Virus record (IMG/VR): IMGVR_UViG_3300045988_165922
Coordinates: 37,893-101,892 of that record
Origin: a virus
DNA: 64,000 nt
Strand: one strand, 5' to 3'
In this document: positions 1-64,000 of the stretch, one piece after another
How the letters are laid out: each line of letters opens with the position of its first letter
Position numbering within the stretch: position 1 is the stretch's first letter
Position numbers and translations under genes: made by a program
Notes under the pieces: generated by a model
Told to the model about the DNA's origin: nothing
The model's input: only the letters and a program-made list of their open reading frames with translations
Databases searched by the model: none

Positions 1-468
1 CCGGACCGGCGAATAAATCACATACTTGATGGTGTCCGTATCCCGCAGGATGATGCTGATTTCGCCAACGCTGTCCCGTTGGATGAACTGCACGATACCT
101 CGAACGGTTAGAGAACGCCGACTCAATAATATCCGGTCGCCAAGCTGAATTCGCTGTCCAACGAAACAATCATCTAATTCGACCAGCAGTTCCGCACCGG
201 TTTCGATGGACGAGTGGAAACTGTTCAGCGGGTTACGGAGAAAACTTCCAACCTTACAGTTCCAGTCGCGCTGTGCGTCGTGCAAGGTTTGGAAGCCGAC
301 TCCGCCAGATGTTCGCAAACCATTATCCACTGGACAAAAGTGGGAGTATTCCCAACCTTTCGGCAGAAAATATTGCTCGTCGTCCCAAGTGCAGTGGAGT
401 TCAGATTTAGCCCGATACTTAAATTCGGGAATGCTGTTACAGCATGGGCATGTAAGAAGGTTTCTCAC
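1..468 (-). CDS. hypothetical Cys-rich protein (CPCC...HC), 3' end cut by window edge
   Basis: minus-strand ORF open to position 1, hand-translated; GTG start overlaps the stop of the upstream gene (GTGA). Confidence 0.45.
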   Translation of the reverse strand, partial: MRNLLTCPCCNSIPEFKYRAKSELHCTWDDEQYFLPKGWEYSHFCPVDNGLRTSGGVGFQTLHDAQRDWNCKVGSFLRNPLNSFHSSIETGAELLVELDDCFVGQRIQLGDRILLSRRSLTVRGIVQFIQRDSVGEISIILRDTDTIKYVIYSPVR

Positions 469-722
469 CCCAGTCCTTTCTGAGTCCTTAAGAGTTCGTC
501 CAGTTTTTCCTCGATGCTTTCCAACCTCAAGCGCAACGCCTTCTGGCTTTCGTAGATGGCCGTAGTCTCACCGGAAACCTCATAGAGGCTTTTGTTGCCA
601 TACATGTCGTGCTTGTTGTCGGCCTGTATCTCAAGCTTCGCTATCTCCCGCTCCCGTTGCGACGGTTTGCGTGATTTCAGATAGTCCCTGCATTCGGGAC
701 TGAACATGTCCTCGTATCCCAT
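465..722 (-). CDS. hypothetical protein, 85 aa
   Basis: ORF track; ATG abuts the stop of the exonuclease gene (TAAATG), so translationally coupled. Confidence 0.55.
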   Translation of the reverse strand: MGYEDMFSPECRDYLKSRKPSQREREIAKLEIQADNKHDMYGNKSLYEVSGETTAIYESQKALRLRLESIEEKLDELLRTQKGLG

Positions 723-1307
723 TTAGCGGCCAAATTCCTCTCTGCGCATGGCTTCATACAGCATGTTTTCCTGAGTCGCGTCGGACAAGGCGCGATGCTC
801 TTCCACGTCACCGATACCATAGTCGCGGATAAGCACGGCAACCTTATGGCTTGGCTTTTCGGGATGGATTTTCCGGCTCATTTCCAACGTGTCCACGAAC
901 CGGTGGGGGAAGAAGAACATTCCACCGTTCACGGTTTTCATGGCCGCGTCCAAGAAACTTAAATCGAATGACGCGTTATGCGCCATGATGATGGTTCGTG
1001 GGCCAAGCCACTTGTCGAATCGGATGATGGCTTGACTTACGTCGGGTTGTCCGATGACCATGCTGTCGTTGATTCCGGTGAGCGAGGTGATGTATTCGGG
1101 GATTGGCTGGTGTGGGTCAATCAGTTGCTCGTATCGGTCTACGAGTTTTCCGTTATGGATTTTCACGGCTCCGATTTCAATGAGTTTGGCCCCGTTTTCG
1201 GGTTTGAAACCGGTGGTTTCGGTATCCAAGACCACGTAATCGTAGAGTGGTGTTTTCATTGGGTCGATTCTTCTGGGGTCTCGACTTTGGTATTTGTCCC
1301 AGCTCAT
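723..1307 (-). CDS. DEDDh 3'-5' exonuclease (DnaQ / Pol III epsilon-like)
   Basis: Exo I DTETTG, Exo II HNASFD and Exo III HRALSDA motifs present; motif promoter just upstream. Confidence 0.85.
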   Translation of the reverse strand: MSWDKYQSRDPRRIDPMKTPLYDYVVLDTETTGFKPENGAKLIEIGAVKIHNGKLVDRYEQLIDPHQPIPEYITSLTGINDSMVIGQPDVSQAIIRFDKWLGPRTIIMAHNASFDLSFLDAAMKTVNGGMFFFPHRFVDTLEMSRKIHPEKPSHKVAVLIRDYGIGDVEEHRALSDATQENMLYEAMRREEFGR

Positions 1308-1332
1308 GGTGTGGTCTCCTCGGATAAGTGAA

Positions 1333-1355
1333 TGTGTGGACGTTTCTAGTATAAC
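1333..1355 (-). promoter_or_regulatory. conserved promoter/leader motif copy (degenerate: tgtgtggacgtttctagtataac)
   Basis: matches the window-wide consensus; sits about 25 bp upstream of the exonuclease gene start. Confidence 0.5.
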
Positions 1356-1358
1356 GCC

Positions 1359-1628
1359 TTATCTGGTAATAGCCTTGACTCGTCCGTCCAGAACCGTTCT
1401 TACGACATCCTCGAAGTCGGTGTTGTCGGGCAATAGGCGGGAGTCTTGAAGGATTCCGATAATCTTCAACAGTTCCGTATGCCCGTGCGGAGTGCGCTTA
1501 TAGTCGCGGGTCGCACCCGCCTTGTATGCGCGACGCAACTGTAACGCCAACTGTTCCCGTGTGAGCGTGATGCAGTCGCCTTCCTCGATGGGATACCGTT
1601 CTTCCAGTTCTTCGTTGAGAATGCTCAT
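1359..1628 (-). CDS. hypothetical protein, 89 aa
   Basis: internal ATG (MSILNEELEE) with RBS GAAAGGAAAAAC; longer ORF-track start lacks an RBS. Confidence 0.5.
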   Translation of the reverse strand: MSILNEELEERYPIEEGDCITLTREQLALQLRRAYKAGATRDYKRTPHGHTELLKIIGILQDSRLLPDNTDFEDVVRTVLDGRVKAITR

Positions 1629-1653
1629 TTTTTTGTTTTTCCTTTCTGTTTTT

Positions 1654-2049
1654 TCAGACGTACATTCCCTCATGCCAGCCGTGTAGCAAACCCCATTCGG
1701 ATAGTTTCCGGAACCATTTCTCGCATTCGTCAGCCACCTTGTTGGGATAATCCAACGTCGGGTTCAAGTTGAGTAAATACTGGTAGTCGTAGGGTTGGCA
1801 GAAGTTCTCGTCCAACACGTCTATCTGCCAGTCGCTACCGTCCTTGGCAATCTCGACATTCAATGTCATGTCATGGTCGGGGGAGACTGAACGGCAGAGG
1901 TACCAATACCCCTCACGGTGGTCGGTGAATCCCAGTCGGCGCATGGTCGAATCTTCGGCGGGACTCATGCTAAGCGCCGCATTGTTCTGATGCTTCGTGT
2001 AGGTGATGCCTATGGTCGAGAATCGGGGCGTGTTCTGAGCGTCGGACAT
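1654..2049 (-). CDS. hypothetical protein, 131 aa
   Basis: ORF track; RBS TAGGAGAG 5 nt upstream of ATG. Confidence 0.55.
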   Translation of the reverse strand: MSDAQNTPRFSTIGITYTKHQNNAALSMSPAEDSTMRRLGFTDHREGYWYLCRSVSPDHDMTLNVEIAKDGSDWQIDVLDENFCQPYDYQYLLNLNPTLDYPNKVADECEKWFRKLSEWGLLHGWHEGMYV

Positions 2050-2057
2050 GTTCTCTC

Positions 2058-2429
2058 CTATTCTTCGCTTTTGCGCAGGTCGATTACCGGAATATGGGTA
2101 TCGGTGGAATAGTGGACGGAATAGGGGTCGATTGTCCTATGCCGCCAGCTGACGCCACCTTCCACTGGCCAAGCCAGCCAGCTTATGCCGTCCAAATAGT
2201 TCAGAATGCTGATGTGGGTAATCCAACGGCACCATCTTGTCGGGCATATCACGTCGAACATGGGTGTATTCTCGGTTCCCGGTCGGCAGGAATGCCGTTG
2301 CCAAGAGCGCAGGTATACGCGGTAGAGCGCATGGGAGTCGTCTGTTGGCAGTTCCTTGGTGTCGAATACTGCGCGAGTTGGGTGGTCATCGAAGAGGATT
2401 CGTTTGCCGAATTTAGTTGCTTGATTCAA
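2058..2429 (-). CDS. hypothetical protein, ~123 aa (TTG start)
   Basis: AAGGAG then 6 nt then TTG, immediately downstream of a motif copy; the ORF-track 5' extension would read through the motif. Confidence 0.45.
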   Translation of the reverse strand: MNQATKFGKRILFDDHPTRAVFDTKELPTDDSHALYRVYLRSWQRHSCRPGTENTPMFDVICPTRWCRWITHISILNYLDGISWLAWPVEGGVSWRHRTIDPYSVHYSTDTHIPVIDLRKSEE

Positions 2430-2457
2430 TGCGTTCTCCTTTTTGGTTGTCTTTGTT

Positions 2458-2482
2458 TTTGTTGTGAACAATCCCACTATAA
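2458..2482 (-). promoter_or_regulatory. conserved promoter/leader motif copy (ttgttgtgaacaatcccactataac)
   Basis: consensus match, oriented toward the 2058..2429 gene. Confidence 0.55.
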
Positions 2483-2514
2483 CACAAGGGGGTAGAAAAA
2501 CGCAACACGCAAAC

Positions 2515-2970
2515 CTAAGCCAGCGTCCCGTTAAAAAAGAACTCCCTCTTCCCAACCCGATACAAACCCACACGAGAGCCGGACAGACGAAAATCAAAAC
2601 GACGGAAGAAACCCTCATACATCGGCAACAGCTCTTCCGGCACTGTCACCAGAGGGAACCGTTCATCCAGCGATTTCAATGCATATTCGACCAGCGTGGA
2701 ACCAACCCCTCGACTCCGAAAACCCTCGTAGACATACAAAGTGCAAATCTTCCGTTCAGACGGATTTCTCTTGAGAACGCAAAACCCCGCCAACTCACCG
2801 TTTATGCGGGCTAAAAGAATCGCACGGCCTTTCCCCAATGAGGGGAGAACCGTGCGGTTGAACCAAATATCGAAGCCGGGATAATACGTTCGGATTGTCC
2901 CCGGAATGGGAATAGAAGCCGCAGTGCCAGCGTCCCGAACTACACTAATCCTCAACGAACTCGAACACAT
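2515..2970 (-). CDS. GNAT family N-acetyltransferase
   Basis: acetyl-CoA binding motif VYEGFRSRGVGSTLVEYAL (R-x-x-G-x-G), ~150 aa. Confidence 0.75.
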   Translation of the reverse strand: MCSSSLRISVVRDAGTAASIPIPGTIRTYYPGFDIWFNRTVLPSLGKGRAILLARINGELAGFCVLKRNPSERKICTLYVYEGFRSRGVGSTLVEYALKSLDERFPLVTVPEELLPMYEGFFRRFDFRLSGSRVGLYRVGKREFFFNGTLA

Positions 2971-3190
2971 GAAAATCCGTCACACGCTCGACGTTGACAT
3001 GACTCGTATCATCCGGCCAAATATATAAGACCGGCATGTAACCGGACAGTTCACGAACTGCGAGATTGCTGAAACCGTCCAAGTAGAGGGTTCCGGCCAT
3101 GGGTTTGCCGTTCCATTTGAATATCGCGGACTTGCCTTCGAATTCTTTCCAGTTGATTCCGTCTTGATAGGGAAGTTCTTTTAAGGCCAT
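2945..3190 (-). CDS. hypothetical protein, 81 aa
   Basis: ORF track; RBS AAAAGGAAAACCA before ATG; degenerate motif upstream. Confidence 0.5.
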   Translation of the reverse strand: MALKELPYQDGINWKEFEGKSAIFKWNGKPMAGTLYLDGFSNLAVRELSGYMPVLYIWPDDTSHVNVERVTDFHVFEFVED

Positions 3191-3206
3191 TGGTTTTCCT
3201 TTTTTG

Positions 3207-3230
3207 GTGTGGGCTATCTCACTCTAACAC
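3207..3230 (-). promoter_or_regulatory. degenerate promoter/leader motif copy (ggtgtgggctatctcactctaacac)
   Basis: partial consensus match (TGTTAGAGTGAGATAGCCCACACC in gene orientation). Confidence 0.4.
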
Positions 3231-3271
3231 AACAGGGGTAATGCAAAGAACGAAAAACCACCTTCCCACAC

Positions 3272-3487
3272 TTAGAATTCCGGCTCCTCAACATTCAACA
3301 ACACCAGCCTCGGACGGCGGCGAAGAATCCTACAATCCTCGTCCCAAGCATTCAGAATCTCGCAAGCCAACACGGTCGCTTCTGAATCAAGAGTAGGCGT
3401 GGTACGCAGAACCGACTGGATGTTATCCAAGTCTGCGGATGGGAGTTCAGTCGCGTCATTAGCCGCGTCCAACAAGTAATGGGGCAT
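3272..3487 (-). CDS. hypothetical protein, 71 aa
   Basis: start MPHYLL with RBS GGAAGGAG 5 nt upstream. Confidence 0.5.
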   Translation of the reverse strand: MPHYLLDAANDATELPSADLDNIQSVLRTTPTLDSEATVLACEILNAWDEDCRILRRRPRLVLLNVEEPEF

Positions 3488-3553
3488 TCGCGCTCCTTCC
3501 AAAAATTGAGACGAGAATACCCGTGGAAGTCGTTTTCCACGGGCATTCTGGTA

Positions 3554-3883
3554 TCATTTACTGACTCCGTGAAGTTCTAGAACTTCGTTTAGTCCCTCAA
3601 GGCAATCGTCCTCAATAGTAGCGCTACCCCAAACGTTTTCCCACCATTCGTCCAACAGTTGCGTAGCGCTCATGTCGAGCTTCTTAAGGGTTTCGGTTGT
3701 AATGTCAGCGTATTCCAAAGATTCTTCATTCAAGTATGCGATTGTTCTTGGGGCTACCGCATACTTGTCGGGGTTGGCGTCGAGTCGTTTCAGGAAAGCC
3801 AATACGGTCTCTTTGTCGTGCTCGTTCAGTTCAGGGTCGTTTTTGGCTGAGGTGGTCAGATACTCATAGTAGTCGCTGTTCAT
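3554..3883 (-). CDS. hypothetical acidic protein, 109 aa
   Basis: ORF track; RBS AAAGGATAAAAA-ATG. Confidence 0.55.
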   Translation of the reverse strand: MNSDYYEYLTTSAKNDPELNEHDKETVLAFLKRLDANPDKYAVAPRTIAYLNEESLEYADITTETLKKLDMSATQLLDEWWENVWGSATIEDDCLEGLNEVLELHGVSK

Positions 3884-3922
3884 TTTTTATCCTTTTGGTC
3901 TAACGTTTTTTTGACGTGGGAG

Positions 3923-4087
3923 CTAGTCATTGCTCCAGTCGGTATTGCGTATGCCGAATTCGTTTCGTTTCGTGGATTGCGGGTTCCAAGCGCTACCGGC
4001 GTCCCATCCGTTATGAGTGGAACGGTTGTTCTTGTGAGTGTTGTTTTTATTGGGACTATCGGTTGCTACCCAGTCGTGGTTACTCAT
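3923..4087 (-). CDS. hypothetical small protein, ~54 aa
   Basis: internal ATG (MSNHDW) with RBS GAAAGG; low-complexity N/H/K-rich sequence. Confidence 0.3.
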   Translation of the reverse strand: MSNHDWVATDSPNKNNTHKNNRSTHNGWDAGSAWNPQSTKRNEFGIRNTDWSND

Positions 4088-4098
4088 TCGTGAACCTT

Positions 4099-4353
4099 TC
4101 AGGCGAACACTTTCACGGACTGGAATTCTTCGCCCATTTCGTTGCCGGATTCGCATTGGTTGACAATAACCCATGGTTTGACGCTGGGGAAGTGGAGGCT
4201 ATCGATTCTCACATACATGTCGGGTTGTGCCGTGCGATATTCCAGTATGCCTTCGATGGTTTCGCCGGTTTTGGTGACGGCGATGCACTTGTGGCCTTCC
4301 AAGTTTTGGGGGAGGGTGTTGTGCCAGTTGATTTCTGTGGTGGTGTTGCTCAT
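4099..4353 (-). CDS. hypothetical protein, 84 aa
   Basis: start MSNTTT with RBS AAGGAGAAAA; motif promoter upstream. Confidence 0.5.
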   Translation of the reverse strand: MSNTTTEINWHNTLPQNLEGHKCIAVTKTGETIEGILEYRTAQPDMYVRIDSLHFPSVKPWVIVNQCESGNEMGEEFQSVKVFA

Positions 4354-4382
4354 TTTTCTCCTTGTAGGATGCAACTTCTTGC

Positions 4383-4404
4383 TGTGTGAACAATTCCAGT
4401 ATAT
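4383..4404 (-). promoter_or_regulatory. conserved promoter/leader motif copy (tgtgtgaacaattccagtatat)
   Basis: near-consensus copy; about 30 nt before the RBS of the 4099..4353 gene. Confidence 0.6.
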
Positions 4405-4471
4405 ATGATATTAGCGCAAAACACAATCCGATAGAACAATAAGGAAGCATAGAAACGGCAGTCTTCCAATC

Positions 4472-4846
4472 TCAGTAGCAGTTATCGCACCAGCTGGTAT
4501 CACCGCAAAGGTTCTCGTTCTCCTCGCTGAGAAGGCAACCGCAACCACTGCAATACGTGTTGGCTGGATTGTTGGACGAAGTGAAAGAACCTTCCCTGAC
4601 AATGGTTCCAGCCAAGTCGGCGATGGTGTAGATTGCCCGAGTGTCGGCTTCCGGTGCGGGATAGTCGGACATGCCTAGAATCCTGTTGTACACGTTCGTC
4701 AGTAGAGTGCGAACGTTTCCCACCTGACGAGTCCCATTCAGAATGGGAGTCGTCAAATGGTCGAAGAATTCTACCGTTGTATCCCAAGAATGCTGGCCTT
4801 CGTGGATTTCGATTTCCAGCTTTTCCTTGCCGTCGGTGAATCGCAT
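4472..4846 (-). CDS. hypothetical protein with C-terminal Cys cluster (CSGCGC...CGDTSWCDNC)
   Basis: ORF track; RBS AGGAAAACGAAA-ATG. Confidence 0.5.
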   Translation of the reverse strand: MRFTDGKEKLEIEIHEGQHSWDTTVEFFDHLTTPILNGTRQVGNVRTLLTNVYNRILGMSDYPAPEADTRAIYTIADLAGTIVREGSFTSSNNPANTYCSGCGCLLSEENENLCGDTSWCDNCY

Positions 4847-4856
4847 TTTCGTTTTC

Positions 4857-5273
4857 CTACAATTCTCTCATGGCCTTGTCTAAATCGGACACAATCGCGT
4901 CATACAGTCCGTCAACATCCAACGATTCCAGCTTATGTTCTTCCAGTTCGACGGGCGTGTATTCCCCGTCATCGAAAGTCCAGTGTGCGGACGGAACCGT
5001 GTATACTCCGCCACGCCAACGGTAGGAACGTCTGCCGTCTCGTTGCGAGTCGGCCACCAGATAGTACTCGACCTGCTTGCCCATGTAACGGTGTTGGAAT
5101 GCGACTTCGATTCCGTCTCCGAAGATGGCTCGGGTTGCGTGAGCGCCGGTCACGTAGGGGATTCTGACGAGTTTGTCGATGAGTTTCCGATAGGGTGTCT
5201 TCGCTGATTTTCGAGTACATTCTGATTGTCCTTTTTCGTGTAATTGGGGTTTGTGGTGATTGTTTTTCAGCAA
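4857..5273 (-). CDS. hypothetical protein, ~138 aa (start uncertain; TTG at 5273 or an internal ATG)
   Basis: ORF track; no clear RBS at either candidate start. Confidence 0.4.
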   Translation of the reverse strand: MLKNNHHKPQLHEKGQSECTRKSAKTPYRKLIDKLVRIPYVTGAHATRAIFGDGIEVAFQHRYMGKQVEYYLVADSQRDGRRSYRWRGGVYTVPSAHWTFDDGEYTPVELEEHKLESLDVDGLYDAIVSDLDKAMREL

Positions 5274-5527
5274 CAGTATTCGTTGACTGCGTTGACGAGT
5301 TCAGCCATGCTCATGCTGTATACGTCGCTGTGGCGGGCGTAGATGTCTTTTGCGAAGAGTCTGTTTTGCATGATGGTGCGGGCTTCGGGACTTTGAACGA
5401 GTTTCACGCTTTCGGGGAAGGTGCTTGAGAGGGCGTTGTCGTTGATTTGTTTGGCGTATTCGACTGCTTGTTTTTTGGGCATTTTCTTGACGTTGATTGC
5501 GCCGCCGATGTAGTGGATTGCGTACAT
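5267..5527 (-). CDS. hypothetical protein, 86 aa
   Basis: RBS AAAAGGAGCACATAAC-ATG; motif promoter upstream. Confidence 0.55.
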   Translation of the reverse strand: MYAIHYIGGAINVKKMPKKQAVEYAKQINDNALSSTFPESVKLVQSPEARTIMQNRLFAKDIYARHSDVYSMSMAELVNAVNEYCC

Positions 5528-5556
5528 GTTATGTGCTCCTTTTGCCTATCGCTCTT

Positions 5557-5579
5557 TGTGTGAACAATTCCACTATAGC
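5557..5579 (-). promoter_or_regulatory. conserved promoter/leader motif copy (tgtgtgaacaattccactatagc)
   Basis: near-consensus copy, oriented toward the 5267..5527 gene. Confidence 0.6.
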
Positions 5580-5659
5580 ACACTTGAGAAAAACCGCAAA
5601 ACCCCAAAAAACAAAAGCGGGACACCAAAACAGCATCCCGCCTTCCCCCCCATCAAACC

Positions 5660-6625
5660 TCAATCGGACAAACCGGCACGGGCACGCATCTTGCGTTTAA
5701 TCTCACTACCCTTGGCAAACAAGCGCTCCATACGGGCCACGGTCTGCAACGCCTTCTTATACTCCTCCAATCGAGAAGAGATTTGCCAATTACGAGGTTC
5801 CGCTAACGACTCCTCAATTAGAGAATCGGGAACATCCCACATAAAGGACATAATCCAACGGCGGTTTTCCCCGCCCATGCGACGCCACAAGCGCACGGCA
5901 CGCTTACCTTTGACCCATTCCGGATTATTGAACAAGACTTGGATGGCGGATTCGTCGGAAAGGGAGTCCAACAACGGGTCTATGTCCGTTTCCTCCGCCA
6001 ACGGTGCCGATAGGGCGCGGATGGTTTCGTCTTCGCTTTTCACCCAATGCTCGAAGCAGAGCCTATCGGCCAGCTTGTTTTCCACCATGTAGCGGATAAC
6101 GTCGTAATCCGTTTCCTCCCAGTACAGGCTTGCAACGGTATGCTTTGCGGCGAGCTTGCGTAGTTCGGGGTCTTTGTCCTTGGCGAGGCTGGTCGCGGTC
6201 TTATAGTTGAGTTTTCCCTTGTATTCCAAATATTCGGCCACCTTGCGGCGAACGTCACGACTCCGGTCTTTCAACACGGTTTCACGCAGTCCGTCGTATA
6301 TCTTTCCGTCCTCGATTTTCATGTTGTACTTCAACTTGCAGTTGATGTAATAGTGACGGAACGGTAAGGGGAGAGGGAATATTCTTCCACTCCGGTAGAT
6401 GTTCTTAATGCTTTCCAGCAGGTCGATTCCCTTGTTGGTAAGCTTCCAACGGTCGCGTTCCTTGGTCAGTTCGATTAGGTTGGCTTCCTTGAATTTGTCT
6501 AAGGACTTCTGGTCGATGTATGCGCTCAGTCGTTGCGAGTGGGTTTCGTTGTCGAAGTCCTCGAAGCAGTAAACGAGGTTGGCAGTCCACTTTTTGGTAA
6601 GACTGTTGATTGCGTCGTTGTCCAT
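5660..6625 (-). CDS. HEAT/ARM-like repeat protein with N-terminal wHTH-like region, paralog A
   Basis: repeated D-x-x-x-VRR/LRK-A helix-repeat signatures (DRSRDVRRKVAE, DKDPELRKLAAK); clear paralog of 7627..8544; start MDNDAINSL with RBS GAAGGAG; the track's 5' extension reads through the motif. Confidence 0.6.
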   Translation of the reverse strand: MDNDAINSLTKKWTANLVYCFEDFDNETHSQRLSAYIDQKSLDKFKEANLIELTKERDRWKLTNKGIDLLESIKNIYRSGRIFPLPLPFRHYYINCKLKYNMKIEDGKIYDGLRETVLKDRSRDVRRKVAEYLEYKGKLNYKTATSLAKDKDPELRKLAAKHTVASLYWEETDYDVIRYMVENKLADRLCFEHWVKSEDETIRALSAPLAEETDIDPLLDSLSDESAIQVLFNNPEWVKGKRAVRLWRRMGGENRRWIMSFMWDVPDSLIEESLAEPRNWQISSRLEEYKKALQTVARMERLFAKGSEIKRKMRARAGLSD

Positions 6626-6647
6626 GGTTTCTCCTTCTCGGCATATC

Positions 6648-6671
6648 TTGTGTGAACAATTCCAGTATAGC
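6648..6671 (-). promoter_or_regulatory. conserved promoter/leader motif copy (ttgtgtgaacaattccagtatagc)
   Basis: consensus copy about 20 nt before the RBS of HEAT paralog A. Confidence 0.6.
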
Positions 6672-6784
6672 CTAAGTTGAGATAAAACACAACACGCAAC
6701 CAAGCCAAAACGAAGACGCAATCCCCGCCCATATGAAAAAAGGAATACATCCACATGATTTTCCTGCGGGCGTATTCCCATGTT

Positions 6785-7093
6785 TTAGTTCAGAAGTCCG
6801 GAGCGATACAGAATCCTGCGGATATTGATGCTGTGGACGAAAGCGGTGTCAGGCTGTCCAACGAAGTCGGCAAGCTGCTCGTCGGAGCAAGTCTCGTCAA
6901 CGGCGGCATCCAAAACCACCTCGGTCGGAGAGTCGAACATCCTACAGCCGACGCCGTCATGCCCCTCGGTGTGCTCGAACAAGGCGAAGTAGGTCATGTT
7001 CTCGTCTGCAACACGCAACATGACATAGGAGGTATTGCCGTTGCGGAAGATGTTGTAGTCTGCTGCGCCGAATCGTGTGAAATACTCGTTCAT
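6785..7093 (-). CDS. hypothetical protein, 102 aa
   Basis: start MNEYFTRF with RBS GAGAAAGAG; motif upstream. Confidence 0.5.
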   Translation of the reverse strand: MNEYFTRFGAADYNIFRNGNTSYVMLRVADENMTYFALFEHTEGHDGVGCRMFDSPTEVVLDAAVDETCSDEQLADFVGQPDTAFVHSINIRRILYRSGLLN

Positions 7094-7114
7094 TGTGGCT
7101 CTTTCTCTCATATT

Positions 7115-7137
7115 TGTGTGAACGATTCCAGTATATC
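7115..7137 (-). promoter_or_regulatory. conserved promoter/leader motif copy (tgtgtgaacgattccagtatatc)
   Basis: consensus copy, oriented toward the 6785..7093 gene. Confidence 0.6.
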
Positions 7138-7271
7138 ATATTTGAGGGAAAGAGCGAAAACACAAAACACAAAAAGCCGCGCAAACGCAAAAGCATCCAC
7201 GCGACTCGATATTTTTTTCACCACTATACGGAGGGTTGTGCGGTTCCCTCCGCCGCAGTGGGTGCTGCCGG

Positions 7272-7568
7272 TTAGTCGTAGTCTGACGGTTCGCCATTGA
7301 CATAGTTCAAAAACTGGTCGAAGGCGTATTGCGCGGTGTCCTCATACCGGCATGGCTTCGGCTTCGCGTTCTTTTCCTGCTCTTCCTGCTCTATTAACTG
7401 GTCTATCCGACTTTGCTCGTCACGGTGTTGCCACGCGAGAGGTCTATTGCCCTGAAGTAGGTTCTCCTCCACCGTATATTCATGGTCGCGATACATATAG
7501 TCGAGATAGACCATATGGGCGTCGTATCCGTGTCCGTAGTATTTCCTAACGAATGTCGCTTTTCGCAT
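7272..7568 (-). CDS. hypothetical protein, 98 aa (Tyr/His-rich N-terminus)
   Basis: start MRKATF with RBS GAAAGGGG. Confidence 0.5.
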   Translation of the reverse strand: MRKATFVRKYYGHGYDAHMVYLDYMYRDHEYTVEENLLQGNRPLAWQHRDEQSRIDQLIEQEEQEKNAKPKPCRYEDTAQYAFDQFLNYVNGEPSDYD

Positions 7569-7626
7569 TGTTACCCCTTTCACGAATGGTGGGGCATGTC
7601 TGCTGGCACGCCCCTTTGTGTTTTAG

Positions 7627-8544
7627 CTAAATCTCGTGCTCGGCACGCTCCCAAATCTTCCGGCGAATCTCACTGTCCTCGGAGAACATCGTACCCAACT
7701 CCAACACTTGACGGACGGCTTCTCGGTATTTCTCCAAACGGTCATGCAAGGCCATGTACGCGTCGCTTTTGAACGCCTGATTGATGAACGAGTCCGGCAT
7801 GTCGCGCATGACCTTGACCAGCCTGTAACGTCCCACCTCGTCCGCGTTCTCCCAAGCGTTCATGACTCGTTCACGCGTGGCCCACTGCGGCTTGCAGGCC
7901 AGTACATGCGCCACATCCTGTGAGTCGAGGCGGGCCAACACTTCATCCACCTTGCCGTCTTCGGTCAGAAGAGCCGCCTGAACGCGAATCTGACTGTTGG
8001 GATTGTCCAGCCAATGTTCGACGCATTCCTTATCGAAGTTATGGTTATAGATAAGGGTTTTGACCACGCGCTCGTCCGACTCCTCGAAGAAGAGGTGAGG
8101 GTCTGCGTTCTTTGCCGCCATGAGTCGAATCTGATAATCCTCGTCGTAGGCCAAACCGTTCGACGTTTCCTTGTCGAGCTTGCTGAACTTGTTGAGCATT
8201 GTGGCCGCTTTCTTGCGAATCTCGGCGCTCCTGTCATGTAGGGCAACTTTGGATAGTTCCTTGACGGGTAGTTTCTTTTCGTCGTATACGCGCCAGTCGA
8301 AGTAGTAGTTACGGACTTTCAGGGGTAGTTCGGAGAGTTTGCCGGAGTTGAAATGCTGTCTAATGTTGGCGAGTTCGTCTTCGCCTGTTTGGGTGAGAGT
8401 CCAGTCGCCCGTCTCGTTTTCCTGAATGAGTCCGGCTTTGGCGAGTTTGGTGATGTCGCGGTCGGGGAATACTCGGCGTTCGGGTTCGCGCTCGAATCGC
8501 ATGAATTCGTAGACTGCGGTTTCGTTCCAGTTGATGTCGCTCAT
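7627..8544 (-). CDS. HEAT/ARM-like repeat protein with N-terminal wHTH-like region, paralog B
   Basis: aligns along its length with 5660..6625 (DRSAEIRKKAA, MRDMPDSFINQAF vs MWDVPDSLIEESL); start MSDINWNE with RBS GAGGAGC. Confidence 0.6.
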   Translation of the reverse strand: MSDINWNETAVYEFMRFEREPERRVFPDRDITKLAKAGLIQENETGDWTLTQTGEDELANIRQHFNSGKLSELPLKVRNYYFDWRVYDEKKLPVKELSKVALHDRSAEIRKKAATMLNKFSKLDKETSNGLAYDEDYQIRLMAAKNADPHLFFEESDERVVKTLIYNHNFDKECVEHWLDNPNSQIRVQAALLTEDGKVDEVLARLDSQDVAHVLACKPQWATRERVMNAWENADEVGRYRLVKVMRDMPDSFINQAFKSDAYMALHDRLEKYREAVRQVLELGTMFSEDSEIRRKIWERAEHEI

Positions 8545-8570
8545 TTTTTGCTCCTCGGCTTCCATATTTT

Positions 8571-8592
8571 TATGTGAACAATTCCAGTATAC
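8571..8592 (-). promoter_or_regulatory. conserved promoter/leader motif copy (tatgtgaacaattccagtatac)
   Basis: consensus copy upstream of HEAT paralog B. Confidence 0.6.
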
Positions 8593-8667
8593 AATTTGCT
8601 TGGACAAAACACGCTACAAAACAAAAAGCGGGAACTACAGCAACAAACCATATCCCCGCAAACCCAA

Positions 8668-9081
8668 TCAGCAGACGCTCGCGGAACCATCATCGCAAAG
8701 AGAGCATAACAGGCAACCGATGCCGTTAATATCCCTTGTCAGATGCACGCCCTTGGTGGAGCCGCACTCCTCACAACGAATGCCACTGTGCTTACGAGCG
8801 GTAGTGGAAGTGCGGGAGGGGGCAGACCCACGACGGTGGGTTTCCTTCCTTGGCGTGCCTATGACGTATTCCACACCGTCCAACACGAACGGCTTGCTGA
8901 CCTTGACGATGTTCACGTGAGACACTTCGCCGTTGGCTTTGAATACTGGGAACTCGTCGGTTTCACCAGCCTCGCTCCAATTGTCCCACCACTCTTTCGG
9001 GATTCGGACTTTCCAACCGTCCTTTAGCTTCGTCCAAGTCGGACGGGGTTCGGTCTTGGCGTCTTCGATAGTGTCACTCAT
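8668..9081 (-). CDS. hypothetical protein with C-terminal Cys cluster (CEECG...CLLCSLCDD)
   Basis: ORF track; RBS GAAAGGACAAAAA-ATG. Confidence 0.55.
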   Translation of the reverse strand: MSDTIEDAKTEPRPTWTKLKDGWKVRIPKEWWDNWSEAGETDEFPVFKANGEVSHVNIVKVSKPFVLDGVEYVIGTPRKETHRRGSAPSRTSTTARKHSGIRCEECGSTKGVHLTRDINGIGCLLCSLCDDGSASVC

Positions 9082-9092
9082 TTTTTGTCCTT

Positions 9093-9470
9093 TCAGCGAG
9101 TGTATCCGATTTTCCTAAGCACATGGTCTTCGGGGCTGGAGAGACGCTTGATGACCTCTTCCGGCGTAAGGCTGATTCTCTTCGTGTGGAGTAGGGGTTG
9201 GAACGAGCAGGTGCGGAGGAACTTCGTGACCACGCCGTCTCTGCTCATGCGGGAAGGAATCTTCTGGTTTCGATACTGGCGGTAGGTGAAGCGGAGCCAA
9301 CGAATCGCCTGTTTCGAGTCGATGGTCTTCACATGGGGATTATCGGCGTAGGCTTTCACCCAGTTATTGCGTTCGGTGACGCTATGGAAAATCTGGATTA
9401 GGGGAATGTTGTTGTCAGGGTCGAGCTTCTGGTTGGGATGGTTGACGATGGCGGCGTAGTAGGTGTTCAT
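9093..9470 (-). CDS. hypothetical protein, 125 aa
   Basis: start MNTYYAAI with RBS AAGGAG; the track's 5' extension reads through the motif. Confidence 0.5.
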   Translation of the reverse strand: MNTYYAAIVNHPNQKLDPDNNIPLIQIFHSVTERNNWVKAYADNPHVKTIDSKQAIRWLRFTYRQYRNQKIPSRMSRDGVVTKFLRTCSFQPLLHTKRISLTPEEVIKRLSSPEDHVLRKIGYTR

Positions 9471-9497
9471 GGGTCGCTCCTTTTGTAGACCAAGTTT

Positions 9498-9520
9498 TTG
9501 TGTGAACAATCCCAGTATAT
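9498..9520 (-). promoter_or_regulatory. conserved promoter/leader motif copy (ttgtgtgaacaatcccagtatat)
   Basis: consensus copy upstream of the 9093..9470 gene. Confidence 0.6.
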
Positions 9521-9570
9521 ATTCAAGAATAGCAATCACGCAAGTCGGCACGTCAAAACAAACTACCCAA

Positions 9571-9924
9571 TCACACAAAAACCAGCAAGCCTATCAATGC
9601 AATAATCGACAGATAGGCCAGAACCATAAGAGACAATCCAACCCGCAGACCCCATCCCCAAGCCGATACGCGAGAATCATTCTCCCTACCGACCTCTTCC
9701 ATTTTGCGGCTCCAAGCCTGAGCCTTATCAGTCAACTCGTTCTGCGTGAGCAAATTGCCGTCACGGTCGAACGGGCTAGGCTGATACGGCAACGGTAGAA
9801 GAATCCCCTCCATATCCGATGGTGGCAATACCGGATACGGTGGAATATTATGCCGCCAGATTTGCTCGGAACGGCGCAACCCCATACGGAACGCCGGATT
9901 ACGCACCGTGTCCAATAAACCCAT
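9571..9924 (-). CDS. hypothetical protein with C-terminal TM anchor, 117 aa
   Basis: RBS TAGGAGTAGAAA-ATG; hydrophobic C-terminus LSLMVLAYLSIIALIGLLVFV. Confidence 0.5.
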   Translation of the reverse strand: MGLLDTVRNPAFRMGLRRSEQIWRHNIPPYPVLPPSDMEGILLPLPYQPSPFDRDGNLLTQNELTDKAQAWSRKMEEVGRENDSRVSAWGWGLRVGLSLMVLAYLSIIALIGLLVFV

Positions 9925-9933
9925 TTTCTACTC

Positions 9934-10344
9934 CTATCGAAAAGTTAACGGCTCTTCGCCTATCCTCACAAGCAACTCGTTCAGTTCAGGTATGAGAATA
10001 TCCGTCTCAAGCTCTTCAATATCATGCTTGGTGAGGTAGAACACTTGCCTGTCCTTGTAATGCAACATGCCGTCAGTGTCGAACGATAGGCTTTCGAACA
10101 TGGTTTCGACCATATCCCAGAACAGGTTTCCGAACTGTTCTTTGGTTCGTTCGTCTTTCAGAACCGTATATACGGCGTGGGAGTATTGTTCGCCACGTTT
10201 CAAGTCCTTGTTCAGGCAACGTTCGCAACGATGGTATCCGTCCAAGTCTTTCACACAGTCGGAGCATAACGGTCGGGAGCATTCGGGGCAGAGGATAGTC
10301 CACTTGTTTGTTTTGCAGATTGCGCAGATTCCGTTGTTCAGCAC
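9934..10344 (-). CDS. zinc-finger protein (four CxxC pairs at N-terminus), 136 aa
   Basis: CAIC...CPEC...CSDC...CERC; GTG start with RBS AAGGAGC. Confidence 0.55.
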   Translation of the reverse strand: MLNNGICAICKTNKWTILCPECSRPLCSDCVKDLDGYHRCERCLNKDLKRGEQYSHAVYTVLKDERTKEQFGNLFWDMVETMFESLSFDTDGMLHYKDRQVFYLTKHDIEELETDILIPELNELLVRIGEEPLTFR

Positions 10345-10394
10345 GTCGAATGCTCCTTACCGTAGTAGGTGTGATTGCTTCCAGATTAACTCAA

Positions 10395-11117
10395 TCAGTC
10401 CAACGGTCTGCCGCGTCCGACAATCTTCTTACCGTCCGCGTTCCGCAACCATGCCAAGCCGTGACCATAGGAAACAACACCAGCTTTGACGGTCGGATTC
10501 TGCTGGAACGTGTAATAAACTTCCACCAGTCCGCCGCCACCGTTCGCTTGCAGAATACGAATCCTGTAATCCTTTTCCACGGCTTTGATGGCCATATCCC
10601 GTTCGAGTTCATCAAACCAACCATAAAGTGGGAGCATGGCGAAAGCGGCTAATACTCCTACGGTGATGAACCGCCAATATGTTTTGGCCCCTACCAGTAG
10701 GGCGATTACCGCCACGAGAACGCCGATGATGGCGATTCCGGCCACGAGTTGACGCCAATTGCCGTTGCAATCGTACTCGACGGGAGCATAGGGATTGGTG
10801 AGGGTCGTCGCGGATTTGACGGGTTTTGACTGTTTGCGTGAGATGGTCGGCTTGTAGGTCTTCGGTTCTTTCGTGGACACGGTTTCGGTCTTTGCTTTAG
10901 GTTCCGTCTTGACTGTAGGGTCGTTCTTCGATTCGACGGGCTTAGGAACGTTCTTCTTTTCAGCTTCCATGGGCGGTGCCGGTGGTTTCAACATTTTCCG
11001 TTCCGTCTCTTTGACCACTCTTTGAAGTTCGATGGTGGTGGACGAGTCGGGTTCGTCCATCGGTTCCTGACCTAACATCATGAGGTCGTTTTCCAGCGAG
11101 ACATCCCGTTCTTTCAT
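10395..11117 (-). CDS. membrane protein with Pro/Lys/Thr-rich linker and one TM, 240 aa
   Basis: ORF track; RBS GAAAGGAAG; TM IAIIGVLVAVIALLVG. Confidence 0.55.
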   Translation of the reverse strand: MKERDVSLENDLMMLGQEPMDEPDSSTTIELQRVVKETERKMLKPPAPPMEAEKKNVPKPVESKNDPTVKTEPKAKTETVSTKEPKTYKPTISRKQSKPVKSATTLTNPYAPVEYDCNGNWRQLVAGIAIIGVLVAVIALLVGAKTYWRFITVGVLAAFAMLPLYGWFDELERDMAIKAVEKDYRIRILQANGGGGLVEVYYTFQQNPTVKAGVVSYGHGLAWLRNADGKKIVGRGRPLD

Positions 11118-11153
11118 ACAAGGCTTCCTTTCTTTTTTGTCGGATATGAGAGA

Positions 11154-11185
11154 GGGGAGAAGCGGTCTGGATGACGCTTCTCCCC
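11154..11185 (-). terminator. hairpin terminator candidate (ggggagaagcg...cgcttctcccc)
   Basis: 10-bp GC-rich stem just downstream of the 11203 gene stop; no clean U-run. Confidence 0.4.
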
Positions 11186-11202
11186 GAGGCTTTTAGCATA
11201 GG

Positions 11203-11499
11203 TCAGAGGATTCGGGTTCCCTTGCGGGTGACGAGCATGATTCTGTTTTCGAGGCGGTTCTCGAAAACGTCCCAGTTGCCGCTCAGGACAGCCAAACACA
11301 CATTGCCTTTGATGAGGTTCCAACGTTCGTCGCAGTTGGATACGACGTGCTTCCAGTTGATTGGATTGGGCTTGTGGTGGGAGGTTTCCACGATAGCTTC
11401 GGTCATGGGCCTGTCTGCGTAGGCGTGGTCGTAGGTGTTGTCGCTTGCGACGATGCTGATGGTGCCGTTGTCGAATGCGATTGGCTGGATGGTGTTCAT
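11203..11499 (-). CDS. hypothetical protein, 98 aa
   Basis: start MNTIQPIAF with RBS AAAAGGAGAAAAC. Confidence 0.5.
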   Translation of the reverse strand: MNTIQPIAFDNGTISIVASDNTYDHAYADRPMTEAIVETSHHKPNPINWKHVVSNCDERWNLIKGNVCLAVLSGNWDVFENRLENRIMLVTRKGTRIL

Positions 11500-11536
11500 G
11501 TTTTCTCCTTTTGTTGTTGTGAGGCCGAACCCTTTT

Positions 11537-11559
11537 TGTGTGGACATGACCACTATAAC
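11537..11559 (-). promoter_or_regulatory. degenerate promoter/leader motif copy (tgtgtggacatgaccactataac)
   Basis: consensus-like copy upstream of the 11203..11499 gene. Confidence 0.5.
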
Positions 11560-11610
11560 ACATGGTCTGAAATATCACAATACGAAAAAACAAAAAATGC
11601 CGACCAGCGC

Positions 11611-12045
11611 CTAGAAGCAGAAGACCAAGCCCTGCGCCCTGACGAAAGACCTCAGAGCCTTCGGGGTACGCTCCCACGACTTTCTCTCCCCATACCATTC
11701 CACAAGAGCGGCACCAAGCTTTTCGGCAATCTCACAGGCGCGTTCCTCGGTCTCGGCGGCAACCTCCAGCGTAAGGTCGGGATAGAAATAGAAGCCCACG
11801 TATCGGACGGAAGGGCTTTTGGTGGTGATGGGCTTCAGTCTCTCGGGTTCGTCGCTTCCCACGAGCGAGTATGTTGCGCCGTGTTCGCCGTCCGTGATTC
11901 GCAGTGTGACGCAGTGCCATACGGTGCGTGCGGAGAGCACGGGCATGGGGTCGAGGATGGTTCTCCCGTGTTCGTGGGTGTACTGTTCGGCGCTCTCAAG
12001 CGAAGTTAAGAGTGTGAGCTGGTCTTCGTATTCGACCGGCCACAC
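11611..12045 (-). CDS. hypothetical protein, ~144 aa, start unresolved
   Basis: long clean ORF, but the only in-frame start after an upstream stop is a GTG lying 37 nt from the AAGGAG box. Confidence 0.4.
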   Translation of the reverse strand: MWPVEYEDQLTLLTSLESAEQYTHEHGRTILDPMPVLSARTVWHCVTLRITDGEHGATYSLVGSDEPERLKPITTKSPSVRYVGFYFYPDLTLEVAAETEERACEIAEKLGAALVEWYGERKSWERTPKALRSFVRAQGLVFCF

Positions 12046-12106
12046 CTGCTGTGTCTGCTGGTAGGCGTGTTCTATATACAGGTTGTTCTCCTTTTTAAAT
12101 GGTTTT

Positions 12107-12129
12107 TGTGTGGACGATTCCAGTGTGCC
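12107..12129 (-). promoter_or_regulatory. degenerate promoter/leader motif copy (tgtgtggacgattccagtgtgcc)
   Basis: consensus-like copy upstream of the 11611..12045 gene. Confidence 0.5.
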
Positions 12130-12206
12130 ACAGAGGGATAATGCAAAAATCCCTCACTGCACAGCCGCAAAAAGCTAAACCCGTCGAATCCGACGGGTTT
12201 AGAATC

Positions 12207-12545
12207 TCAGGGAATCAGCTGCCAAATCCGCCAGCCGACCAACCCCAACAGTACGAGCACCCCAATCGCATACATCCACGTGCCCGCGTATCCGCCCGCG
12301 AGGAACGCGCTCATCCGACGTTTCCGTTGCTCCAGCAGTGCGTACCATTCGCTCTCGCAACGGTCGAACATGTCCGCGTCCATGCGGGTGCCTCCGTACA
12401 TGTCGAGCCAATCGCGCACGGTCGGCATGGGACCCAACGGGTCACGCAGACGGGCGTGCGGTATGAGGGCTATTTTCAACCCCTGCCACACGCCCTTGAG
12501 AAAGAACGCGGGTAGCCTGTCCCCGGTCACGACAGCTCCCCACAT
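12207..12545 (-). CDS. small membrane protein, ~112 aa
   Basis: start MWGAVV; its ATG lies inside the 3' end of the RHH gene; C-terminal TM GVLVLLGLVGW. Confidence 0.45.
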   Translation of the reverse strand: MWGAVVTGDRLPAFFLKGVWQGLKIALIPHARLRDPLGPMPTVRDWLDMYGGTRMDADMFDRCESEWYALLEQRKRRMSAFLAGGYAGTWMYAIGVLVLLGLVGWRIWQLIP

Positions 12546-12685
12546 GGTTCGACGGTTTGCCTCAGCCCCCGTTCGACCAGTGCTCTCACCGCCGCGTTCC
12601 ACGTGAGTTCGTTATCGTCGGCGTATTGCATGGTCTGCCGGTACAGGTCGGCGGGCAACATGACCACACGGTTCACGTTCGGCAT
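12527..12685 (-). CDS. ribbon-helix-helix (CopG/Arc-like) DNA-binding protein, 52 aa
   Basis: hand-translated MPNVNRVVMLPADLYRQTMQYADDNELTWNAAVRALVERGL (beta strand then two helices); below the ORF-track size cut-off. Confidence 0.45.
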   Translation of the reverse strand: MPNVNRVVMLPADLYRQTMQYADDNELTWNAAVRALVERGLRQTVEPCGELS

Positions 12686-12689
12686 CGCG

Positions 12690-12869
12690 TTACCTCCAGA
12701 ACAGGTGGGCGAGCGAATCGGCGTCGATGTATCGGCGTCGTCCGATTTTGTAGGTGCGTATGCGACCGGCCTTCAGCAGGTCGTACACGTGCTGTCGTGA
12801 GCAGGAGAGGTAGGCCATCGTGTCAGCTATAGTGAGGATGGCTGGCAGTTCCTTGGCTTTGGTTCTCAT
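12690..12869 (-). CDS. excisionase-family HTH protein (Xis/MerR-like), 59 aa
   Basis: hand-translated MRTKAKELPAILTIADTMAYLSCSRQHVYDLLKAGRIRTYKIGRRRYIDADSLAHLFWR; matches the excisionase-family DNA-binding HTH pattern; RBS AAAGGA. Confidence 0.6.
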   Translation of the reverse strand: MRTKAKELPAILTIADTMAYLSCSRQHVYDLLKAGRIRTYKIGRRRYIDADSLAHLFWR

Positions 12870-12887
12870 CGTCGTGTATCCTTTTCG

Positions 12888-13277
12888 TTAATACCGGTAT
12901 TCGCAACCGGAATCCAAAAACTCGTGTTCGCCGTCGCTCCACAGCACGGCCTCTATGGTCGAAGGGTCGTTCAGGTCGATGAAAAACGCGGCAAGCTCGT
13001 CCACTGACAAGCGGGAAAACTCCTCGCCCACGGCTTTATAGAATTCGTCCCAAACGGCTTGGTCGGCGTCTGATTCCATGAGCGTGGAGAACCGTTCCGC
13101 CAGTTGCGCGGATGGGAGTATGGCATGGGAGAATCCTTCATCCGTGATGTCGAGCCATGCGTTCAGGCACCTGTCAGCCAGTTCGACGACCGGGAAGGTC
13201 AACATTCTCGTGGCGGTGCCCGTCCACTTGGTTTTCTTTAGAGAACTGACTTCTACGGCCTTGGTCTTGTGTTCCAT
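12888..13277 (-). CDS. hypothetical protein, 129 aa (paralog of 13745..14131)
   Basis: RBS TAGGAG; shares TxPVxELADxCxNxWLDIxD and C-terminal motifs with 13745..14131. Confidence 0.55.
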   Translation of the reverse strand: MEHKTKAVEVSSLKKTKWTGTATRMLTFPVVELADRCLNAWLDITDEGFSHAILPSAQLAERFSTLMESDADQAVWDEFYKAVGEEFSRLSVDELAAFFIDLNDPSTIEAVLWSDGEHEFLDSGCEYRY

Positions 13278-13309
13278 GGTCTAACTCCTATTCAATGGCT
13301 TTCTGTTTT

Positions 13310-13332
13310 TGTGTGAACGATTCCAGTATAGC
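13310..13332 (-). promoter_or_regulatory. conserved promoter/leader motif copy (tgtgtgaacgattccagtatagc)
   Basis: consensus copy upstream of the 12888..13277 gene. Confidence 0.6.
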
Positions 13333-13409
13333 GCACTTTGTAAAACAGGCAACACGGACACGCCAAAAAACAAAAAGCCCCGCCAAAACGACGGGGCCAC
13401 AAACCAAAA

Positions 13410-13610
13410 CTAACGATTCATACTCAAACGAACCTCAACCGCGACGGTCAGCAACACCACCGTAATGGCGCACACGGATACGATACCGAACGTGCGGCCA
13501 AACGTGAACAGCCAAGTGCCGAACGAGTAGATGCCGAACGCGACTGCGGTTGCCGTCCCACCGAAAGCGATGGTGACAAGCGTCATGAGCAGAACGTCCT
13601 TGATATGCAT
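13410..13610 (-). CDS. small 2-TM membrane protein, 66 aa
   Basis: RBS AAAAGGAGAAAAA-ATG; two hydrophobic helices. Confidence 0.5.
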   Translation of the reverse strand: MHIKDVLLMTLVTIAFGGTATAVAFGIYSFGTWLFTFGRTFGIVSVCAITVVLLTVAVEVRLSMNR

Positions 13611-13648
13611 TTTTTCTCCTTTTGGTGATGGGTTTTACGAACCCTTGT

Positions 13649-13671
13649 TTGTGTGAACAATTCCAGTATAC
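13649..13671 (-). promoter_or_regulatory. conserved promoter/leader motif copy (ttgtgtgaacaattccagtatac)
   Basis: consensus copy upstream of the 13410..13610 gene. Confidence 0.6.
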
Positions 13672-13744
13672 ATCATGTTGGGGCACGACACGCCAAACAA
13701 AAAGCGCCCCACCCACCCAAGGGAGAGGCGCTAAAACCCGACGG

Positions 13745-14131
13745 TCAGAACTCATGCTCGCAATCGGAATCGAGATACCATTTGTCCCCGTAACCCCAAA
13801 GAACACGACGGATGGTCGCAGGGTCGTTCAACTCCATGAACTTGGACGCCAGTTCATCCACCGACATGGCGGAAAAAGCCTTGCCAACGGAAGCATAGAA
13901 TTCATCCCATTCCGCCTGTTCGGCGTCGGAATCGACCAGCTCACGGAACCGTCCGGCAAGCTTCTCGTCCGGTAGGGAGGCTTCCGCAAAATTCGTGTCC
14001 TCTATGTCCAGCCAAGTGTTGAAACACTTGTCGGCCAACGCTTCAACCGGAATGGTGAGGATGCTGGAATACGTGCCCTTCCAAGCGTTTTTCTTGAAGA
14101 AGCTAACGTCTCGTGCCTTCATTTTTCTCAC
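13745..14131 (-). CDS. hypothetical protein, 128 aa (paralog of 12888..13277)
   Basis: RBS AGGAAGTGAGAAAA; paralog alignment holds over the full length. Confidence 0.55.
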   Translation of the reverse strand: MRKMKARDVSFFKKNAWKGTYSSILTIPVEALADKCFNTWLDIEDTNFAEASLPDEKLAGRFRELVDSDAEQAEWDEFYASVGKAFSAMSVDELASKFMELNDPATIRRVLWGYGDKWYLDSDCEHEF

Positions 14132-14134
14132 TTC

Positions 14135-14629
14135 CTATTCTTCGTCACTGTCCGCCTGACGGAGCGGAACGATACGGTTCCACTGTTCCTCATACTTGTC
14201 CTCCACATCCTTGGGACCATTGTCCAGCAGTTCGTTCAACGTGGCTCGTCCTACGTCGCTGAGACGGCTGATATTGCGGAGGATGTTCGCCACGTCGTCG
14301 GCTTCGTATAATTTGTTGCGATTGTCCAAAAGTTCCTGATATCGCGAGTCGGAGAGGTTCCAAAGATAGTCTTCCAGCAGTTTCCAGTCCTCCTTTTCGG
14401 CAGAGGGTACTGGAATCGGCTTGGTGAGCCGCCAATCTTCGAGAATGTCCGCCCAAAGGTCGGTCTTGACATTGTATTCGCCAAGGTCTTCCTCGTGGGT
14501 GAGTTTTTCGATTCGCTGTTCTTCGCCATCCTCGTCCAAGTAGTCTATTGTGAGATATTCCCTATCCACTGACAAGGTGGAGAGTTCGCGTAGTTTGGTG
14601 ATTTTGAGGTTGACGATTGTGTTAATCAT
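14135..14629 (-). CDS. hypothetical acidic protein, ~164 aa
   Basis: start MINTIVNLK with an AAGGAGG-like RBS; the track's 5' extension reads through the motif. Confidence 0.5.
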   Translation of the reverse strand: MINTIVNLKITKLRELSTLSVDREYLTIDYLDEDGEEQRIEKLTHEEDLGEYNVKTDLWADILEDWRLTKPIPVPSAEKEDWKLLEDYLWNLSDSRYQELLDNRNKLYEADDVANILRNISRLSDVGRATLNELLDNGPKDVEDKYEEQWNRIVPLRQADSDEE

Positions 14630-14660
14630 TTTTTGTTCCTCCTTGTTGGAATCTATTTTT

Positions 14661-14683
14661 TGTGTGAACAATCCCAGTATACC
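14661..14683 (-). promoter_or_regulatory. conserved promoter/leader motif copy (tgtgtgaacaatcccagtatacc)
   Basis: consensus copy upstream of the 14135..14629 gene. Confidence 0.6.
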
Positions 14684-14743
14684 ATGTTTGTTGTGAAAAA
14701 CAAAAACAGCCCACTCCCCAAAGCAAGGAAGCGGGCTGAAAAG

Positions 14744-15568
14744 TCAGGCATTCAGCAAAGCGTGGGACGAAACACCCATTTCAGACAAACCCAAACCCAC
14801 ATTGTTCGCGTCACTCACACCACGGGCAAAACCATCCTTGCTACCACGAGCAGTGGCCGCATGACCCGACACCAGCTCAAGCTTGTCAAAATACTCGTTC
14901 AGACGCTGACTCTTACATGACACCAGCTCACGACCGGAAGGAATGGCGAGACTCTGCTTGCGAAGCTCCTCGAAACGTTCGCTCAAACGTTCGTTGAATC
15001 CACCGCGATAACCATAGTAGAACTTGGCGCGTGGATAATCACGACGCATGTACTGTTTGCATTCCGTCAGCGTCGGATAGGATTCACGTCCGTAATGCGT
15101 TTCGACGTATTCCTTGTTGTCCTCATAGTACGCTTTGGCGTGCTTGTCAATCATGTCCGCGTAGCTAGTACGGGCGTGGACTGAGCAGTATAGGTCGATG
15201 CTTTGGAAGAGAAGGACTGCGGCGTTCACATCGTCCTCCTCGCCTACGAACATGACGGCACGTTCCTCAATCCTTCCGCCACACCGGCTTTCGTGAAGGT
15301 AGGCGCGGCATTCGTTAGCTTGGGCGATGATGGTCGCAAGGTAGCCTTGCTGATGGTAGATGGTGGTTTTGCTTACGTTCACGCCACGTTCGATGATTGG
15401 CTTGTTCGTGCGGGTGCGGTCGCGTTTCCAGTCTTCGATACGATATTCGTTAATGAGTTTCTGTGCCCGCTCGAACGCCATTTGCGCCTCATTGTCGCTG
15501 GATGCTTCGTTTTCGGCTATTGCCATGAGGTTGTTGATGCGTTCGATGATGCTGTCGATGTTGCTCAT
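14744..15568 (-). CDS. DUF2786-like protein (N-terminal IIERINNLMAIAENEAS...AQKLINEY signature), 274 aa
   Basis: N-terminal motif resembles the DUF2786 family common on actinobacterial plasmids and phages; RBS AAGGAGC. Confidence 0.5.
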   Translation of the reverse strand: MSNIDSIIERINNLMAIAENEASSDNEAQMAFERAQKLINEYRIEDWKRDRTRTNKPIIERGVNVSKTTIYHQQGYLATIIAQANECRAYLHESRCGGRIEERAVMFVGEEDDVNAAVLLFQSIDLYCSVHARTSYADMIDKHAKAYYEDNKEYVETHYGRESYPTLTECKQYMRRDYPRAKFYYGYRGGFNERLSERFEELRKQSLAIPSGRELVSCKSQRLNEYFDKLELVSGHAATARGSKDGFARGVSDANNVGLGLSEMGVSSHALLNA

Positions 15569-15596
15569 TTTTTGCTCCTTGGTTTTTCGACTTTTC

Positions 15597-15620
15597 CTGT
15601 GTGAACAATTCCAGTATACC
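15597..15620 (-). promoter_or_regulatory. conserved promoter/leader motif copy (ctgtgtgaacaattccagtatacc)
   Basis: consensus copy; first motif of the minus-strand island. Confidence 0.6.
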
Positions 15621-15699
15621 TCAAGTATGAAAACAACACAAAAAAGAGGAACGGAAACCGAAACGGGAACCGTCCCTCAATGCCTTTTAGAAAAGTGAC

Positions 15700-15855
15700 C
15701 TTATCTCAAACAAGAATCTATTTTAAACCACTTCCGTTTAGGTCGTCAACCTCTACTCTCGACAAAGCTCGCCCATTATCGAACTTAACCTCTTGGTACA
15801 TGCTTTTTTAAAGTATTATACTTATTATAATTATTATAAAATCAAGGAAACAGAC
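15700..15855 (+). promoter_or_regulatory. low-GC promoter region of the ATPase moron
   Basis: AT-rich (tattatacttattataattattataaaatcaagg), unlike the flanking ~60% GC DNA. Confidence 0.4.
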
Positions 15856-17013
15856 ATGACCAACCCATTCAAACCAACCGCCGGACGTATCCCACCGATA
15901 CTCGTCGGACGAGAAGAAATCATCGAAGACTTCGACTATGCGCTGAAAGACGGTGTGGGAAGCCCCGGACGGCTGATGTTCCTCACAGGAGCCAGAGGAG
16001 TCGGCAAAACAGTCATGCTGGACACACTGGGAGAGCACGCCCAAAAACAAGGTTGGCAAATCTACAACGAAAGCGCCGACAAAGGCTTCACCCGAAGACT
16101 CGTGGACGCGCTCACCGGCAAGGACACCACCCGCATATCCGCATACGACATGCCCAAAGTAGGATTGAAAGGGGACGTCGGGAATCTTGAACTGAGCTTA
16201 GGGAGAATCGAACTCGAACATAATGAGGAACGTTCCCTGACACTCCGCCAAGCGGTCGGAAAACGATTGGACAAAATGAACGAGACCAAACAAGGAATCC
16301 TCATCACATTGGATGAGGTGCAGTCCGGTTCCATGGACGAAATCAGAGCACTGTCCACCGCAGTGCAGCATCTCATCCGGGAAGGACGGAACATCGCGTT
16401 CGTTTTCGCCGGACTGCCGTCCGCAGTGAACGACGTGCTGTCCGACAATGCCATCACTTTCCTGCAACGGGCGGAACGATACCATTTGGGGTCTGTCCCC
16501 ACGGAAAAGGTATTGAAGGCGTTCGAGGAATCCTTCAGCGGCGAGAAGAAAGCCGGAATGGAAACGCTGATACGGTTGACCAACGCCACTCACGGTTATC
16601 CGTTCATGATTCAGCTGGTGGGCTATTGGGCTTGGCGGATGTCCGAAACCAACGGTCATGTGAATCAAGTGACCGAGGAGGACGCGGTCAAGGGTATCGA
16701 AAAAGCCCAAGCCAAACTAGGGGATATGGTTCACGCCCCAGCATTGCATGGCTTGCCATCCCATGCGGTGAACTATCTACTTGCCATGTCGGTGGATGAT
16801 ACGGTGTCGAATACAGGTGAAATCGCCCGTCGGTTGAACCGTTCGCCACAGTTCGCCAACGTGTATAGAACCAAGCTGATTGAGAACGATTTGATTGAGC
16901 CGGTCGGTTACGGTGAAGTCGCTTTCAAAATGCCGTATTTGCGGGATTACTTGCGTGAGCATGGGGCTTATTTGCAGATGCGGGAGAATATCAGCGAACG
17001 CTCGGAGAACTAG
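15856..17013 (+). CDS. AAA+ ATPase of the archaeal-ATPase/ORC-like family with a C-terminal wHTH-like region
   Basis: Walker A GARGVGKT, Walker B ILITLDEV; ~385 aa; RBS AAGGAAACAGAC. Confidence 0.7.
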   Translation: MTNPFKPTAGRIPPILVGREEIIEDFDYALKDGVGSPGRLMFLTGARGVGKTVMLDTLGEHAQKQGWQIYNESADKGFTRRLVDALTGKDTTRISAYDMPKVGLKGDVGNLELSLGRIELEHNEERSLTLRQAVGKRLDKMNETKQGILITLDEVQSGSMDEIRALSTAVQHLIREGRNIAFVFAGLPSAVNDVLSDNAITFLQRAERYHLGSVPTEKVLKAFEESFSGEKKAGMETLIRLTNATHGYPFMIQLVGYWAWRMSETNGHVNQVTEEDAVKGIEKAQAKLGDMVHAPALHGLPSHAVNYLLAMSVDDTVSNTGEIARRLNRSPQFANVYRTKLIENDLIEPVGYGEVAFKMPYLRDYLREHGAYLQMRENISERSEN

Positions 17014-17085
17014 GTTTTGTTGTTCTGGGCGGTTTAGCATGGACAAGCTGGAAGAATTCAATCCCGACACCATGTGACATTTACT

Positions 17086-17120
17086 GAAAAAGCCCCTCAG
17101 TCGAGGGGCTTTTCTTTTTG
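17086..17120. terminator. bidirectional rho-independent terminator (agcccctcagtcgaggggct followed by T-run; A-run on the other side)
   Basis: perfect 8-bp GC stem between the convergent genes 15856..17013 (+) and 17121..18128 (-). Confidence 0.7.
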
Positions 17121-18128
17121 CTATCCCTTGTGCGTTTTCTCATACCATTCCACGAATCCCAGCATGGCTTGCTGGAATGATGGTTTGAATTCGCCGTTTA
17201 CGGGAATGTTTCGGTTGAGTGGCGTGGTCTTATAGTTTTCCGGTAAGGGTGTGGCGCACCATTCGGGTGGTATCCGGTCGGTGAATGGTTCCTCGCAATC
17301 GTCGCTGAACATGAGTCCTACCGGCTTGCCGTTGAGGAGGATTGTTGCGTGGGGGCTGATTTGTCCTTTCGCCAACCGGTATTCTCCTCTTGTCGTGTGT
17401 ATTGGATAGTGGAAGGTTTCAGGTAGTCCTCCCCGCCGGTATTCGTCGCGTAATAGTCGAATCGGATTATAGTAGCGTTCCAATGCGGGGTATGCCCATT
17501 CGCATCCGCTCCAACAGTCGCGTACCCTGTCCATTCCGTCCCAGTTTTCTTTCGGATTGGGTTGGATGCTGAGTTTGCGGTATCGGTCGGTTTGACACCA
17601 GCGGGCGGGATTGTTCAGGGCATAGTTCGGCGTGGTTTGTTCGGCTAACCGTATGAGAGTGCTGAGGGTGCATGAAGCATAATGTTGCTTGTCGTATCGT
17701 GCGACAAGCCGATACGGGTCGGCATCATCCTTGTTAAACACAGGCTTCAACACGCGTAAATGTTCCTCCGTTACGGGAATATCAAGGTCGGCTGGTAAAC
17801 CCAACACTTCCATCCAACCTCCAAGCCTGTTCGTATCCCACTTGTAATCCTTGCAGTATTGCGCTTGCAACAGCCAAACCATCCAACGGCGCACATTCCG
17901 CATCAGTACGGGATGGGACGCGAATTCGAGAGGACGCCCCAGCATGTCATGATTCACATTATCCGGCGTGGTAATACTGGTTCGATTACCGTACTCGTCC
18001 ACTGCCGTCACGACGATATTGTGTCCGGCGTCCACAGCCTTGAACATGTCGCTGATGTTGTCTTCCACGAACGTGGGCGGAATGAGACGCGACTGGACTT
18101 GACCATTAATCGGCACGGAGAGCATCAT
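17121..18128 (-). CDS. hypothetical protein, 335 aa
   Basis: ORF track; overlaps the upstream gene by ATGA. Confidence 0.55.
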   Translation of the reverse strand: MMLSVPINGQVQSRLIPPTFVEDNISDMFKAVDAGHNIVVTAVDEYGNRTSITTPDNVNHDMLGRPLEFASHPVLMRNVRRWMVWLLQAQYCKDYKWDTNRLGGWMEVLGLPADLDIPVTEEHLRVLKPVFNKDDADPYRLVARYDKQHYASCTLSTLIRLAEQTTPNYALNNPARWCQTDRYRKLSIQPNPKENWDGMDRVRDCWSGCEWAYPALERYYNPIRLLRDEYRRGGLPETFHYPIHTTRGEYRLAKGQISPHATILLNGKPVGLMFSDDCEEPFTDRIPPEWCATPLPENYKTTPLNRNIPVNGEFKPSFQQAMLGFVEWYEKTHKG

Positions 18129-18736
18129 TCACCATCCTCACTATTAGAGGCGAGTCGGGTTCGGAGTTCCCTCAACCGGCCTAACCGTTCCTCCACAGCC
18201 TGAATACGAACGTCAACCGCAGTCAACGTGTCACCATCCGGCTCAGACAACTCATACTTGCCGGACGACAGTCGTTCCAGAAAACTGGTGGGAACATCCC
18301 ATACCAATAATCGGAGTTTGTCGGGACTGAGATTCAACCCCGTATACAAGCCGGTTTTAGGCCACATGCCATCCACGAGAGCCACATTCGGCATCATGCG
18401 CGGTGGACGGTCGGGCTGATATTTTTCGACTAGGATTCGACCAGCGAACCAGATAATGTCGCTATCCTGCTTGGAGTACGCGTACAAGTAGTCGTAGGGG
18501 TTGATGGTGACTGTGACACGCTTTTCAGCGTCCACGCCCTTATGCCACCAGAAATATTTGTCTAAAGCTTCGAACACCAGCCTTTCCACACGCATATCGA
18601 ACGTCCAAGTCTTCAACTTGTCATCAAACGTTCCACCCAACGCGCGGGAGCGACGTGCGAACAACGGATTATACGGAGCCTTAACCTTCAAACGGACATC
18701 ACTGCGAGTGACCGTAATATCATCAAAACCTGCCAT
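18125..18736 (-). CDS. hypothetical protein, 203 aa
   Basis: RBS GAAAGGAAACTGTC-ATG. Confidence 0.55.
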   Translation of the reverse strand: MAGFDDITVTRSDVRLKVKAPYNPLFARRSRALGGTFDDKLKTWTFDMRVERLVFEALDKYFWWHKGVDAEKRVTVTINPYDYLYAYSKQDSDIIWFAGRILVEKYQPDRPPRMMPNVALVDGMWPKTGLYTGLNLSPDKLRLLVWDVPTSFLERLSSGKYELSEPDGDTLTAVDVRIQAVEERLGRLRELRTRLASNSEDGE

Positions 18737-19005
18737 GACAGTTTCCTTTCACTCAAACGGCATACTCTGACCAATGCGCTGATAACCTCTAAAGCCCCAC
18801 ATGGGCGAAGTCCCGAGGAAGGAAATGCAAGTAAACCCAGTGTAACACCAAGCTGGGAAGAAAAACTAGCCGACAAGCATGCCGAGTGAAATACGATACA
18901 ATCCAAGCCTCACGAAATCTCATCCAAACGATTGAGGAAGCGGAAGATTCTGCGCCACCGCTTCCAGCAGATTACACCCCTCCACCAATCTGGAAAGTCC
19001 GGAAA

Positions 19006-20235
19006 TCACGGGTGAAAAGCCAGCTTCCGCATTTCACAATGCCTCCGATACCACGCTTTCTCCCGAGCGCACAGTCCACGACGGTGAGTTAGACCCGACA
19101 GTGTGCTCTCATGGCTCGTCCAAGAATCCTGAACTGTCCGCAATCCCACATGCACGCCATCATATGAGCGGATAAGGTTACGCGCATGCCGTCGGCTTGC
19201 ACGCAACGCCTTATGGTGCATGCGGATAAGAATACTGCCGTCATCCTGTACGCTGTATACGCGTTTCAGGAATGTGAGTTGACCGGTGCGACAGTCCACT
19301 ATGCGGGTCTTGCGCTTGTTCAACCGCAATCCCAATTGATTGACATGCCGCTCGTAACCGGCCAGCACACGTTCGGCCTGTTCACGATTCTTGCAGAAAC
19401 AGTAGGCATCATCCATATACCGTCCGTAGAATCCTTGCGACATGCACCAGTGGTCAACCTTGTTCAAATACCAGATAGCCATGGTTTGGCTTGTCTGATT
19501 GCCTAAACCCAAGTGAGGTTCGTCCAATACGAAGATTCTCAATACGGTTAGAATCCGTTCCACATCCTGCTTCTCCCGTCCGGTGCGGGCGATGCTCCGG
19601 TACAGGGTGGAAATCATATCGAACGCTCGTTGGGAGCTGATACTTCCGAAATAGTTGGCACAGTCGAAGATGACAGCATACGGATGCTCCCATTTGCCCA
19701 AAGCCCGCTTATAGTGTAGTTCGAACCGTTTTCGGGCGAACGATGTTCCACGTTTCGGTAGGCTTGCCGCATTATCGTATATCAGTTGGCTTTCCACGAT
19801 GGGGACGAGACTGTTGTCGCATAAGGCGCGTTGCACCACCCGGTCTCGGAAGGATACCGCGCTGATGTGGCGGAGTTTGCCTCGTTCGGAAATGTCGAAT
19901 CGGATTGGCGCTCTCTTCTTGTATGTGCCGTCCTCTAATTCTTGGGCGAGTTTCCAACAGTTGACGGCACGCCTATTGTCGAAGTTCAACACTGTGTTTT
20001 TCCATGTGACGCCGCGTTTGCATTTTCTTGCGGCTTGGTAGAGCGCGTCGAATCCGAATGTTTGTTGGAAGTCGATGTAACGGTGGAGCTTCCTGTACTT
20101 ATCATCCGAGCGTTGTTGCAGTCTGCGTTGGCGTCTTCTACGTCTTTGACTCGCATTCACGATTTTAATGCTTCCTTCACTAGGGAAAGAGAAAAGAATG
20201 GTTGAGGGCAGGTCGTCGGCAACAACCCAAGACAT
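19006..20235 (-). CDS. reverse transcriptase, DGR type
   Basis: RT motifs SFRDRVVQRAL, FDCANYFGSI, YMDDAYCF (YxDD); motif 4 reads LGNQTSQ (the DGR-type I/LGxxxSQ in place of QGxxxSP); adjacent TR/VR pair; N-terminal start uncertain. Confidence 0.85.
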   Translation of the reverse strand: MSWVVADDLPSTILFSFPSEGSIKIVNASQRRRRRQRRLQQRSDDKYRKLHRYIDFQQTFGFDALYQAARKCKRGVTWKNTVLNFDNRRAVNCWKLAQELEDGTYKKRAPIRFDISERGKLRHISAVSFRDRVVQRALCDNSLVPIVESQLIYDNAASLPKRGTSFARKRFELHYKRALGKWEHPYAVIFDCANYFGSISSQRAFDMISTLYRSIARTGREKQDVERILTVLRIFVLDEPHLGLGNQTSQTMAIWYLNKVDHWCMSQGFYGRYMDDAYCFCKNREQAERVLAGYERHVNQLGLRLNKRKTRIVDCRTGQLTFLKRVYSVQDDGSILIRMHHKALRASRRHARNLIRSYDGVHVGLRTVQDSWTSHESTLSGLTHRRGLCAREKAWYRRHCEMRKLAFHP

Positions 20236-20429
20236 GCAATGATGTTGGACGCCCAGCTTAAGGGGCGAGTATCCGTCGTTTCCGACAGTCTTAATATCTC
20301 CCTCAACCTATTTCACACGCAACCCATTTTTCGAGGGGCCGCGCATTCGACCATATCCCCTTCCCCTTCGGGAGGCTTTCACCCATTGGGCTACTGGCCT
20401 ATCTGATGTTAGTTTTTGGTAAGAGGAAT

Positions 20430-20582
20430 CGGGGACAACGGAGTAGCGATTGTTGGCATTGTTGTTGTAGCTGGGGTCGCCGTTCGAGTTCACTTGGAGG
20501 AAATTGTTGTTGTTGTTCGGGTTGGGCGAACGCTCCCACCAATTGTTGTTGTTAGCACCAAGAGGAGTGGAACCGGAAACGG
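20430..20582 (-). repeat. DGR template repeat (TR), ~153 bp
   Basis: identical to the VR at 21228..21380 except at ~20 positions, 19 of which are TR adenines on the coding strand (AAC-rich). Confidence 0.8.
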
Positions 20583-20625
20583 TGTCACCATAGTTTGGAT
20601 ATGGCCGATTTTGTTCAATTATATT

Positions 20626-21141
20626 TTAGGCTTGCGCCCGAGTATCCATTATAGTGTTCGTTTTCGACTCGGCGTTTTTAGCTTTCTTCAACTGGTCTCG
20701 CTCATACTTGACGGCTCCGGTGAACACGCCCATCGCCTTGTAGAGGGTTCCCGCATAGTTCACGAATTTCTTCTCCTTGACGACGGGATTGTATCTGGGG
20801 TCGCCTTCCGGATATTTCCTGTAGGCTTCCAAGTCTTTTTCCCGTGGAGGAAACTCCATCCAATCGTCCACAAGACCGGAGAGTGAGTTCAGCATGCCTT
20901 GGGCCTTGCACAACAGTTGCAGTTTCATCTCATGCTCTTCTACAGTGCTTGCATAAATGATGTCGGCACTGTAGGCGGAGGAGTACATTTCGTAGGCGAT
21001 ATGCATGACATGCACGGTTTCAATGCAGTTACGGCTTTTAGGCCATTTGCGGAACAGATTTCTGGTAGCCAAGAGCACGATTCTGGCCTGATTCGCATAT
21101 TCGCTTTTGGCTTTTGTACGTTTGCTTGCGGGAACCGTCAT
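20626..21141 (-). CDS. Avd-like DGR accessory protein, 171 aa
   Basis: small basic protein between target gene and TR, where avd normally sits; RBS AAGGAG. Confidence 0.5.
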   Translation of the reverse strand: MTVPASKRTKAKSEYANQARIVLLATRNLFRKWPKSRNCIETVHVMHIAYEMYSSAYSADIIYASTVEEHEMKLQLLCKAQGMLNSLSGLVDDWMEFPPREKDLEAYRKYPEGDPRYNPVVKEKKFVNYAGTLYKAMGVFTGAVKYERDQLKKAKNAESKTNTIMDTRAQA

Positions 21142-21213
21142 AGGACTCCTTTTGTGTGAGATTTGAGTTTGGAGGGGTGGTGGGGATGAACCCCACCACC
21201 CAAGGATTGGGGA

Positions 21214-22146
21214 TTAGAAGGAGAAAGCGGGGACAACGGAGCAGCGATAGTCGGCACTGTCGTAGTAGCTGGGGTCGCCGTACGAGGTCACTCGGAGGAA
21301 ATAACTGTTGTAGTCCGGGTCGGGCGAACGCTCCCACCAATAGCTGTAGTAAGCACCAAGAGGAGCGGAACCGGAAACGGTCTTGTAGATGCCGGAGAGA
21401 ATGCTATTACCCGACCAGTTATTTGTCACCTTACCGTGGAAATACTCGTATTGGCTTCCCTCCTGATTCAACGCTTGGAAACCACCAGAGGTCTTCCAAC
21501 CATCGTATAAGGTTGGTACGAGTTCACGGTAGGAGACGAGCCATACTTTGTCTGCCGTGGCTGACGCGCTTGAACCGACTGTGCTTCCGTAGGCCATGTT
21601 GTTGGTTTGTTTCAGCACGGTTGTGACGTTGTTTTGGAAGTCGGTTGGGAATTGGTTCCAGATTTCACCATTGTTCATCTGATTGCGGAGAAGACTGTCA
21701 CGCCAGCCGCCATTATTGGTGTGACTATTGTTCATGGCATACGCTTTCGGTAACGCGTTCCAAGCCATGAACGTCAATCCTGCTTTTCGTCCACTTCCGT
21801 CGGCTTTGTCGTCGTGGAGGATGCCGATGAGTCGGAATGGGAGGTTCGAGCCGTCTGATAGGGTGAGCGTGCCTTTGACCCCGTCGGTCAGGTTCTTTTC
21901 CATTGCGGCATAGTATGTGCTTCCTTTGCCTTTCTCGCTTAAATCGTCGGCAATCTGTTTCAATCCCGCCGCGTTATAGCCCGCGTAGCAAACCTTGTCC
22001 ACGCCAGTATTGCATTTGGCTGGTTCGGCGGCTATTGCACTACCGGTGAGGAAGCCGCCGCAGACCGCGCTCATGATGGCGAGGGTGGCGAGGAGCCGCC
22101 GAACCATGTGACGGCTCCCGTGTGATTGTGTGGCGTGTTCGCCCAT
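21214..22146 (-). CDS. DGR target protein: secreted, with a C-terminal variable repeat (C-type-lectin-fold style)
   Basis: signal peptide MVRRLLATLAIMSAVCGG...; VR covers the last ~50 codons; start MGEHAT with RBS AAAGGA, 12 nt after the adhesin gene stop. Confidence 0.75.
   Translation of the reverse strand: MGEHATQSHGSRHMVRRLLATLAIMSAVCGGFLTGSAIAAEPAKCNTGVDKVCYAGYNAAGLKQIADDLSEKGKGSTYYAAMEKNLTDGVKGTLTLSDGSNLPFRLIGILHDDKADGSGRKAGLTFMAWNALPKAYAMNNSHTNNGGWRDSLLRNQMNNGEIWNQFPTDFQNNVTTVLKQTNNMAYGSTVGSSASATADKVWLVSYRELVPTLYDGWKTSGGFQALNQEGSQYEYFHGKVTNNWSGNSILSGIYKTVSGSAPLGAYYSYWWERSPDPDYNSYFLRVTSYGDPSYYDSADYRCSVVPAFSF
21228..21380 (-). repeat. DGR variable repeat (VR), ending 12 nt before the target stop codon
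   Basis: aligns with the TR; the 14-bp GC-rich identical block cggggacaacggag at its 3' end looks IMH-like. Confidence 0.8.
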
Positions 22147-22157
22147 TCTTGTTCCTT

Positions 22158-25100
22158 TCACTGTTCTTCCTTCTTTCGTAGGAGGATGATTGCCGCGACG
22201 AGTCCGCTGATGCTGACGAGCATGAGGAGCGGCAACAGCAATCCCATGCCCGTGTGCGGCATGGTCGCCAACCATGTTTCAGGCAGGACACCCGCATCCA
22301 CATGCTCCTTGGTTGGAGCATCTTGGGTGAGGGTGATGGTCAGCTTGTTGGCTTCATCCGTGTAAGCATCCGAATCAGTGGAGCTTCCATCCGCCGCAGG
22401 AGTCTTGTCTCCCACATCCGGCGTGGTGAAGTCCCGGTGGTTCACTTTGGTGAATTGGATACGGTATTTGTTGCCGTTCGCGTCCAGACGTTCGAAAATG
22501 TACTTGCCATCCTTGTCGGTCTTGGTGGTTGCCAACTGTTTGCCGTTCTCGTCAGTCAGAATGACCGTCTGACCGGCGAAATGCGTGTTCTCACCTTCAT
22601 CTTGAATGCCGTTCTTGTTGGTATCCTCCCAATACAGGCCGCTGATGGAACCGAGTTTCTTCGCGGTGGTGGTTGGTGTGATGATGGTGCCGACTTGGTC
22701 GCAGGAGTCCTCATCGGACGTGCTGAACCAGTGTTGGCGTCCTTCCTCCGTATAGTCCGTGTCGGTGCGGCATGTCGGATTGCCGGTCACATCATTCGTG
22801 TTGGCATCCAGTTTCGTAGCGTCCGGAGTGTTCGGCTTGTTTTTGCCGCTTGCGTGTGGCGTGCCCGAATATGGCGTGTGTTCGGAGTCGAACCATGCTT
22901 GGTTGAGAATGGTCTTCGTATTCTTCTTAACCCACTCGTCAATGTACGTCTGGTCTTTGCCCGTCATGTCAGCGGTCTCACGGTCAACTGTGCCGGTGAA
23001 ATGGTAGATGACATAGCCGCCCGGCTCAATCGAATACGGCAGATTGTACGTGCGGGTAGTCAACCCATTCTCAGTGGTTTCGCTCGATGGTTCGACAGGT
23101 ACGGCGGTCGGGTCGGACGAGACCGCCATACCCTTCAAACCGATCGAACGCGCGCCACCCGTCTTACCGTCACCATACGGGTCGAAGCCCGCAATCATGA
23201 CCTGCTTGCCAAGAATGAGCACGTCACGGTCACCGCCCGCCACGTCGGAGGCGATGATGCCCGTATCGACTGGCGTGCCGATGATGTCCGTGTTGTTACC
23301 GGTGGAGTCGTCCGTCCAATACATGCCGTTGCCGGTCTTGCCGTTCGCCAATTGTCCGTCACCATTCCAGCCTGAAGCCCACAAGTGTTGGTTCTTGTCG
23401 ATGGCGTACAAGGTCTGATAGCCGCCGCTGATGAGTGTGATGTCCTTCAGACTGGACACGTTGGGCGAATAGCCGTCGCGGTTCAGGGTGGCTACCGGTT
23501 GGACGGTGCCCGAATTGGTCAACGCGTATACTTGACCGAATGCGGCGGCCACCTGCATATAGCCGCTTCCTTTTGGGGTTAATGCGGTCGAAGCGCCCGC
23601 ATACAGGCTTCCGCCGTTCTTGGTCAATGCGATGAACGAGTCCATGCTTGCGCTGACTTGCGTGGATGTGACGGAGCTAATCTGGGTCAGACTCGTGTAA
23701 GTCTTGTTGCCAATGTTTCCCGTGGCCCACAGGGTTCCGTCACTGGCGATGGCGACGGTGAACTGGTTGCCGCATGCCACGTCCGTGAACGTCTTATCCG
23801 AAGCGACTTCCGTCCATTCGAAACGATTGTCCGTATCACCCGTACCCAATTGGCCTCTACTATTCCAACCGGTCGTGTACAGGTGTCCGTCCGTGCTGAT
23901 GGCGGCGGAATGTTTGCCACCGGCGGCGACTTTCAGCCAACTACCGTTGATGATGGTCGGCTTGTTCACGTTCACCGGAGTACTCGTGTTCGTGGAGTCA
24001 GGCTTGAAACCCAATTGACCATACTGGTTATTACCCCACGCATACAACAAGCCCTCATTCGTCAACACAAACTTATGGTCGCCACTCGTCGCAACCTGCT
24101 TCGCACCACCGGATTCAATACTCACAGTACCCGCCGTAGCCGTCACATCATGCACATCAGCACTCATACGGTCAGACACGACACTGGAAGTATCAAAACG
24201 AGACGTGCCGGAAGACTCAGTGGAAGTATCAGGAACAACCTGAACACCAGACTTCCAAACATGACCGTCGGAAACCAAAATCGGCGTGCTCTGGTCAGTT
24301 CCCGTGCCATCATGGTTATATCCCCATGTCCACAGGCGTCCGCCTGAATCCAAAGCCAGTCTTCCCTCTATTTGCGTAATTGTGACATCAGATTTAACCT
24401 TAATAGGAACATTTACGCAGGTATTCTCATACCCAATTCCTAATGAGCCGTGCTCATTGTTTCCCCATGCCCACCGGTGGCCGTCCGAATCTAAAGCAAA
24501 CGAGGATGAATCCCTCGCCGCAATCTGCGTGAACATGTCAGTAGAATAAACTTTAATCAGTAGGGGTTTTAAGCTGTTTTTATTAGAAGATACTCCAAGT
24601 GAACCGTAGTTATTCCACCCCCATGCCCATAGGTGACCTTCCGAATCCAAGGCGAGTGAATGCGCGCCGCCTGCGCTGACTTGGGTGAAGGTGGTGTCCG
24701 GTTTGACCTCGATAGGAGTGTTCCGGGCGGTGGTTGTTCCGTCTCCCAACTGGCCGGAACCGTTGCCTCCCCATGCCCATAGGTGACCTTCCGAATCCAA
24801 GGCGAGTGAATGCGCGCCGCCTGCGCTGACTTGGGTGAAGGTGGTGTCCGGTTTGACCTCGATAGGAGTGTTCCGGGCGGTGGTTGTTCCGTCTCCCAAC
24901 TGGCCGGAACCGTTGCCTCCCCATGCCCATAGGTGACCTTCCGAATCCAAGGCGAGTGAATGCGCGCCGCCTGCGGCAAATGTCTTCAGTGGTGGTACAC
25001 TCGGTGCCTTCTCGGTGCTCTTGCCCTTATTCTGCACCTTCACATCCCAGTTGATGACGCATTTTGTGTCCGTGCAATTGGTGCCGGTGACGGTTTTGTC

Positions 25101-28100
25101 TACGGTGGCTTTCAGGTCTGGTTTCGCGTAACCGTAGTCCACGTGGGTCTGGTTGATGCCGATACCTAGGTGGATGTCGTCGGACGTGTCTGTCGCGTTG
25201 GACTTGATTTTGTTAGACCAGCTGCGCGTGTTCGTCACGTCTTCCAATTTGCCGTAGTAGGTTTTGACTTGGGTTTGCACGCCGTCGCCCGTACTGGTGC
25301 CCGTATTGCGTTTCACCGAAGTCTTGTACGTGCCGGAGTGGAGCAGGTCGAACTCGTAATACCCGTCCTTGTCGGTTTTCACTGTCTTGACGGACTGCCA
25401 AGCACCATTCGCATCCTGCTTGCTGAGGATGACTTCCACGCCTTCGATACGTTCCTCACCATCTCCGATGAGCGTGTTCTCATCCTTATCCCACCAGACG
25501 GTACCGGAAATGCTACCGACGACGACGTTCGCCACGTCAGGCCATGGCTGGTTGCCTGCTGGCTTGCCTGCCGTGTCGGAATAATAGTTGCGGCCCAACC
25601 ATAGCGTGTACTTGTCGTCTTTCACATTGTCGGACGGGTTGAGCGTGATGGTGCCGTTCACTGCGGAATAGGATAGTTTTTCGTCGGATGCGACGACTGT
25701 GCTGGTCAGTCGGATGGCGGTGATGTTCTTCTTGTCCGAATCCGTCAACTTGTCCCATGTCTTCCACTCGTAGTCAGCCGGATTATCCGACTTCTTTCCG
25801 GTGGTGGTTGAATAGTAGACGGTCGTACTGGTCGAATTGTCCATATTGACCGTGATGGGCTGGGTCAGTTCGTAGGAGCCATGATAGTTGCTGTATCCAC
25901 GCTCATATTCGACCAGCTTGTCCTGCACGTACTTCTCATCACCATTCGCAGGAAGCAGTAGCATGCTATCCATGGTGCCGGTGTGACCGCCGCCCTTGCC
26001 GTACACGTTGAACTCCCAAGTAAGCGGGTCACCGATTTCAGCCTTCGTGGTCTTCACACGCATGATGCCACTGTTGGTTTCCGCATTGGAGACGGGGAAT
26101 GGGACGCTGGGCGTATTGCTTTTGATGGTTTGGGCTTGCAATGCGCCGTTCTCGTCAACGTCCACGCTCATATTCGCACTGGCGGTCACAGTCCCGGTGG
26201 CGAGATTGGATACGATGCCACTGAAATGCAGGTCAGGCAAAGTGGCCGACCCCATACGGTCTACTTCCGGCGTGACTTTGCCAGAACGTGGCGTGAACAC
26301 GAGATTATTCCCGTCCACTTTCATCTGCCAGAACGAATCATCACAGGTCGGATTGTACAAGCCTTTCGGTTTCGGCACCGTGATGGTCGGCGTCATGCTT
26401 GTATTGGACAGGAGAATGGTGCGCAACTGTTCCGTGACCGTATAATCCACTCGCATGCCGGGAGTCAAATCGACTGCGCTTCCGGACGGGTGATTGGAAC
26501 TGTTGTTCGCATACACTTGATTGCCTTCACCATCGTAGGCTTTCAGACTGATGTCGATACTGGTGGTCGGGTCTACCGGCTTGGCAATCCACACCCAATT
26601 GGTGACGCTCGCCTTATCGTCTTCGGTAAGCCATGCGGTCAGCGTATCCAAAGCTTCCACATTGCCTTTGGACACGTCGGCTATGGCGAGCGTGTTGAAC
26701 GTGACCTGAACGTTCGGCGCACCCTTTCCTAAAGTCAACGTGTCGGGGTTGAACGTCACCCGAATCTTCTTGACGTTCGGAGCGTCCGTGTCGGATGGTT
26801 CCCCGTCATGCCAATTGTCTTTGCTATCAGCCCATTGAACTTTGTAGTCGGAAACCGGAGCACCGTTCTGGGTGACTTCCAAGCTTCCATCCCACCGCAT
26901 GCGCGTATTATCCCACTCATCCTGCATGGTCGGCGTAGTGTTTTTAAGCTTGTCCGCAGTAACGTTCGCCGCATACATTTCCAAAATGGTTTTGACTTGC
27001 GTTCCACGGGACACGGTGTCGCCGGAACCGTCGGAATAGTAATGGTAGATGTCGGCTTTGCCTTCGGCGGCGTCGAACGTCAGATTCTCCTTGTCGAACA
27101 TGGTCTTGGACGCAGTGTTAGGACGTTGCAGTCCTTTGCCGAACAGTGGAATCTTGCCAGCTGGAGTCGGCTTGAGCCGTTGGATGATGGCTCGTGACCA
27201 GTCATTGTTCGCGTACGGGTAGCCGACGCGGGCACCCGTATCCTTGTTGTAGGTGCTCTTGTCCCGTCCAATGTTCCAGCCGGGTTCGCCGCCCTTGCCC
27301 ATGTTCAACAGTGCGTTGCCGTTATCGTCTTTGACGCTGAACACGGTTTCGTCGGGAACAAGGTGGACATCGTAATATTTGACGTCTCCTTCTTTCATGT
27401 TTTTGAGCGCGTCGGTTCCGGCGGGAATCCTGTAGCTGATTGTCGCCGCCGTACCGTTTTTGCCACTGGATACGGTCAAATACTGTTCTTTATCACTGTT
27501 ACGGGTAATCCTCTGACCGCCTACAGTCCACACGGTGCCCTGCGGGAAGTCGGAAATATCCACTTTGGTAGTCCAATCGATGCTGGTGGACGCGCCCTTC
27601 GTGGACGAATAACCCGGATAGGTCAACGCGTCGGTACGAATAGTGAAATCACCGGTCGCATCGGTGTTCTGACTCCAATAAGTACGATGCTCATACGAGT
27701 ATTGGCCTTTCACCGGATTGCCGCCATTGTCAATGACCAAGTCAGCCGCCGGAGCGGATACTACAGTCAGCTCATCCGTACGATACGTGGTTGACGTTCC
27801 ACCTTCGCGGGCGACGACGATTTTCGGAATCTGACCCGGCTTGACCAAGCCTCCCGTGTCTTTTGCTTTCAGATAGAAGGTTTGGGTCATGGTTTCCACG
27901 CCACCGGCTGGAACCGTGTAGGAGCAGGAGCCGTCACTGTTTTTCTTCGCGGTGACGAGTTGTCCCGGCTGGCAGAAGCCACCACCGTCAGCAGTCTGCA
28001 AATACGGCGCGTCATCCAAGTCGAACTTCACGTTGATGGTACGCTTGCCCGCCGCGTTGAAGTTCAACGTGAGAGAATATTCGACCGTATCACCGGATGC

Positions 28101-28358
28101 GACCACGCCATCGGTAGGGGAATCATCGCCCGTGGCGAACCCGTTCTTCGAATTCACGAACGTTTGCGAACTCGTGCCATGCCCCGTACCGTCGGCTTTC
28201 TTAACGATTTTCGCAGTAGCATATGCGGGTTTCAACTCGTCCGCATGCGCTTTCGGAGAGGCTACCGGATTGGTCATGCATATCAGGCCGGATGACAGTG
28301 TGGCGATTGCGGCCAATAATGCTACCGGATGTGCCACATGCTTTTTGAGAATACCCAT
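22158..28358 (-). CDS. giant sortase-anchored surface protein / putative pilus tip adhesin with RCC1 beta-propeller repeats and CnaB-like domains, 2066 aa
   Basis: signal peptide; HSLALDSEGHLWAWGGNGSGQLGDGTT RCC1 repeats; CnaB-like GKYIFERL / GYYEFDLL; C-terminal MPHTG followed by TM and RKKEEQ sorting signal. Confidence 0.8.
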   Translation of the reverse strand: MGILKKHVAHPVALLAAIATLSSGLICMTNPVASPKAHADELKPAYATAKIVKKADGTGHGTSSQTFVNSKNGFATGDDSPTDGVVASGDTVEYSLTLNFNAAGKRTINVKFDLDDAPYLQTADGGGFCQPGQLVTAKKNSDGSCSYTVPAGGVETMTQTFYLKAKDTGGLVKPGQIPKIVVAREGGTSTTYRTDELTVVSAPAADLVIDNGGNPVKGQYSYEHRTYWSQNTDATGDFTIRTDALTYPGYSSTKGASTSIDWTTKVDISDFPQGTVWTVGGQRITRNSDKEQYLTVSSGKNGTAATISYRIPAGTDALKNMKEGDVKYYDVHLVPDETVFSVKDDNGNALLNMGKGGEPGWNIGRDKSTYNKDTGARVGYPYANNDWSRAIIQRLKPTPAGKIPLFGKGLQRPNTASKTMFDKENLTFDAAEGKADIYHYYSDGSGDTVSRGTQVKTILEMYAANVTADKLKNTTPTMQDEWDNTRMRWDGSLEVTQNGAPVSDYKVQWADSKDNWHDGEPSDTDAPNVKKIRVTFNPDTLTLGKGAPNVQVTFNTLAIADVSKGNVEALDTLTAWLTEDDKASVTNWVWIAKPVDPTTSIDISLKAYDGEGNQVYANNSSNHPSGSAVDLTPGMRVDYTVTEQLRTILLSNTSMTPTITVPKPKGLYNPTCDDSFWQMKVDGNNLVFTPRSGKVTPEVDRMGSATLPDLHFSGIVSNLATGTVTASANMSVDVDENGALQAQTIKSNTPSVPFPVSNAETNSGIMRVKTTKAEIGDPLTWEFNVYGKGGGHTGTMDSMLLLPANGDEKYVQDKLVEYERGYSNYHGSYELTQPITVNMDNSTSTTVYYSTTTGKKSDNPADYEWKTWDKLTDSDKKNITAIRLTSTVVASDEKLSYSAVNGTITLNPSDNVKDDKYTLWLGRNYYSDTAGKPAGNQPWPDVANVVVGSISGTVWWDKDENTLIGDGEERIEGVEVILSKQDANGAWQSVKTVKTDKDGYYEFDLLHSGTYKTSVKRNTGTSTGDGVQTQVKTYYGKLEDVTNTRSWSNKIKSNATDTSDDIHLGIGINQTHVDYGYAKPDLKATVDKTVTGTNCTDTKCVINWDVKVQNKGKSTEKAPSVPPLKTFAAGGAHSLALDSEGHLWAWGGNGSGQLGDGTTTARNTPIEVKPDTTFTQVSAGGAHSLALDSEGHLWAWGGNGSGQLGDGTTTARNTPIEVKPDTTFTQVSAGGAHSLALDSEGHLWAWGWNNYGSLGVSSNKNSLKPLLIKVYSTDMFTQIAARDSSSFALDSDGHRWAWGNNEHGSLGIGYENTCVNVPIKVKSDVTITQIEGRLALDSGGRLWTWGYNHDGTGTDQSTPILVSDGHVWKSGVQVVPDTSTESSGTSRFDTSSVVSDRMSADVHDVTATAGTVSIESGGAKQVATSGDHKFVLTNEGLLYAWGNNQYGQLGFKPDSTNTSTPVNVNKPTIINGSWLKVAAGGKHSAAISTDGHLYTTGWNSRGQLGTGDTDNRFEWTEVASDKTFTDVACGNQFTVAIASDGTLWATGNIGNKTYTSLTQISSVTSTQVSASMDSFIALTKNGGSLYAGASTALTPKGSGYMQVAAAFGQVYALTNSGTVQPVATLNRDGYSPNVSSLKDITLISGGYQTLYAIDKNQHLWASGWNGDGQLANGKTGNGMYWTDDSTGNNTDIIGTPVDTGIIASDVAGGDRDVLILGKQVMIAGFDPYGDGKTGGARSIGLKGMAVSSDPTAVPVEPSSETTENGLTTRTYNLPYSIEPGGYVIYHFTGTVDRETADMTGKDQTYIDEWVKKNTKTILNQAWFDSEHTPYSGTPHASGKNKPNTPDATKLDANTNDVTGNPTCRTDTDYTEEGRQHWFSTSDEDSCDQVGTIITPTTTAKKLGSISGLYWEDTNKNGIQDEGENTHFAGQTVILTDENGKQLATTKTDKDGKYIFERLDANGNKYRIQFTKVNHRDFTTPDVGDKTPAADGSSTDSDAYTDEANKLTITLTQDAPTKEHVDAGVLPETWLATMPHTGMGLLLPLLMLVSISGLVAAIILLRKKEEQ
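24600..24975. repeat. ~2.5 tandem, near-identical 150-bp DNA repeats, each encoding one 50-aa RCC1 blade
   Basis: copies start at about 24621, 24771 and 24921 and are essentially identical at the DNA level. Confidence 0.8.
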
Positions 28359-29263
28359 TAGTGTTCCTTCTTTGCGTGGTTTTTTCTACGGATGATGAGA
28401 ATGGTGATGATGATTACCGCAAGCCAGAAGCCGCCGACGTACAGTATGAGCCATTGGTTCGTGTGGTCTTTCGGCGCGTTTTCGGGTCTGGGTGCGGGGT
28501 GCGGCATGCTGGTGCGCGTGCCGGTCACTAGGAGTCGCTTGTTGTTGATGCCGTATGGCGTGCAGGTTAGGAGTGTGGCGAGGTCTTTTCCGGCGACGAT
28601 TTTCAGTTTGGTGAAATCGGATGGGTCTACCACATCAATGCTTGTGACCTTGTAGGCGAGCGTATGTCCGGCGGTTATCAGATAGAAGACGTCACTTTTT
28701 TTGGCTTCACTGCCGAAGCCTCGTAGCTTGTCGAACATGAGCTGGTCTGCCAAACCCGTGTGCGCGGATATGACAGTATGCGTGTTCTTGCCGCCGACGG
28801 GGAGACTGGAACCATATAAGTGTCCGGCTCCAGCGGCCAACACGTTTTGCGACGTGCCATGCCGGATGGGCAGGTTGATGCCCAAGCGTGGATATTTGAT
28901 GGTGGCCATGACCCCATCCTTGGGGGTGGATAGTTGCTTCCGATACGTGTTGTCCGTTTCGGACTTGTTGACGCCTGTCCAAGGGTCTTCCGCCTCACCA
29001 AGAATGGGCTGGCCTTCCTCGTATAGGCGTTGATTGTAGGCTTGCGCGTCCGCATACTCTTGGGCGATTCGTTTCACGTCAGTGTTTTCCACGGCTTGCG
29101 CGTGGGAGTCGGTCAACCGGTTGGATTGGCTGCTGTTCGAAATCATGAGAATGAATGGGATGGTTCCGGACAGGGCGGATAGGATTAGGCAGAGAAGTCC
29201 CGCTATGGCTCGATTTCCCAAGCCTTTCGGTTTCGCCGTATGTTTTCCCAAAACCCCTCCCAT
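28358..29263 (-). CDS. class C (pilus-specific) sortase
   Basis: TLLTCTPYG catalytic motif, conserved His and Arg, C-terminal TM; stop overlaps the adhesin ATG (TAATG). Confidence 0.8.
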   Translation of the reverse strand: MGGVLGKHTAKPKGLGNRAIAGLLCLILSALSGTIPFILMISNSSQSNRLTDSHAQAVENTDVKRIAQEYADAQAYNQRLYEEGQPILGEAEDPWTGVNKSETDNTYRKQLSTPKDGVMATIKYPRLGINLPIRHGTSQNVLAAGAGHLYGSSLPVGGKNTHTVISAHTGLADQLMFDKLRGFGSEAKKSDVFYLITAGHTLAYKVTSIDVVDPSDFTKLKIVAGKDLATLLTCTPYGINNKRLLVTGTRTSMPHPAPRPENAPKDHTNQWLILYVGGFWLAVIIITILIIRRKNHAKKEH

Positions 29264-29398
29264 GCGGTTATAAAGAATCTAAAAGGTGTCGTGTCGATAT
29301 TTGGGTTCCCGACACGACAAGCGGAACATTTCATGCTTTTCCAACCGTCAAACGGTCAGAAAAGTTTTCTCATACGGCAGTATTCCAATCTTCCAATC

Positions 29399-31093
29399 TC
29401 ACGCCTTGCGACGAAGCAGCAGGGCGGAAGCGCCAGCCAACAGGACGGTCATCACGCCGAAGATGGACAGCCAGACCGCACCGGTCTTCGGCATGTCAGC
29501 GATGTTGCGGGCGTTGATGACGGTCACACCCATCTTGTCAACGTTCTCGGAAGCCAGATTGTTGGCGTCCTTATCGAACTGGCTGAGCATGTAGGAGCCG
29601 TTCGACTGGTTCACCTTGATGGTCAGGGTGAACTGCGGCAGGATGGAGCCGTTGAACGGACTCTTTGTCTCCTTGACCGTGTACTTGCCGTCGAGGCCGG
29701 TCAGCGTGAGCACGCCATTGCTAGTAGCGACGCTGGTGACGGTGTCGGTGGTGCCGGTGCTCTCGGTCAGGTCGGCCTTGCGGTAGGTCAGGCCGTCGGA
29801 GGACTTGACGAACCTGACCGGGGTGGTGGTCTGGTCGCCCTCGTACACCTTGAACTCGGCTCCGGCGAGCGGAGCGTTGTTCGTGTCGTGCTTGGTGAGG
29901 GTGAACTTGCCGACGTACACCTTGTCGGTCTGGCCCGGGGTGGTCTCATGGTCGGTGACGGTGTTCGGATTATGCGAGTATTCGACCTCGTTGGTGTTGG
30001 CGTCGGCGGTTCCGGAGACGGCGTTCTTGTTCACGTACATGCCGTACTTGACGTCAACGGCGGCATCGACCGGGAACTTGGCTTTCATCGCCACAATGTC
30101 GGATGTGGTGGTGGAGTCACCGGTGGTCGGAGCGAAGATGATGTGGAACTTGCCATCCTCAGTAGTGACCTTGTAATCGGTGTCGCAGATGAGGGTCTTA
30201 CCGTCCACGGTCACGACCATGTTGTCCTTGGCCGCGTCATAAGTCAGGCCCTTGGAATACGTATCGTTGATGGCGTAATAGTACTTGTCGTAGCCAGTCC
30301 AGTTCGGCACTTTGCTGGTCATTTCGAAGCTGACCTTCTTGCCGATAGCGGTTTCGGCGGTCGCGCCACTGTTTTCGACGGTGCCGTTTTCGGCGGCGGT
30401 AATCTTCTTCGTGACGGTGGTGCCGTGTACCTTATAGTCCACGGTGCCCAGCGTGTAGGTCTTGGCGCCGTTCTTCAACGTGGTCTTGCCATCGATGCCG
30501 GTGCCGTTGAACATGACGATGGACGCCTGACCGGTCTTGGTGGTGTCCACGACCGCGTACACGCCCGGACGGACAGAAGCGGTCATATGCTTGGCGTCGG
30601 TGCCCTTGGCGAACGCGGTGCCCTTGTCGCCGATGACAGCGGCCTCGTTCTTCAACTGGTCGATGAAGTCACGAAGCTTGCCAGCCCACGGACTGTTCTC
30701 GGAATCAAGGAGATTCTGCACGACCCACACCATCGGATTGGACGCATTATAGTCGTATCCGGCAGTCTGGTCTTTCTTGGACTTAGTGTCAATACTGGCT
30801 TTAGTCAATGCGTCAGCAATAGCAGAAGCCTTGCCCGCGTCAATCAGGTCAAAGCCGGTAATATTAGTACCATCAGTCTGCGCATACGAATAGTAGGCGA
30901 GCGGCACAGCCTTCAACGTGCGATTGCTAATATCACCATTAGCAGCGACGGTCAACGTCTGACGAGCAGCCGCATCAAACTTGGATGCGTCAACACGAGT
31001 ATCAGCCGCCATGGCGGAGCCGACTCCAGCCAAACCCATGGCACCGGCCACAAGCGTGGCGACCGTTGCCTTCAACAGGTTTTTGGTTTTCAC
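29399..31093 (-). CDS. sortase-dependent pilin backbone subunit, 564 aa
   Basis: signal peptide; E-box-like YTVKETKSPFNGS; C-terminal MPKTG + TM + RRKA; GTG start with RBS AAGGAAAG. Confidence 0.7.
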   Translation of the reverse strand: MKTKNLLKATVATLVAGAMGLAGVGSAMAADTRVDASKFDAAARQTLTVAANGDISNRTLKAVPLAYYSYAQTDGTNITGFDLIDAGKASAIADALTKASIDTKSKKDQTAGYDYNASNPMVWVVQNLLDSENSPWAGKLRDFIDQLKNEAAVIGDKGTAFAKGTDAKHMTASVRPGVYAVVDTTKTGQASIVMFNGTGIDGKTTLKNGAKTYTLGTVDYKVHGTTVTKKITAAENGTVENSGATAETAIGKKVSFEMTSKVPNWTGYDKYYYAINDTYSKGLTYDAAKDNMVVTVDGKTLICDTDYKVTTEDGKFHIIFAPTTGDSTTTSDIVAMKAKFPVDAAVDVKYGMYVNKNAVSGTADANTNEVEYSHNPNTVTDHETTPGQTDKVYVGKFTLTKHDTNNAPLAGAEFKVYEGDQTTTPVRFVKSSDGLTYRKADLTESTGTTDTVTSVATSNGVLTLTGLDGKYTVKETKSPFNGSILPQFTLTIKVNQSNGSYMLSQFDKDANNLASENVDKMGVTVINARNIADMPKTGAVWLSIFGVMTVLLAGASALLLRRKA

Positions 31094-31134
31094 CTTTGTT
31101 TTCCTTTCCTTACTAGACCCGGCGCACGTTCATT

Positions 31135-31160
31135 CATCGAACGGGGTCAATATCGGATTA
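31135..31160 (-). promoter_or_regulatory. weak partial motif copy upstream of the pilus operon (cattcctaatatacc)
   Basis: matches only the TATA-half of the consensus. Confidence 0.2.
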
Positions 31161-31228
31161 CATTCCTAATATACCGCACGCACCCTCATTAAAAACCTTG
31201 AAAGAATGCTTTCAGCCCTTAAAAATAA

Positions 31229-31256
31229 GGAGGGGCATGGCTTCCCATACCCCTCC
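31229..31256 (-). terminator. rho-independent terminator (ggaggggcatggcttcccatacccctcc) with a U-run on the minus strand
   Basis: 7-bp GC stem, then TTATTTTT on the minus strand, downstream of the flotillin gene stop. Confidence 0.65.
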
Positions 31257-31274
31257 AACATGCCCCTGAACAGG

Positions 31275-32660
31275 CTAGTTTCCGGACTGTTCGGAACCTT
31301 TCTCACTCAATGCGGAACCGGCGGCATGACCGGCCACCATACTGTTCAGCAAGGCTTTCAAATCGATGCCCAAGGATTGCGACAATCCCTCACTCAACTG
31401 GCTCACACTGTTCACCGTGTCGCCCACGAGCTTCGTGCTGTTTCCGTCGCCGTACATGGTGATGTGGTCAACCTTGGTGAGCGGTTCGGCGGCGGCTCGA
31501 ACCATGTCGGGGAGAATCTGAATGTACTGTTGGGCGAGGATGTACGTGTTGTTCATCGCATTGTAGGCTCGGCCTTGGGCGCGGATTGCCTCCGCCTCGC
31601 CCACGCCCTTGGCCTGTGCGGCGGAGCCTTCAGCCTTGCCTTTGACTTCGGTCGCGTGTGCGTCCGCGTCGGCTGTGGATTGGATGGCCTGAGCCTCCTG
31701 CTGGCGTAGGTACAGTTCCGCGTCGGCGTGTTTTTGGGTTGTGTACATTTGCGCGTCGGCCTGCTGTTCGGCGGCGTAACGGTCGGCGTCGGCCTTCTTG
31801 CGGATGGTCGCGTTCAGTTTTTGCTCTTCGATTTCGGCGTTCTTCTGTTCGAGGACTGCCTTCTTTTCGGCGGCGGCGATTTCAGCCTCTTGCTCCTTGA
31901 CTTTGAGAGTTTTGGACTGTTCGGCGGCGGTGATGCCCTTCACCGCGTCGGCCTCGGCCTGCGCCTTGTCGGAGATGGATTGGAGTTCGGCTCGTTTCAG
32001 GTCGAGCTGGTTCTGACGGACGGCCACATCCTGTTCCGCGTTGATGGACGCGAGCTTCGCATTCCGGCTGATTTCGGCGGCCATTTCAGCGCCCATGTTG
32101 GCGATGACGTTCTGACGGTCGGTGAAGTCTTGAATGTTGAACGTGGTCAATTGAAGGCCAAGCCGTTCCATATCCACGCGGGCGGATTCGGCCACGGTCG
32201 CGGCGAACGTGTCCCTGTTCTCCATGAGCTCCTTCAACTCGGTCTTGCCGATGACCTCGCGCAGCTTGCCCAAGAGCACCTGCGTCACGTCCTTCTCCAT
32301 TCGCTCCTTGGACTGGTTCAGATAGTTCTTGGCGGCGTTCTCCAACGCCTTCACCTGTTTACCGTTCTCGTCCACGGTCATGGTCTCGGACGCTATCTGG
32401 AAGTTCGCGACGGCGTTCACGTCGATGAGGATTGCGTCCTTCGTCGGAATCGGCGTGTCGGTTCTCAGGAGCGACTGCACCGCTCCGAGGGAGAGCCAGT
32501 CCACGCGCATGATGAAGGGTATGATGAACGCGCTTCCGCCGGAGACGAAGCGTCGTCCACCCGGCCCGGTGATGACCATTACCCGGTCGGCGGGGCAGAC
32601 CTTGTAGCTTGCGGTTGCGAGCAGGATGATGAGTATCGCCACTGCCGCGACGATTATCAA
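31275..32660 (-). CDS. flotillin-like SPFH/band-7 domain protein (YqiK-like), 461 aa
   Basis: N-terminal TM, SPFH domain, long Ala/Glu/Gln-rich coiled coil (AEAEAIRAQGRA); start region ambiguous (TTG/CTG). Confidence 0.75.
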   Translation of the reverse strand: MIIVAAVAILIILLATASYKVCPADRVMVITGPGGRRFVSGGSAFIIPFIMRVDWLSLGAVQSLLRTDTPIPTKDAILIDVNAVANFQIASETMTVDENGKQVKALENAAKNYLNQSKERMEKDVTQVLLGKLREVIGKTELKELMENRDTFAATVAESARVDMERLGLQLTTFNIQDFTDRQNVIANMGAEMAAEISRNAKLASINAEQDVAVRQNQLDLKRAELQSISDKAQAEADAVKGITAAEQSKTLKVKEQEAEIAAAEKKAVLEQKNAEIEEQKLNATIRKKADADRYAAEQQADAQMYTTQKHADAELYLRQQEAQAIQSTADADAHATEVKGKAEGSAAQAKGVGEAEAIRAQGRAYNAMNNTYILAQQYIQILPDMVRAAAEPLTKVDHITMYGDGNSTKLVGDTVNSVSQLSEGLSQSLGIDLKALLNSMVAGHAAGSALSEKGSEQSGN

Positions 32661-32691
32661 TGTTGTTGGCAGTGACTTTTCCTTTCTTTTT

Positions 32692-32715
32692 TTGTGGGCA
32701 TACCCACTATGACAG
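32692..32715 (-). promoter_or_regulatory. degenerate promoter/leader motif copy (ttgtgggcatacccactatgacag)
   Basis: consensus-like copy upstream of the flotillin gene. Confidence 0.45.
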
Positions 32716-32723
32716 AACTTGTT

Positions 32724-34064
32724 TCAGAACTCGTTTTCGAAACCTGCGGCCATGTCCGCGAATTTGGAGCATTCGCCCATGAACGCGAGATTGAACGTTT
32801 CGGTAGGCCCGTTACGGTGCTTGGCGAGAATCACGTCGGCTTCGCCCGGACGTTCCTCACGGTCGTAGTATTCGGGACGATGCACGAGGAACACCATGTC
32901 GGCGTCCTGTTCGATGGAACCGGACTCTCTCAGGTCGGACAGTTCCGGCTTCTTGTCGGCACGCTGTTCCGCATTACGGTTCAACTGGGAGAGCACGACC
33001 ACGGGGCATTGCAGTTCCTTGGCGAGCATTTTGCATTGGCGGGAGAAGTTCGACACTTCCTGCTGACGGTTCTCGACGGTTTTACCGGAGGACATGAGTT
33101 GCAGGTAGTCGATGACGATAAGCTTCAACCCGTTGACCTTGCGGCTGAGAGCACGGCATTTCGCACGGATGGTGCTCATGTTGATGATGGCGGAATCATC
33201 AACCCACAATGGTGCCTTCTCGACCTGATGGCAGAGCGCGTTGAGTTTGTTCCAATCATTCGAGTTCAGATTCTCGGGATGTTGGAACGATGCGAGACGG
33301 ATGCCTGTTTCGGCTGCGAACATGCGTTGCATGAGTTCGTGACCGCCCATTTCCAGACTGAAAATCACAGTCGGCAGACCCTTGTGCAGTGCGGCGTTAC
33401 GCGCGAAATCCATGCCGAGAGTACTCTTGCCCATGCCCGGACGGCCCGCGACTATGACCATTTGTCCGGCTTGCAATCCGTGCGTCAACGCGTCGATGTC
33501 ACGGAAGCCGGTGGGTGTTCCGAACTCGTTCGGATTCTGTGACATTTCATCCAACTGTTGGAGTATTTCGTCGGACAGGCGGTATGCGGTCTTCAACTCG
33601 TCGTCTTCGGAACGGCTTGAATCCTCCAACGAGAACGCGGCCTCCAACGATTTGCTGAGCACATCTTCGGCTGACGCGTCGGATACGTTGCTCATCTGTT
33701 GCAACTGCTGTCCGACCATGTTGATGTGGCGGAGGATGGCCGCGTCACGAATCTGCTTGATGAAATAGTCACTGTTGTTCGACGTGGGCGCGGAGCCGAC
33801 AAGCTGGGCGATGTAGTCGATGCCGCCGACCTGTTCCAACTGTCCGTTGTCCATCATGTGCGAGGACAGCATTTGCGCGTCCACACGGTTATTGTCTGCG
33901 GCCAGTTCCTTTATATTATAGAAGATGGTCTGGTTGGTCGGCTGGTAGAAGTCCTCTTCGGAAAGTTGGCTGATGACCTTGTCCAACGTTTCCGCGTCTT
34001 GAAGCATGGCCCCCAACAATACTTGCTCGGCCATGTCCTTGTGGATTGGTGTGGGGACGCTCAC
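32724..34064 (-). CDS. dnaB: replicative DNA helicase DnaB
   Basis: N-terminal DnaB domain (LLGAMLQD), Walker A GRPGMGKST, RecA-like C-terminal domain; 446 aa. Confidence 0.85.
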   Translation of the reverse strand: MSVPTPIHKDMAEQVLLGAMLQDAETLDKVISQLSEEDFYQPTNQTIFYNIKELAADNNRVDAQMLSSHMMDNGQLEQVGGIDYIAQLVGSAPTSNNSDYFIKQIRDAAILRHINMVGQQLQQMSNVSDASAEDVLSKSLEAAFSLEDSSRSEDDELKTAYRLSDEILQQLDEMSQNPNEFGTPTGFRDIDALTHGLQAGQMVIVAGRPGMGKSTLGMDFARNAALHKGLPTVIFSLEMGGHELMQRMFAAETGIRLASFQHPENLNSNDWNKLNALCHQVEKAPLWVDDSAIINMSTIRAKCRALSRKVNGLKLIVIDYLQLMSSGKTVENRQQEVSNFSRQCKMLAKELQCPVVVLSQLNRNAEQRADKKPELSDLRESGSIEQDADMVFLVHRPEYYDREERPGEADVILAKHRNGPTETFNLAFMGECSKFADMAAGFENEF

Positions 34065-34438
34065 TTGTCGTTGTTCTCCTTCTTGCCGGTGTTGGTCTGA
34101 TTCTTGTTCAACGTCTCATACAGGCGGTGTTCCGTTTGCCAACGTTTGACACGGGATTTGCTGGGATGGTTGACCCACCGGTATACGCAACGTTCTATGC
34201 GCTTGTATCCGAGGACTTCCGGTCCGAGATTGTGACTGCGGAATATCTCCGAGGGACGTTCCCCTTGCAGATATCGGAGGGTCACTTCGTCTTGGAATTG
34301 GGTGGTGAAGATTACCCACCATCCGTGCTTGTTTTTCAAGACGTTGACGACTTCCGGCCGTCTTCCCAAGGCCAAAGCCTCGTCTGCGGTCAGAAGCTTC
34401 GCCGGGGATGTGTTCGGTTTTTTCGGTTTTTCGACCAT
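34061..34438 (-). CDS. hypothetical basic protein, ~125 aa
   Basis: start MVEKPKK with RBS GAAAGGACGAACAAAAGC. Confidence 0.45.
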   Translation of the reverse strand: MVEKPKKPNTSPAKLLTADEALALGRRPEVVNVLKNKHGWWVIFTTQFQDEVTLRYLQGERPSEIFRSHNLGPEVLGYKRIERCVYRWVNHPSKSRVKRWQTEHRLYETLNKNQTNTGKKENNDK

Positions 34439-34461
34439 GCTTTTGTTCGTCCTTTCCAAGG

Positions 34462-36225
34462 TCAGATTGCGTCCGGGAACTGTTCGTTCGGAGAGAATTT
34501 GAGGAGTTTCACAGTCGCTCCCTCACGCCATTTGTTCCACGCTTTGATGGTGATTCCGACGATGCGTCGGCGGGTTGGACGGTCGCTGTGCGCTCCACGC
34601 TTATTGATATCGAACAGCGTGTTGCGGAGTACGAGAATGGGGCTTCCCTCGTCAAGGTTAGCGCCGGAGGCGAGCATGTCGAAGAACCGTTCGCACGCCT
34701 CACCGTCGATTTCGTTGAACGTCCAGTAGAGGAGCGCGGCCATGCTGGTGGACATGAGATGATTGCTTTTCGTGTAGAACGTGCTGGCCTGTCGTAGCGT
34801 ATCCTCCAATTGCGGAGTGCTTTCGATGAACGTCAGCAGTTCATTTCGGGTCGGTGACATGTTGTTGACGCATGCGGCTTCCACACCCAACTGTTCGCTC
34901 AGATAGATGGAACGGGCCACGGTGGAAAGCTGTTTGGCGTTGTTACGGCCTTTCAGTTCGAGCACGTTAGCCATGGTGCGGACCTTGCCCGCATCCATGG
35001 TCTCCTGCGTGTCTTCGGGCAGTCCGCGAATGACCAGAGTGCGGAACGGAACACCGGATTCGACGCATGCGAGGAGCCTGTGCTGTCCGTCCAACAAGCG
35101 TCCCGTGTTGCTGAATTTGATGGCTTCGCCGTTCATTTTCCAAGCCTTCTGCGCCATGGTTCGGGCGAACAGTTCGACCTGTGTGCGGCTCACGTTGCGG
35201 TTGTTGGTGTTCACGCCGAGCATTTCCTTGGCAACGTCCGGTGTGATGGTTTCGACCCGTCCGGTGATGCTGTCCCAATCGTATTCGTCGGTTTCACTGG
35301 CGTAGGATGGCGTGGCCTTGGGTGCTGGCTCTTCCGGTTTCAAATGGATGAGCAACGTGGTTTTCGGAGCGCCGGAATGCCGTCTGATTTCGGTTTTCGG
35401 TGGTTTCACTTCGACCGTCTCGTACTGTTCGGATTCCTCGACCTGATTCATGGCGAACGCGAACGCGGTCATGGTGAACGCGAGCATGAACCTGTCCACG
35501 CTTCGTTTCGGAGGGAACTGTTTCATTCCGTCGATGATGCGGGTGGCGTCCGAATGGGTGATGTATGGGCAGTGGTTCACAACCGTGTCCAGTCCGCCCT
35601 CGTATTCCTTATGGGTGAGGAAGACGAATGGTGCGAGGGGAGTACGCGCCTGTGCCATTCCCTTGAAGCATTGGCCGACCTCATTGTAGATTTCACCAAC
35701 CTGACGGTAACGTGAAACAGTGTCGATGCCGTACTCGTCCACGGGGTTCGTGTACTCGTATTCGTTGTTTTTGAAGATGCGTTCGTTGTATCGGCTGGCC
35801 TCACGCATTCCGGAGCAACGTCCGAAACCGAGCGTGGTTCCGCTGCTTTTCGTACCGTCAGTCCGTTTCAGATTGTCTTTGCTCAGCCAGTAGGCTTCCA
35901 TATCCGCGATGAATGTTTTCGCCGCGACTTTCTTGGTGAGGTTCCGTCCGGTCATACGGGCGAAGTATTCTCCTTCGATGCCGGTGAGGACTGGCAGTCC
36001 GGTTCCGACGAACAGATTATCAGGCAGTAGGCCGTACCATTCGGGGTTGATTTCATGGTCGCTCATGTAGGAGAGAATCCGTCCCACGCTGTCACGGTCG
36101 ATGAACACTGTCCGCGCGTTGGCGAATGAGTCAACGTCGAGATTCAACGCCTTGCATGTCGGGAGGAGGTCTTTCTGAATCATGGTCATGAACCGTGGTT
36201 CGGTTTTGATGTCTTTGTTAGGCAT
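34462..36225 (-). CDS. ParB/Srx-like nuclease-domain protein with a large N-terminal domain of unknown function, 587 aa
   Basis: ParB-like motif FSNTGRLLDGQHRLLA in the C-terminal half; RBS GAAGGAAGGAAAC. Confidence 0.6.
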   Translation of the reverse strand: MPNKDIKTEPRFMTMIQKDLLPTCKALNLDVDSFANARTVFIDRDSVGRILSYMSDHEINPEWYGLLPDNLFVGTGLPVLTGIEGEYFARMTGRNLTKKVAAKTFIADMEAYWLSKDNLKRTDGTKSSGTTLGFGRCSGMREASRYNERIFKNNEYEYTNPVDEYGIDTVSRYRQVGEIYNEVGQCFKGMAQARTPLAPFVFLTHKEYEGGLDTVVNHCPYITHSDATRIIDGMKQFPPKRSVDRFMLAFTMTAFAFAMNQVEESEQYETVEVKPPKTEIRRHSGAPKTTLLIHLKPEEPAPKATPSYASETDEYDWDSITGRVETITPDVAKEMLGVNTNNRNVSRTQVELFARTMAQKAWKMNGEAIKFSNTGRLLDGQHRLLACVESGVPFRTLVIRGLPEDTQETMDAGKVRTMANVLELKGRNNAKQLSTVARSIYLSEQLGVEAACVNNMSPTRNELLTFIESTPQLEDTLRQASTFYTKSNHLMSTSMAALLYWTFNEIDGEACERFFDMLASGANLDEGSPILVLRNTLFDINKRGAHSDRPTRRRIVGITIKAWNKWREGATVKLLKFSPNEQFPDAI

Positions 36226-36769
36226 GGTTTCCTTCCTTCAATCGTTTCAGCATCCGGTAGGTTTTGGGGGCGCAACCGGATGGATTGTGTTCCTCTTTCC
36301 GATACTGTTTTTCGAGTTCGCTCCAATGGTCGATGATGGTTTTCCAATCGTCCGACACGTTGCGCATGAGACTCAGATAGGCACGTGCGACTGGCACCAT
36401 GTCGAACATTCCGAGTATCCGACGTAGGTCTCCGGGGTCTTTCGGAGTGTCCTCGCAACCATGTTCGCGCGTGCCGTTCACGGTCATTGTGATTCCGGTG
36501 AGCCGTTGGACGATGGCGAGCGAGCTGAGGCCCACGTCACCGTTGGCGAGCCATGCGGCGAACAGTTCCAACGGAAGTCTGGGACTGTCCGTCATGCCGT
36601 CGGAGGCTGGGTTGAGGTTGGCAACGAGCCTGTTCTTCGGAACGTCCGCGATGATGTCCGGCTGGGTTTCGGAGTCTGGTATTCGACCGTAGACGAGATG
36701 GTTGTTGACGAGTATGGACGGTTGTCGGCCACCATATACGCCGATGGTGCAAACGGTGTCTTCGACCAT
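36218..36769 (-). CDS. hypothetical protein, 183 aa
   Basis: ORF track; overlaps neighbours by a few nt, so operonic. Confidence 0.5.
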   Translation of the reverse strand: MVEDTVCTIGVYGGRQPSILVNNHLVYGRIPDSETQPDIIADVPKNRLVANLNPASDGMTDSPRLPLELFAAWLANGDVGLSSLAIVQRLTGITMTVNGTREHGCEDTPKDPGDLRRILGMFDMVPVARAYLSLMRNVSDDWKTIIDHWSELEKQYRKEEHNPSGCAPKTYRMLKRLKEGNHA

Positions 36770-36772
36770 GGT

Positions 36773-36997
36773 TCACGCTTCCATCCAGTGGATGCTTTCG
36801 TTGAGGAAGTCTCTGATTTTGCGGAGGGTTTCTATATCGTTGACGACGACGCTGGTCGCGGTGTCGCTGTCGGTGATGGTGAACATGAGTTCCTTGCCGA
36901 AGCTGGGGGATTGGAGGATTGTGAGCTTGTTGGTTCCCTCGTTGCCGACGATTTGGAGTGCGGATGTGTTGCCGTTGTCGTATTTGGTTGCGCTCAT
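36773..36997 (-). CDS. hypothetical protein, 74 aa
   Basis: ORF track; first gene of the minus-strand operon below the divergent promoter. Confidence 0.45.
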   Translation of the reverse strand: MSATKYDNGNTSALQIVGNEGTNKLTILQSPSFGKELMFTITDSDTATSVVVNDIETLRKIRDFLNESIHWMEA

Positions 36998-37032
36998 TGT
37001 TTCTGTGGTCTTTTCCGTTCCTGTGGAATGTT

Positions 37033-37058
37033 TTGTGTGGGCGAGGTCAGCTTAACAC
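37033..37058 (-). promoter_or_regulatory. degenerate promoter/leader motif copy (ttgtgtgggcgaggtcagcttaacac)
   Basis: resembles the 3207..3230 variant; oriented toward the 36997 operon. Confidence 0.35.
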
Positions 37059-37124
37059 ACTAGGTGGGGGTATGCAAGCGTTCGGGGATTCGCGGTCGGA
37101 TGATTTGCGTTCGACCATACCCTT

Positions 37125-37148
37125 TGTTATACTGGAATCGTCCACAAA
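37125..37148 (+). promoter_or_regulatory. conserved promoter/leader motif copy, plus orientation (tgttatactggaatcgtccacaaa)
   Basis: consensus copy about 50 nt before the 37198 gene; divergent from 37033..37058. Confidence 0.55.
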
Positions 37149-37197
37149 AAAGGGAGTCGCACACCTCCCCAACACGCCAGAACAAAAAGAAGAAACC

Positions 37198-37374
37198 ATG
37201 AGCAAACAGACGGAAAACAACATCAACCTGACACTGACACTCATCACAATCGTCAGCGCATTCCTCATGTGGAGACAGGATTACGGCCACGTGGTAATGG
37301 CAATCACCAGCATCACATTCCTACTCAGCTCCACCGCACTGTTCGCTCACTTCATCAAGAAACTCGACGCCTAA
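37198..37374 (+). CDS. small membrane protein, 58 aa
   Basis: start MSKQTENN with RBS AAGAAGAAACC; two hydrophobic helices. Confidence 0.45.
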   Translation: MSKQTENNINLTLTLITIVSAFLMWRQDYGHVVMAITSITFLLSSTALFAHFIKKLDA

Positions 37375-37444
37375 AAACAAAAAAGGAATGCCCCAGCCCG
37401 AACGGACTGGGGCATAGGCATATTCGCAAGAACGAAGAAAACCA

Positions 37445-37825
37445 ATGGACGATAAAAACAACACCGAACGAGAGCCGAGAACCGAAGTGGAACGACTCCT
37501 GTTCAAGAACGAACGCATGCAGGACGCGCTGCTCGACCTCAAGGACACCATGAGCAGAATGATTGGCGAAGGCCGACTGCCAAACGACGACGAGGTACAC
37601 CAATGGTTTGAGGGAATCGACCGCAAACTCGAACACGAGGCCGCTGACCGTGAGGTGTTGCTGTTCAACCATGGGGCCATGACCACAGTGCTCCCGAAGT
37701 CCACTGAACGATACCAACCCGACCTTCAAGTCCGATATCAGGAAATTCTCACCACATGCAACAAAGCGTATGCGGACGCCGACTACAAATATTGGATTGG
37801 CCGTTTCCAACAGGCCGGACTCTGA
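37445..37825 (+). CDS. hypothetical protein, 126 aa
   Basis: ORF track; RBS GAAGAAAACCA. Confidence 0.5.
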   Translation: MDDKNNTEREPRTEVERLLFKNERMQDALLDLKDTMSRMIGEGRLPNDDEVHQWFEGIDRKLEHEAADREVLLFNHGAMTTVLPKSTERYQPDLQVRYQEILTTCNKAYADADYKYWIGRFQQAGL

Positions 37826-37884
37826 CCTGAAAAACGCAATCCGAGCACAGTGGACAACACTGAAAGGAGTATTCGGACAGGACA

Positions 37885-38226
37885 ATGCCGGAAACCATAC
37901 AGACATACCATCCAACGTTCGAGAAGGCCAAGAAGCTCTTCAATCTGCGTAAAAGATTGTGGGAGATAGCCGACGGTAAAAGCGACGGAACAATCTCATA
38001 TGAGGAGGCGAACCATCTCGCCGTGGACGCGGTGGCGACCGCCAACGGAGGAATGCCACGCGCCACGAGCGGCCCCATGGTAAGACTCTGCAAGCTTTGC
38101 ACCAACGGTTGGATTCGTGAAGCGGCAAACGAGATGGGCTTGGTTTACCCGGACTTGGACAGCCCGGAACGGTGGGGCAAACATCGAGACCATAGCCGTA
38201 AAAAGGAAAGGAAGGCAACGGTTTGA
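37885..38226 (+). CDS. small protein of the C-x-NGWIREA motif family, copy 1
   Basis: CTNGWIREAANEMGLVYPDLDSPERW; tandem paralog of 38223..38564. Confidence 0.5.
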   Translation: MPETIQTYHPTFEKAKKLFNLRKRLWEIADGKSDGTISYEEANHLAVDAVATANGGMPRATSGPMVRLCKLCTNGWIREAANEMGLVYPDLDSPERWGKHRDHSRKKERKATV

Positions 38227-38564
38227 GCGGCAACGGATTCGGCAAGGAAGACATAAGCAGAACAGCCATTCCGGCACGCCCATACGCCAAGGATATGGCT
38301 ACCATCAACCGTCTGATAGCAAGGTTGCAAACCATTTCGGACGATAAGGCCAAAGGGAAAATCACATTCCAACAGGCGAACAAGAAGGCTGTGGAAGCAA
38401 TCCACAAGGCACGGAACACCAAGTCGAAGTCCCTGCAACGCAAGCCATTAGATTATTTAGAACGTATCTGCGAGAACGGTTGGATTCGGGAAGCTGTGCG
38501 AAAGATTCCCGAACTGTACCCGTATCTCGACCATCCAGATTTGTGGCTTCGTAAAGGCGCCTGA
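38223..38564 (+). CDS. small protein of the C-x-NGWIREA motif family, copy 2
   Basis: CENGWIREAVRKIPELYPYLDHPDLW; overlaps copy 1 by 4 nt. Confidence 0.5.
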   Translation: MSGNGFGKEDISRTAIPARPYAKDMATINRLIARLQTISDDKAKGKITFQQANKKAVEAIHKARNTKSKSLQRKPLDYLERICENGWIREAVRKIPELYPYLDHPDLWLRKGA

Positions 38565-38794
38565 TGTATTCCAAAGAGCAGATATGTTGCATGGTTTCTC
38601 TCATAATATTGTCGGCGTTGAGCTTGACCGCGCTGGTGCATTACGCTCGACTGTCGATAGGAAGAATGAGTCGGATGCCTGACGAGAAATCCCGTTCAGA
38701 CCTGTTCAACTATCGGCTGATGACCGTCGTGTCACTGCTGGTGTTGTCGGTTTCGGTGGGTTCCATCATCGTCTACGGTTCCTCTCTCAAATAG
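38564..38794 (+). CDS. small membrane protein, 76 aa
   Basis: ORF track; two TM helices. Confidence 0.4.
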   Translation: MYSKEQICCMVSLIILSALSLTALVHYARLSIGRMSRMPDEKSRSDLFNYRLMTVVSLLVLSVSVGSIIVYGSSLK

Positions 38795-38896
38795 ATTGGA
38801 TTGGAAGACTGCCGTATTTATACTTCCTTCTACTTCTCAAACATTGACCATAACGTTTATTGACAAGAATCATTTTCAGAAAGCAGGAAGGTCAGT
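38795..38896 (+). promoter_or_regulatory. AT-rich promoter region of the AAA-ATPase cassette
   Basis: low-GC spacer carrying ttgacc/ttgaca -35-like hexamers. Confidence 0.4.
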
Positions 38897-39853
38897 ATGT
38901 TAAACAGCACGGAAATGCTTCGACTGGTCAGAGCCGCATGCAACGGAGACCATTTGAAACTGTCCCAGCAAATCGACTTGCTGGCCGACTCGGTGGAGAA
39001 AGCCAAGCCGACCGCTTACACCACGAATCTACGTCGGCTGGCGGAGTCGGAACGAGAGAAGGGACTGGCTGTCAATGCGAGTCTGGCACCGGTTGACGGG
39101 TTGACCGAACCGTTGCTCCCACCGGACGGTACTCATAAGCCTGTGTGGGATAAGACCGTGCGGGAACTGTTGGACGGACTGGTTGCCGAGTATAAGAAAC
39201 TGGATGTTCTGACAGCGCATAATCTCGCTCCCCGTAATCGAATCATACTCACTGGAGCGCCCGGCACGGGTAAGACCACCTTTGCTTCCATCCTGTCGAA
39301 GAGGCTTGGACTGGACGGTGTTATTCTTCGTGCAGACCGTGTTATCAGCAGTCAGCTCGGCAAGACGTTAACCAATATCGCCTTGGTGTTCGACCGGCTC
39401 CACATGGAACGAAAGCTCCTGTTCATAGACGAATGCGACATGCTTCTTGCCCGACGCGACAACTCCCATGACGTTGCCGAAATGCGTCGAGCCACCAATC
39501 TCGTACTCCAGAAAATCGACACGCTACCAGATGATTGCATTCTCGTCTGCGCCACCAACATGAGCAGTCTTATAGACCGTGCCGCATGGCGTAGGTTCGA
39601 CGTCCGGGTTCATATGACACTACCGGACAAGGCGACTTCAAGACTTATCATCATGCACCGACTCAAGGAGTTGAACATCCAAGCCGACGGTCAACCGCTC
39701 GACATCGACATAGAAGATGTTAGTCCGGCCCTGCTTGTCCAAACCGTGGACAATCTGGCCCGCAAGACTTTGATTTCCGGTTCGGAAACCATTCCGACCG
39801 ACCTGTTCGTCAATGCTTTCAACTCTCTGAAGATGGAGGTTCCCAACCAGTGA
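38897..39853 (+). CDS. classical AAA family ATPase, 318 aa
   Basis: Walker A GAPGTGKTT, Walker B LLFIDECD, sensor-1 CATN, Arg finger RRFD. Confidence 0.75.
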   Translation: MLNSTEMLRLVRAACNGDHLKLSQQIDLLADSVEKAKPTAYTTNLRRLAESEREKGLAVNASLAPVDGLTEPLLPPDGTHKPVWDKTVRELLDGLVAEYKKLDVLTAHNLAPRNRIILTGAPGTGKTTFASILSKRLGLDGVILRADRVISSQLGKTLTNIALVFDRLHMERKLLFIDECDMLLARRDNSHDVAEMRRATNLVLQKIDTLPDDCILVCATNMSSLIDRAAWRRFDVRVHMTLPDKATSRLIIMHRLKELNIQADGQPLDIDIEDVSPALLVQTVDNLARKTLISGSETIPTDLFVNAFNSLKMEVPNQ

Positions 39854-40116
39854 ACCGTGACGGATACAAGTTCGATATCAATGTCCGCAGAAACGGTTTC
39901 ATGTCATATCTGTGGAGCGCCGAAGTGGAAGATGAAGGATTCTTCACTCCCATTGCGAACGGTACTGCCCACACTCTCAACGGCGGCAAGAAAGCCGCTA
40001 TGAAACAAGCGAGAAAGTGGGCGCAACACCAGCTCGCCCACCCCAGTGAAAAGGAAAGGTGGGCGGAATGTACGACGATGAGCAACACCAAAACCAGACA
40101 CCGGCGAAGTCACTGA
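39850..40116 (+). CDS. hypothetical protein, 88 aa, translationally coupled to the AAA ATPase (GTGA overlap)
   Basis: ORF track; start overlaps the ATPase stop. Confidence 0.45.
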   Translation: MNRDGYKFDINVRRNGFMSYLWSAEVEDEGFFTPIANGTAHTLNGGKKAAMKQARKWAQHQLAHPSEKERWAECTTMSNTKTRHRRSH

Positions 40117-40367
40117 AACGTTCCGGAAGGCAACCGAAACTATCCGACGTCGTCATGCTCGACCGGGGTTGTCAACTGTGGATTCGTGAAGCCCGTAAAG
40201 GGAACATCACTGACACGTCGAAGACCTTGGAGAAGATTCGATACCAGCTTCGATTGGAACGTCGTGTGGCCGGACAATCCGGCTCTGGACTTCGTAGACC
40301 TGTGGGTAGGGATAAAAAACCCGATACGGATGGGAACGGTTCAAAGCCGGATAGGAAAGACTTATAA
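40068..40367 (+). CDS. small protein with a C-QLWIREA motif (third member of the WIREA family)
   Basis: ATG MYDDEQ with RBS AAGGAAAGG; overlaps the 3' end of the upstream ORF by ~49 nt. Confidence 0.35.
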   Translation: MYDDEQHQNQTPAKSLKRSGRQPKLSDVVMLDRGCQLWIREARKGNITDTSKTLEKIRYQLRLERRVAGQSGSGLRRPVGRDKKPDTDGNGSKPDRKDL

Positions 40368-40374
40368 CCTATAA

Positions 40375-40413
40375 GGGTGCCGGTTGACGATGCCGTCAAC
40401 CGGCACCCTTTGG
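40375..40413 (+). terminator. rho-independent terminator (gggtgccggttgac gatgcc gtcaaccggcaccc + TTTGG)
   Basis: perfect 14-bp stem immediately after the 40367 stop. Confidence 0.7.
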
Positions 40414-40491
40414 TATCCGACCTCACAATACTGGGGGTATCATTGTGTTATCGACGGAACCACACGCCCGTCATTTTTATAAGGAGACACA

Positions 40492-41256
40492 ATGAACGAA
40501 GGAACCTATGGGCTGGAGACCCTGAAAGCCGACTATCATACGATAGTCGGCTACGATATCGGCTATCTCACCGCGGAATCCTATCCGCTGTTCGCACCCT
40601 ATCGTGCGAAAACCAAGAACAGTTTCTCCGGTAGAGTACCGAGACTGTTAAGCATAATCATCACCACTCTCATCAACACGCCAAGCCGCGAATGGGATGC
40701 GGAAACCCGCACGCTCACCATCGGTGACGACTTCTTCTTCCTCGCCAACAAATGCGGGTTGAACAGTGGAGGAGACGGACGCACTACCGTCCGGAACCAG
40801 CTTCTCATGCTCTCGTCAATCCAGTTCACCGGAGCAGACGGAGTCAAAGTCACGCCGGTCGAACACACCGAAATCACCGCCGACAGTCTCACTATCGAGC
40901 ATCGGAAAATCACGTTCACGGAACCGTTCGTAAAAATGATGACAAGGAACGTCCGGCAGATGCCGTTGAAGTGTCTGTACCCCAACGCGGGTAGCGCCAT
41001 AGCGATAGACCTGCTCGTATTGGCGGCATTGTATTGTCCGAACGACCATAGGCTCATCATCGAACGGGCAGACCTTCCATCACTGCTTCCAGCAAGCAGG
41101 CAAAGCCTCTCCAAGCAGAATCTTCTAAATAGATTCAAGGAGTTAAACGACAGGCAGAACGAGTGGACGTATCGTATAACGAAATACAGCGTGACCATCA
41201 GCCCGTTCGGAGTGTACTCGTCCGAAGACGCTTTGAGATTACGTCGCAGACAATAG
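40492..41256 (+). CDS. hypothetical protein, 254 aa; possible DNA-binding or replication-associated, function unproven
   Basis: ORF track; RBS TAAGGAGACACA; flanked by terminators on both sides. Confidence 0.5.
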   Translation: MNEGTYGLETLKADYHTIVGYDIGYLTAESYPLFAPYRAKTKNSFSGRVPRLLSIIITTLINTPSREWDAETRTLTIGDDFFFLANKCGLNSGGDGRTTVRNQLLMLSSIQFTGADGVKVTPVEHTEITADSLTIEHRKITFTEPFVKMMTRNVRQMPLKCLYPNAGSAIAIDLLVLAALYCPNDHRLIIERADLPSLLPASRQSLSKQNLLNRFKELNDRQNEWTYRITKYSVTISPFGVYSSEDALRLRRRQ

Positions 41257-41280
41257 TTCGAGTATGAACAGAGGGGAGCC

Positions 41281-41312
41281 GACCGTAAGGACGACTCCCC
41301 TCAATGATGTCG
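41281..41312. terminator. bidirectional hairpin terminator (gaggggag...ctcccctc)
   Basis: 8-bp GC stem between the convergent genes 40492..41256 (+) and 41323..42045 (-). Confidence 0.5.
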
Positions 41313-41322
41313 GAATGGGAAC

Positions 41323-42045
41323 TCAGATTTTCAGCTCATCGATAACGGAAAGGTCAACACCGTCACCCCAATTATCGACAATCTTGCTCAGGTTCTTACG
41401 CATTCCGGCAGGAGACTGGTCGTCAACCGGACGGCCGAAATTCTTCTCCGGCGCGACCGCGTTCAGCACGGAGAACAGCAGGTTGGTCATATCCTTGCCC
41501 TGCGCGAACACCAACGTCACCTCTGCGGCAATCATGCCCGGCTCGGCTGTAGCCAACCCTTCCAACGCGGACGCGAACTCGGAGATTCGACGTTGGTTCT
41601 TCGGCTCGGTCAATGCGTCCAGCACTGCTTCCGGAGTGCTCTTCTTCGTATCGGTCAACGCCTTGGCGAGAGAAACCACACGCTCGTCATCCAACGATTT
41701 GACAAGAGGAATCAGCTTCTTGCCGAACTGTTCCTCGATGTGCGGCATGGTCTTCTCACGCGGTTTGCGGTTGGAACGGCCCTTACCTTTCCCCTTCGGC
41801 TTGTCTTCGGTTTCAGTGGACTCAGCGTCCACGTTCATGTCCTCACCATCAGCCGGTGCGGACACGTCAGCGACAGGCTCCGAACTCTCCTGATTAAGAG
41901 AATCGGATTCCGTCTGCGACTCCTCGACAGAAGACTGCTCCGGTTCAGCATAATTGTCGGAACCGTAACCATTGTCCTGCTCCGACTGCTGGTTGTTGTT
42001 GAATCCCCAATTGGTGAAGTCTGGCATCATACCTTCTTTCGTCAT
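41323..42045 (-). CDS. protein with acidic disordered N-terminus and a structured C-terminal domain, 240 aa (alternative start at 42030)
   Basis: ORF track; RBS GAAAGAAGG before the second ATG. Confidence 0.5.
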   Translation of the reverse strand: MTKEGMMPDFTNWGFNNNQQSEQDNGYGSDNYAEPEQSSVEESQTESDSLNQESSEPVADVSAPADGEDMNVDAESTETEDKPKGKGKGRSNRKPREKTMPHIEEQFGKKLIPLVKSLDDERVVSLAKALTDTKKSTPEAVLDALTEPKNQRRISEFASALEGLATAEPGMIAAEVTLVFAQGKDMTNLLFSVLNAVAPEKNFGRPVDDQSPAGMRKNLSKIVDNWGDGVDLSVIDELKI

Positions 42046-42149
42046 ATCCAGAGAACACTCCGGTCGTACAGGCTGTTAACAGTCGGAACGAGGTGTTCTG
42101 TATTTTCAATTCACGAGTGTAACGCCCGACGGCATCCCTAAACGAGGAA

Positions 42150-42840
42150 AACGGGAAAAAACAATTCCCCGCGCCGCCCGCGCCGGTAGGCCAACATGAA
42201 TAGCGGATTCAAAAAAAGAAAAGATGACCAAAACCAAAAAGACAAAAAGATAGAAAACACTCCCCACCAAAAATCAGAAAACAAACACCATCACATCAAA
42301 AAGAAGAACCAAGAAAACCAGAAAGAAAAAAGAAAAAGAAGAACATAAGAGAAATAAGAGAAGACATCCTAAGCAAATAGAAGCAACAGAAGAACAGGAC
42401 AACACCCAGCAACATAATCAGGAAAAGAACAACAGAGAAAAGGACAACAGAAGAAGAAACGCCTACCCCTAAATCGGGAATACAACGTATGAAAACAACA
42501 GAGGCAACGCAACCATCCACAAAAGAACAGCACATCAACCCATATGACATACAGAACAGAAGAACGACATCACCAAACACCCCAAGAAACAAGAAAAGCA
42601 ACAAGCCACACCATCACAAGACAAACCGAACATCAGTATCAACACGACGGCACACAACAACCACAGCACAAAACGACAACAGCGAAAGGTCAATAGTCTC
42701 ACTAACAAGGTCAACGACAATCAAAACAAGGTAACATCAATACAGGAACAGCCAATGCAATGAAAAAAGCAACAGCAGAACCAACAAAAAACTAAATATC
42801 AAAAAACTATAAATGCCAGAACTCGGACAAAACCGTAAAC
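42150..42840 (+). other. ~700-bp strand-asymmetric A-rich (A+C-rich, T-poor) low-complexity intergenic tract
   Basis: plus strand is mostly A with very few T; lies between divergent gene starts 42045 (-) and 42863 (+). Confidence 0.7.
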
Positions 42841-42862
42841 GTTCCGATGAAAACAACGGAAC

Positions 42863-44077
42863 ATGACCCATCAGGAGGCGGTCTTATTGGAAAAACGAAC
42901 GATTTCCCTGATAATCGGCTCCGGAGGGCTTCTCACAACCATCAAAAAGGCCCTTACGAGAGCCGGAAACATGCGTTGGCAGGTGCCCGCCGCAGACAAT
43001 ATTCAAGCACAGGCCGACTATCTGATAAGACATCCGGTGCCCTCCGGGTTCAAAGGAATCATCTTCACCGACAGGGCTGGAAACTGGCTTCCGATAGCCA
43101 ACGCCGGATACATGGTCTACTGGTGCAACACCGGTCAGATACCGGTCGGAGCCATGGGCATGAGCGAACAGATGTTACGCATGAGCGTGGCTGATTTCGC
43201 ACGGACTTATTGGGGAATCCAGCTTGCGGACAAGCGTCTCGTAGTCGATATCCTCCAAAACAAAGTGAAGGAGACTGCGGTTCTCCTACCCATCACATCC
43301 AACACCGGAGGAGTGGGGAAGACCACGTCCAGCCGACAGTTGGCAGACCGTGCGTCGCAAGCCGGATTGCGTGTTCTACTCATCGACGGGAACATCAGAC
43401 AGTCCAGCCAACGTAGTTTTTTCGACCCGAGACAGGACAAGCCATTGCATACGATAGCCGACTGGCGACCGGGCATGCAGGTGCAGGTCGGAGCCAATCG
43501 AGGACGTGACCTTGGGGTTCCATACGACATCTGTTTCGCACCTCCAGCAGGCGTCGGAGTGGACTGGCAGATATACCGTCAGTACATCCAAGCGGCACGC
43601 CGACTGTGGGATTTCGTCGTGCTCGACCTTGACCGAATCAGCGCGGACGATTTGGATGATAGGGAGAATATCGCCAACGGTTTACTGCTTCCATACATTC
43701 AATCGGGAGACCCTTGTCTGGTTATCGTCAAGGCTGGAAGGCAGACGCAGATAGACGCGTTGAATCTGCTGACGGCCTTGGCTGAGCATCATCTTCCGAA
43801 GGAACTCATCGGCATCAAGGACACTGTTCCGGTCGGACTGCAAGGTTACAGACGGCTCGACTATACGAGATATGGGACGTTTCTCGGAACCGAATATCAG
43901 ACGGTCGAGGCAAGCAACCATATCGCCAACGGTGATGTCAGATGGGATGACCCCGGTCTTGCTTTTGCTAGGGAGAACATTCTTAACTGGGCTTTGCCCG
44001 ACCGTGGTTTCAATCCGGAAAGATTCAATCCGAACGCTAAGAATAGTGAAGGAAAGAAAGGTCGTGGGCGTAAGTGA
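42863..44077 (+). CDS. ParA/MinD-family ATPase with a ~140-aa N-terminal extension (CpaE/VirC1-like architecture), 404 aa
   Basis: deviant Walker A ITSNTGGVGKTT in mid-protein; Walker B-like VVLDLD. Confidence 0.65.
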   Translation: MTHQEAVLLEKRTISLIIGSGGLLTTIKKALTRAGNMRWQVPAADNIQAQADYLIRHPVPSGFKGIIFTDRAGNWLPIANAGYMVYWCNTGQIPVGAMGMSEQMLRMSVADFARTYWGIQLADKRLVVDILQNKVKETAVLLPITSNTGGVGKTTSSRQLADRASQAGLRVLLIDGNIRQSSQRSFFDPRQDKPLHTIADWRPGMQVQVGANRGRDLGVPYDICFAPPAGVGVDWQIYRQYIQAARRLWDFVVLDLDRISADDLDDRENIANGLLLPYIQSGDPCLVIVKAGRQTQIDALNLLTALAEHHLPKELIGIKDTVPVGLQGYRRLDYTRYGTFLGTEYQTVEASNHIANGDVRWDDPGLAFARENILNWALPDRGFNPERFNPNAKNSEGKKGRGRK

Positions 44078-45270
44078 CATTCGATGACCGTTTTCTTTTC
44101 GACCCGAACGACGAGAATCTTTGGAAGACCGGAAGCATTGCCGACTGGTATAAAGGCAACGACATGTTCGAGATGGAGCATCCCGGATTGTTCGCGCAGA
44201 CCCACCCGTGGTTCGTTGCGAACAAACTGTTCGCGGAGACAATGGTGAAAGCGAACAGCGAACTCGTTTCGAGTATCCTCGGAGCATTGTTCACTTGGAA
44301 GACATGCACGGTTGACCAACTGCGTGCGGGACTTTCCATCAAAGGCGCTCCCGCTTTCGAGCGTGACGAACCGAACCTGTATGGTGCGATGAACCGTTTA
44401 GGAATCATCAACGTCGGTTTCAGTCAGGCGGAACGATTGTACGGTCAGACCGTGAATCATGTTTGGCTTTCACCGTCGAACAGTCCACGTCTTATCAACC
44501 GTGCGATGAAATTGTACGGGATGGAAAAGTGGATGCGTGAGACGATGGCGGTTTCCTATTACGCGGGGAATCGTTTCCATGTTCGGCATAACACTTATGC
44601 GGCGCACGCGGGATTGATGTTGGCACGCGATTCACGTGTGAAATTTTCATCCGGTGATGGTTGGGGGAAATTCCGTAGCGTTGACCCACAGGCTGTTGCC
44701 GAATCGAAAGTCGGCAAGGCTTGCGCTACCGATGTGGTGACGTTGTGCCGGAACAATGTGTTGGCGGGTATCGAAATCCAAACGTCGAACAGCGAATTGG
44801 ATAAGAAGATGCAGAACTGGGCGAAGATGCTCGCCTACTCTCCGATGAAACGTCGCGGACTCATCTGCGTATGGTTGCAGATACCGAAGGCGAACGAAGG
44901 TTACGAATCGTTCAATGCGGTGATACAACGCACGCAAGGCATGACGGAAATGGTCGTGGGCAATCCGACCGTGTCGCAACGAATGGGAGTCGCGGTTTGG
45001 GATGAATGGTTCGAGCATGGAATTCCAACCGACAGGTTCGGTGAATATACGGACATGAGTGGAACACGGCGCAACATTTTCTCCGACGAGTGGGTGCAAT
45101 ACACTCCGCAAGTTCGTGACGTTCGCAAAGTCAGCGAATGGGGTTGGGACGTGACGTGGGACATCATCAAAAAGGATTGGGGTTGGGACGTTTCCGGTTG
45201 GACGATGCCGGAAGCGTACCGTGGCGGTTTCTACGGTTTCATTGGAAAGGATTGCGATGGTCTCCACTGA
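44074..45270 (+). CDS. hypothetical protein, 398 aa
   Basis: ORF track; overlaps the upstream stop (GTGA). Confidence 0.55.
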   Translation: MTFDDRFLFDPNDENLWKTGSIADWYKGNDMFEMEHPGLFAQTHPWFVANKLFAETMVKANSELVSSILGALFTWKTCTVDQLRAGLSIKGAPAFERDEPNLYGAMNRLGIINVGFSQAERLYGQTVNHVWLSPSNSPRLINRAMKLYGMEKWMRETMAVSYYAGNRFHVRHNTYAAHAGLMLARDSRVKFSSGDGWGKFRSVDPQAVAESKVGKACATDVVTLCRNNVLAGIEIQTSNSELDKKMQNWAKMLAYSPMKRRGLICVWLQIPKANEGYESFNAVIQRTQGMTEMVVGNPTVSQRMGVAVWDEWFEHGIPTDRFGEYTDMSGTRRNIFSDEWVQYTPQVRDVRKVSEWGWDVTWDIIKKDWGWDVSGWTMPEAYRGGFYGFIGKDCDGLH

Positions 45271-45697
45271 GGAATCATTCCAACAGACACAGGACGCGTT
45301 GGATGTAGCAAGATTGGAACGTGCGCGGGCTTTGCAACAGGTTCAGACATTATGTGAGACGGGACGTAGACATTTGGTCATTCCGTTTCTGATGGCGAAC
45401 ATGCAACGTGTTCCCGCATTACGGAAGATACGACTCTGGCAGTTGGATTCGATAATGTTCAACACTTCCCGGCGGATTGCGAACAAAACAATCCGCGTCA
45501 TGCGTGAAACCATCAACGATGATTCGAGTGTGAACGATGGTTACGTGACATTGGGTTGGGCGTTGGAGTCGAAGGAGAAAACCGTCCGGATGACGACGTG
45601 GCTTCTCCAATTGTCGTTACGTGAGAGGCTTTCCACTTTCCAGAAGCCGGAAGGTTTCCCATACGCGCAGTTGTATCAGCAGAGCACGGATGATTAA
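45257..45697 (+). CDS. hypothetical protein, ~146 aa
   Basis: start MVSTEE with RBS GGAAAGGA; alternative upstream start at 45221. Confidence 0.4.
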   Translation: MVSTEESFQQTQDALDVARLERARALQQVQTLCETGRRHLVIPFLMANMQRVPALRKIRLWQLDSIMFNTSRRIANKTIRVMRETINDDSSVNDGYVTLGWALESKEKTVRMTTWLLQLSLRERLSTFQKPEGFPYAQLYQQSTDD

Positions 45698-45722
45698 ACA
45701 AAAAAGGAAAGGAAGGTAAAAC

Positions 45723-48383
45723 ATGGGTAATCCGAACTGGTATCAGATAACCAGAACGTTGCAACAGTTAGACCCGGACGAGCAACGTTCGAAAGTGGAG
45801 AGCATTCCCGCCGAACTGGATGGTTGCACCCTTCTCCTCATCAAGAAGGGCGAGGAGCCGGTCAAGGAATATATTTACGGCGACGGCGAGGGAATCGTCA
45901 ACGCCGGACAGTTGGCTGGTTTTGACGCGAGACTGGTCGAAGGTGATGAGGAACCGGTGTTGCCGGATGGCGTGAACAGTGCGGCGCATCCTCTCATCCC
46001 GTTCCGTGCCCGGTTGAACTCGAAAAGCAACATGGAGAAAATGCGGACGAACTATTCCGGCGTTCGTACAAGCATCGAGAAGGTCATGCCGCCGGACAGT
46101 TATGTGAGCGTCACGCTTCGCAATCAGGGATACTTCGAGCAGATTCGTATTCGTAATTGGATTAGCGACGAATACAATGCGGTCGAGGATTCAAGCGAAC
46201 TTGCTTCGACCAACACGATGTGCGCCCGTGTGAGTTTCGGTTGCCGTCAGGTTTCGCGTAACCGACAGCTTGCGCAGAAGATTGGTCAAATCATCTGCCC
46301 GCTCATATCCAACATGTCCAGTCATGCGAGCCGTCCGAAATTCGGTTTGCTGTTCGTCAGCATGCTGTTGGAAGTGTTGTCCGTGATTTGGAGTGTGTGC
46401 GGTCTTGCAAGAGGATACGTGATGGATGGCGTGTTCCCATTGTTCCATTCCGCTTGGGGTTTCGGAATCGCGCTTCCACTGCTTGCGGTGACGTTGGTCG
46501 TGTTCCTGTTCCTCATGCTGTTGTCGTGCATTCCGTTCGTTTACATTCCGCGACCTCAGATTGCTGGTGGAGCGGTGGCGCTCATGCTTTACCTGCTGTT
46601 GGGGTTGCTTCCGCTTCCGACGTTCATTCCGATTCTTTTCGTTCCGCTTCTTGTCTTCGCGTTCATCCGTTGGAAGAATTGGACGTTGTGGGATGATATT
46701 TTCCAAACGCCACGCAGATATTATGCGATTGCGAACGACCGTGGCGCGAACGAGTCCGATAATCAGACCCGTCTTGGCGTGCGCACTCATAAGGAGCGCG
46801 TGTCGGCTTATGGTGCGCAACGTACCACGTTGATTCTTTCCCCGATTATCGTAAGTTCCGTGTTCACTCCGGTCACTCAGGGAGTGGCGATGAAACAGGA
46901 GTTGCATCCGGTTCCGGAAGTATTGTCGCATGATGGCATCTTCCTTGGGAAGGATGATACGGGACGTAACTGTTATCTCGACCCGTCGCAATTGTTCGGC
47001 GGTATCGCCATCAACGGCGAGGCCGGTTCCGGTAAGACCGTGCTCACCCATGGCATCAGCCAGTGGGCCATCAGCGCACGCGAGACCACCAGTCCGAAAA
47101 TCTGGGGACGCGACTCCCGTATCATCCATTTTTGGATGAAGGATGATACCGGTGTTAACGTGTTGGAACGTTATCGCAAACGTCACGGTTTCACCAGTCC
47201 GCAACGCGTCGTCTATTTGGCAGACCCGAACAGTGTGTGCTTGGACATGCTTGGCATGAAGGACGGGAACAATGCGATGGAGACTGCGGCGAGCGTGGCG
47301 AAGACCATGCGTTACTCGTTCGATGACGGTGATATTCTGAACGACTCGCAGAACATCATCACCCAAGCGTTGACCATCGGCGTGGCGGTTGACCGTTACG
47401 TGCAGGAGGAGCGTAAGCATAATCCCGAATCCGCGAACAAGGATTGGGAAAGCGAGATTGTGAAACGTTGCCATCAGCTCGAACAATCGTATCCGGGTGC
47501 GGAACAGTTGCGAATGCAGTTGAGTCCAATCGGATGGGCCGTCGTCGCATTATGCGGTTCCGACGGTCAGGCCGGTTCCGCGAAAGCGTTGGGTCATGTG
47601 TGCCGCGCGTTGAGCATGGAATTGAAGAGTGGCTACATGTTCGAGGAGATGACGTATGCCGCCCGTGCCGCCGAGCAATTATATGGCCGTCCGGACGCGG
47701 CTGGTCATACGGTTCGTTCCGACCGTGACATTCTCGCCAAGACGAACGCCTCGTTGAACAAGGTGAACCAGTTCCTTCCCATCGAACACATGTTCACGGC
47801 ACGTCGCGGCAAGGTGACTTGGACGAACATTCTCGACCATGCTGGCGATTATCACATTGTGCTCGCACCGCATAATGGTTATTCGTTGCCGGAACGTATG
47901 GATAAGATTCTCGGCGGCTGGCTCATGTACCGTTTCTGGAATACGGTGTTCGCGCATTGCAAGGATTGGGACAAGGCTGGCAAGTGGACGATGCTCGTAT
48001 GCGACGAGTTGAGCCTGTTGGCTAACGGCAATGACGGTATCATGCCCGCGTTGCGTGAGCAGGGTCGTTCGTTCGGTCTTCTTCTCGTGTTCGCCACCCA
48101 GTATCCGACCCAGTTGTCCGACGCGATGTTGGATTCGTTCATCGGCTATTCGACGTTCATCACATACAATACGACGATTCCGCGTATTGCCGATATGACG
48201 GCGAAACGTTTGACGAACAATGATGGTGAGGATGGTTGGCGTTCGGGCGCGGTGATGAATCTTCCACGTTATGCGGCGGCTGTTCGCACTCGAACCCAAG
48301 AACAGTTGCAACCGACGTTCCTTGTTCATGTGAACGATTTCGATAACGGTTATCGCAATGGTGACATGGATGATGATGACTAG
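45723..48383 (+). CDS. FtsK/VirD4-type coupling ATPase (T4CP-like) with central TM region, 886 aa
   Basis: TM helices at ~200-330; Walker A INGEAGSGKT; Walker B WTMLVCDELSLL; RBS AAAGGAAAGGAAGG. Confidence 0.7.
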   Translation: MGNPNWYQITRTLQQLDPDEQRSKVESIPAELDGCTLLLIKKGEEPVKEYIYGDGEGIVNAGQLAGFDARLVEGDEEPVLPDGVNSAAHPLIPFRARLNSKSNMEKMRTNYSGVRTSIEKVMPPDSYVSVTLRNQGYFEQIRIRNWISDEYNAVEDSSELASTNTMCARVSFGCRQVSRNRQLAQKIGQIICPLISNMSSHASRPKFGLLFVSMLLEVLSVIWSVCGLARGYVMDGVFPLFHSAWGFGIALPLLAVTLVVFLFLMLLSCIPFVYIPRPQIAGGAVALMLYLLLGLLPLPTFIPILFVPLLVFAFIRWKNWTLWDDIFQTPRRYYAIANDRGANESDNQTRLGVRTHKERVSAYGAQRTTLILSPIIVSSVFTPVTQGVAMKQELHPVPEVLSHDGIFLGKDDTGRNCYLDPSQLFGGIAINGEAGSGKTVLTHGISQWAISARETTSPKIWGRDSRIIHFWMKDDTGVNVLERYRKRHGFTSPQRVVYLADPNSVCLDMLGMKDGNNAMETAASVAKTMRYSFDDGDILNDSQNIITQALTIGVAVDRYVQEERKHNPESANKDWESEIVKRCHQLEQSYPGAEQLRMQLSPIGWAVVALCGSDGQAGSAKALGHVCRALSMELKSGYMFEEMTYAARAAEQLYGRPDAAGHTVRSDRDILAKTNASLNKVNQFLPIEHMFTARRGKVTWTNILDHAGDYHIVLAPHNGYSLPERMDKILGGWLMYRFWNTVFAHCKDWDKAGKWTMLVCDELSLLANGNDGIMPALREQGRSFGLLLVFATQYPTQLSDAMLDSFIGYSTFITYNTTIPRIADMTAKRLTNNDGEDGWRSGAVMNLPRYAAAVRTRTQEQLQPTFLVHVNDFDNGYRNGDMDDDD

Positions 48384-48412
48384 TTTTTAGCGTTCATCAT
48401 ATCGCTTTTCAG

Positions 48413-48451
48413 AATCCGTTCGGAACTTTCAACTTCCGGACGGATTTTTTT
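48413..48451 (+). terminator. rho-independent terminator (aatccgttcgg...ccggacggatt + TTTTTTT)
   Basis: 11-bp stem then T-run, ~30 nt after the T4CP stop. Confidence 0.7.
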
Positions 48452-48549
48452 AACCTAAAAACCTCGCTATGACTGGAAACAACCGCGTAGGTTGATAGGA
48501 TGAAAAATGCAGGAGAGTTCCGTTTGGAAAACGAAAGGGAACTCAAAAA

Positions 48550-48894
48550 ATGGGTGGAACCATTACCTTGGCTGGAAGCAGCCTTGAGAGCACCTATCAT
48601 AAGATGTTCGACACCATTTTGAGCAGTAGCGCGGGAACCGTGTTGACCAACATCGGTCTTGCCGCCGCAGTGCTTCTCGCACTCGGCCTTATCGCCGGTG
48701 GCATTTGCAAGGCGTTGGGACGTCAGAACAAAGTCGTGCAGATGTTCTGCCCGACCATCGGTCGTGTTCTCGTCGTCCTCGCAGTCGGATTCATTCTCGC
48801 TGGCCCGACCATCACCATTCCGGCAATTCTTAAGTTGATTGACTGGTTCGTTGACGCGTTTGGCAGCAGTGGAAAGACCTATCTGGGAATCTGA
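48550..48894 (+). CDS. small polytopic membrane protein, 114 aa (VirB2/TrbC-like candidate)
   Basis: ORF track; 2-3 TM helices; sits between the T4CP-like and VirB6-like genes. Confidence 0.45.
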   Translation: MGGTITLAGSSLESTYHKMFDTILSSSAGTVLTNIGLAAAVLLALGLIAGGICKALGRQNKVVQMFCPTIGRVLVVLAVGFILAGPTITIPAILKLIDWFVDAFGSSGKTYLGI

Positions 48895-48999
48895 CATCCG
48901 CAGAAGGAAAACCGGAGTGGATATGCGAAGAGGACCTTTCCGGTTCTGTTCCCACTCCGGTTTTCTTTTAAGAACCTTACGTACGAAAAGAGTTGAATC

Positions 49000-49422
49000 A
49001 TGAGCGATGAGGAAGACGAAGGATACAAAGGTCCCTTGCATCCGAGGTTGACGATGGACGACATCACGGAAGTGTCCGGCCCGGAGGAAATCGAACGGAA
49101 GAACACGTTCCAGATAACCAAGAACACTGAGGCCCGTTCCAAAACCGTGTTCTCCGTTATCGTCGGCGCATTGGCGGGCTTGGCTCTTTGCCTCATATTC
49201 GCCCCGTTGCTCGGATACATGTTCAGCTCGTTCTTCGTACTGTTGGGCGGAATACTGGCTCCGTTCTTCGCAGTCGGCACCATTAGAGACCGCACCCAAC
49301 AGACACGGTGGAAGAGAACCTTGCAGGATATGAAGAGCCGCAAGATTGAAGGGCAGGTCTTCTACCCGAATTCCACTCAGCCGGAAAACATTATCGACCT
49401 TCAAGAAATGGAAATCCGTTGA
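49000..49422 (+). CDS. small 2-TM membrane protein, 140 aa (VirB3-like candidate)
   Basis: ORF track; RBS GAAAAGAG; overlaps the downstream gene by ATGA. Confidence 0.45.
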   Translation: MSDEEDEGYKGPLHPRLTMDDITEVSGPEEIERKNTFQITKNTEARSKTVFSVIVGALAGLALCLIFAPLLGYMFSSFFVLLGGILAPFFAVGTIRDRTQQTRWKRTLQDMKSRKIEGQVFYPNSTQPENIIDLQEMEIR

Positions 49423-52400
49423 ATACAAAATATCGAGACCCAGTGAAACGGGCGGGTAGAAGGAACCTGCTCGTCATTCTGATGTTGTGCGTGGTCATGA
49501 CATTGTTCGTCTTGCCGTCCAGCGTGTTCGCCGCACAGGTCAACGATTCGACCACGACGATAACATGCGCCAACGGTGGAACTGACAGTGCTACATCAGA
49601 CATCTCTAGTTGTCTTCCTTCCGGACGTTGGGGAAACTACGTTGGGGAAATCACTTCGCGTACGGAACCGTACAGTGGCAGCGATGTCGCCGGTTGGTTC
49701 TCGAACGTCAAGCAGACCATCAGCTCGCAGACCCATATCGTCCTTCCCAACATTCTGATGCAGTTGACTCAGGTCTGCTGGTCTTCCGCATTGTCCATCA
49801 GCCAGTTCGCCGCTTCGTTCGAGCCAATGAAACAGGCTGGTGCGAACATCGACTCCGCAGTGTCCACCATGGTGACAAGTCTGATGGACGGCGGCATCCC
49901 CGCCACCATCGCAGTGCTCGGCATCGTGGCTTGGGTTGGCGCGGCTGGATTCCAAATCGGCACCGTCAAAGAGGCGAGCAAACGAATCGTCATCATGGTT
50001 CTCTGCTTCGCTTCAATCACGATGCTTGGAGCTGGAGCGGCCAAGACCGGGAAGAACGCCACAGAACCGGCGACCGGAAGCCCATGGTGGGTCGTGCAGA
50101 CAATCAACAACACCATCAACAAGCTTTCGGTCAACCTCGACCTTGACGGTATGGCCGACAGTGATAAAAACATGATGTCCTACCATCATGCGGCGAACGG
50201 TGCGAAAACCAATTGTCAGGATTACCTGTACTTCATGCATCAGGCATATGGCGAACAGGCGAAGTCCAACGGCAATCAGGATACAAGCAACGTCACCAAG
50301 GCCATCAACCGTATTTGGGAGGAGACCTCCCTTCGCTCGTTCGTGACCATGCAGTACGGAAACCCGCAGACCACCGGAACATCCTCGTTCCGTATCGCGG
50401 AAAACGCCCGGCAAGGTTACTGCCACGTGTTGGAGATGAAAGCCAACACGAACACGACCATCCAGAAGGATTTGACCAACAAGGCCATGGCGTTGCACAT
50501 CAGCGACCAGCGAGCCAAATGGTTGTTCTCCGTGGACGGTTGGGTAGACCCGCGTAATCCTTACTTCACCGACAAGCCGTTGGAAAGGGAGAACGCGACA
50601 TATCTCAGCCGTGCGGGCGTGTTCTGGGAAACCTGTGGCACGAAACGCAATCAGGAAATCTACGCGCGAGCCGGATGGGCAACACTCATCAACAATCTCG
50701 GTGACACAGGAACCAAGAACATCAAGAACGGCAGTACGAAAGTACGCGTCAAAATTGACGACTTGGACAATGTGAAACCGACCAACGGTGGCAAAGGCGT
50801 GATGGACACGAAACAGAACGGCAGCGAAGACGAAACCATCCAACAGACCACTTCGGTCTGCCAGACGATTCTCAAACAGGGTTCCGTAATCTTCTCCCGT
50901 TCCACCGATATCAACAAGGAGGATGACGGAACATATAAAGACCAGCAGAACGACACCAACTGGGGCGACTCCGCCACGGTCGGATGGCGTTTCGACGTGC
51001 CGAACGTTTCCGGAACTTGGAGTGAGGCGAATCTTCGTGACGCTCAGGATGATTCCACGGTCACGGGCGGTGCGAAGAAAACCATCGACTACATGTATGG
51101 CAACAACAACGTCGATACGTTGGGTGCTTGCGGAACACTTATCGGAGGCATCGTCAATCTCGTGGTCTGGGGATTGTTGAGCCTTGTTCTAATACTGACG
51201 AAGCTCATGCTGATAATGATGGCGTTGTTCCTCGTGGTCACGTTCCTTGTCCAAGCGTTCCCGATTGGCGAGAAGCCGAAGACGGCGTTGAAGAACTGGG
51301 CGACGTACACCTGCCAGTTGAGTATGGTAGGAGCGTTGTACGGTGCGCTCGGCGCTCTCGCAACATTCATTTGTGGCCTGACGTTGAAGTTCACCTCTGC
51401 CAGCAGTGGTTCGTTCACCTACCAGTTGATTGCGGGATTGAGTCCGGTGTTGGCTCTCGCCGCAATCGGCATGTTCTGTTCGAAAGTGTTGAAGTGTGGT
51501 AATCCGTTCAGCGTCAACGCTCTCATGGGAATGGCGGGTGGAACCGCAATGGCGTCCGGTCTTCGCAAGGGAATGCACATGATTGGACAGTACCGTATGA
51601 TTCGCGCCATGCGTGGCGGATTCCGTCGTGGCGGCAATGGTGTCGGACGTTTGTCCACGAACGGTACCGGCGCTGGCATGGCCCATAACGGAGCACGTCA
51701 AAGCGCGACCGTCCTGAGCAAGATGAGCCGCGCGCAACAGGATTCGTTGAGTCAGGGCGATAGGAATCTGATGAATCGTAACGCCAAGGAGTTCGAGGCG
51801 ATTCAGACGCGTGGACGCGGAAGCAAGAACTGGGCACGAATGGACAAGAGCACGGTGAGAGGAAGTCTTGCCGGTACGAAACTCCATTTTGAGGATTCCA
51901 CGGGCAAGTTCAAGGGACGGTTGAACGAAGCCGTTTCCAAGTTCCATGGAGAGGACAATACGGAGGCGTTCGCCCATAGTATCGCTCAACGTCACCCGGG
52001 CATGTCCCTCAACGATGTGCAACGCAAAGCACAAAGGATGAACCATCTGAACAATGCCGGACGCAAACTTCAAGGCGCGGCAAGAGTCGCCGGAGCCGGA
52101 GCCGCAATGGCCGGTGCCGGTCTCGCTTTCGCCGCACGAGCCGCGAAGAGCGCTCCTTTGCGTAACGTAGCCGCACGCGGAGCGAAGGTCGCCGCGAAAG
52201 CCGCTGTCGCAGGAGCTTTGTTCTCCAATCCGATTACCGCACCGTTGGGATTGATTGCCGCAGGAAAGCTAGCTACCGACCGTAACCTCCATCATGGCCT
52301 AGCGGTGGGTGCGGGAGCCGCGATGGACAAAATCCGCGACATCAGGAACGCTGCTCCCGGCAGTATGAGGAAACGCGACCAGTGGCGTCGCAACGTGTTG

Positions 52401-53450
52401 GGCATGGCTAATGGTGACGCTCCGTTGTCGTCTCCGTTCTCCGGCACCGGTAACGGTGGTTCCGCCGATGGTGACAGTCCTATGCCTTCCCCGACGGCTC
52501 CGACTCCGAATGCCCCGACCCAAACCGGTGGTGCCGGTGGCGCGTCGCCTATTCCGACTGACGGTCAGACCGAGACGATTCCGACTGACGGTCAGACGGA
52601 AACGATTCCGGTGGACACTCCAACTGAATCGGTTCCAGCCGACGCTCAAGGACAGGCTCCGGTGTTGACTGAACAGTCCGCGTTCAATCAGGTTCGTGAG
52701 GGAATGATGGCAGACTTCACGAATAACCAGCACATGTCTCAAGAGGATGCGGAACAAGCTTTCCAAGAAGCCGTGGCCTCCGGTGAAGTCGATGATTCTG
52801 TCCAAGCGTATATGAGCCAAAACAATCAATCTCCTATCGAGAATGTGACGGCTCAACCTGAGATGAATGCCAATCAGCCGGTGTACAACACTGAGACAGG
52901 TGAGATTGTCGGTGAGACCCTACCCTCCGGAACGATGGACGCCGCCGTGTCCGCCGCCTCCACTTGGCAGAAGGCAACCGACAATGCGACTCCGATGCCT
53001 GAATCGGTGAACAATTCACTGCAACAGGCGTACATGCGCGAGAATCCGGTGCAACAGTCTCCGGAGGAGCATTTGCGTATGGCACAGGAGGAGTGGACTA
53101 GAACGACGGGTCTTCCGGGCGATATGATGCCTGCGAGTGCGGAACGTGCCATGAACCCGAATGGAATTCAGCCGAGTAGAGAATTCACGGTTGATTCCGG
53201 TCAGACGCAACAGAAGGGTTCGGTACAGGCGCAAGCTCCGCGACAGCAGTCTCAACCGCAGCCACAAGCTCAGGTAAGACAACAGCCATCGGTTCGAATG
53301 CAACCGCCAACCACACCGTCACCGACCGTCAAACAGCCAGTGGACGCCAACCCGTCAAACCTGACAGGTTTCCCCTCCGTAGGCAATCTTCACATGAAGA
53401 AACCGCCGACCGGAGGACAGCCGACACCCAAACCGCCGTTCATGAAGTGA
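49419..53450 (+). CDS. large polytopic membrane protein with signal peptide, central multi-TM region and Ala/Gln/Pro-rich C-terminus (VirB6/TrbL-like candidate), 1343 aa
   Basis: signal peptide; multiple TM helices at ~530-690; low-complexity C-terminal third. Confidence 0.5.
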   Translation: MNTKYRDPVKRAGRRNLLVILMLCVVMTLFVLPSSVFAAQVNDSTTTITCANGGTDSATSDISSCLPSGRWGNYVGEITSRTEPYSGSDVAGWFSNVKQTISSQTHIVLPNILMQLTQVCWSSALSISQFAASFEPMKQAGANIDSAVSTMVTSLMDGGIPATIAVLGIVAWVGAAGFQIGTVKEASKRIVIMVLCFASITMLGAGAAKTGKNATEPATGSPWWVVQTINNTINKLSVNLDLDGMADSDKNMMSYHHAANGAKTNCQDYLYFMHQAYGEQAKSNGNQDTSNVTKAINRIWEETSLRSFVTMQYGNPQTTGTSSFRIAENARQGYCHVLEMKANTNTTIQKDLTNKAMALHISDQRAKWLFSVDGWVDPRNPYFTDKPLERENATYLSRAGVFWETCGTKRNQEIYARAGWATLINNLGDTGTKNIKNGSTKVRVKIDDLDNVKPTNGGKGVMDTKQNGSEDETIQQTTSVCQTILKQGSVIFSRSTDINKEDDGTYKDQQNDTNWGDSATVGWRFDVPNVSGTWSEANLRDAQDDSTVTGGAKKTIDYMYGNNNVDTLGACGTLIGGIVNLVVWGLLSLVLILTKLMLIMMALFLVVTFLVQAFPIGEKPKTALKNWATYTCQLSMVGALYGALGALATFICGLTLKFTSASSGSFTYQLIAGLSPVLALAAIGMFCSKVLKCGNPFSVNALMGMAGGTAMASGLRKGMHMIGQYRMIRAMRGGFRRGGNGVGRLSTNGTGAGMAHNGARQSATVLSKMSRAQQDSLSQGDRNLMNRNAKEFEAIQTRGRGSKNWARMDKSTVRGSLAGTKLHFEDSTGKFKGRLNEAVSKFHGEDNTEAFAHSIAQRHPGMSLNDVQRKAQRMNHLNNAGRKLQGAARVAGAGAAMAGAGLAFAARAAKSAPLRNVAARGAKVAAKAAVAGALFSNPITAPLGLIAAGKLATDRNLHHGLAVGAGAAMDKIRDIRNAAPGSMRKRDQWRRNVLGMANGDAPLSSPFSGTGNGGSADGDSPMPSPTAPTPNAPTQTGGAGGASPIPTDGQTETIPTDGQTETIPVDTPTESVPADAQGQAPVLTEQSAFNQVREGMMADFTNNQHMSQEDAEQAFQEAVASGEVDDSVQAYMSQNNQSPIENVTAQPEMNANQPVYNTETGEIVGETLPSGTMDAAVSAASTWQKATDNATPMPESVNNSLQQAYMRENPVQQSPEEHLRMAQEEWTRTTGLPGDMMPASAERAMNPNGIQPSREFTVDSGQTQQKGSVQAQAPRQQSQPQPQAQVRQQPSVRMQPPTTPSPTVKQPVDANPSNLTGFPSVGNLHMKKPPTGGQPTPKPPFMK

Positions 53451-53465
53451 CGTCGGTTTAACCAT

Positions 53466-53520
53466 CCGGCGTCGAATGTTTTGAGCATCTTCCACAGCAT
53501 TCGACGCCGGTTCCCCTTTC
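53466..53520 (+). terminator. hairpin terminator (ccggcgtcgaatg ... cattcgacgccgg)
   Basis: perfect 13-bp stem ~15 nt after the 53450 stop. Confidence 0.6.
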
Positions 53521-53553
53521 GAAAAAACTTCCAACGTCAAGGAGATTAGAAAA

Positions 53554-53907
53554 ATGGAAGAGGTAGGAAACCAAGCCGCTGACACTGCGGGACGAACGTT
53601 GGGTGACGTGCTCACCGTGTTCTTCTCTTGGGTGTTCACGCCGACGGGCGCAATCCTCACTTTGTTGATGATTATTATTTGCGCCGGTAGTGTCGTGTTC
53701 GCAATCTTGCAGAAAAGCACCCGCGCGTTGATGACCGCGTTGACCATCTGCGCGTTCCTGTTGTTCGTGTGGATTATCACCGGTGTCTTGGAGGTCATGG
53801 GTTTGCCCGTGCGTGAATGGATGAAGGATATCGCGGCCCAGATGCCTGATATCGGTTCACTGTTCATGGAGTTCCTTCGCAAACTGGTGTTCACAGCCAC
53901 CGAATGA
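53554..53907 (+). CDS. small 3-TM membrane protein, 117 aa
   Basis: ORF track; RBS AAGGAG. Confidence 0.45.
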   Translation: MEEVGNQAADTAGRTLGDVLTVFFSWVFTPTGAILTLLMIIICAGSVVFAILQKSTRALMTALTICAFLLFVWIITGVLEVMGLPVREWMKDIAAQMPDIGSLFMEFLRKLVFTATE

Positions 53908-54142
53908 TTTTTGTTCGGCTATAAAAACGAAAGAAGGCCGTATCCGTTTCATCGCGGACGCGGCTTTCTGTTTTTCTGTTCCGCCTGTAAACCTGTACGC
54001 CGTTCCACTGTTTTACTGGAATGTTTCTCCGAACGGTTTTCTGGTTCGGCGTGCCGACTTTTCGCCGTTGTTATCATCGAAACAAAAACATACCCCCACC
54101 ATGATTCCGTCCACACCGGAAGCAGAAAAAGGAAACCAGAAC

Positions 54143-54805
54143 ATGAGAGTCAAAAACCATACGGTCATCATCACCGTCGCAATCATCAAAGGCGGTTCAG
54201 GAAAAACAACCACATCAATGGCATTGGCCGAACTATTGCACAAACGCGGGGAACAAGTCACAGTCTTGGACTCCGACAACACGGGCGGCGCGACCATGTG
54301 GGAAATGTACGTCGAACAGGAAAACCGCAGACGTAGACAGGACAATCCGGACGCGAAACCATACACGCTCGGCTTCCCCGTCGTGCAAACCAACGAAGCC
54401 GTATTGAACAATCCGGAACTCATCCGCGAAAAATATTCAGGCTGGGTCATCATCGACACCCCACCGTCCGACGCCGGAGTGGTGCAGGCGGCGATAAACG
54501 CGGGCGACGTGGTGATAATCCCATGCCAGCCATCCGTATCCGATTTGACCCACGCGGGACGCACATACGCGGCGGCACGCAACGGCATCGTCCTGTTGAC
54601 ACGCGTGAAGCCGAGAACGAAACTCGCCCGGAACAGCATCAGCGAACTGGATGAGGAAGGCATCGCACGGTTCGAAACCGTCATCACGGAACGTGAAGCC
54701 GTCAAGAACATGTACGGCACGACGGAAATCGACAACAAGGAGTATTCCAGCGTCGTGCAGGAACTCATCGACTATCTGTCTGAAATCAATCTGGTGGAAG
54801 AATAA
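54143..54805 (+). CDS. parA: ParA partition ATPase
   Basis: deviant Walker A KGGSGKTT; ~220 aa; RBS AAAAAGGAAACC. Confidence 0.8.
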   Translation: MRVKNHTVIITVAIIKGGSGKTTTSMALAELLHKRGEQVTVLDSDNTGGATMWEMYVEQENRRRRQDNPDAKPYTLGFPVVQTNEAVLNNPELIREKYSGWVIIDTPPSDAGVVQAAINAGDVVIIPCQPSVSDLTHAGRTYAAARNGIVLLTRVKPRTKLARNSISELDEEGIARFETVITEREAVKNMYGTTEIDNKEYSSVVQELIDYLSEINLVEE

Positions 54806-54835
54806 AAACAGGAGCAGGGGAGTAAGTAGGCAATC

Positions 54836-55291
54836 ATGGTCAAGAACATCAAACGCAACGCTTTCGCAACCGGAATGCAGGACAAGCGTGACATGCGCCC
54901 ATTGGAATCACCGGAAAACATTAGCGAACCGAACACGGAGCAGGAACCGACACAGGCCGTTCCTGAAACGCGGGAACCGTCAGACCAGTCAGTCCAAACG
55001 TCCGCCGACATGCATGCCCAAACGCTCACGGAGGAAGAAGCCGACCGTCGGGCACGGCTCATCACCGACATAACCCATCCTGAAACACCGGCACCATCCG
55101 AAACGCATCAGCCGCCGAAAGAGAAAAGAATCGGCAGCAACGTCACCGTCGAAAACTGGCGTGCGTGGAAGATGAGAAGCATCGAATACGGGACGAAGCA
55201 GGCTGTATTGTTGAATGCCGCGATGGATTACTGCTTCCAGCAGGGGCACTTCGACCAGTCGCTCATCGACAAGTATGAGCAGAAGGATTAG
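54836..55291 (+). CDS. putative partition partner protein (ParB/ParG-like), 151 aa
   Basis: position directly after parA; Pro/Glu/Thr-rich N-terminus with a structured C-terminus; RBS GGGGAG. Confidence 0.4.
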   Translation: MVKNIKRNAFATGMQDKRDMRPLESPENISEPNTEQEPTQAVPETREPSDQSVQTSADMHAQTLTEEEADRRARLITDITHPETPAPSETHQPPKEKRIGSNVTVENWRAWKMRSIEYGTKQAVLLNAAMDYCFQQGHFDQSLIDKYEQKD

Positions 55292-55315
55292 GCTCCGGTA
55301 TACTAATTTTCGGAT

Positions 55316-55342
55316 GAACAAAAAGACTTCATCGAAGTCTTC
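55316..55342. terminator. bidirectional hairpin terminator (aagacttc atc gaagtctt; T-run on the minus strand)
   Basis: between the convergent genes 54836..55291 (+) and rep (-). Confidence 0.5.
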
Positions 55343-55399
55343 CAGATGGGGCGGCACTCACAACAGAGCGTACGTCCCATTGGTTTTTCTAAAACACAT

Positions 55400-56269
55400 T
55401 CAGGATACGAACGGGTTCATCGGCTCTTCATCATCTGCCCCACCCGCGTCCGTGTCGGCATCATCGTTACCCGACTGGATGGAAGGGAGACTGGGGCGGA
55501 CTATGACGCCGGTTTCCGTGATTTCGACTTTCAATTCCGGCCATGCGAGCTGAATCTTCTCCAACGCTCTTCTGAACTTGCGTCTGAATTCACGCATCGG
55601 ATACCCGTCATACTTGAACTGCATCAACAGAGCTTCCCATGTTACGCGGGTTTCACGTCGGGCACCGTTCGCGCGGAACGCGAGCCACTGGTAGATGTCC
55701 AAGGCGAGGGCGTCACTGCGAAGCCGACGGACGATGTACGGGTTGAGTGGCACGCAGTTCTCGGTCAGCAGCGCCCACATCTGGGGAGAGAATTCTATGA
55801 ACGACTTCTTGTTTTCGTCGGTCCCGTAGTTGAGCGCCACGGTGTTGGCGACAAAGAACGAGTGGGCTATGAATCCGTCTGCTGACCAGTTTTGGAGGAT
55901 GATGGAAGTGGTGGCTAGGTTCTTAACCATTTTCATCACATTATTCTTGTTCGACCCGGAATATTTGATTCCGACGCTATTGCAGAACGAGTTATACGTG
56001 TCGTCCAAGTAGACGGTATGATGCTCCACGTCCACGCAGTCGCTCCCGTTCTTGATAAGAGAGCGAATGTGGAGGAGGAACATTCTGGGGGCCGCACCAT
56101 AAGCCCATTCCCCGTTGGAGGCTGAGACGGTGATTGACGAGTTCCCGTTCGTCTTCCTAACGGATGGCGAGTCCGGTTTCGACTGTGGCAGGAAGCTCAG
56201 CTTTGACATCACGGACGGGGCGTAGCGGTATGCGTTTGACTTGTCGAGGTCTTTGCTATCATAGGTCAT
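55400..56269 (-). CDS. plasmid replication initiator (Rep) candidate, 289 aa
   Basis: located directly below the iteron array and AT-rich DUE; RBS AAGGAACTGTGGTCAC. Confidence 0.55.
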   Translation of the reverse strand: MTYDSKDLDKSNAYRYAPSVMSKLSFLPQSKPDSPSVRKTNGNSSITVSASNGEWAYGAAPRMFLLHIRSLIKNGSDCVDVEHHTVYLDDTYNSFCNSVGIKYSGSNKNNVMKMVKNLATTSIILQNWSADGFIAHSFFVANTVALNYGTDENKKSFIEFSPQMWALLTENCVPLNPYIVRRLRSDALALDIYQWLAFRANGARRETRVTWEALLMQFKYDGYPMREFRRKFRRALEKIQLAWPELKVEITETGVIVRPSLPSIQSGNDDADTDAGGADDEEPMNPFVS

Positions 56270-56448
56270 GTGACCACAGTTCCTTAAGGTTGATGGTTGC
56301 CGTTACCCCGGCTGGTTCCGCAGCGCGGGGTTTTCTTTTCTCTGATTCTAGTTAGAACTTTCGACCTCTCCACTGTTGCAGTCAACCTCTTCGGGCACGC
56401 GTGAGAAGGTGCCGCTATAGGTGGGTTATTCTGGCACGCCCTGCATAA

Positions 56449-56582
56449 AAAGTTGGAACTTTCGACACGGAAAGTTGGAACTTCTGACACGCTAAGTGGG
56501 CACTTCTGACACGGAAGTTGGAACTTTCGACACGGAAAGTTGGAACTTCTGACACGGAAAGTTGGAACTTCTGACACGCTTT
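56449..56582. repeat. iteron array: ~6 direct repeats of a 21-22 bp unit (aaagttggaacttctgacacgg)
   Basis: tandem direct repeats visible in the sequence; one degenerate unit (ctaagtgggcacttctgacacgg). Confidence 0.8.
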
Positions 56583-56619
56583 CGACCTGAAACGCCTACT
56601 CCCATAAGGGATTTCGACA

Positions 56620-56760
56620 CCTGCAAAAGGTATACAAAAGATTACAAAATATTAATAACCCTTGTATTCCCTTCTTTTTTCAAAAAACAAGTTTTTTTAA
56701 AAAGAAGCAAAAAATCAAAAACAGAATAAACCCATTTTTTAGATTTCATGTTTTGAAGAG
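56620..56760. other. AT-rich DNA-unwinding-element-like region of the putative oriV
   Basis: ~75% A+T with A/T runs, immediately beside the iterons. Confidence 0.5.
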
Positions 56761-57002
56761 ATTGAACCCTGCTTAAAGGTCATCCTCAATGCTTTTTTCG
56801 CTTCCCTGATTCGAACGTTTGAACAGGTCTAATCCTTTTGTGGAAGAGAGAAAAAAGAAAAGTTCCGGAAAAAGAAAAACAGAGAAGCCAGCACCACCGG
56901 TGGATGCATGCTGAAAACCCCGAAGCCGATATAGGAAACCTCGGACGGAAGGTAGACTTGAAGACAGTGCATGACAAACGGAAATGAATTCGGAGCGGAA
57001 CT

Positions 57003-58283
57003 GTGTTCGGAAGCAAGAAAGACAAGAACGGCAAACAGCCGATGGGCCAGCAGAAGGCGAAGCAGAACCCGAACAATGAGACCGACCTGTTCGCTGACGA
57101 AAAAGAACGCAAGGACGAGATAGAACTCACCGCGTGGAAGAAGGCGTTGAAGAACACCCAGAAGTGGAAGGTTCTCATCATCCTGTTCATCTGCACCGGT
57201 CTGGTCGCCCCGATGGTTTCCGTCCGTGCAATCAACACGTTGAACGAAATGGGTTCCTACCTGACGGAGAAGTACAAGGAAATCAGCGGCGACAAGCCCG
57301 GCAAGCAGGTCGCGTTGCAAGCCGTGTACAGTTGGCTGGATGATGACAAGGGCGCTTTCCAATACGGGTATGCGAACCTGTGGTGGAATGGCGCCACTGA
57401 AGTCAGCACATCCACGTCGGACGATTCCAGCGGTTCCACCACCCAGTATTGGAGTCATCAGATGTCCCTCACCGACAAGTCGGATGGAAGCACGAGGGAT
57501 ATCACCCAGCTTGTCGCCGTCACCGATGGTGTGGCTACTGCGGTGGGAACGCCGACCGTGCTTCCCAAGACCGTCACTTCGAACAGCAATACGGACACGT
57601 ATCGTCCCGACGGTTACATTCAGCTTGACCAGAACACGAGCCTGACGAACGTGGTCAGCGCTTGGTCTAAAGCATACATCGGCAAAGACTCCAACGCTTT
57701 GACGGTACTTGTCGGAGACCCGAACAGCGACCACATGTATCAACCCGCAAGCTTGGGTTCGTATCTGAACTCGTCCCTAGACTGGCTTGTGCAATGCACC
57801 AAGGACGGCAAGACCGTTGACAAGCAGAACAAGTCCGACAATCCCGAATGGGCGGCGGCGAGCGTCAGCATCTCGTTCAAACCCTACGAGAAGAAGGTTG
57901 ACGCGAGTACGGCCAACGACCCGAACGCCGACACCAAGTCGGTAAGCAACGTGGAGACGAGCGTCACCGTCCTCATCCATAATCCGACCCGTGGTAGCGC
58001 GAAAATCGTTGACTGGGGTGCCGAAGGCAGTCTGACCACGTTGAAGGCGTTCAGCAATGCCATTGACCGTTCGCTGATTGGCTCTTCCAGCAGTGATGAC
58101 GATGATGATTCTTCCGATTCCAGTTCATCGGATTCCGATAGCGGTTCCGGTGATGACGGTTCCGACAATGACGATTCCGACTCCTCCGATTCGGATTCGT
58201 CCGACAACAACGGCAGTAGTTCATCCCAGAATTCCGATGACGGTTCCGTAACCGGCGACCCCAATGAGGGTCCGAACGACTAA
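57003..58283 (+). CDS. membrane-anchored surface protein with Ser/Asp-rich C-terminal repeat region, 426 aa
   Basis: N-terminal TM VLIILFICTGLVAPMV; C-terminal SSSSDDDDDSSDSSSSDSDSGS... Confidence 0.55.
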   Translation: MFGSKKDKNGKQPMGQQKAKQNPNNETDLFADEKERKDEIELTAWKKALKNTQKWKVLIILFICTGLVAPMVSVRAINTLNEMGSYLTEKYKEISGDKPGKQVALQAVYSWLDDDKGAFQYGYANLWWNGATEVSTSTSDDSSGSTTQYWSHQMSLTDKSDGSTRDITQLVAVTDGVATAVGTPTVLPKTVTSNSNTDTYRPDGYIQLDQNTSLTNVVSAWSKAYIGKDSNALTVLVGDPNSDHMYQPASLGSYLNSSLDWLVQCTKDGKTVDKQNKSDNPEWAAASVSISFKPYEKKVDASTANDPNADTKSVSNVETSVTVLIHNPTRGSAKIVDWGAEGSLTTLKAFSNAIDRSLIGSSSSDDDDDSSDSSSSDSDSGSGDDGSDNDDSDSSDSDSSDNNGSSSSQNSDDGSVTGDPNEGPND

Positions 58284-58301
58284 TCCGAAAGGAAAACTAA
58301 A

Positions 58302-58436
58302 ATGACAGGACATAACAAGCCTAGTGAGGGTGACAAGTTCGCTGAGTTCATCAACAGCAATGGCCCGTTGACCGGTGCGATTATCGCCATCGCGTTCATC
58401 GTGTGTCTCGTCATCAGCATCATCTTGAACCTGTGA
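58302..58436 (+). CDS. small membrane protein, 44 aa
   Basis: hand-found ORF MTGHNKPSEGDKFAEFINSNGPLTGAIIAIAFIVCLVISIILNL with RBS AAAGGAAAAC. Confidence 0.35.
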   Translation: MTGHNKPSEGDKFAEFINSNGPLTGAIIAIAFIVCLVISIILNL

Positions 58437-58458
58437 TGAGATTTTTTGGAGGTTTCCT

Positions 58459-59484
58459 ATGGCTAAGAAGAAAGGCGGCATGTCCGCCGGTTCCCTGCTT
58501 GGCGGCATTCTGGTCGTGTTGACGGCCATGGTGCTCATCGTGAATCTTGGATTGTGGACTCCCATGTCGAAGATTTTCGGATTGCCGGAAATCAACAGTC
58601 TGTCCCAGTTGATGCCGGGTGAGGATTCCAAGGTGAAGCCGGATGTGAAATTGGGGTTGAAGGAGCCTCCCTTGAAGCCGTCCGGCTCCAATTCGCAAAC
58701 CAATACTCCAGAAGCCACAGAAACGCCCTCAGAAACGACGCAGACACAAAACGGGGACAATTCCTCAAGTCAAGCACAAAAAGCCTCTACAAGCGTTCCT
58801 GAAGGTGCTTTAAGCCCCATCACCACGAAACAGGCGCTTGACAAACTCGCTGACATCGAAACCGCAACCCCGCACACCAAAGGATACAACCGCAAAACCG
58901 ACTTCGGCACATGGCAGAACAGCAACCAGCTCTGCGGTTACGGCACCACCCGCGACTACATCCTCAAACGCGACATGACCGACGTGACCATGGACAAGAA
59001 CTGCAAGGTGCTCACCGGAACCCTCCAAGACCCATACACCGGCAAGACCATCAAATTCCAACGCGACACCTACGAGACCGTCAACGGCAAACAGAAGAAA
59101 ACAGGCGGGGACAGCATGGCCGTCCAAATCGACCATGTGGTGGCGGTCAACGACGCTTGGGCCAGCGGACTGTGGAAGGACTCGCGCAAGGGCGACCGCA
59201 TCACCTACGCGAACGACCCGGAAGTGCTCGTCGCGTCCGAAGGAGAAGCGAACAACATCAAACAGCAGGGCGTGAACCTCGTGAAGGACGAGGCGTTGAA
59301 CGGTTCCTCGACCAAGTGGAAGGACGCAACGCCCAGCATTTGGCTCCCGTCCAACAAGACGTACCAATGCTCGTATATGGCTAAACGCGTGTACATCAAA
59401 GACAAGTACAAGCTGTCCATGAGCAGTTGGGAAAAAGCCGAAACGAAGTCGTTCCTCACGCAATGCGTGGCCGACGGCAACTGA
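58459..59484 (+). CDS. membrane-anchored secreted protein with a His-Me-finger/HNH-like motif; putative extracellular nuclease, 341 aa
   Basis: N-terminal TM; Ser/Thr-rich linker; DHVVAVNDAW motif; function unverified. Confidence 0.4.
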   Translation: MAKKKGGMSAGSLLGGILVVLTAMVLIVNLGLWTPMSKIFGLPEINSLSQLMPGEDSKVKPDVKLGLKEPPLKPSGSNSQTNTPEATETPSETTQTQNGDNSSSQAQKASTSVPEGALSPITTKQALDKLADIETATPHTKGYNRKTDFGTWQNSNQLCGYGTTRDYILKRDMTDVTMDKNCKVLTGTLQDPYTGKTIKFQRDTYETVNGKQKKTGGDSMAVQIDHVVAVNDAWASGLWKDSRKGDRITYANDPEVLVASEGEANNIKQQGVNLVKDEALNGSSTKWKDATPSIWLPSNKTYQCSYMAKRVYIKDKYKLSMSSWEKAETKSFLTQCVADGN

Positions 59485-59749
59485 TTTTGTTGACCCAGCC
59501 CCTTGTTAGAAAAACTTTTCCTGTTTTTCCGGTTTTGCACCAGATGAATGTTCGAAGTCGTTTACTGTAACAGTTGAGACCGGGTTTTCGTGGTATATCT
59601 TCCACCATCTGGTTTCTTCCCCGGTCTCTGTGGAAAGCTCCTCTCGGGGAGTGTGTTTCGGGTTCCGCCACCCGTGTGTGGATTCTTTTTTGGGTGGCGG
59701 AACCATTTTCTTTCCTAATCGGCATTGTGGCGATTCGAGAAGAAAATGA

Positions 59750-59774
59750 TGTTATACTAGAAGTGTTCACACAA
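59750..59774 (+). promoter_or_regulatory. conserved promoter/leader motif copy (tgttatactagaagtgttcacacaa)
   Basis: consensus copy ~30 nt before the RBS of the 59805 gene. Confidence 0.55.
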
Positions 59775-59804
59775 TAATAGAAAAAGCCAGCCAAGGAGAA
59801 AAAC

Positions 59805-60176
59805 ATGAGCAACTACTTCAACAGCATCGAACACCAAATCAACCTCATGCTCGACAGGGAACAAGACCTCCAAGACGAACAGGAACAGCGCCTACGGGAT
59901 ATTCACGACGGCATCGGAGACTACGTGCTGTTGCCCGAAGGCGACCCGTGGAACATCGATGACTACGAGCAAGACCCACAGCCCACCAACATCAACAACA
60001 CTTGCAGTCACGGACTCTATGTTGACGAAGGTGTGAAATCTGGAACCATGTATCATCTCAACCCTGACCTCGGACTGTGGGCGGCTTGTGACGACTACGA
60101 GGACATAGAAAAAATGGTCAGGGAAGGCAAGCCGCTCACCCAGCCCATCGACGATTACGATTCGAAGCTCGCCTGA
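59805..60176 (+). CDS. hypothetical acidic protein, 123 aa
   Basis: ORF track; RBS AAGGAG. Confidence 0.5.
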   Translation: MSNYFNSIEHQINLMLDREQDLQDEQEQRLRDIHDGIGDYVLLPEGDPWNIDDYEQDPQPTNINNTCSHGLYVDEGVKSGTMYHLNPDLGLWAACDDYEDIEKMVREGKPLTQPIDDYDSKLA

Positions 60177-60218
60177 GAAAGAATTTTTCCTGAAACCTTC
60201 CTTGTTTGCGAAAAACTA

Positions 60219-60243
60219 CGTTATAGTGGAACCAGTCACAAAC
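60219..60243 (+). promoter_or_regulatory. conserved promoter/leader motif copy (cgttatagtggaaccagtcacaaac)
   Basis: consensus-like copy upstream of the 60259 gene. Confidence 0.5.
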
Positions 60244-60258
60244 AAGGAAGGTTCCTTT

Positions 60259-60591
60259 TTGAACACCGAAACGGACATCACGGACAGTCAAACCCAAGAA
60301 CGTTCCCGTCCACGCAAAGACCTTGACACCGTAGGAGGGTTCCTTGACTCCTGCAAGGACGAGACGCCAATCCTGCTTTACTTCAACACAAACGACGGAA
60401 TACAAAGAATCCCCCACATCCTAGGAGACCCGCCCACCGTCGGACAACTCCGACTCAACAAATATCTGCGGCCACTGAAAATCCAACGAAGAGTCCGCTA
60501 CCAGATTGCCGGAACCAGCGACACCGGCTGGGTCATCCGGGTCGATGAACGATTCAAGAAAAAGAAATACATCAAAGCGTCGAAAGCCTGA
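60259..60591 (+). CDS. hypothetical protein, ~110 aa (TTG start)
   Basis: AAGGAAGG then TTG immediately downstream of the motif. Confidence 0.45.
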   Translation: MNTETDITDSQTQERSRPRKDLDTVGGFLDSCKDETPILLYFNTNDGIQRIPHILGDPPTVGQLRLNKYLRPLKIQRRVRYQIAGTSDTGWVIRVDERFKKKKYIKASKA

Positions 60592-61345
60592 ACTTTTGGA
60601 TAATCAAGACTACACCGTGAACAAAACCCCTTTACGTTCCAACGGAGACCGGGAAGCAGTCTTGCAGACCATCTTCCGTAGGGGAGTCCTGCCGCAAGCC
60701 GTGGTGTACGCGCTCGGACTACTGGTGGCGGTATGTCTCCTCGCATATTCGAACTCCCTGACGGGAGGATGGAAAATCATCTTCCTGTTCCTGTCCATCC
60801 TGAATTTCGTGGCGGGAATCCGGGGACTCGTCAAGGTAAGCGCCAGCTGGACTACAGTCCGTGACTGCGCGTATCCGAACATCGACGCGAACGCGGCTGA
60901 AACATGGGATTTGGCCGTATGGCTCGCCAACAGTCCACAATTCGGAGGAACCCCCATTCGTGCCATGCGACAGCAGGAACTACGTGAGGCATTGGATGAG
61001 TACGGGCCACTGTTCCTAGCGAACAATCCGGAAGACGTGACCGTCCAACTGAACCGGTTGGAACGGCTCATGCATGACGTGGATTGGACAGGCCAATATG
61101 TTCATGCGCTCCTTCTATTCCGACAGTTGAAAGACTCACATCTCAAATATTGGAGCCAACTGGACGGAGCCTACTGGCAAACGTTAATAAAACTGACGTC
61201 AGGCATGCGTTTGGAAAACCTACGCGAAGACGTGCAACTCTCCCCACACCGCATGGTCATCTTGGATGGATTGCAGATTAACTGCGGACTGCACGGAACC
61301 GTAGGCGAATACACCGTCGGCTACGAGGATGGCGGAGTCCTGTGA
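60545..61345 (+). CDS. membrane protein, ~266 aa (start uncertain; alternative GTG at 60617)
   Basis: ORF track; two TM helices. Confidence 0.4.
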   Translation: MNDSRKRNTSKRRKPELLDNQDYTVNKTPLRSNGDREAVLQTIFRRGVLPQAVVYALGLLVAVCLLAYSNSLTGGWKIIFLFLSILNFVAGIRGLVKVSASWTTVRDCAYPNIDANAAETWDLAVWLANSPQFGGTPIRAMRQQELREALDEYGPLFLANNPEDVTVQLNRLERLMHDVDWTGQYVHALLLFRQLKDSHLKYWSQLDGAYWQTLIKLTSGMRLENLREDVQLSPHRMVILDGLQINCGLHGTVGEYTVGYEDGGVL

Positions 61346-61659
61346 ACTATCAGATGCTACGAGACGTTCGCACCGGACGAATCCACATGTTCTCCAACAA
61401 TTGTTGGATGCTTCGGGATTGGGTGACGAAAAACATCGGACTGGAAGAGAACGGCGTAGCTCTCATACGCAGACTCGACCTGTTGGAAATGGAAAAATAC
61501 TCCACCAAAATGATGGACAATCCCGAATCGTCCAGCGAGGAATACCGGCAAGCGAAAACCATGCATGACGGCGTGGTCAGAACATTCAAGGGAATGTCGC
61601 CGGTGGCGCGACTCGAATACTGGGACTGTCTGAACGACACTCCCGTCAACATCCTCTGA
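61342..61659 (+). CDS. hypothetical protein, 105 aa
   Basis: ORF track; GTGA-type overlap with the upstream gene. Confidence 0.45.
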   Translation: MNYQMLRDVRTGRIHMFSNNCWMLRDWVTKNIGLEENGVALIRRLDLLEMEKYSTKMMDNPESSSEEYRQAKTMHDGVVRTFKGMSPVARLEYWDCLNDTPVNIL

Positions 61660-61696
61660 GCTTAGAAAAAACACAAAACCTCTGAAAGGAGCAGCA

Positions 61697-62140
61697 TTGG
61701 ACGAACAATCCTCCACCCAACGTTTCCATATCCTCATGGCCGGTATCAGCGAAGGTGAGACCAGAATCCTCTACAACATCGAAAAAGGAAGGTTGACCGC
61801 CGACATCCTCAAAAGCAACATCGGCAGACAACTGCTGGATGCCGGACTCATCCGACGTAACGGACAATCAGCCCCATCCCTCACCAAGGATGGCATGCGC
61901 CTCGTATCCACGCTCGCCCAAGGCGAGGCAGACCGTCCAATCCGACTATACGAGCGCAACAGCGAAACACTGCTCCGCCAAGCCGGACAGGGAACGGCCA
62001 ACGCATACAAGGCCGGTTTCGAAAACGCCGCCATCGAACTGCTGAACGACAAGCTGGTTCACCTCGACATCGCAACAGGCGCTCTGACGCCGCTCCCTGC
62101 GGGACGGGAACTATTGGAACGACTGGAGCAGACGGCTTGA
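61697..62140 (+). CDS. hypothetical protein, 147 aa
   Basis: TTG start with RBS GAAAGGAGC. Confidence 0.5.
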   Translation: MDEQSSTQRFHILMAGISEGETRILYNIEKGRLTADILKSNIGRQLLDAGLIRRNGQSAPSLTKDGMRLVSTLAQGEADRPIRLYERNSETLLRQAGQGTANAYKAGFENAAIELLNDKLVHLDIATGALTPLPAGRELLERLEQTA

Positions 62141-63093
62141 AGCCTTGGTTCCAAGACGACACGCTGACGCTCTATCTGGGCGACGCATCGTCCGCGCTTT
62201 CCGATTTGCCCGACGGAAGCGTCGATTGCATCGTCACCAGTCCACCGTACTACGGGTTGCGCCAATACACGGATTCCGAACTGGAAATCGGACGCGAACC
62301 CACACCCGGCGGCTATGTGGAAGACCTCAGCAAAGTATTCCGCGAATGCAGACGAATCCTAGCCGATGACGGCACGCTCTGGCTGAACTTGGGAGACACG
62401 TACTCCACGCCGAACCTATGGGACGGCGGCGACGGGTCGGAGAACAGCATCGGATTGCACGGACATGCGCAGAAGCCGAACGGCAGGAAACGTCCAGACC
62501 GTCCGGCGAAGAACCTGCTCGGCATCCCGTGGAGAGTGGCGTTCGCATTGCAGGATGACGGTTGGATATTGCGTTCGGATATCATTTGGGGGAAAACCAA
62601 TCCCATGCCGGAAAGCGTGAAAGACCGTCCAAGCAAAAGCTACGAGCATATTTTCCTATTCTCCAAAACCGAAAAATACTATTACGACTACCAGTCCGTA
62701 AGACAACGGCAGTCGGAGAAAACCATCGAGGATTTAGCCCACCGGCATACGTTCGGCAACAAAAGCGCATATGGTGGTGTCCGCGAGGATTTGGGGAGAG
62801 ACCGTAGGGAATACGTGGCATCGGACGGCAGACGAAACCTACGCGACGTGTGGATGCTGCCGACCCGCCCGTATGCGGGAGCGCATTTTGCGGCTTTCCC
62901 GGTGGATATTCCCCTCACATGCATTCAGGCCGGTTGCAAGCCGGGCGGCGTGACGCTCGACCCGTTCAACGGTTCCGGCACCACCGGGTTGGCGGCTGCG
63001 ATGCTGGGGCGTAGGTATATCGGCGTCGATTTGAGTCAACAATATTTGGAATTGAGTCTGCGAGACCGTCTGAATCAGCCCGCGTTCGTATAG
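62137..63093 (+). CDS. beta-class DNA methyltransferase (N4-cytosine or N6-adenine); orphan
   Basis: motif IV SPPY near the N-terminus and motif I DPFNGSGTTG near the C-terminus; no restriction endonuclease gene adjacent. Confidence 0.8.
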   Translation: MKPWFQDDTLTLYLGDASSALSDLPDGSVDCIVTSPPYYGLRQYTDSELEIGREPTPGGYVEDLSKVFRECRRILADDGTLWLNLGDTYSTPNLWDGGDGSENSIGLHGHAQKPNGRKRPDRPAKNLLGIPWRVAFALQDDGWILRSDIIWGKTNPMPESVKDRPSKSYEHIFLFSKTEKYYYDYQSVRQRQSEKTIEDLAHRHTFGNKSAYGGVREDLGRDRREYVASDGRRNLRDVWMLPTRPYAGAHFAAFPVDIPLTCIQAGCKPGGVTLDPFNGSGTTGLAAAMLGRRYIGVDLSQQYLELSLRDRLNQPAFV

Positions 63094-63097
63094 GAGA

Positions 63098-63310
63098 TTG
63101 GAAAAAATGCTGTCGTTATTATCGCAACAGAATGTGCTTATCGCATTGGCTGTGGGAGCTATCATATTGGCGCTCATGTTCCTCATCCCCGCCGTCGAGG
63201 AACTGGTCGGCACGTATACTCCGTTGGGAGAATTCTGCGAACGACCGAACATGAGATGGGCTGTGGTCATCCTGACCATCGTAGCGGTTCTCACGGTAGT
63301 GGTCATCTGA
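63098..63310 (+). CDS. small 2-TM membrane protein, 70 aa
   Basis: RBS AGGAGATTGGAAAAA. Confidence 0.45.
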   Translation: MEKMLSLLSQQNVLIALAVGAIILALMFLIPAVEELVGTYTPLGEFCERPNMRWAVVILTIVAVLTVVVI

Positions 63311-63322
63311 CTTTTCCTTGAC

Positions 63323-63352
63323 GGGGACGGCTTGATGCCGTCCCTTTTTTGT
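63323..63352 (+). terminator. rho-independent terminator (ggggacggc ttgat gccgtccc + TTTTTTG)
   Basis: 8-bp GC stem plus T-run directly after the 63310 stop. Confidence 0.7.
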
Positions 63353-63423
63353 TTCCCGCATCAAGTATGGGACAGTGTTCCAGCCGACTAATCTAGGAAA
63401 GGAAAGACTCGAAAGGTGGAAAC

Positions 63424-63708
63424 GTGAAAAGCTTCCTAAAGAACCTATTGGCTTTGACCGGACTGGCGTCCATCATCACCATGCTCGGCTCCCTCGCATA
63501 TGTGGATAAGAAACTACATGATGTGAGCAACGGATACAAGTACGGCCCCGCACGGCATCTGGAGTATTTGAGCGCGCTGTTGCACTCCTTCAACCGTTCT
63601 ATAGATGTCATTGCCGCCGACACGCATCGGAAGGTGTGCGACGAGGAGAATCGGAAGTATGACCGTTTGGAGGATGAGCGGGAGAGGGCTTGGAGCGCGG
63701 CTCGCTGA
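63424..63708 (+). CDS. small secreted or membrane-anchored protein, 94 aa
   Basis: GTG start with RBS GAAAGGTGGAAAC; N-terminal hydrophobic segment. Confidence 0.45.
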   Translation: MKSFLKNLLALTGLASIITMLGSLAYVDKKLHDVSNGYKYGPARHLEYLSALLHSFNRSIDVIAADTHRKVCDEENRKYDRLEDERERAWSAAR

Positions 63709-63736
63709 GTATTTGGTTTTCTTTGCGTCTGTCTAT

Positions 63737-63762
63737 GTTATAGTGGAACTGTTCACATAAAA
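63737..63762 (+). promoter_or_regulatory. conserved promoter/leader motif copy (tgttatagtggaactgttcacataaa)
   Basis: consensus copy ~20 nt before the RBS of the 63781 gene. Confidence 0.55.
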
Positions 63763-63780
63763 CAGATTCGAAGGAAGACC

Positions 63781-64000
63781 ATGAACCAAAAAGTCCTCAT
63801 CACTCTCAACAACGGAGCGAAACGTATCGTATACCGTGACGACCTCTGCCACGAGCTGGCCGACCTGCTCCGGCTCTACCTGCACGCCGACGCGTTGCCG
63901 GGAACAGGGGAACGTTGGGAACTGTTGAGGACGCTTGCATCCACTCTCATTGGTCGCGCTGTCGAAAAAGGGCTTTTTGAGGACTGCGCCCGCGTGAACG
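63781..64000 (+). CDS. hypothetical protein, 5' part only (runs off the window)
   Basis: ATG with RBS GAAGGAAGACC after a motif; no stop before position 64000. Confidence 0.4.
   Translation, partial: MNQKVLITLNNGAKRIVYRDDLCHELADLLRLYLHADALPGTGERWELLRTLASTLIGRAVEKGLFEDCARVN

Follow-up and report, generated by a model that had tools for sequence, protein, structure and literature searches.

The first 15,620 nucleotides of the window (the whole 64,000-nucleotide stretch analysed here) raise the question of what a long row of small genes, all read in one direction and mostly without an assigned role, does for its element, and whether it is the anti-defence island that the initial annotation suggested. 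The proposed set of about 35 small minus-strand genes holds: we count 34, with starts chosen by Shine-Dalgarno (SD) site and promoter, all on the minus strand, and the ORF listing contains no credible plus-strand gene. The proposed end at position 1 is wrong, as related contigs carry the same-orientation array on for at least 10 kb. Positions 1-15620 are one end, the truncated upstream part, of a co-oriented array of at least 26 kb. Beyond position 1, the continuation includes an RNA ligase (PHA02142-like) and a DUF3310 gene. Gaps between array genes are mostly 8-160 nt and neighbouring genes touch or overlap at only about 2-6 junctions, so that the "many" TAAATG, GTGA and ATGA couplings were overstated. 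Gene calls on 11 metagenomic contigs, either near-identical or related, give the same layout, and no array ORF in them contains an internal stop; differences from these relatives at codon positions 1, 2 and 3 number 116, 71 and 258, a substitution bias from which we conclude that the array ORFs are real genes.

Several of the original assignments were recovered by profile searches (Table 1), namely the DEDDh exonuclease, the GNAT acetyltransferase, the Xis-like HTH protein and the DUF2786-like protein. Four Cys-rich proteins could be located, as proposed, and both internal paralog pairs are genuine (g3/g5, 55% identity; g16/g19, 30% identity, E 1.6e-46). For the latter pair the paralogy stands, but its HEAT repeats are sub-threshold in Pfam (E about 1e-3); the proposed ribbon-helix-helix protein is likewise only a possible one.

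Table 1. Features of the array, from its upstream boundary to the window edge, and the motif-bearing operon outside it
Feature	Position	Strand	Remarks
Motif promoter, 0 mismatches	15598..15618	-	Heads DUF2786 gene; upstream boundary of array; equivalent motif at 28267 for pMP7017 DUF2786 gene
g1, 274 aa, DUF2786 + DUF7168	14744..15568	-	Pfam 4.7e-09 and 3.6e-08; phrog_421 1.6e-29; 30% identity to pMP7017 DUF2786 protein
Intrinsic terminator, 13-bp stem + T run	14707..14738	-	Between g1 and next promoter
Motif promoter, 1 mismatch	14661..14681	-	g2-g3
g2, 164 aa, acidic (pI 4.4)	14135..14629	-	Confined to this plasmid lineage; 49 homologue clusters, all of same element type
g3, 125 aa, acidic	13745..14122	-	Paralog of g5
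Motif promoter, 0 mismatches	13650..13670	-	g4
g4, 66 aa, hydrophobic, membrane-like	13410..13610	-	Start from promoter + SD; 66 aa in relatives too
Intrinsic terminator	13376..13398	-	After g4
Motif promoter, 1 mismatch	13310..13330	-	g5-g8; L002 deletion junction
g5, 129 aa, acidic	12888..13277	-	Paralog of g3; 38 homologue clusters, lineage-restricted
g6, 59 aa, HTH_17/excisionase-family DNA-binding protein	12690..12869	-	Pfam 1.1e-10; TIGR01764 3.2e-07
g7, 52 aa, possible ribbon-helix-helix	12527..12685	-	RHH_5 E 0.015, below cut-off
g8, ~107-112 aa, hydrophobic C-terminal segment	12207..12545	-	37% identity to pMP7017 ORF adjoining Lar gene
Intrinsic terminator	12175..12202	-	After g8
Diverged motif promoter, 4 mismatches	12107..12127	-	g9
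g9, 144-156 aa	11611..12081	-	SD suggests non-canonical CTG start at 12081; GTG at 12045 called in relatives
Diverged motif promoter, 5 mismatches	11537..11557	-	g10-g13
g10, 98 aa	11203..11499	-	
g11, 240 aa, Lys/Pro-rich N-terminus + transmembrane segments	10395..11117	-	
g12, 136 aa, 8 Cys, B-box-like zinc-finger N-terminus	9934..10344	-	Cys-rich; zf-B_box E 0.0011, sub-threshold
g13, 117 aa, C-terminal transmembrane segment	9571..9924	-	Partial deletion in L010, L012
Motif promoter, 1 mismatch	9499..9519	-	g14-g15
g14, 125 aa, basic (pI 10.2)	9093..9470	-	
g15, 137 aa, C-terminal Cys cluster	8668..9081	-	Cys-rich
Motif promoter, 1 mismatch	8571..8591	-	g16-g17
g16, 305 aa, weak winged-helix N-terminus + HEAT-like repeats	7627..8544	-	HEAT E 6e-4; 130 homologues, named ones B. 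pseudocatenulatum and B. catenulatum; 23% identity to motif-driven pMP7017 ORF
g17, 98 aa	7272..7568	-	
Intrinsic terminator, 15-bp stem	7174..7207	-	After g17
Motif promoter, 1 mismatch	7115..7135	-	g18; one partner of L004/L008 deletion
g18, 102-108 aa, single-gene cassette	6785..7111	-	Missing in L004, L008
Motif promoter, 0 mismatches	6649..6669	-	g19; second partner of L004/L008 deletion
g19, 321 aa, HEAT-like	5660..6625	-	Paralog of g16; HEAT_2 E 9.5e-4
Intrinsic terminator, 15-bp stem	5613..5645	-	After g19
Motif promoter, 1 mismatch	5557..5577	-	g20-g22; second partner of L002 deletion
g20 (86 aa), g21 (~120-138 aa), g22 (124 aa, C-terminal Cys cluster)	4472..5527	-	g22 Cys-rich, 4472-4846
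Motif promoter, 0 mismatches	4383..4403	-	g23-g28
g23 (84 aa), g24 (54 aa in relatives), g25 (109 aa, pI 4.2)	in 2945..4353	-	g23 phrog_21331
g26 (71 aa), g27 (81 aa)	in 2945..4353	-	
g28, 151 aa, GNAT acetyltransferase	2515..2970	-	Acetyltransf_1 3.2e-08; phrog_13728 1.6e-17
Diverged motif promoter, 4 mismatches	2461..2481	-	g29-g31
g29 (123 aa, TTG start), g30 (131 aa), g31 (89-104 aa)	1359..2429	-	
Diverged motif promoter, 4 mismatches	1333..1353	-	g32-g34
g32, 194 aa, DEDDh (DnaQ/RNase T family) 3'-5' exonuclease	723..1307	-	RNase_T 3e-32 (Pfam); 56% identity to motif-driven pMP7017 exonuclease; identical protein on 558 contigs
g33 (85 aa) + N-terminal 156 aa of g34	1..722	-	Window edge cuts g34 (Cys-rich, 1-468); 189 aa in relatives, CPCC... 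Cys cluster; full-length g34 has no Lar or other Pfam match
Motif promoter, 2 mismatches + operon	59753..63093	+	Outside array; ends in orphan N6/N4 DNA methyltransferase, 62137-63093

The conjugative-element context that had been suggested is borne out by the coupling-protein-like ATPase of the window, which shares 59% identity with its counterparts on B. longum and B. breve megaplasmids. The element represents an undeposited lineage related to the Bifidobacterium conjugative megaplasmid pMP7017, and its own relatives are contigs of about 205-232 kb that are common in human gut metagenomes. Despite this backbone likeness, pMP7017 has a homologue for only six of the 34 array proteins, leaving 28 with none. 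It is highly improbable that the array was taken over from the early or accessory genes of a phage, which would make the element a phage-plasmid mosaic. PHROG matches for the DUF2786 protein, g23, the exonuclease, the acetyltransferase and the excisionase-like HTH protein, as well as the RNA ligase and DUF3310 of the continuation, would fit such an origin; however, the phage collection yielded no DNA match, structural, terminase and lysis genes are absent from the 64-kb window and its flanks, and the promoter motif is common to plasmid backbone operons.

That motif is a 21-nt sequence, TATACTGGAATTGTTCACACA, of which positions 1-15620 hold 14 minus-strand copies against 0 expected by chance in dinucleotide shuffles. 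The motif promoters reported initially are therefore real, although their number is 14 rather than eleven; ten copies have at most one mismatch and four (at 1333, 2461, 11537 and 12107) are diverged. In the motif, a -10 box (TATACT) runs directly into a conserved downstream block, GGAATTGTTCACACAAAA, within which a TGTnnACA palindrome surrounds the position where transcription is expected to start. A copy recurs at nearly every one to four genes. Downstream of every copy lie an SD site, at a motif-to-SD/start distance of 20-45 nt and with AAGGAG in the leader, and then a start codon. Five copies are directly preceded by a strong terminator, the order often being the terminator of the previous unit, promoter, leader and one to six small genes. 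We show the array to be a series of self-contained expression cassettes carried by pMP7017-family Bifidobacterium conjugative megaplasmids.

A 34-bp "pMP7017-specific regulon" motif has been published by Dineen et al. (2024), who proposed that it is a transcription-factor site (PMC10832533). The array motif is a variant of it, separated from its core by three substitutions and one inserted base. Our scan of pMP7017 returned 24 copies, which precede DUF2786, exonuclease, SSB and RNA-ligase/Lar/methyltransferase units, at a density much lower than the 14 per 15.6 kb found here. What is new is this density, the extension of at least 10 kb past position 1, and the gain and loss of cassettes between relatives.

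A strict leading region would directly adjoin oriT and be the first part to enter, in single-stranded form; Frpo/ssi-type hairpin promoters would drive its transcription before the complementary strand is made. Whether the array is such a region can be judged from its promoters and from the wider layout. The genes are co-oriented, and from 36.8 kb to past position 1 nearly all are directed away from the divergent ParA-like/ATPase operon at about 37-42.8 kb, a layout shared by the pMP7017 backbone. The array, however, begins some 21 kb from the divergent region, the interval being occupied by DnaB, SPFH, pilus and reverse-transcriptase genes, and its motif promoters are ordinary double-strand -10 promoters with no conserved hairpin partner around the motif, no Frpo-like single-strand hairpin and no Rfam match. 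Searches for the relaxase and oriT, to which linkage had been left unproven, found neither, nor a nick site or notable inverted repeat. Together, this makes a strict leading region improbable. The failure to find a relaxase or oriT, and the PLSDB typing of pMP7017 as non-mobilizable, also count against the establishment role favoured below.

The array is hypervariable among close relatives, with whole-cassette differences in eight of the 11. L002 has a 7.7-kb cassette deletion between the promoters at 13310..13330 and 5557..5577, and L004 and L008 have lost the g18 cassette between those at 7115..7135 and 6649..6669; all three junctions fall inside the promoter repeat or at its edge. Extra cassettes in L003 and L011 arrive with their own perfect motif copies. 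These differences show that the plasmids acquire, lose and exchange cassettes, and the repeated promoter may have a second role as short homology for shuffling them.

With respect to anti-defence, searches of Pfam, NCBIfam and PHROGs returned no known anti-defence family among the array proteins, none of which matches ArdA, KlcA, ArdC, Ocr, Lar, PsiB, SSB or an anti-CRISPR, and none matches a PDB sequence. Fold comparison of two acidic proteins, in line with the remote-homology check suggested initially, gave nothing further: the AF2 models of g2 (pLDDT 68) and g5 (pLDDT 77, pTM 0.71) have no solved-structure relative among PDB folds, and these proteins are therefore not classed as anti-defence. 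An ArdA-like identity for g2 was rejected on the basis of its model, and acidity by itself is not diagnostic. The anti-defence reading draws partial support from relatives. In L003, an ArdcN+Peptidase_M78 gene follows the g20 homologue; the pMP7017 counterpart array carries a Lar restriction-alleviation gene, a 931-aa DNA methyltransferase, an RNA ligase and an ATP-grasp protein; and the pMP7017 regulon lists SSB, an N6/N4 methyltransferase and a DnaQ exonuclease. DUF2786 genes adjoin orphan methyltransferases on pMP7017, and on a B. pumilus plasmid one lies in an array with SNF2, LPD11, C5-methyltransferase and UvrX/YolD. Transcription opposite to the coupling-protein/conjugation-ATPase operon is a trait that the array shares with the establishment cluster of p576 (PMC6294495).

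The array could also be generic accessory cargo, a fast-evolving gene store under a strong plasmid-specific promoter, constitutive or activated in the resident host, and serving maintenance, replication/repair or host physiology rather than entry or counter-defence. The lack of anti-defence matches fits this view, as does the generic nature of the recognisable enzymes (exonuclease, GNAT). Furthermore, the pMP7017 motif was first found upstream of six genes highly transcribed at mid-log in an established transconjugant, and its regulon is a mixture that includes Cas I-E and sortase genes (PMC10832533), besides phosphatase and RNA-repair genes. Against it stand the extreme gene turnover relative to the backbone, the fact that in relatives the same arrays or the same regulon include ArdC, Lar, methyltransferase and SSB genes, and the strict co-orientation over at least 26 kb, pointing away from the conjugation-ATPase operon; on balance, we consider it unlikely, though the most serious of the alternatives.

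We favour, at a probability of roughly 0.55, a shared-motif cassette regulon that helps the plasmid to establish itself and to counter defences in new Bifidobacterium hosts. The shared -10/+1 block would be the operator for a single plasmid-encoded DNA-binding factor, and the GGAATTGTTCACAC block is expected to matter for regulation. The regulon would comprise all cassettes and the methyltransferase operon at 59.7-63 kb, which by its sequence belongs to it: the orphan methyltransferase is indeed distant from the array, as initially noted, and is tied to it by regulation and not adjacency, because of the motif copy at 59753. By analogy with the Reg576 regulon of the Bacillus plasmid p576, it may be switched on as the plasmid arrives in a cell without the factor, and be turned down thereafter. 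The small DNA-binding proteins g6 and g7 are unlikely to be the common regulator, since both are missing from L002, which retains the motif promoters. The high transcription in an established host and the Cas I-E and sortase genes indicate that expression is not obviously restricted to entry and that the factor could be an activator; the mid-log transcription argues against a purely transient entry programme. The cargo that would serve establishment and counter-defence consists mostly of lineage-restricted orphan proteins, alongside the DEDDh exonuclease, the GNAT acetyltransferase, the DUF2786 protein, Zn/Cys proteins and small DNA binders.

The array probably helps the plasmid to settle in new hosts, and we regard it as a good hunting ground for anti-defence genes rather than a demonstrated anti-defence island.

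The island at window positions 1-15620 is a modular array of promoter-gene-terminator cassettes built on one common promoter/+1 block, and comparison with related contigs shows that cassettes are exchanged at this block. Its strongest feature is a 21-nt motif, TATACTGGAATTGTTCACACA, which is present in 10 copies with at most one mismatch and in 4 more diverged copies, all 14 on the minus strand, where shuffled sequence gave an expectation of 0. The initial annotation counted eleven motif promoters restarting transcription through the island; the count rises to 14. Each motif fuses a -10-like TATACT, often with TG just upstream, to a conserved block, GGAATTGTTCACACAAAA, which covers the predicted start of transcription and includes the palindrome TGTnnACA. 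The conservation after TATACT extends for ~18 nt and ends in CACAnAAAA, and the -35 region is poorly conserved. Every island copy has an AAGGAG-like site and a start codon 20-45 nt further downstream, nearly every one to four genes have a copy of their own, and five promoters are directly preceded by strong intrinsic terminators whose stems measure 10-15 bp. The recurrence of motif, leader, gene(s) and terminator therefore makes the array a chain of self-contained units. The series runs past the window edge as more diverged copies, and further copies occur on the plus strand outside the island (see the table). Chromosomes are nearly devoid of the motif: the exact 21-mer had a single isolated match among 185,579 species-representative genomes, in an unrelated Aggregatilineales MAG, which is taken as chance. 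An Rfam search of the promoters returned no family match.

All 34 genes called in the island, from a six-frame ORF listing with starts refined on Shine-Dalgarno and promoter positions, lie on the minus strand, in keeping with the ~35 one-strand genes of the initial annotation. Gene calls made independently on 11 relatives (metagenomic contigs carrying the same or a related array) match them gene for gene, and the only opposite-strand genes within the relatives' arrays are inserted IS200/IS605 elements. Since substitutions between the island ORFs and diverged relatives number 116/71/258 at codon positions 1/2/3, and no ORF has an internal stop in any relative compared, we conclude that the small ORFs are real genes. 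Family profiles recovered the predicted DEDDh exonuclease, GNAT acetyltransferase, Xis-like HTH protein and DUF2786-like protein, and at least four small Cys-cluster proteins had been expected where four Cys-rich proteins were found; the two internal paralogue pairs are also present, at 55% and 30% identity. The HEAT-like proteins g16 and g19 are indeed paralogous, but their HEAT assignment, like the assignment of an RHH protein, comes from sub-threshold matches. Two statements did not hold: stop-start couplings, described as many, amount to only ~2-6 overlapping junctions, and the island does not end at window position 1, where the window edge cuts an array that extends in relatives by at least another 10 kb, unchanged in orientation, and encodes there an RNA ligase, an ATP-grasp (R2K_3) protein and a DUF3310 protein.

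Longer ORFs at 13435-13806, 11114-11698, 4199-4450 and 6957-7196, as well as extended starts giving 5660-6781 and 7627-8607, were rejected in favour of the shorter genes backed by Shine-Dalgarno sites and the relatives' gene calls; the strings YWNCSHK and LFTQ appear in the spurious long ORFs because the promoter motif is translated in read-through. For g9, a CTG properly spaced after an AAGGAG, and in frame with a GTG used by relatives, may be a non-canonical start. The G+C content of window positions 1-16000 is 0.49-0.53 (0.55 in one 2-kb bin), compared with 0.54-0.57 in the adjacent backbone at 22000-36000.

Features of the array and its surroundings, in window coordinates
Feature	Position	Strand	Remark
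DEDDh exonuclease	723-1307	minus	RNase_T/DEDDh profile
GNAT acetyltransferase	2515-2970	minus
g19	5660-6625	minus	HEAT-like
Single-gene cassette	6785-7111	minus	absent from L004 and L008
g16	7627-8544	minus	HEAT-like
g9 candidate start	12045-12093	minus	promoter 12107, CTG 12081, GTG 12045
g7	12527-12685	minus	weak RHH
g6	12690-12869	minus	HTH_17/excisionase-like
g5	12888-13277	minus	same family as g3
g3	13745-14122	minus	same family as g5
g2	14135-14629	minus	164 aa
g1	14744-15568	minus	DUF2786+DUF7168
AAA_16 (STAND-like) ATPase	15793-17013	plus
Reverse transcriptase block	17121-20235	minus	reverse transcriptase of 409 aa
Sortase-dependent surface cluster	22158-31093	minus
587-aa protein	34462-36225	minus
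IetA/IteA-like AAA ATPase	38897-39853	plus
398-aa protein	44074-45270	plus
886-aa ATPase	45723-48383		coupling-protein-like
Replication/partition module	54068-56269		ParA gene on plus strand
RepA_C replicase	55400-56269	minus
341-aa protein	58459-59484	plus
Motif copies outside the island	37128, 59753, 63739, weakly 60222	plus	each heads plus-strand gene(s)
Orphan methyltransferase	62137		operon headed by motif copy 59753

Whole cassettes differ from the window in eight of the 11 relatives. A 7.7-kb difference in L002 removes eight promoter units, the crossover falling at the upstream border of the promoter repeat; L004 and L008 lack one single-gene cassette, with the crossover inside TATACTGGAAT(C/T)GTTCACACAA; and the extra cassettes of L003 and L011 bring perfect motif copies of their own. 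Taken together, these junctions and cassettes suggest that the repeated promoter also provides short homology for cassette shuffling, and cassette exchange thus appears to proceed via this homology. The three families that were searched (g2, g5 and g16) are restricted to this plasmid group. Co-oriented, small, mostly unknown and rapidly exchanged gene cassettes are equally the hallmark of integron arrays; integron cassettes, however, share a Pc promoter, whereas every cassette here has its own, and we rejected an integron since there is no integrase among the called genes, the repeats are promoters rather than attC, and no attC sites were found. Besides exchange at the promoter repeat, IS200/IS605 insertions are a second source of rearrangement in the relatives. 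Copies of tnpA and tnpB, the latter with a Cas12f-like TNB domain, pepper the arrays of L004, L005, L008, L010 and L011, and one Resolvase+TnpB unit occurs among the array insertions of the relatives.

By megablast, the island DNA had no match in the phage and plasmid collections (PLSDB for plasmids), nor had the backbone at 31-55 kb in the plasmid collection. At the protein level, the 886-aa ATPase shares 59% identity, across 99% of its length, with proteins of six B. longum and B. breve megaplasmids, including the B. breve megaplasmid pMP7017, and has more remote relatives among the type IV coupling proteins of Arthrobacter-group plasmids; synteny with pMP7017 covers the ParA-like, 398-aa and ATPase genes as well as the DnaB block. 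On these protein-level matches, the element belongs to the pMP7017 megaplasmid family, within which it represents an undeposited lineage. The window encodes DnaB, an SPFH protein, a ParA-like ATPase, RepA_C, a reverse transcriptase, an N6/N4 methyltransferase and a sortase-pilus-adhesin cluster. Exact island proteins were found on hundreds of metagenomic contigs, the longest of which cluster at 205-232 kb, consistent with a plasmid of ~205-232 kb; the exact exonuclease occurs on 558 contigs and the exact ATPase on 288, and the lineage is abundant in human gut metagenomes. Its G+C content is ~0.52-0.53, against 0.57 in pMP7017. The host is probably Bifidobacterium, as judged solely from homologues bearing that name, with B. 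pseudocatenulatum and B. catenulatum as the named sources of g16 homologues.

Neither the promoter type nor the idea of a regulon is new, since a 34-bp motif and a presumed regulon have already been published for pMP7017. As described by Dineen et al. (2024; PMC10832533), this conserved motif, AWAYATGY-TATACT-GAATATGTCCACATAAAAWA, overlaps the -10 box, is absent from chromosomes and likely represents a transcription-factor site; its 19 copies drive 56 genes of a presumed pMP7017-specific regulon, whose table lists SSB, N6/N4 methyltransferase, DnaQ-type exonuclease and Cas I-E genes. Our own scan of the plasmid found 24 copies, which immediately precede the genes for the DUF2786 protein, the exonuclease, SSB and a HEAT-like homologue and head an array of RNA ligase, ASCH, Lar restriction-alleviation protein, ATP-grasp protein and a 931-aa methyltransferase. 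The TATACT -10 box, the fused downstream block and the ribosome-binding site and start codon that follow are common to both plasmids; the cores compared, TATACTGAATATGTCCACATAAAA and TATACTGGAATTGTTCACACAAAA, differ by one inserted base and three substitutions, the variants of the two lineages being TGTTCACA and TGTCCACA, and the DUF2786, DEDDh exonuclease and HEAT-like genes are motif-headed in both. The plasmids differ in motif density, with 14 copies per 15.6 kb in the island where pMP7017 has no more than 7 per 20 kb, and in content, as only 6 of the 34 island proteins have a homologue in pMP7017 and 28 have none. Recombination between motif copies and cassette turnover go unmentioned in the sections consulted of Dineen et al. 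(2024; PMC10832533). What is new relative to that work is an undeposited lineage, an unusually dense set of promoter-tagged cassettes, and evidence for exchange at the repeat.

The initial annotation likened the island to anti-defence or leading regions, an interpretation that we consider plausible but only partly supported. The hints in its favour come from the relatives and the regulon. In L003, the g20 homologue is followed by an alternative cassette, an ArdcN+Peptidase_M78 (ArdC-type) gene; in pMP7017, the counterpart array includes Lar and a large methyltransferase, SSB and methyltransferase are motif-driven, and DUF2786 genes adjoin orphan methyltransferases. The orphan methyltransferase of the window does lie far from the island, as first remarked, but a copy of the motif heads its operon. 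Almost every gene from 36.8 kb down through the island is oriented away from the ParA-like/ATPase operon, and pMP7017 has the same arrangement. In a Bacillus pumilus plasmid, SNF2, LPD11, a C5-methyltransferase and UvrX/YolD accompany a DUF2786 gene in an array of small genes, a content similar to that of the anti-defence islands described by Samuel et al. (2024; PMC11541004). Our island shares with the latter its co-orientation on a conjugative element; however, it matches their mix of methyltransferase, SSB, anti-restriction and small genes only when its relatives are included, and it lacks both Frpo/ssi hairpin promoters and a known anti-defence gene inside. An Frpo-like single-stranded DNA promoter was ruled out when DNA reaching 150 nt to either side of each of the 14 motifs was folded on both strands: no conserved pairing partner for the -10 region emerged, and no Frpo/ssi-type hairpin.

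Within the island itself, no protein matches a known anti-defence family in Pfam, PHROGs or NCBIfam, no anti-defence, methyltransferase or SSB gene was recognised in window 1-15620, and a PDB sequence search with 31 island proteins gave 0 matches at E <= 1. Three candidates were rejected. The acidic g2 product (pI 4.4) is about the size of ArdA, but it has no Pfam match, and its AF2 model (pLDDT 68) found no PDB match by Foldseek at E <= 0.001. The g3/g5 family (model pLDDT 77, pTM 0.71) likewise had no PDB match by Foldseek to suggest a known fold. For g34, the likeness to Lar (CPxC ... WN) is by eye only, and the full-length g34 of L012 matched 0 Pfam families at E <= 10 and nothing in NCBIfam. 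As for transfer, no relaxase was found with Pfam or NCBIfam among the 398-aa, 587-aa, 886-aa, 1343-aa and other proteins, and the divergent region at 36.5-43 kb holds no inverted repeat telling of an oriT; pMP7017 also has no relaxase by MOB-suite and is typed as non-mobilizable in PLSDB. The 398-aa protein, encoded directly upstream of the coupling-protein-like ATPase and without Pfam or NCBIfam match, keeps its position in pMP7017 and is where an unrecognised relaxase would most obviously be sought. The 587-aa protein, also without match in these databases, looks ParB/sulfiredoxin-like by eye in its C-terminal half. Overall, the island offers a clearly delimited search ground for new counter-defence proteins, such a function being a candidate one only.

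Several neighbours of the array deserve mention. The reverse transcriptase (Pfam RVT_1) matches the generic PADLOC reverse transcriptase model at 6e-26 and DRT UG9/UG20 more weakly, and is followed by 203-aa and 335-aa proteins without family match; the block may be a defence-type module. In relatives, the reverse transcriptase is truncated to 328-384 aa or adjoined by IS200/IS605. The sole opposite-strand gene between this block and the array encodes the AAA_16 ATPase, which is kept in all relatives and called there as 385 aa. Another AAA ATPase resembles the anti-phage ATPase IetA/IteA (PADLOC, 2e-62; the NCBIfam score of 176 bits falls short of the 510-bit cut-off); the gene after it encodes only 88 aa, and no IetS-like protease partner is evident. 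In the surface cluster, a 2066-aa protein bears RCC1 and SdrD_B repeats and ends in a sorting-signal-like C-terminus; it is accompanied by sortase-like 301-aa and pilin-like 564-aa proteins, both assigned only by eye and from the pMP7017 annotation, and the adhesin measures 1785-2066 aa across relatives. The orientation and neighbours of the replication/partition module vary among L014, L015 and L016. On the relatives' records, the 341-aa protein encoded just upstream of the motif-headed methyltransferase operon shows a weak nuclease signature of the GmrSD_C/DUF1524 type.

A precedent for shared control is found in the establishment cluster of the Bacillus pumilus plasmid p576, which is transcribed opposite to the conjugation genes and in which four promoters over 7.9 kb share an operator, dual TTATCCC heptamers located upstream of the -35 box or in the spacer/leader, bound by the autoregulated RHH repressor Reg576, so that expression is transient on entry (Val-Calvo et al., 2018; PMC6294495). 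Like our array, this cluster sits on a Gram-positive conjugative plasmid, consists of small, mostly unknown genes, and has several promoters with one motif and transcription opposite to conjugation genes; p576 also carries ardC. It differs in that the window array has a single block over the -10 box and start site, in at least 14-18 copies, and the two systems have no sequence relationship. In the leading region of the IncN plasmids pKM101/R46, CUP repeats, which bear a promoter, reportedly precede ardA, ardB, ardK and other genes and are said to provide both co-regulation and recombination sites; that system is Gram-negative, reportedly with repeats of hundreds of bp and ArdK/ArdR regulators, and has no sequence relationship to ours; the comparison serves as a lead.

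We propose that the common promoter/+1 block would be the operator of one plasmid-encoded factor, uniting the array and the other motif-headed operons in one regulon that would be de-repressed on entry into a naive cell and would serve establishment and counter-defence. The pMP7017 motif was first found, according to Dineen et al. (2024; PMC10832533), upstream of genes highly expressed in the established host in steady-state culture; hence the factor may act as an activator or may repress only partially. The g6 (HTH_17) and g7 (weak RHH) genes lie under a motif promoter, and they are unlikely to encode the common regulator, as L002 lacks both, which makes them dispensable, and yet retains its motif promoters. 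The g16/g19 proteins (weak winged helix and HEAT-like), conserved and motif-driven in both lineages, are speculative regulator candidates with putative DNA binding. A Peptidase_M78 (ImmA/IrrE-like) gene and a small upstream gene form a conserved pair in both plasmid lineages (14409-15265 in L015/L016, ~4.4 kb past the right end of the window; 24932-26028 in pMP7017, close to the DUF2786 gene); this pair is a possible switch of the ImmR/ImmA type and a possible controller of the regulon. The most far-reaching proposal combines an integrase-free cassette-exchange system at the repeat, a common, rapidly renewed pool of more than 50 orphan genes open to the gut Bifidobacterium megaplasmids, many novel-fold anti-restriction, anti-CRISPR or anti-abortive-infection proteins among them, and one plasmid-encoded repressor whose absence from the entered cell would allow joint switch-on; we regard it as unlikely that all of this holds together.

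Bifidobacteria are hard to manipulate genetically, largely owing to restriction and other defence barriers, and pMP7017-type megaplasmids are, to our knowledge, the only large conjugative plasmids described in this medically and industrially relevant genus. If the array is an establishment and counter-defence toolkit, it would offer dozens of compact, separately promoted candidate genes, two of them modelled without a known fold, a defined promoter-operator usable for expression in Bifidobacterium, and a simple model for modular gene exchange on plasmids driven by repeated regulatory sequences. Should it not be such a toolkit, it still represents a clear example of a plasmid-specific regulon with an operator that doubles as a recombination hotspot.

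Follow-up and report, generated by a model that had tools for sequence, protein, structure and literature searches.

Nineteen promoters of the Bifidobacterium breve megaplasmid pMP7017 share a 34-bp motif that overlaps their mapped -10 (Dineen et al. 2024; PMC10832533). These promoters drive 56 genes (~24% of the plasmid genes). Bifidobacterial chromosomes lack the motif, which was proposed to be a transcription-factor site (PMC10832533). RNA-seq promoter mapping assigned TATACT as the -10, the published promoter logos match the host vegetative consensus and six of the motif promoters showed some of the highest transcription in log-phase cells at steady state (PMC10832533). In the complete pMP7017 circle, we found ~27 copies between 28 kb and 186 kb, on both strands. 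The genes driven by them include CRISPR-Cas, SSB, methylases, a sortase and WhiB.

The window analysed here is a stretch of 64,000 nt. Judged by its sequence, it is a large plasmid of the Bifidobacterium type: RepA_C, six 22-bp iterons and ParA are present, and the backbone and pMP7017 are syntenic, with 30–68% (about 50%) amino-acid identity. The motif itself is not new, having been published in 2024 for the relative pMP7017. By sequence comparison, the window represents a new divergent lineage of the known pMP7017-family regulon, with its own consensus.

To count copies, we derived a weight matrix from 256 unique instances of the family and set the threshold at ≥10 bits. As the preliminary description had proposed, the scan was compared with shuffled sequence: 20 sites were found in the window, versus a shuffle mean of 0.01, and the top score in the shuffles was 10.9. 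The 26-mer consensus had 10 window matches at ≤3 mismatches (0 in 100 shuffles), and the 23-mer core had 17 at ≤6 mismatches. With one borderline divergent partner, the total is 21 copies. The motif described earlier is thus real, but its number is 21 and not the claimed 22 or more. All 13 copies called near-consensus scored ≥10 bits. Of the eight called degenerate, those at 1333, 2458, 3207, 11537, 12107, 32692 and 60219 also reached 10 bits, while the one at 37033 was borderline (6.2 bits). The possible copy at ~31135 scored -17.5 bits and is not a copy, because its overlap with the motif is limited to TATATT and GGAAT. The modules, from -35 to box, are listed below with the -10, discriminator and box in order.

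1331..1376 (-), degenerate: TATACT AGAAAC GTCCACACATT, 20.0 bits; start codon 46 nt after the -10; first gene 723-1307, RNase_T-type 3'-5' exonuclease (Pfam RNase_T)
2459..2504 (-): TATAGT GGGATT GTTCACAACAA, 36.3 bits; first gene 2058-2429
3204..3249 (-), degenerate: TAGAGT GAGATA GCCCACACCAA, 11.3 bits, exceeding all shuffles; first gene 2945-3190, then GNAT gene 2515-2970
4381..4426 (-): TATACT GGAATT GTTCACACAGC, 32.9 bits; first gene 4099-4353
5555..5600 (-): TATAGT GGAATT GTTCACACAAA, 45.8 bits; first gene 5267-5527; terminator hairpin 5645-5613 immediately upstream
6647..6692 (-): TATACT GGAATT GTTCACACAAG, 41.7 bits; first gene 5660-6625 (321 aa), resembling gene 7627-8544 in sequence
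7113..7158 (-): TATACT GGAATC GTTCACACAAA, 45.4 bits; first gene 6785-7093; terminator 7207-7174 upstream
8569..8614 (-): TATACT GGAATT GTTCACATAAA, 42.7 bits; first gene 7627-8544
9497..9542 (-): TATACT GGGATT GTTCACACAAA, 40.1 bits; first gene 9093-9470
11535..11580 (-), discriminator degenerate: TATAGT GGTCAT GTCCACACAAA, 25.3 bits; first gene 11203-11499
12105..12150 (-), -10 damaged: CACACT GGAATC GTCCACACAAA, 37.0 bits; Shine-Dalgarno present, no ATG, GTG or TTG at the expected position; terminator 12202-12175 upstream
13308..13353 (-): TATACT GGAATC GTTCACACAAA, 46.0 bits; operon 12888-13277, 12690-12869 (HTH_17) and 12527-12685 (ribbon-helix-helix-like by eye)
13648..13693 (-), core perfect: TATACT GGAATT GTTCACACAAA, 46.4 bits; first gene 13410-13610, coding for a small, hydrophobic protein, likely of the membrane
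14659..14704 (-): TATACT GGGATT GTTCACACAAA, 46.1 bits; first gene 14135-14629; terminator 14738-14707 upstream
15596..15641 (-): TATACT GGAATT GTTCACACAGG, 41.2 bits; first gene 14744-15568 (DUF2786 + DUF7168)
32689..32734 (-), degenerate: CATAGT GGGTAT GCCCACAAAAA, 12.6 bits, exceeding all shuffles; flotillin-like gene 31275-32660 (Pfam Band_7) downstream
37032..37077 (-), borderline divergent partner: TAAGCT GACCTC GCCCACACAAA, 6.2 bits; upstream of 36773-36997
37105..37150 (+): TATACT GGAATC GTCCACAAAAA, 38.2 bits; operon beginning at 37198-37374, in the backbone, adjoining replication and DnaB genes
59730..59775 (+): TATACT AGAAGT GTTCACACAAT, 34.6 bits; first gene 59805-60176
60199..60244 (+), degenerate: TATAGT GGAACC AGTCACAAACA, 14.9 bits, exceeding all shuffles; first gene 60259-60591
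63716..63761 (+): TATAGT GGAACT GTTCACATAAA, 39.0 bits; gene start 63781, gene continuing beyond the window

All 21 copies are intergenic and point in the direction of the next gene, in agreement with the earlier statement that they face genes and never lie inside a confirmed CDS. A Shine-Dalgarno-like sequence and a start codon 36–70 nt past the first T of TATACT were called by script for 18 copies. For the copies at 12127 and 32711 (first T of the -10), the script called no start, and for 37054 an ATG ~57 nt downstream was read by eye. The ORFs 5660-6781, 7627-8607, 9093-9578, 11114-11698 and 14135-14671 do extend at their 5' ends through the motif, as had been noted. The score of the copy at 37032..37077 (first T at 37054) is approximately the 95th percentile of the shuffle maximum. 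This copy is supported by pMP7017, which has a syntenic back-to-back pair (56070-/56120+) matching the divergent pair of the window. Two further genes have pMP7017 homologues behind the motif: the 123-aa, very acidic protein of 59805-60176 (likewise first, behind copy 35196-) and 60259-60591 (behind copy 36118-).

The layout of the module is TTGnnn, 17 bp, TRTGnTATACT, a fixed 6 nt and the box GTYCACAYAAA. Counted from the first T of TATACT in the 256 unique instances, TTG occupies -23 to -21, leaving a 17-bp spacer, and both a T at -5 and a TG at -3/-2 are conserved. The TRTG element is typical of Gram-positive promoters, and the first description was right in reading the first half as an extended -10 promoter. 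Information content was 1–2 bits in the core and <0.5 bit outside ~-24 to +25. The flanks are randomised while the core is held, so the core is under selection. With the scan anchored solely on TAnAnT-N6-G[TC][CT]CACA, unanchored positions were still conserved (G6 and G7 1.7 bits, A9 1.3, A20 1.6). TAnnnT was located exactly 6 nt upstream of the box in 193 of 207 unique box contexts. The consensus A is avoided at the fifth position of the -10 (5 A in 256 copies). The second half, called equally conserved in the preliminary description, is conserved beyond promoter needs, and the published interpretation agrees. In pMP7017, conservation extends through the ribosome-binding site, TAATCGAAAGAGGAAA.

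The variant consensus of this divergent lineage is new here; at least 36 IMG/VR contigs with a viral label carry it, in 239 unique copies. The strict pattern had 0 matches in 185,579 GTDB species genomes, and the relaxed pattern matched 20 stretches. Several copies were present in B. callitrichidarum TRI 5 only (4 stretches on 3 contigs), a genome which carries homologues of the plasmid backbone and provides a third motif variant, also new here. The remaining GTDB genomes had no copies apart from single chance-level matches. The motif is absent from host-type genomes, and the regulon is element-specific, as had been proposed. TATACTG-N5-GTYCACAYAAA is common to the three lineages and the middle part varies, which fits a two-part asymmetric site.

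None of the pilus/DGR, ATPase and par/rep genes in the window is preceded by the motif, which places them outside the regulon as previously reported. An early, leading-region or anti-defence programme was not supported, and pMP7017 speaks against it: its copies are dispersed, with varied targets and, for six promoters, high steady-state transcription. Neither an oriT nor a relaxase could be located in the window.

The explanation we favour, with roughly an even chance of being right, is that the copies are host-polymerase promoters carrying an asymmetric ~23-bp operator for a plasmid-encoded factor that damps them together. Each copy would be a complete, self-contained promoter for the host housekeeping RNA polymerase, in which a weak -35 (TTGnnn) is separated by 17 bp from TATACT, itself preceded by the TRTG/extended -10 element. 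Promoter activity was demonstrated by others on the relative pMP7017 and is carried over to the window by analogy. By standard spacing, the transcript is predicted to start at the G six bases past the -10, so the box would be the first 11 transcribed bases. The copies probably head ~20 short transcription units, and others backbone operons. Many units end in their own terminator and would thus be promoter-gene-terminator cassettes. The C of TATACT, the following G and the box appear conserved beyond the need of the polymerase, and most likely form one operator from -12 to +11. A plasmid-encoded DNA-binding factor occupying it may damp all motif promoters jointly.

The repB promoter is 1.6-fold lower with pMP7017 present, yet RepB does not bind it (PMC8313286), which hints at a trans-acting repressor. 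We read motif copy 120545(+) as covering the -10/-35 of the repB promoter in back-to-back orientation; this placement of the repB -10 matches the published primer-extension start only to ~10 nt. The small size of the 1.6-fold effect counts against the operator. So does the search for a regulator, in which none was found. The site has neither dyad nor direct-repeat symmetry; this is unusual among common dimeric repressors and counts against an operator of that kind. As six motif promoters are among the top-transcribed pMP7017 genes, any repression would be weak. The strictly fixed distance between -10 and box is not required for an operator and fits a function at the transcript start at least as well, be it polymerase-intrinsic or at the RNA 5' end.

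A polymerase-intrinsic function needs no dedicated regulator. The module would be an optimised portable expression cassette, whose -10, G-rich discriminator and initial transcribed sequence act on RNA polymerase (open-complex stability, promoter escape). It would have been spread over the plasmid by duplication and recombination and retained for strong expression of newly acquired genes. The invariant distance, the housekeeping-sigma architecture and the high transcription of six copies agree with this, as does the pMP7017 conservation through the ribosome-binding site, expected for a whole expression unit. The motif also heads non-homologous cargo genes in different lineages. However, near-invariance over ~20 consecutive positions is unnecessary for polymerase-intrinsic effects. 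Avoidance of the consensus A in the -10 also speaks against the cassette. Since the flanks are fully randomised, the copies must be old, with strong sequence-specific selection acting on the core. Host chromosomes lack the motif, though their strong promoters use the same polymerase. We regard the cassette as possible but doubtful.

It is unlikely that the box acts as RNA. Located exactly at the transcript start, it would give every regulon mRNA a 5'-terminal tag GUYCACAYAAA, read by a plasmid or host factor (stability or translation) or serving as an unstructured CA/A-rich translational enhancer. Such a tag would demand exactly this fixed spacing, the box is on the sense strand in every case and the leaders are short (24–58 nt), A/C-rich, T-poor and unstructured (mean z +0.13). 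It leaves unexplained the conserved untranscribed positions (C of TATACT, G6/G7 and the window-type discriminator GGAAT). The variable distance between box and ribosome-binding site also counts against it. A search for an RNA family or structure found none, and we know of no 5'-tag system of this kind in bacteria.

Quite improbable is a DnaA box. The host replication initiator DnaA would then bind over the transcript start of all regulon promoters and couple plasmid gene expression to host DnaA status. Window-type positions 10–18, TTGTTCACA, match TT[ATG]T[N]CACA, which we generalised from the seven origin box types listed for B. longum, including TTATCCACA, TTGTCCACA and TTATTCACA (PMC2430713). 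Motif copies account for nine of the 11 strict matches in the window, the sole variable box position (T/C at 14) is the N of the consensus and TTGTCCACA occurs in perfect form in one B. callitrichidarum copy. The probability of a chance match of the conserved core is ~0.001–0.005, a rough estimate uncorrected for the other motifs compared; as several known consensus sequences were compared, the match is partly post hoc. Box positions 1–2 are the least conserved of the block (0.7–0.9 bit); pMP7017 and B. callitrichidarum have AT or AC there, and the majority of the pMP7017 copies therefore do not fit the strict DnaA-box pattern. A DnaA box also accounts for neither the conserved tail YAAA nor the C of TATACT and the G that follows the -10.

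Block length and near-invariance recall single-subunit polymerase promoters, and related contigs are classed as viral in IMG/VR. Recognition of the whole block by a plasmid or phage RNA polymerase or an alternative sigma factor, like T7-type 23-bp promoters, is nevertheless very improbable given the clear TTG -35 at 17 bp, the TRTG extended -10 and the fit of the pMP7017 logos to the host vegetative consensus. The annotation of the complete pMP7017 includes neither a polymerase nor a sigma factor, and none was found in the window. The dedicated sigma factor suggested earlier is not needed, since the module architecture is of the host housekeeping sigma type.

If the motif were a chance repeat or part of a small mobile repeat (MITE- or REP-like), numerous scattered copies would be expected, but the probability of this is negligible: zero copies are expected by chance, conservation spans only ~30 bp without extended homology, and the 256 unique copies have no inverted partner, just as none had been noticed before. 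Copy orientation and flank analysis ruled out the mobile-repeat fragment; every copy faces a gene start, and orthologous genes retain the motif across lineages at ~50% protein identity.

The consensus proposed in the preliminary description is present in the window far above chance. Its 26-mer form matched 10 sites with at most three mismatches, compared with none in 100 dinucleotide-preserving shuffles, and the 23-mer core TATACTGGAATTGTTCACACAAA matched 17 sites when up to six mismatches were allowed. A weight matrix was built from 256 unique instances of the motif family (window and related contigs), and sites were called at 10 bits. The suggested comparison with shuffled sequence gave a clear result: 20 window sites reached the cut-off, against a shuffle mean of 0.01 such sites and a top shuffle score of 10.9 bits. 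All 13 copies earlier called near-consensus scored at least 10 bits, as did seven of the eight called degenerate. The eighth (~37033), the divergent partner, was borderline at 6.2 bits, but a related plasmid carries its equivalent at the syntenic place. Position 31135, listed as a possible copy, scored −17.5 bits and is no copy, so the number of copies is 21 (20 plus the borderline ~37033) rather than at least 22.

The orientation towards gene starts was confirmed, as all 21 copies are intergenic and each faces the next gene. For 18 copies, a script found a Shine-Dalgarno-like sequence and a start codon 36–70 nt past the first T of TATACT. The start codon of copy 37054 was read by eye, and none was called by the script for copies 12127 and 32711 (copies are named by the first T of the −10). 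At 12045–12130, a copy with a mutated −10 (CACACT) is followed by a Shine-Dalgarno sequence and then CTG/ATA, with no standard start codon. The cassette may be decaying, or its start may be non-canonical.

We describe the anatomy of the motif with the first T of TATACT as position 0. Across the 256 unique copies, a −35 TTG lies at −23 to −21 (T in 197 of 256 at −23, T in 181 at −22 and G in 125 at −21), which leaves a 17-bp spacer. The extended −10 has T at −5 (190 copies), T at −3 (164) and G at −2 (189), and A2 and T6 of TATACT are invariant. At its fifth position the −10 has C or G, and the consensus A in just five copies. TRTG (T at −5, TG at −3/−2) is the extended −10 typical of Gram-positive promoters, and by sequence the motif fits an extended −10 promoter of the housekeeping sigma factor (TRTGnTATAAT type). 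The promoter part is well supported, and the special sigma factor considered in the preliminary description is not supported. With standard spacing, the G of GTYCACA would be the first transcribed base.

Conservation extends beyond the promoter elements. The block from 0 to +22 carries 1–2 bits per position, and information content falls below 0.5 bit beyond about −24 to +25. As the flanks have been randomised while about 25 consecutive bases were held by selection, the copies are old. A scan anchored only on TAnAnT-N6-G[TC][CT]CACA returned 239 unique window-type copies, in which unanchored positions were conserved too (G6 and G7 1.7 bits, A9 1.3 bits, A20 1.6 bits). The box GTYCACAYAA occurred 319 times in 0.99 Mb of family sequence, compared with 4–12 times in shuffles. 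TAnnnT stood exactly 6 nt 5′ of the box in 193 of 207 unique contexts (93%), and most of the remaining boxes had a near match to a −10 at the same distance.

The leaders are 24–58 nt long, A/C-rich and unstructured, with folding energies of −1.7 to −9.0 kcal/mol (mean z +0.13 relative to shuffles). A cis-regulatory leader RNA (riboswitch, attenuator, thermometer) was rejected, as neither a conserved structure nor an Rfam match at the gathering threshold was found for the leaders. A strong hairpin with a T-run ends 25–71 nt upstream of the motif in 11 of 18 copies, so the genes of the 1–16 kb island form promoter–gene–terminator cassettes.

A motif of this kind has been published for pMP7017, a megaplasmid of Bifidobacterium breve. 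Dineen et al. (2024, Microb Biotechnol 17:e14405, PMC10832533) mapped its promoters by RNA-seq and described a 34-bp motif at six highly expressed genes and at 13 other sites, predicted to drive 56 genes or 24% of the coding capacity. Homologues of pMP7017, defined by a 70% identity threshold, carried the motif, and bifidobacterial chromosomes lacked it; the authors considered it 'likely a transcription factor binding site' (PMC10832533). Such megaplasmids were detected in about a tenth of the screened, mostly infant and maternal, gut samples (PMC10832533).

The window consensus TGnTATACTGGAATTGTTCACACAAA and the published AWAYATGYTATACTGAATATGTCCACATAAAAWA share the TGnTATACT −10 and the core TATACTG-N5-GTYCACAYAAA, with the same 6 nt between the −10 and the box. 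In both elements the motif overlaps the −10 within ~60 bp 5′ of start codons and is not found on chromosomes. The backbone is syntenic, with RepA_C, ParA, DnaB, a secretion-system ATPase and sortase-dependent pili. Moreover, the motif precedes orthologous genes in both: the exonuclease, the DUF2786 gene, 59805–60176, 60259–60591 and the divergent pair beside the DnaB cluster. The differences are in the lineage consensus (GGAATTGTTCACACAAA in the window, GAATATGTCCACATAAAA in pMP7017) and in the leader after the box, which varies in length in the window but is conserved through the ribosome-binding site in pMP7017. Backbone proteins are only ~30–68% identical, which is below the published homologue threshold, the cargo genes mostly differ and the G+C content is 53.1% in the window versus 57.4%. 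By core, position, backbone and absence from chromosomes, the window motif belongs to the pMP7017-family regulon. It is no new kind of system; a motif already published for this plasmid family has been found again, in a lineage that is new and divergent.

The reading as a promoter plus operator or leader, and the idea of one regulon, both stand. The proposed early, leading-region or anti-defence programme is not supported, as the pMP7017 copies (about 27 credible ones) are scattered around the plasmid and steady-state expression from several of them is high. The genes they serve include CRISPR-Cas, SSB, methylase and sortase genes and many of unknown function.

More than 108 stretches carry the strict motif; they come from at least 36 IMG/VR contigs, the longest 217 kb (e.g. 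the 165 kb IMGVR_UViG_3300029789_000319), and many of those retrieved align to the window at 75–99.8% nucleotide identity. These contigs, filed as viral, are most likely misfiled megaplasmids. Among 185,579 species-representative genomes, the strict pattern had no match. The relaxed pattern gave 20 stretches, 16 of which were single matches in unrelated organisms. The other four came from three contigs of B. callitrichidarum TRI 5, a marmoset draft genome. Multiple relaxed matches thus occurred only on contigs with plasmid-backbone homologues, and the specificity of the motif for the plasmid family was borne out.

L119, L120, L123 and L126 (motif-bearing stretches): B. callitrichidarum TRI 5 contigs c33, c3 and c12, with backbone homologues at 40–58% identity

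The TRI 5 contigs appear to represent a megaplasmid of this family that has not been described before, or else an integrated copy. They carry a third variant of the motif (GAnnAyGTCCACACAAA), and several of their promoters have GGCGTGTC upstream in place of the TTG −35. A B. longum plasmid has the same variant as pMP7017. The middle of the motif and positions 14 and 19 are lineage-specific. Common to the three lineages is TATACTG-N5-GTYCACAYAAA at a fixed distance, which makes the window a divergent member of the published regulon. This narrowed functional core indicates which bases to mutate and provides a 23-bp probe for finding the factor. The motif marks a plasmid-wide expression circuit of gut megaplasmids, which predates the published B. 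longum/B. breve group and extends beyond it. The circuit has been kept, with lineage-specific variants, across plasmids whose backbone proteins are about half identical, and many large IMG/VR contigs filed as viruses belong to this pMP7017-type family.

The gene content of the window is that of a plasmid. It encodes a sortase, a SpaA-type pilin, a reverse transcriptase, DnaB, two ParA-like ATPases, a 2066-aa RCC1-repeat surface protein, a DNA methylase and a GmrSD-like nuclease. A RepA_C replication protein gene adjoins iterons and an AT-rich stretch:

55400–56760: plasmid replication module
55400–56269, minus strand: RepA_C-family gene, corresponding to 'RepA' of pMP7017
56449–56578: six 22-bp iterons, AAAGTTGGAACTTCTGACACGG
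about 56620–56760: AT-rich stretch

The pMP7017 'RepA' is dispensable for replication (2021 paper, PMC8313286), and no RepB homologue was seen in the window. The nearest annotated relatives are pMP7017 and the B. longum megaplasmids. The window is collinear at 31–60 kb with pMP7017 at 35–60 kb (30–68% protein identity in tblastn), and the 1–16 kb island has no pMP7017 counterpart over most of its length. Pfam matches in this island were limited to RNase_T, GNAT, HTH_17 and DUF2786/DUF7168; Serglycin matches were artefacts of the Gly-Ser linkers joining the query proteins. A phage origin was rejected, as no phage structural proteins were found in the window and phage and plasmid collections gave no near match to it (no close record in PLSDB). 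No tRNAs were found in the window either. Motif matches in the phage collection were at chance level or just the common TGTTATACT of a B. asteroides phage promoter.

What the extra conserved bases do can be read in several ways. We give about even chances to an asymmetric operator of ~23 bp, which would be read by a plasmid-encoded factor. Against it, the site has no symmetry, there is no candidate protein, six promoters are highly active in steady state and the distance between −10 and box is rigid. The rigid distance would suit two other readings equally well: a polymerase-intrinsic expression cassette, which we consider rather unlikely, and a 5′-terminal RNA tag, which seems improbable. The operator is favoured because conservation covers untranscribed and transcribed bases alike, because chromosomes served by the same polymerase lack the motif and because the conserved parts are bipartite, with a middle that is variable in one lineage. 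It is also favoured because the plasmid represses the pMP7017 repB promoter in trans (1.6-fold) although RepB does not bind there (PMC8313286). Copy 120545(+) appears to lie back-to-back over the −10/−35 of this promoter (pMP7017 120543–120571; about 40209–40237 of the motif-bearing stretch L110). The repB −10 is read by us as TATAAT on the opposite strand, which fits the published start only to ~10 nt.

A very doubtful reading is that the box at the predicted transcript start represents a DnaA box (TTGTYCACA), with the host replication initiator DnaA as the trans-factor. The box core GTYCACA equals positions 3–9 of the DnaA box (TTATNCACA / TTGTCCACA), and the window-type 9-mer TTGTTCACA agrees fully with the consensus for boxes at the B. 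longum origin (PMC2430713). When the strict 9-mer TT[ATG]T[N]CACA, with reference boxes from the same source, was applied, nine window copies matched; the remaining ones, like almost all copies of pMP7017, missed positions 1–2. The low rating is due to this poor conservation of box positions 1–2 across lineages. Unlike DnaA boxes, the window motif also conserves bases outside the 9-mer, and its boxes are single and at predicted transcript starts, whereas DnaA boxes are clustered at the origin. If DnaA were the factor, Bifidobacterium gut megaplasmids would tie about a quarter of their genes to host DnaA and replication status, through 20–30 single boxes placed exactly at promoter start sites.

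Other identities of the factor or site were rejected. By inspection, the conserved block lacks the dyad symmetry of a palindromic repressor operator (KorA/LexA/CI type): the sole symmetry common to all lineages is TGT-N2-ACA, and the 5+5 palindrome TATGT-CC-ACATA of pMP7017 is not found in the window type. LexA, omega-heptad, sigma-54, ECF and MtrA consensus sequences and direct repeats did not fit by inspection. The second −10 that can be read within the box of pMP7017 (CATAAAAT) has not been kept in the window type. RepA was dismissed, as the iteron weight matrix scored motif sites no better than random sequence (best motif site at rank 21, with 7.1 bits versus 12.4 for unrelated sites); by eye, the window iteron TGGAACTTCTGACAC matches 10 of 14 motif bases, and in pMP7017 the match between iteron and motif is seven of 13. 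CRISPR targeting was dismissed too, as none of the 15 spacers of the pMP7017 type I-E array resembles the motif by eye. No cas3 is annotated in the region shown for this system, and a motif copy directly follows the array. Sequence searches for solved structures with four conserved small backbone proteins yielded nothing usable.

A pair of an XRE-type repressor and an ImmA/IrrE protease, conserved in both lineages, was rejected as its own intergenic repeats ATACGAAnCGCTT are unrelated to the box:

pMP7017 24932–26028: XRE/ImmA pair, also in the window-type stretches L003, L040, L044 and L072
L044 6608–7455 and 7456–7800: XRE-type HTH gene, then ImmA/IrrE-family metalloprotease gene
L097 and L101: partial matches, ImmA only and repressor only, respectively

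Two ATACGAA(A)CGCTT repeats lie upstream of the pair. In front of the neighbouring 523-aa gene, the box is duplicated in tandem (GTCCACACAACATAAG twice) behind an atypical −10.

Comparable systems are known from other mobile elements. KorA operators of IncP-1 plasmids cover the −10 of about seven promoters, and KorB and the ArdK/StbA/KorA proteins of IncW R388 are further examples. KorA-type operators are short palindromes with known dimeric repressors, and their promoters are tightly repressed. As in these global regulons, a plasmid-specific cis-element is repeated at many promoters, overlaps the −10 or start and joins backbone and accessory operons in one circuit. Unlike them, the present motif is asymmetric and ~23 bp long, and several of its promoters are highly active in steady state. 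In mycobacteriophage L5 and other Cluster A phages, stoperators are asymmetric 13-bp repressor sites, present in ~30 copies per genome and oriented with transcription; they mostly lie inside transcription units and block elongation. They resemble the motif in being tens of asymmetric sites of fixed orientation in short intergenic gaps of an actinobacterial mobile element. Asymmetry and orientation fit, but stoperator-like sites were rejected as 193 of 207 motif boxes (93%) are joined to a −10 at the fixed distance of 6 nt. Phage early-promoter families with conserved initial transcribed regions are known from the SPO1 host-takeover module, T5 and phiC31. They likewise comprise small-gene arrays, each with a strong host-polymerase promoter and a terminator, and similarity that runs past −35/−10 into the start region. 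The element here is a plasmid, however, its conservation is tighter and includes a specific 11-bp box, and in contrast to phage early promoters there is no sign of temporal (early) expression.

Several other loci of the window deserve mention. Two small-island gene pairs (5660–6625/7627–8544 and 12888–13277/13745–14122) have products of unknown function that are similar by eye. Three of these four genes have their own motif promoter, and 13745–14122 is the second gene behind promoter 14681. At 58459–60176, a gene for a GmrSD_C/DUF1524-type nuclease comes before a motif-driven gene whose product, a very acidic 123-aa protein, might be a DNA mimic or anti-restriction protein. The same pairing occurs in pMP7017 (36335–37315 and 34788–35150).

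A diversity-generating retroelement lies at 19006–22275, with the reverse transcriptase gene at 19006–20235 (minus strand). Adjoining this gene are two 168-nt repeats with 85% identity (20416–20583 and 21214–21381), one of which forms the 3′ end of a DUF6273 gene (21214–22275), as expected of a template/variable repeat pair. The RCC1-repeat/SdrD-B surface protein gene (22158–28358; 2066 aa) contains a perfect 150-bp tandem duplication at 24619–24918, within a longer run of diverged 141–156-bp repeats. A-rich short tandem repeats with periods of 9–19 (42298–42683) lie upstream of the ParA/CobQ-like gene 42863–44077, the first gene of the secretion-system cluster; these repeats may serve in partition or regulation.

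Follow-up and report, generated by a model that had tools for sequence, protein, structure and literature searches.

With tens of thousands already in catalogues, diversity-generating retroelements (DGRs) are a well-understood kind of system, and finding another is hardly remarkable in itself. In the DGR of Bordetella phage BPP-1, a temperate phage, the components are arranged in the order mtd-avd-TR-brt and the target is a tail-fiber-tip protein. Avd, the accessory variability determinant, belongs to a four-helix-bundle family (23S rRNA IVS, Pfam PF05635) and forms a pentameric barrel to which RT and the DGR RNA bind. It is 128 amino acids (aa) long in BPP-1, the spacer measures 144 nt, and the hairpin has 8 bp and GAAA. 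More generally, phage DGRs have a target-recognition hairpin, formed by an inverted repeat rich in GC that lies 4-34 bp past VR and has a 7-10 bp stem and a 4-nt GRNA loop (Guo et al. 2011, PMC3240598). In Faecalibacterium phages Lelie, Roos, and Pioen, phages nd4 and nd12, and Roseburia phage Shimadzu, the targets contain DUF6273, a described DGR target domain with a C-type-lectin-like fold (PMC10743442, PMC11792537), and VR has been reported at the C-terminal end of this domain (PMC11792537). Bacteroides ICE-borne DGRs diversify type V pilus adhesins (Macadangdang et al., bioRxiv 10.1101/2024.11.15.621889), and the same work notes an Actinomycetota DGR group that is enriched in infants and uncharacterized. 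In Bifidobacterium, prophage DGRs have only been suspected so far (PMC8705816), and we found no paper describing a DGR on a Bifidobacterium megaplasmid in the literature searched.

The window, i.e. the whole 64-kb stretch of DNA that we analyzed, encodes a target with its VR, an accessory protein, TR, a spacer, and a reverse transcriptase (RT), all on the minus strand. All parts are present and intact, with gene order and strand as in BPP-1, which bears out the complete DGR proposed by a sequence-only reading of this DNA. We consider it highly probable (roughly 90%) that this is a complete BPP-1-type DGR residing on a large pMP7017-related Bifidobacterium plasmid. The two systems share adenine-specific differences in AAY codons, a GC-rich block followed by TR- or VR-specific sequence, and a GC hairpin after VR. 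They differ in carrier, which here would be a plasmid of a Gram-positive actinobacterium, and in target, here a DUF6273 protein that has a signal peptide and is secreted. Dimensions also differ, because the spacer here is 194 nt with a further 43-nt gap between the accessory stop codon and TR, the accessory protein has 171 aa and no detectable sequence similarity to Avd, and the hairpin pairs 11 bp around a 5-nt TTCAT loop.

The RT gene (19006-20235) is an undisrupted ORF, as the sequence-only reading had it, and encodes a protein of 409 aa with an Arg-rich N terminus, a LGNQTSQ motif, and a YMDD catalytic box. The protein matches Pfam RVT_1 (E 7e-13) and the phrog_1423 reverse transcriptase family (E 5e-56), and its best match among PDB sequences is the BPP-1 DGR protein bRT (8ub7_A, E 8e-13). 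When aligned with bRT, the two motifs noticed earlier fall into register, LGNQTSQ on IGSLTSQ and RYMDD on RYMDD. Overall identity with Brt is 29% (E 4e-17), with xGxxTSQ and YMDD common to both. These features, xGxxTSQ in place of the QGxxxSP of group II together with YMDD, place the RT by its sequence among DGR-clade RTs, and every NCBIfam model for group II intron, retron, or Drt enzymes scored far below its cut-off. The nearest annotated relatives are the DGR RTs of Roseburia and Faecalibacterium phages, those of gut Firmicutes phage DGRs with DUF6273 being 26-33% identical, and avd-linked RTs on cyanobacterial plasmids.

TR (20430-20582) is 153 nt long, contains 42 adenines, and has 17 AAY codons in the reading frame of VR. 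VR (21228-21380) forms the 3' end of the target ORF, i.e. the last 51 codons ahead of a C-terminal tail. On the minus (coding) strand the two align without gaps over 153 positions, at an offset of 798 nt and with 20 mismatches, 19 of which fall at TR adenines (A>G 10, A>T 8, A>C 1). The pair, its coordinates, and the division of the mismatches estimated earlier thus proved exact upon precise alignment, and the C, A, or G then read in VR agrees with T>C, T>A, and T>G on the plus strand. Considering that only 42 of the 153 nt are adenines, the restriction is highly significant (hypergeometric p = 9e-12); the sole exception is a C>T change at TR 20506. A repeat finder run independently identified the same pair (D1, 168 nt, 85% identity). 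Mismatches concentrate at the first two positions of AAY codons, with 13, 6, and 1 at codon positions 1, 2, and 3, respectively. VR contains 25 variable codons, including 17 AAY, and no adenine substitution can produce a stop codon, so that re-randomization could yield about 1e25 possible peptides with stops impossible. A search with TR that ignored adenine positions recovered only 21228-21380, with no second VR in the window.

The two repeats share an identical 14-nt GC-rich block, cggggacaacggag, at 20430-20443 in TR and 21228-21241 in VR. The block seen in the sequence-only reading is therefore real. Homology had also been said to stop beyond it; similarity does fall off, but gradually, fading over 14-18 nt (10/18 match) as far as the target stop codon. 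The diverged flank of TR, resembling IMH*, occupies some 14 nt (20416-20429), whereas the VR-specific flank (21214-21227) reaches the stop codon. On the 3' side of the block, TR and VR each continue with a sequence of their own, and this difference is fixed across all 17 cassettes compared (see below). The organization is consistent with an IMH/IMH* arrangement, but G and C make up 64% of the block and not the whole of it.

Twelve nt past the target stop codon and 26 nt beyond the shared block lies a candidate hairpin/cruciform with a GC-only stem, GGGTGGTGGGG-TTCAT-CCCCACCACCC (21175-21201). Folded as DNA, it is more stable than expected (z -4.2), with an equal or better fold in 0/200 shuffles. 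Related loci have four sequence versions of it, in which compensatory changes keep a stem of 8-12 bp and the TTCAT loop is constant. Its position and GC-only stem agree with the phage hairpins of Guo et al. 2011 (PMC3240598), but the stem is 11 bp long and the 5-nt loop departs from the 4-nt GRNA consensus. The non-coding spacer between TR and RT (20236-20429, 194 nt) probably corresponds, by analogy, to the Sp part of the DGR RNA. It is 96.9-99.5% identical to the window in seven cassettes and almost invariant in the 17-cassette alignment, which leaves too little variation for covariation analysis. Its identity is 99.5% even in a lineage whose target and accessory gene are only 75 and 81% identical, respectively. 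As RNA, the spacer does not fold significantly better than shuffled sequences (z -1.3), and neither Rfam families at gathering thresholds nor tRNAs were found across the whole window.

The accessory gene (20626-21141) encodes a basic protein of 171 aa (pI 9.4) predicted to form a four-helix bundle with an Avd-like fold. The sequence-only reading had called it Avd-like, and its small size, charge, canonical avd position, and predicted fold agree with this, whereas sequence and profile similarity to Avd were not found. The top Foldseek match is an Avd-family structure, at weak E-values (0.03). No Pfam (including PF05635) or NCBIfam model matches the protein, phmmer and a profile of its family detect no PDB sequence, and HHalign of this profile against BPP-1 Avd returns a probability of 0.2%, a weak test because the template is a single sequence. 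Because these sequence and profile tests were all negative, we apply the name Avd only in respect of fold, position, and charge. As modeled, the protein is a sequence family of its own, Avd-like in predicted fold only. That it is no Avd homologue at all, but an unrelated helical protein occupying the Avd slot with a convergent or generic likeness, we regard as rather unlikely.

Three other DGR-type cassettes (L025, L027, and L029) have homologues in this slot, at 24-26% identity, and two of these cassettes, L025 and L029, show clear adenine specificity. The family is rare and found in Bifidobacterium, Gordonibacter, and at least one unclassified Eubacteriales genome bin. A scan of genome contigs gave only a partial, distant match in a Eubacteriales MAG (L006), in which tblastn found no RT.

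The target gene (21214-22146) encodes a protein of 310 aa with an N-terminal signal peptide and a DUF6273/C-type-lectin-like domain. A longer version of the ORF, back to 22275, is likewise open. In this long ORF, residues 172-352 match Pfam DUF6273 (PF19789, E 1e-14), and VR encodes the last ~55 residues of the target, at the C-terminal end of the domain. Structure prediction, which the sequence-only reading had named as a check on the target, gave a C-type-lectin-like fold. Domain, fold, and C-terminal VR are thus as in the gut phages listed above, whose targets are of the tail/tentaclin type in genomes of 30-60 kb; here, by contrast, a stand-alone secreted target is found with an adhesin/pilus operon on a plasmid of ~200 kb. 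Close homologues of the target carry Bifidobacterium protein names. We considered a lipoprotein N terminus by eye and rejected it: the residues ahead of the Cys do not read as a lipobox, and farther on comes an AxA site for signal peptidase I.

Upstream of the target and outside the DGR proper (22158-31093), Pfam identifies a SpaA-type pilin (29399-31093), a sortase (28358-29263), and a giant RCC1/SdrD_B repeat protein of 2066 aa with a C-terminal membrane anchor (22158-28358), whose gene ends 11 nt ahead of the target start. The order giant RCC1 protein, small target, accessory protein, TR, and RT recurs in the distant DGR L027. The target is most likely a variable ligand-binding module, and would work with the upstream sortase-dependent pilus and giant RCC1 adhesin in adhering to host or partner-cell surfaces. 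Because it has no LPXTG or wall-anchoring motif, its link to the operon is one of gene order only, recurring in one distant relative. The Bacteroides ICE DGRs (10.1101/2024.11.15.621889) offer a parallel, with a conjugative-type element, a human gut commensal, and an association with pilus or adhesin genes in both cases. They differ in phylum, in pilus (type V versus sortase-dependent here), in the fold family of the target, and in that the target here is no pilin and bears no sorting signal.

Gene content indicates that the carrier is a large (~200 kb) Bifidobacterium plasmid, distantly related to pMP7017, and not a phage. Seven backbone proteins are syntenic with pMP7017 at 47-59% aa identity, and the common backbone includes DnaB, a ParA/CobQ-like protein, and proteins of 398, 158, 886, and 1343 aa. 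Backbone order and size class (184-217 kb contigs here) resemble those of the pMP7017-family conjugative megaplasmids of Bifidobacterium breve and longum, and a B. pseudocatenulatum assembly (GCA_020526265.1) contains the same target neighborhood on a 184,862-bp contig. At the nucleotide level, in contrast, megablast of 17000-41000 against plasmids found no match, and where pMP7017 carries a type I-E CRISPR-Cas system beside dnaB the window has a Band7-pilin-sortase-RCC1-DGR block. Megablast of the cassette against phages was likewise negative. A tblastn search of PLSDB with the RT yielded no Bifidobacterium record among the matches listed, and the pMP7017 transcriptome paper mentions no RT or retroelement.

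Could the DGR instead reside on a ~200 kb bacteriophage and allow it to switch tropism, as BPP-1 does, by diversifying a receptor-binding protein? In IMG/VR this element is filed as "viral" contigs 105-217 kb long, gut phages have the nearest annotated RT relatives, and targets of the DUF6273 type are characteristic of gut phages such as those of Faecalibacterium. Against this, besides the backbone synteny with a conjugative megaplasmid, no family of capsid, portal, terminase, or tail proteins turned up among the scanned ORFs of the window (64 kb of roughly 200 kb), the target is preceded by a pilin-sortase-adhesin operon and begins with a signal peptide, and one family member adjoins T4SS coupling-protein genes. 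We therefore consider a phage carrier very unlikely.

Comparison with 16 related metagenomic cassettes (17 with the window) bears on whether a BPP-1-type DGR has been at work on these plasmids. The 17 cassettes contain 15 distinct VRs and 10 TR versions. Over 14 distinct VRs, 267 of the 273 TR/VR mismatches are at TR adenines. In each of 16 cassettes, window included, adenines account for 88-100% of mismatches (p 1e-8 to 1e-18). Some VRs have one to two non-adenine mismatches. Non-adenine substitutions in TR recur in the cognate VR. The closest comparison is with L008, from which the window differs at 24 of 3,270 nt; 22 of these 24 differences are inside the 153-nt VR, and 20 of the 22 are at TR adenines. 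These findings support recent turnover of VRs by apparent TR-to-VR homing at the level of the lineage, and they supply from related copies the kind of evidence that the sequence-only reading had looked to population sequencing for. The earlier claim of active mutagenic homing thus stands for the lineage, as judged from related cassettes, and not for the individual window copy.

The window cassette might be a recently inactivated relic, once active in the lineage, whose TR is no longer mobilized. Loss is frequent, because RT and TR have been removed by three independent deletions in related plasmids, and the system is dispensable, as several relatives lack RT in this way; truncated accessory genes in some relatives and the one non-adenine mismatch in VR point in the same direction. 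However, all ORFs of the window cassette are intact, with YMDD and LGNQTSQ present, copies with different VRs match it at 99-100% identity in RT and spacer, and the IMH-like block and hairpin are preserved, which makes a relic distinctly improbable. Direct repeats of this size can come from duplication, but the chance that this pair arose by simple duplication of part of a gene, followed by divergence through point mutation or gene conversion without retroelement activity, is close to nil, since the mismatch spectrum already refutes it, TR is conserved while VR varies, and a DGR-clade RT adjoins the repeat.

For the preferred reading, a complete BPP-1-type DGR, each biochemical step can be proposed by analogy. 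An RNA spanning TR and the conserved 194-nt spacer would be bound by RT together with the basic helical accessory protein. RT would copy TR into cDNA, misincorporating specifically opposite template adenines, and this cDNA would replace VR at the 3' end of the target gene. Transfer may extend 3' as far as the shared GC-rich block, the flanks beyond it, which are particular to TR or VR, may give it direction, and the GC hairpin may aid homing. The expected outcome is a secreted lectin-like protein with 25 re-randomizable codons in its C-terminal binding surface.

What this locus contributes is a clear-cut DGR, evidently active in recent times, on a pMP7017-like megaplasmid from Bifidobacterium, which has a central part in colonization of the infant gut. 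Its accessory family is missed by current Pfam and NCBIfam models, and annotation pipelines that require Avd would score such cassettes as incomplete. The conserved gene-order link between target and sortase-pilus/giant RCC1 operon hints at variable adhesion in Gram-positive bacteria, parallel to the pilus-adhesin DGRs of Bacteroides. A further-reaching view, which we hold to be unlikely, is that the accessory protein represents a separate unmodeled DGR accessory family, either an extremely divergent Avd or an independent replacement, and that the variable lectin attaches to the pilus assembled by sortase, or to the giant RCC1 adhesin, encoded on a conjugative megaplasmid. If so, the plasmid could re-tune which host glycans or recipient cells are bound, and Gram-positive gut commensals would have a variable system for adhesion or mating specificity that is encoded on a plasmid. 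Sister plasmids with independent RT/TR deletions provide natural controls for VR dynamics.

Downstream of RT, two ORFs (18125-18736 and 17121-18128) are co-deleted with it in three lineages; we dropped them as candidate DGR parts because they are not conserved beside RT in the distant DGRs L025, L027, and L029. Promoter and terminator consensus scans gave no more matches than expected from shuffles, and one terminator-like site was seen after RT, at 18870-18885.

Ungapped alignment of the template repeat (TR, 20430-20582, minus strand) with the variable repeat (VR, 21228-21380, minus strand), which lie at an offset of 798 nt, reveals 20 mismatches over 153 positions and zero gaps. Nineteen of these fall at TR adenines (A>G 10, A>T 8, A>C 1), the sole exception being a C>T change at TR 20506, and the restriction to adenines is highly significant (hypergeometric p = 9e-12, with 42 TR adenines). 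The same pair was recovered independently by a repeat finder. The sequence-only reading, which had aligned the repeats by eye and proposed a complete diversity-generating retroelement (DGR), was correct in its coordinates, mismatch counts and motifs. In the VR reading frame, the mismatches are distributed 13:6:1 over codon positions 1, 2 and 3, and 17 of the 25 adenine-bearing TR codons are AAY. No substitution of a TR adenine can create a stop codon, and ∼1e25 peptides are possible. TR and VR are identical over their final 14 nt (CTCCGTTGTCCCCG, coding strand). The homology had been thought to stop beyond this GC-rich block, but it decays gradually, with 10 of the next 18 positions matching. 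No further VR was found within the 64-kb window.

Look-ups with the accessory protein of the cassette returned 5 metagenomic and 16 IMG/VR loci, of which 16, together with the window, gave 17 alignable cassettes. Metagenomes in which the element occurs include ERR11473797, ERR14038272, and the IMG samples 3300029653 and 3300029338. All were scored except L015, whose VR and TR are unequal in length. The 16 scored cassettes each display 14-26 TR/VR mismatches, 88-100% of which are at TR adenines (p 1e-8 to 1e-18), and across 14 distinct VRs this amounts to 267 of 273 mismatches (A>G 149, A>T 106, A>C 12). The 17 cassettes contain 15 distinct VRs versus only 10 TR versions. L008, a cassette of the closest clade, differs from the window at 24 positions over 3,270 nt, 22 of them inside the VR (20 at TR adenines). 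The two cassettes match at 100% in the TR, in the accessory gene, and in the target outside the VR. Where TRs differ between lineages at non-adenine positions, the same bases are present in the cognate VRs. In addition, the TR-specific and VR-specific sequences directly 3' of the GC block are fixed across all loci, and probably mark the 3' limit of information transfer. Taken together, these comparisons show, as judged from the cassette sequences, that the VR has been rewritten in this lineage repeatedly, recently, directionally, and with adenine specificity. The earlier proposal of active homing is thus supported at the level of the lineage, with the cross-cassette comparison serving as an in silico stand-in for the population sequencing that the sequence-only reading had suggested.

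Several minor features of the repeats were seen. A>C changes are under-represented at TR adenines across the 14 distinct VRs, and 4 of the 42 TR adenines (VR 21332, 21320, 21292, and 21248) match the TR in all of them, which may stem from a bias of the RT or from selection. In L015, the VR (about 5760-5925 of that locus) exceeds its own TR by 3 nt, or one codon. Simple TR-to-VR copying does not generate such an indel. This VR also has the lowest identity to that of the window (79%).

Twelve nt past the target stop codon there is a hairpin (21201-21175, minus strand) with a GC-only 11-bp stem and a TTCAT loop, which has a z-score of -4.2 when folded as DNA. Across related loci the hairpin sequence comes in four versions, whose stems measure 8-12 bp; changes in one arm are compensated on the opposite arm, and the loop is invariant. 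This is consistent with the previous finding that stem structure, not stem sequence, matters for the DGR hairpin (Guo et al. 2011, PMC3240598). Phage DGR hairpins have a loop with a 4-nt GRNA consensus (Guo et al. 2011, PMC3240598), whereas the TTCAT loop falls outside it, which makes this non-consensus yet covarying hairpin a point of interest. The 194-nt spacer between TR and RT (20236-20429, minus strand) has no significant predicted fold and zero Rfam matches at gathering thresholds.

The reverse transcriptase (RT) gene (19006-20235, minus strand) encodes a 409-aa protein that matches Pfam RVT_1 and phrog_1423, a phage RT family. Of all solved structures, the DGR RT of Bordetella phage BPP-1 matches it best (8ub7_A, E 8e-13), and in this alignment LGNQTSQ lies opposite IGSLTSQ and YMDD opposite YMDD. 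It shares 29% identity with that enzyme, Brt. Among annotated proteins, those closest to it are the RTs of DGRs in Roseburia and Faecalibacterium phages, together with RTs encoded by cyanobacterial plasmids; of the plasmid-borne RTs, the best (H1) adjoins an annotated avd (accessory variability determinant) gene. Group II intron, retron, and Drt models all scored far under their cut-offs. As in the BPP-1 DGR, the gene order is target/VR, accessory, TR, spacer, and RT, and the accessory protein has a pI of 9.4, in agreement with the suggestion of a small basic gene in the canonical avd position. Both in its architecture and in its behaviour, the element follows the textbook DGR pattern.

The accessory gene (20626-21141, minus strand) encodes a 171-aa protein with zero matches in Pfam, NCBIfam, or PDB sequences, and a search of 1.84 billion representative proteins yielded only 30 relatives. 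Its AF2 model (best of five, pLDDT 76) is a helical bundle. Similarity to BPP-1 Avd was not found by HHalign, in a weak test of the family profile against a single-sequence template. A profile search identified distant members at 24-26% identity, and in the three loci looked up (L025, L027, and L029) the family gene is flanked by a VR-bearing gene on one side and an RT on the other. In L025, from Gordonibacter (GCA_030077735.1), 16 of 16 TR/VR mismatches are at A, the target is a ∼1000-aa LRR_5+DUF6273 protein, and a Flg_new-repeat gene separates it from the accessory gene. L029 has 22 of 23 mismatches at A, and T4SS coupling-protein and TrbL genes after the RT. L027 has 17 of 25 at A, and there a giant RCC1/SdrD_B protein is followed by a small target, the accessory gene, the TR, and the RT, as in the window. 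Because this arrangement is found in all three distant loci, the protein represents a dedicated DGR accessory family that is absent from current family library models, and of interest for that reason. By origin, it may be an Avd that has diverged strongly, or else an analogue.

The analysis shows the parts of the cassette, an adenine-specific TR/VR relation, turnover of the VR at the lineage level, and a hairpin conserved in structure. By analogy with BPP-1, the RT and the accessory protein would both bind a TR-spacer RNA, its reverse transcription would be mutagenic at adenines, and the cDNA would replace the VR. The 3' boundary of transfer would fall within the GC block, with help from the hairpin further downstream.

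The target (21214-22146, minus strand) is a 310-aa protein with a DUF6273 domain. Published work has recognised this domain as C-type-lectin-like and as a target of DGRs, in which the VR occupies the C-terminal end of the domain (PMC10743442, PMC11792537). As judged by eye, the protein starts with a signal peptide, and it carries no sortase signal of its own. Its gene is the final one of a block that also encodes a Band7 protein and, directly upstream of the target on the minus strand (22158-31093), a SpaA-type pilin, a sortase, and a wall-anchored 2066-aa RCC1/SdrD_B repeat protein. The giant protein has exact tandem repeats around 24570-24980, and a size of 1792-2066 aa across loci. From the predicted lectin-like fold, which would offer a ligand-binding surface, the signal peptide, and the gene neighbourhood, we infer that the variable protein is most likely an adhesion/recognition module acting with the plasmid pilus and the giant adhesin. 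This conserved link of a DGR to a Gram-positive pilus/adhesin operon is of interest, and parallels the pilus-adhesin DGRs of Bacteroides (10.1101/2024.11.15.621889).

A target homologue with 86% identity is found in Bifidobacterium pseudocatenulatum, on a 184,862-bp contig of GCA_020526265.1, and other close homologues are in B. moukalabense and a Bifidobacteriaceae isolate (NCBI names). The closest relatives of the window DnaB, at 52-53% identity, are encoded by the B. breve conjugative megaplasmid pMP7017 and by B. longum plasmids of 184-198 kb. Seven backbone proteins show 47-59% identity to pMP7017 proteins, with their order kept; the backbone genes (31275-53450, e.g. 32724-34064, 42863-48383, and 49419-53450) encode DnaB, ParA/CobQ-like, and 398-, 158-, 886-, and 1343-aa proteins. 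The corresponding region of pMP7017 is without the Band7-pilin-sortase-RCC1-DGR block. No phage structural families or hallmark genes were found among the scanned ORFs of the window. Judging from these 64 kb, we conclude that the carrier is a distant pMP7017-like megaplasmid. The same element is listed in IMG/VR as viral, on contigs of 105-217 kb, a label that is probably wrong. A Bifidobacterium megaplasmid as DGR carrier is unreported in the literature searched, and is of interest in itself.

Sister plasmids have undergone three independent deletions, each of which took away the 3' portion of the accessory gene along with the TR, the RT, and some 4 kb beyond (window-equivalent 16965-20983 in L023/L024, 15727-21028 in L022, and 15619-20892 in L021), leaving orphan VRs. 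One RT/TR-deleted sister is the B. pseudocatenulatum assembly. The downstream DNA lost in this way includes an AAA_16 gene and two overlapping ORFs after the RT (17121-18736, minus strand; 203 and 335 aa, the first matching phrog_18108). The cassette is mosaic in one lineage (L018-L020), where at the nucleotide level the RT and the spacer share 99.3-99.5% identity with the window, versus 90% for the TR, 81% for the accessory gene, and 75% for the target. These identities imply either recombination with a breakpoint inside or close to the TR, or an exchange of the RT module between lineages.

The STAND/AAA_16-type ATPase gene (15793-17013, plus strand), which adjoins the two ORFs, is present in some sister plasmids and missing from others, and IS605 OrfB/TnpB insertions lie close to this region in L002 and L023. 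Near the right end of the window, a GmrSD C-terminal-domain protein (58459-59484) and an N6/N4 DNA methylase (62137-63093) are encoded, which may be plasmid defence or anti-restriction cargo.
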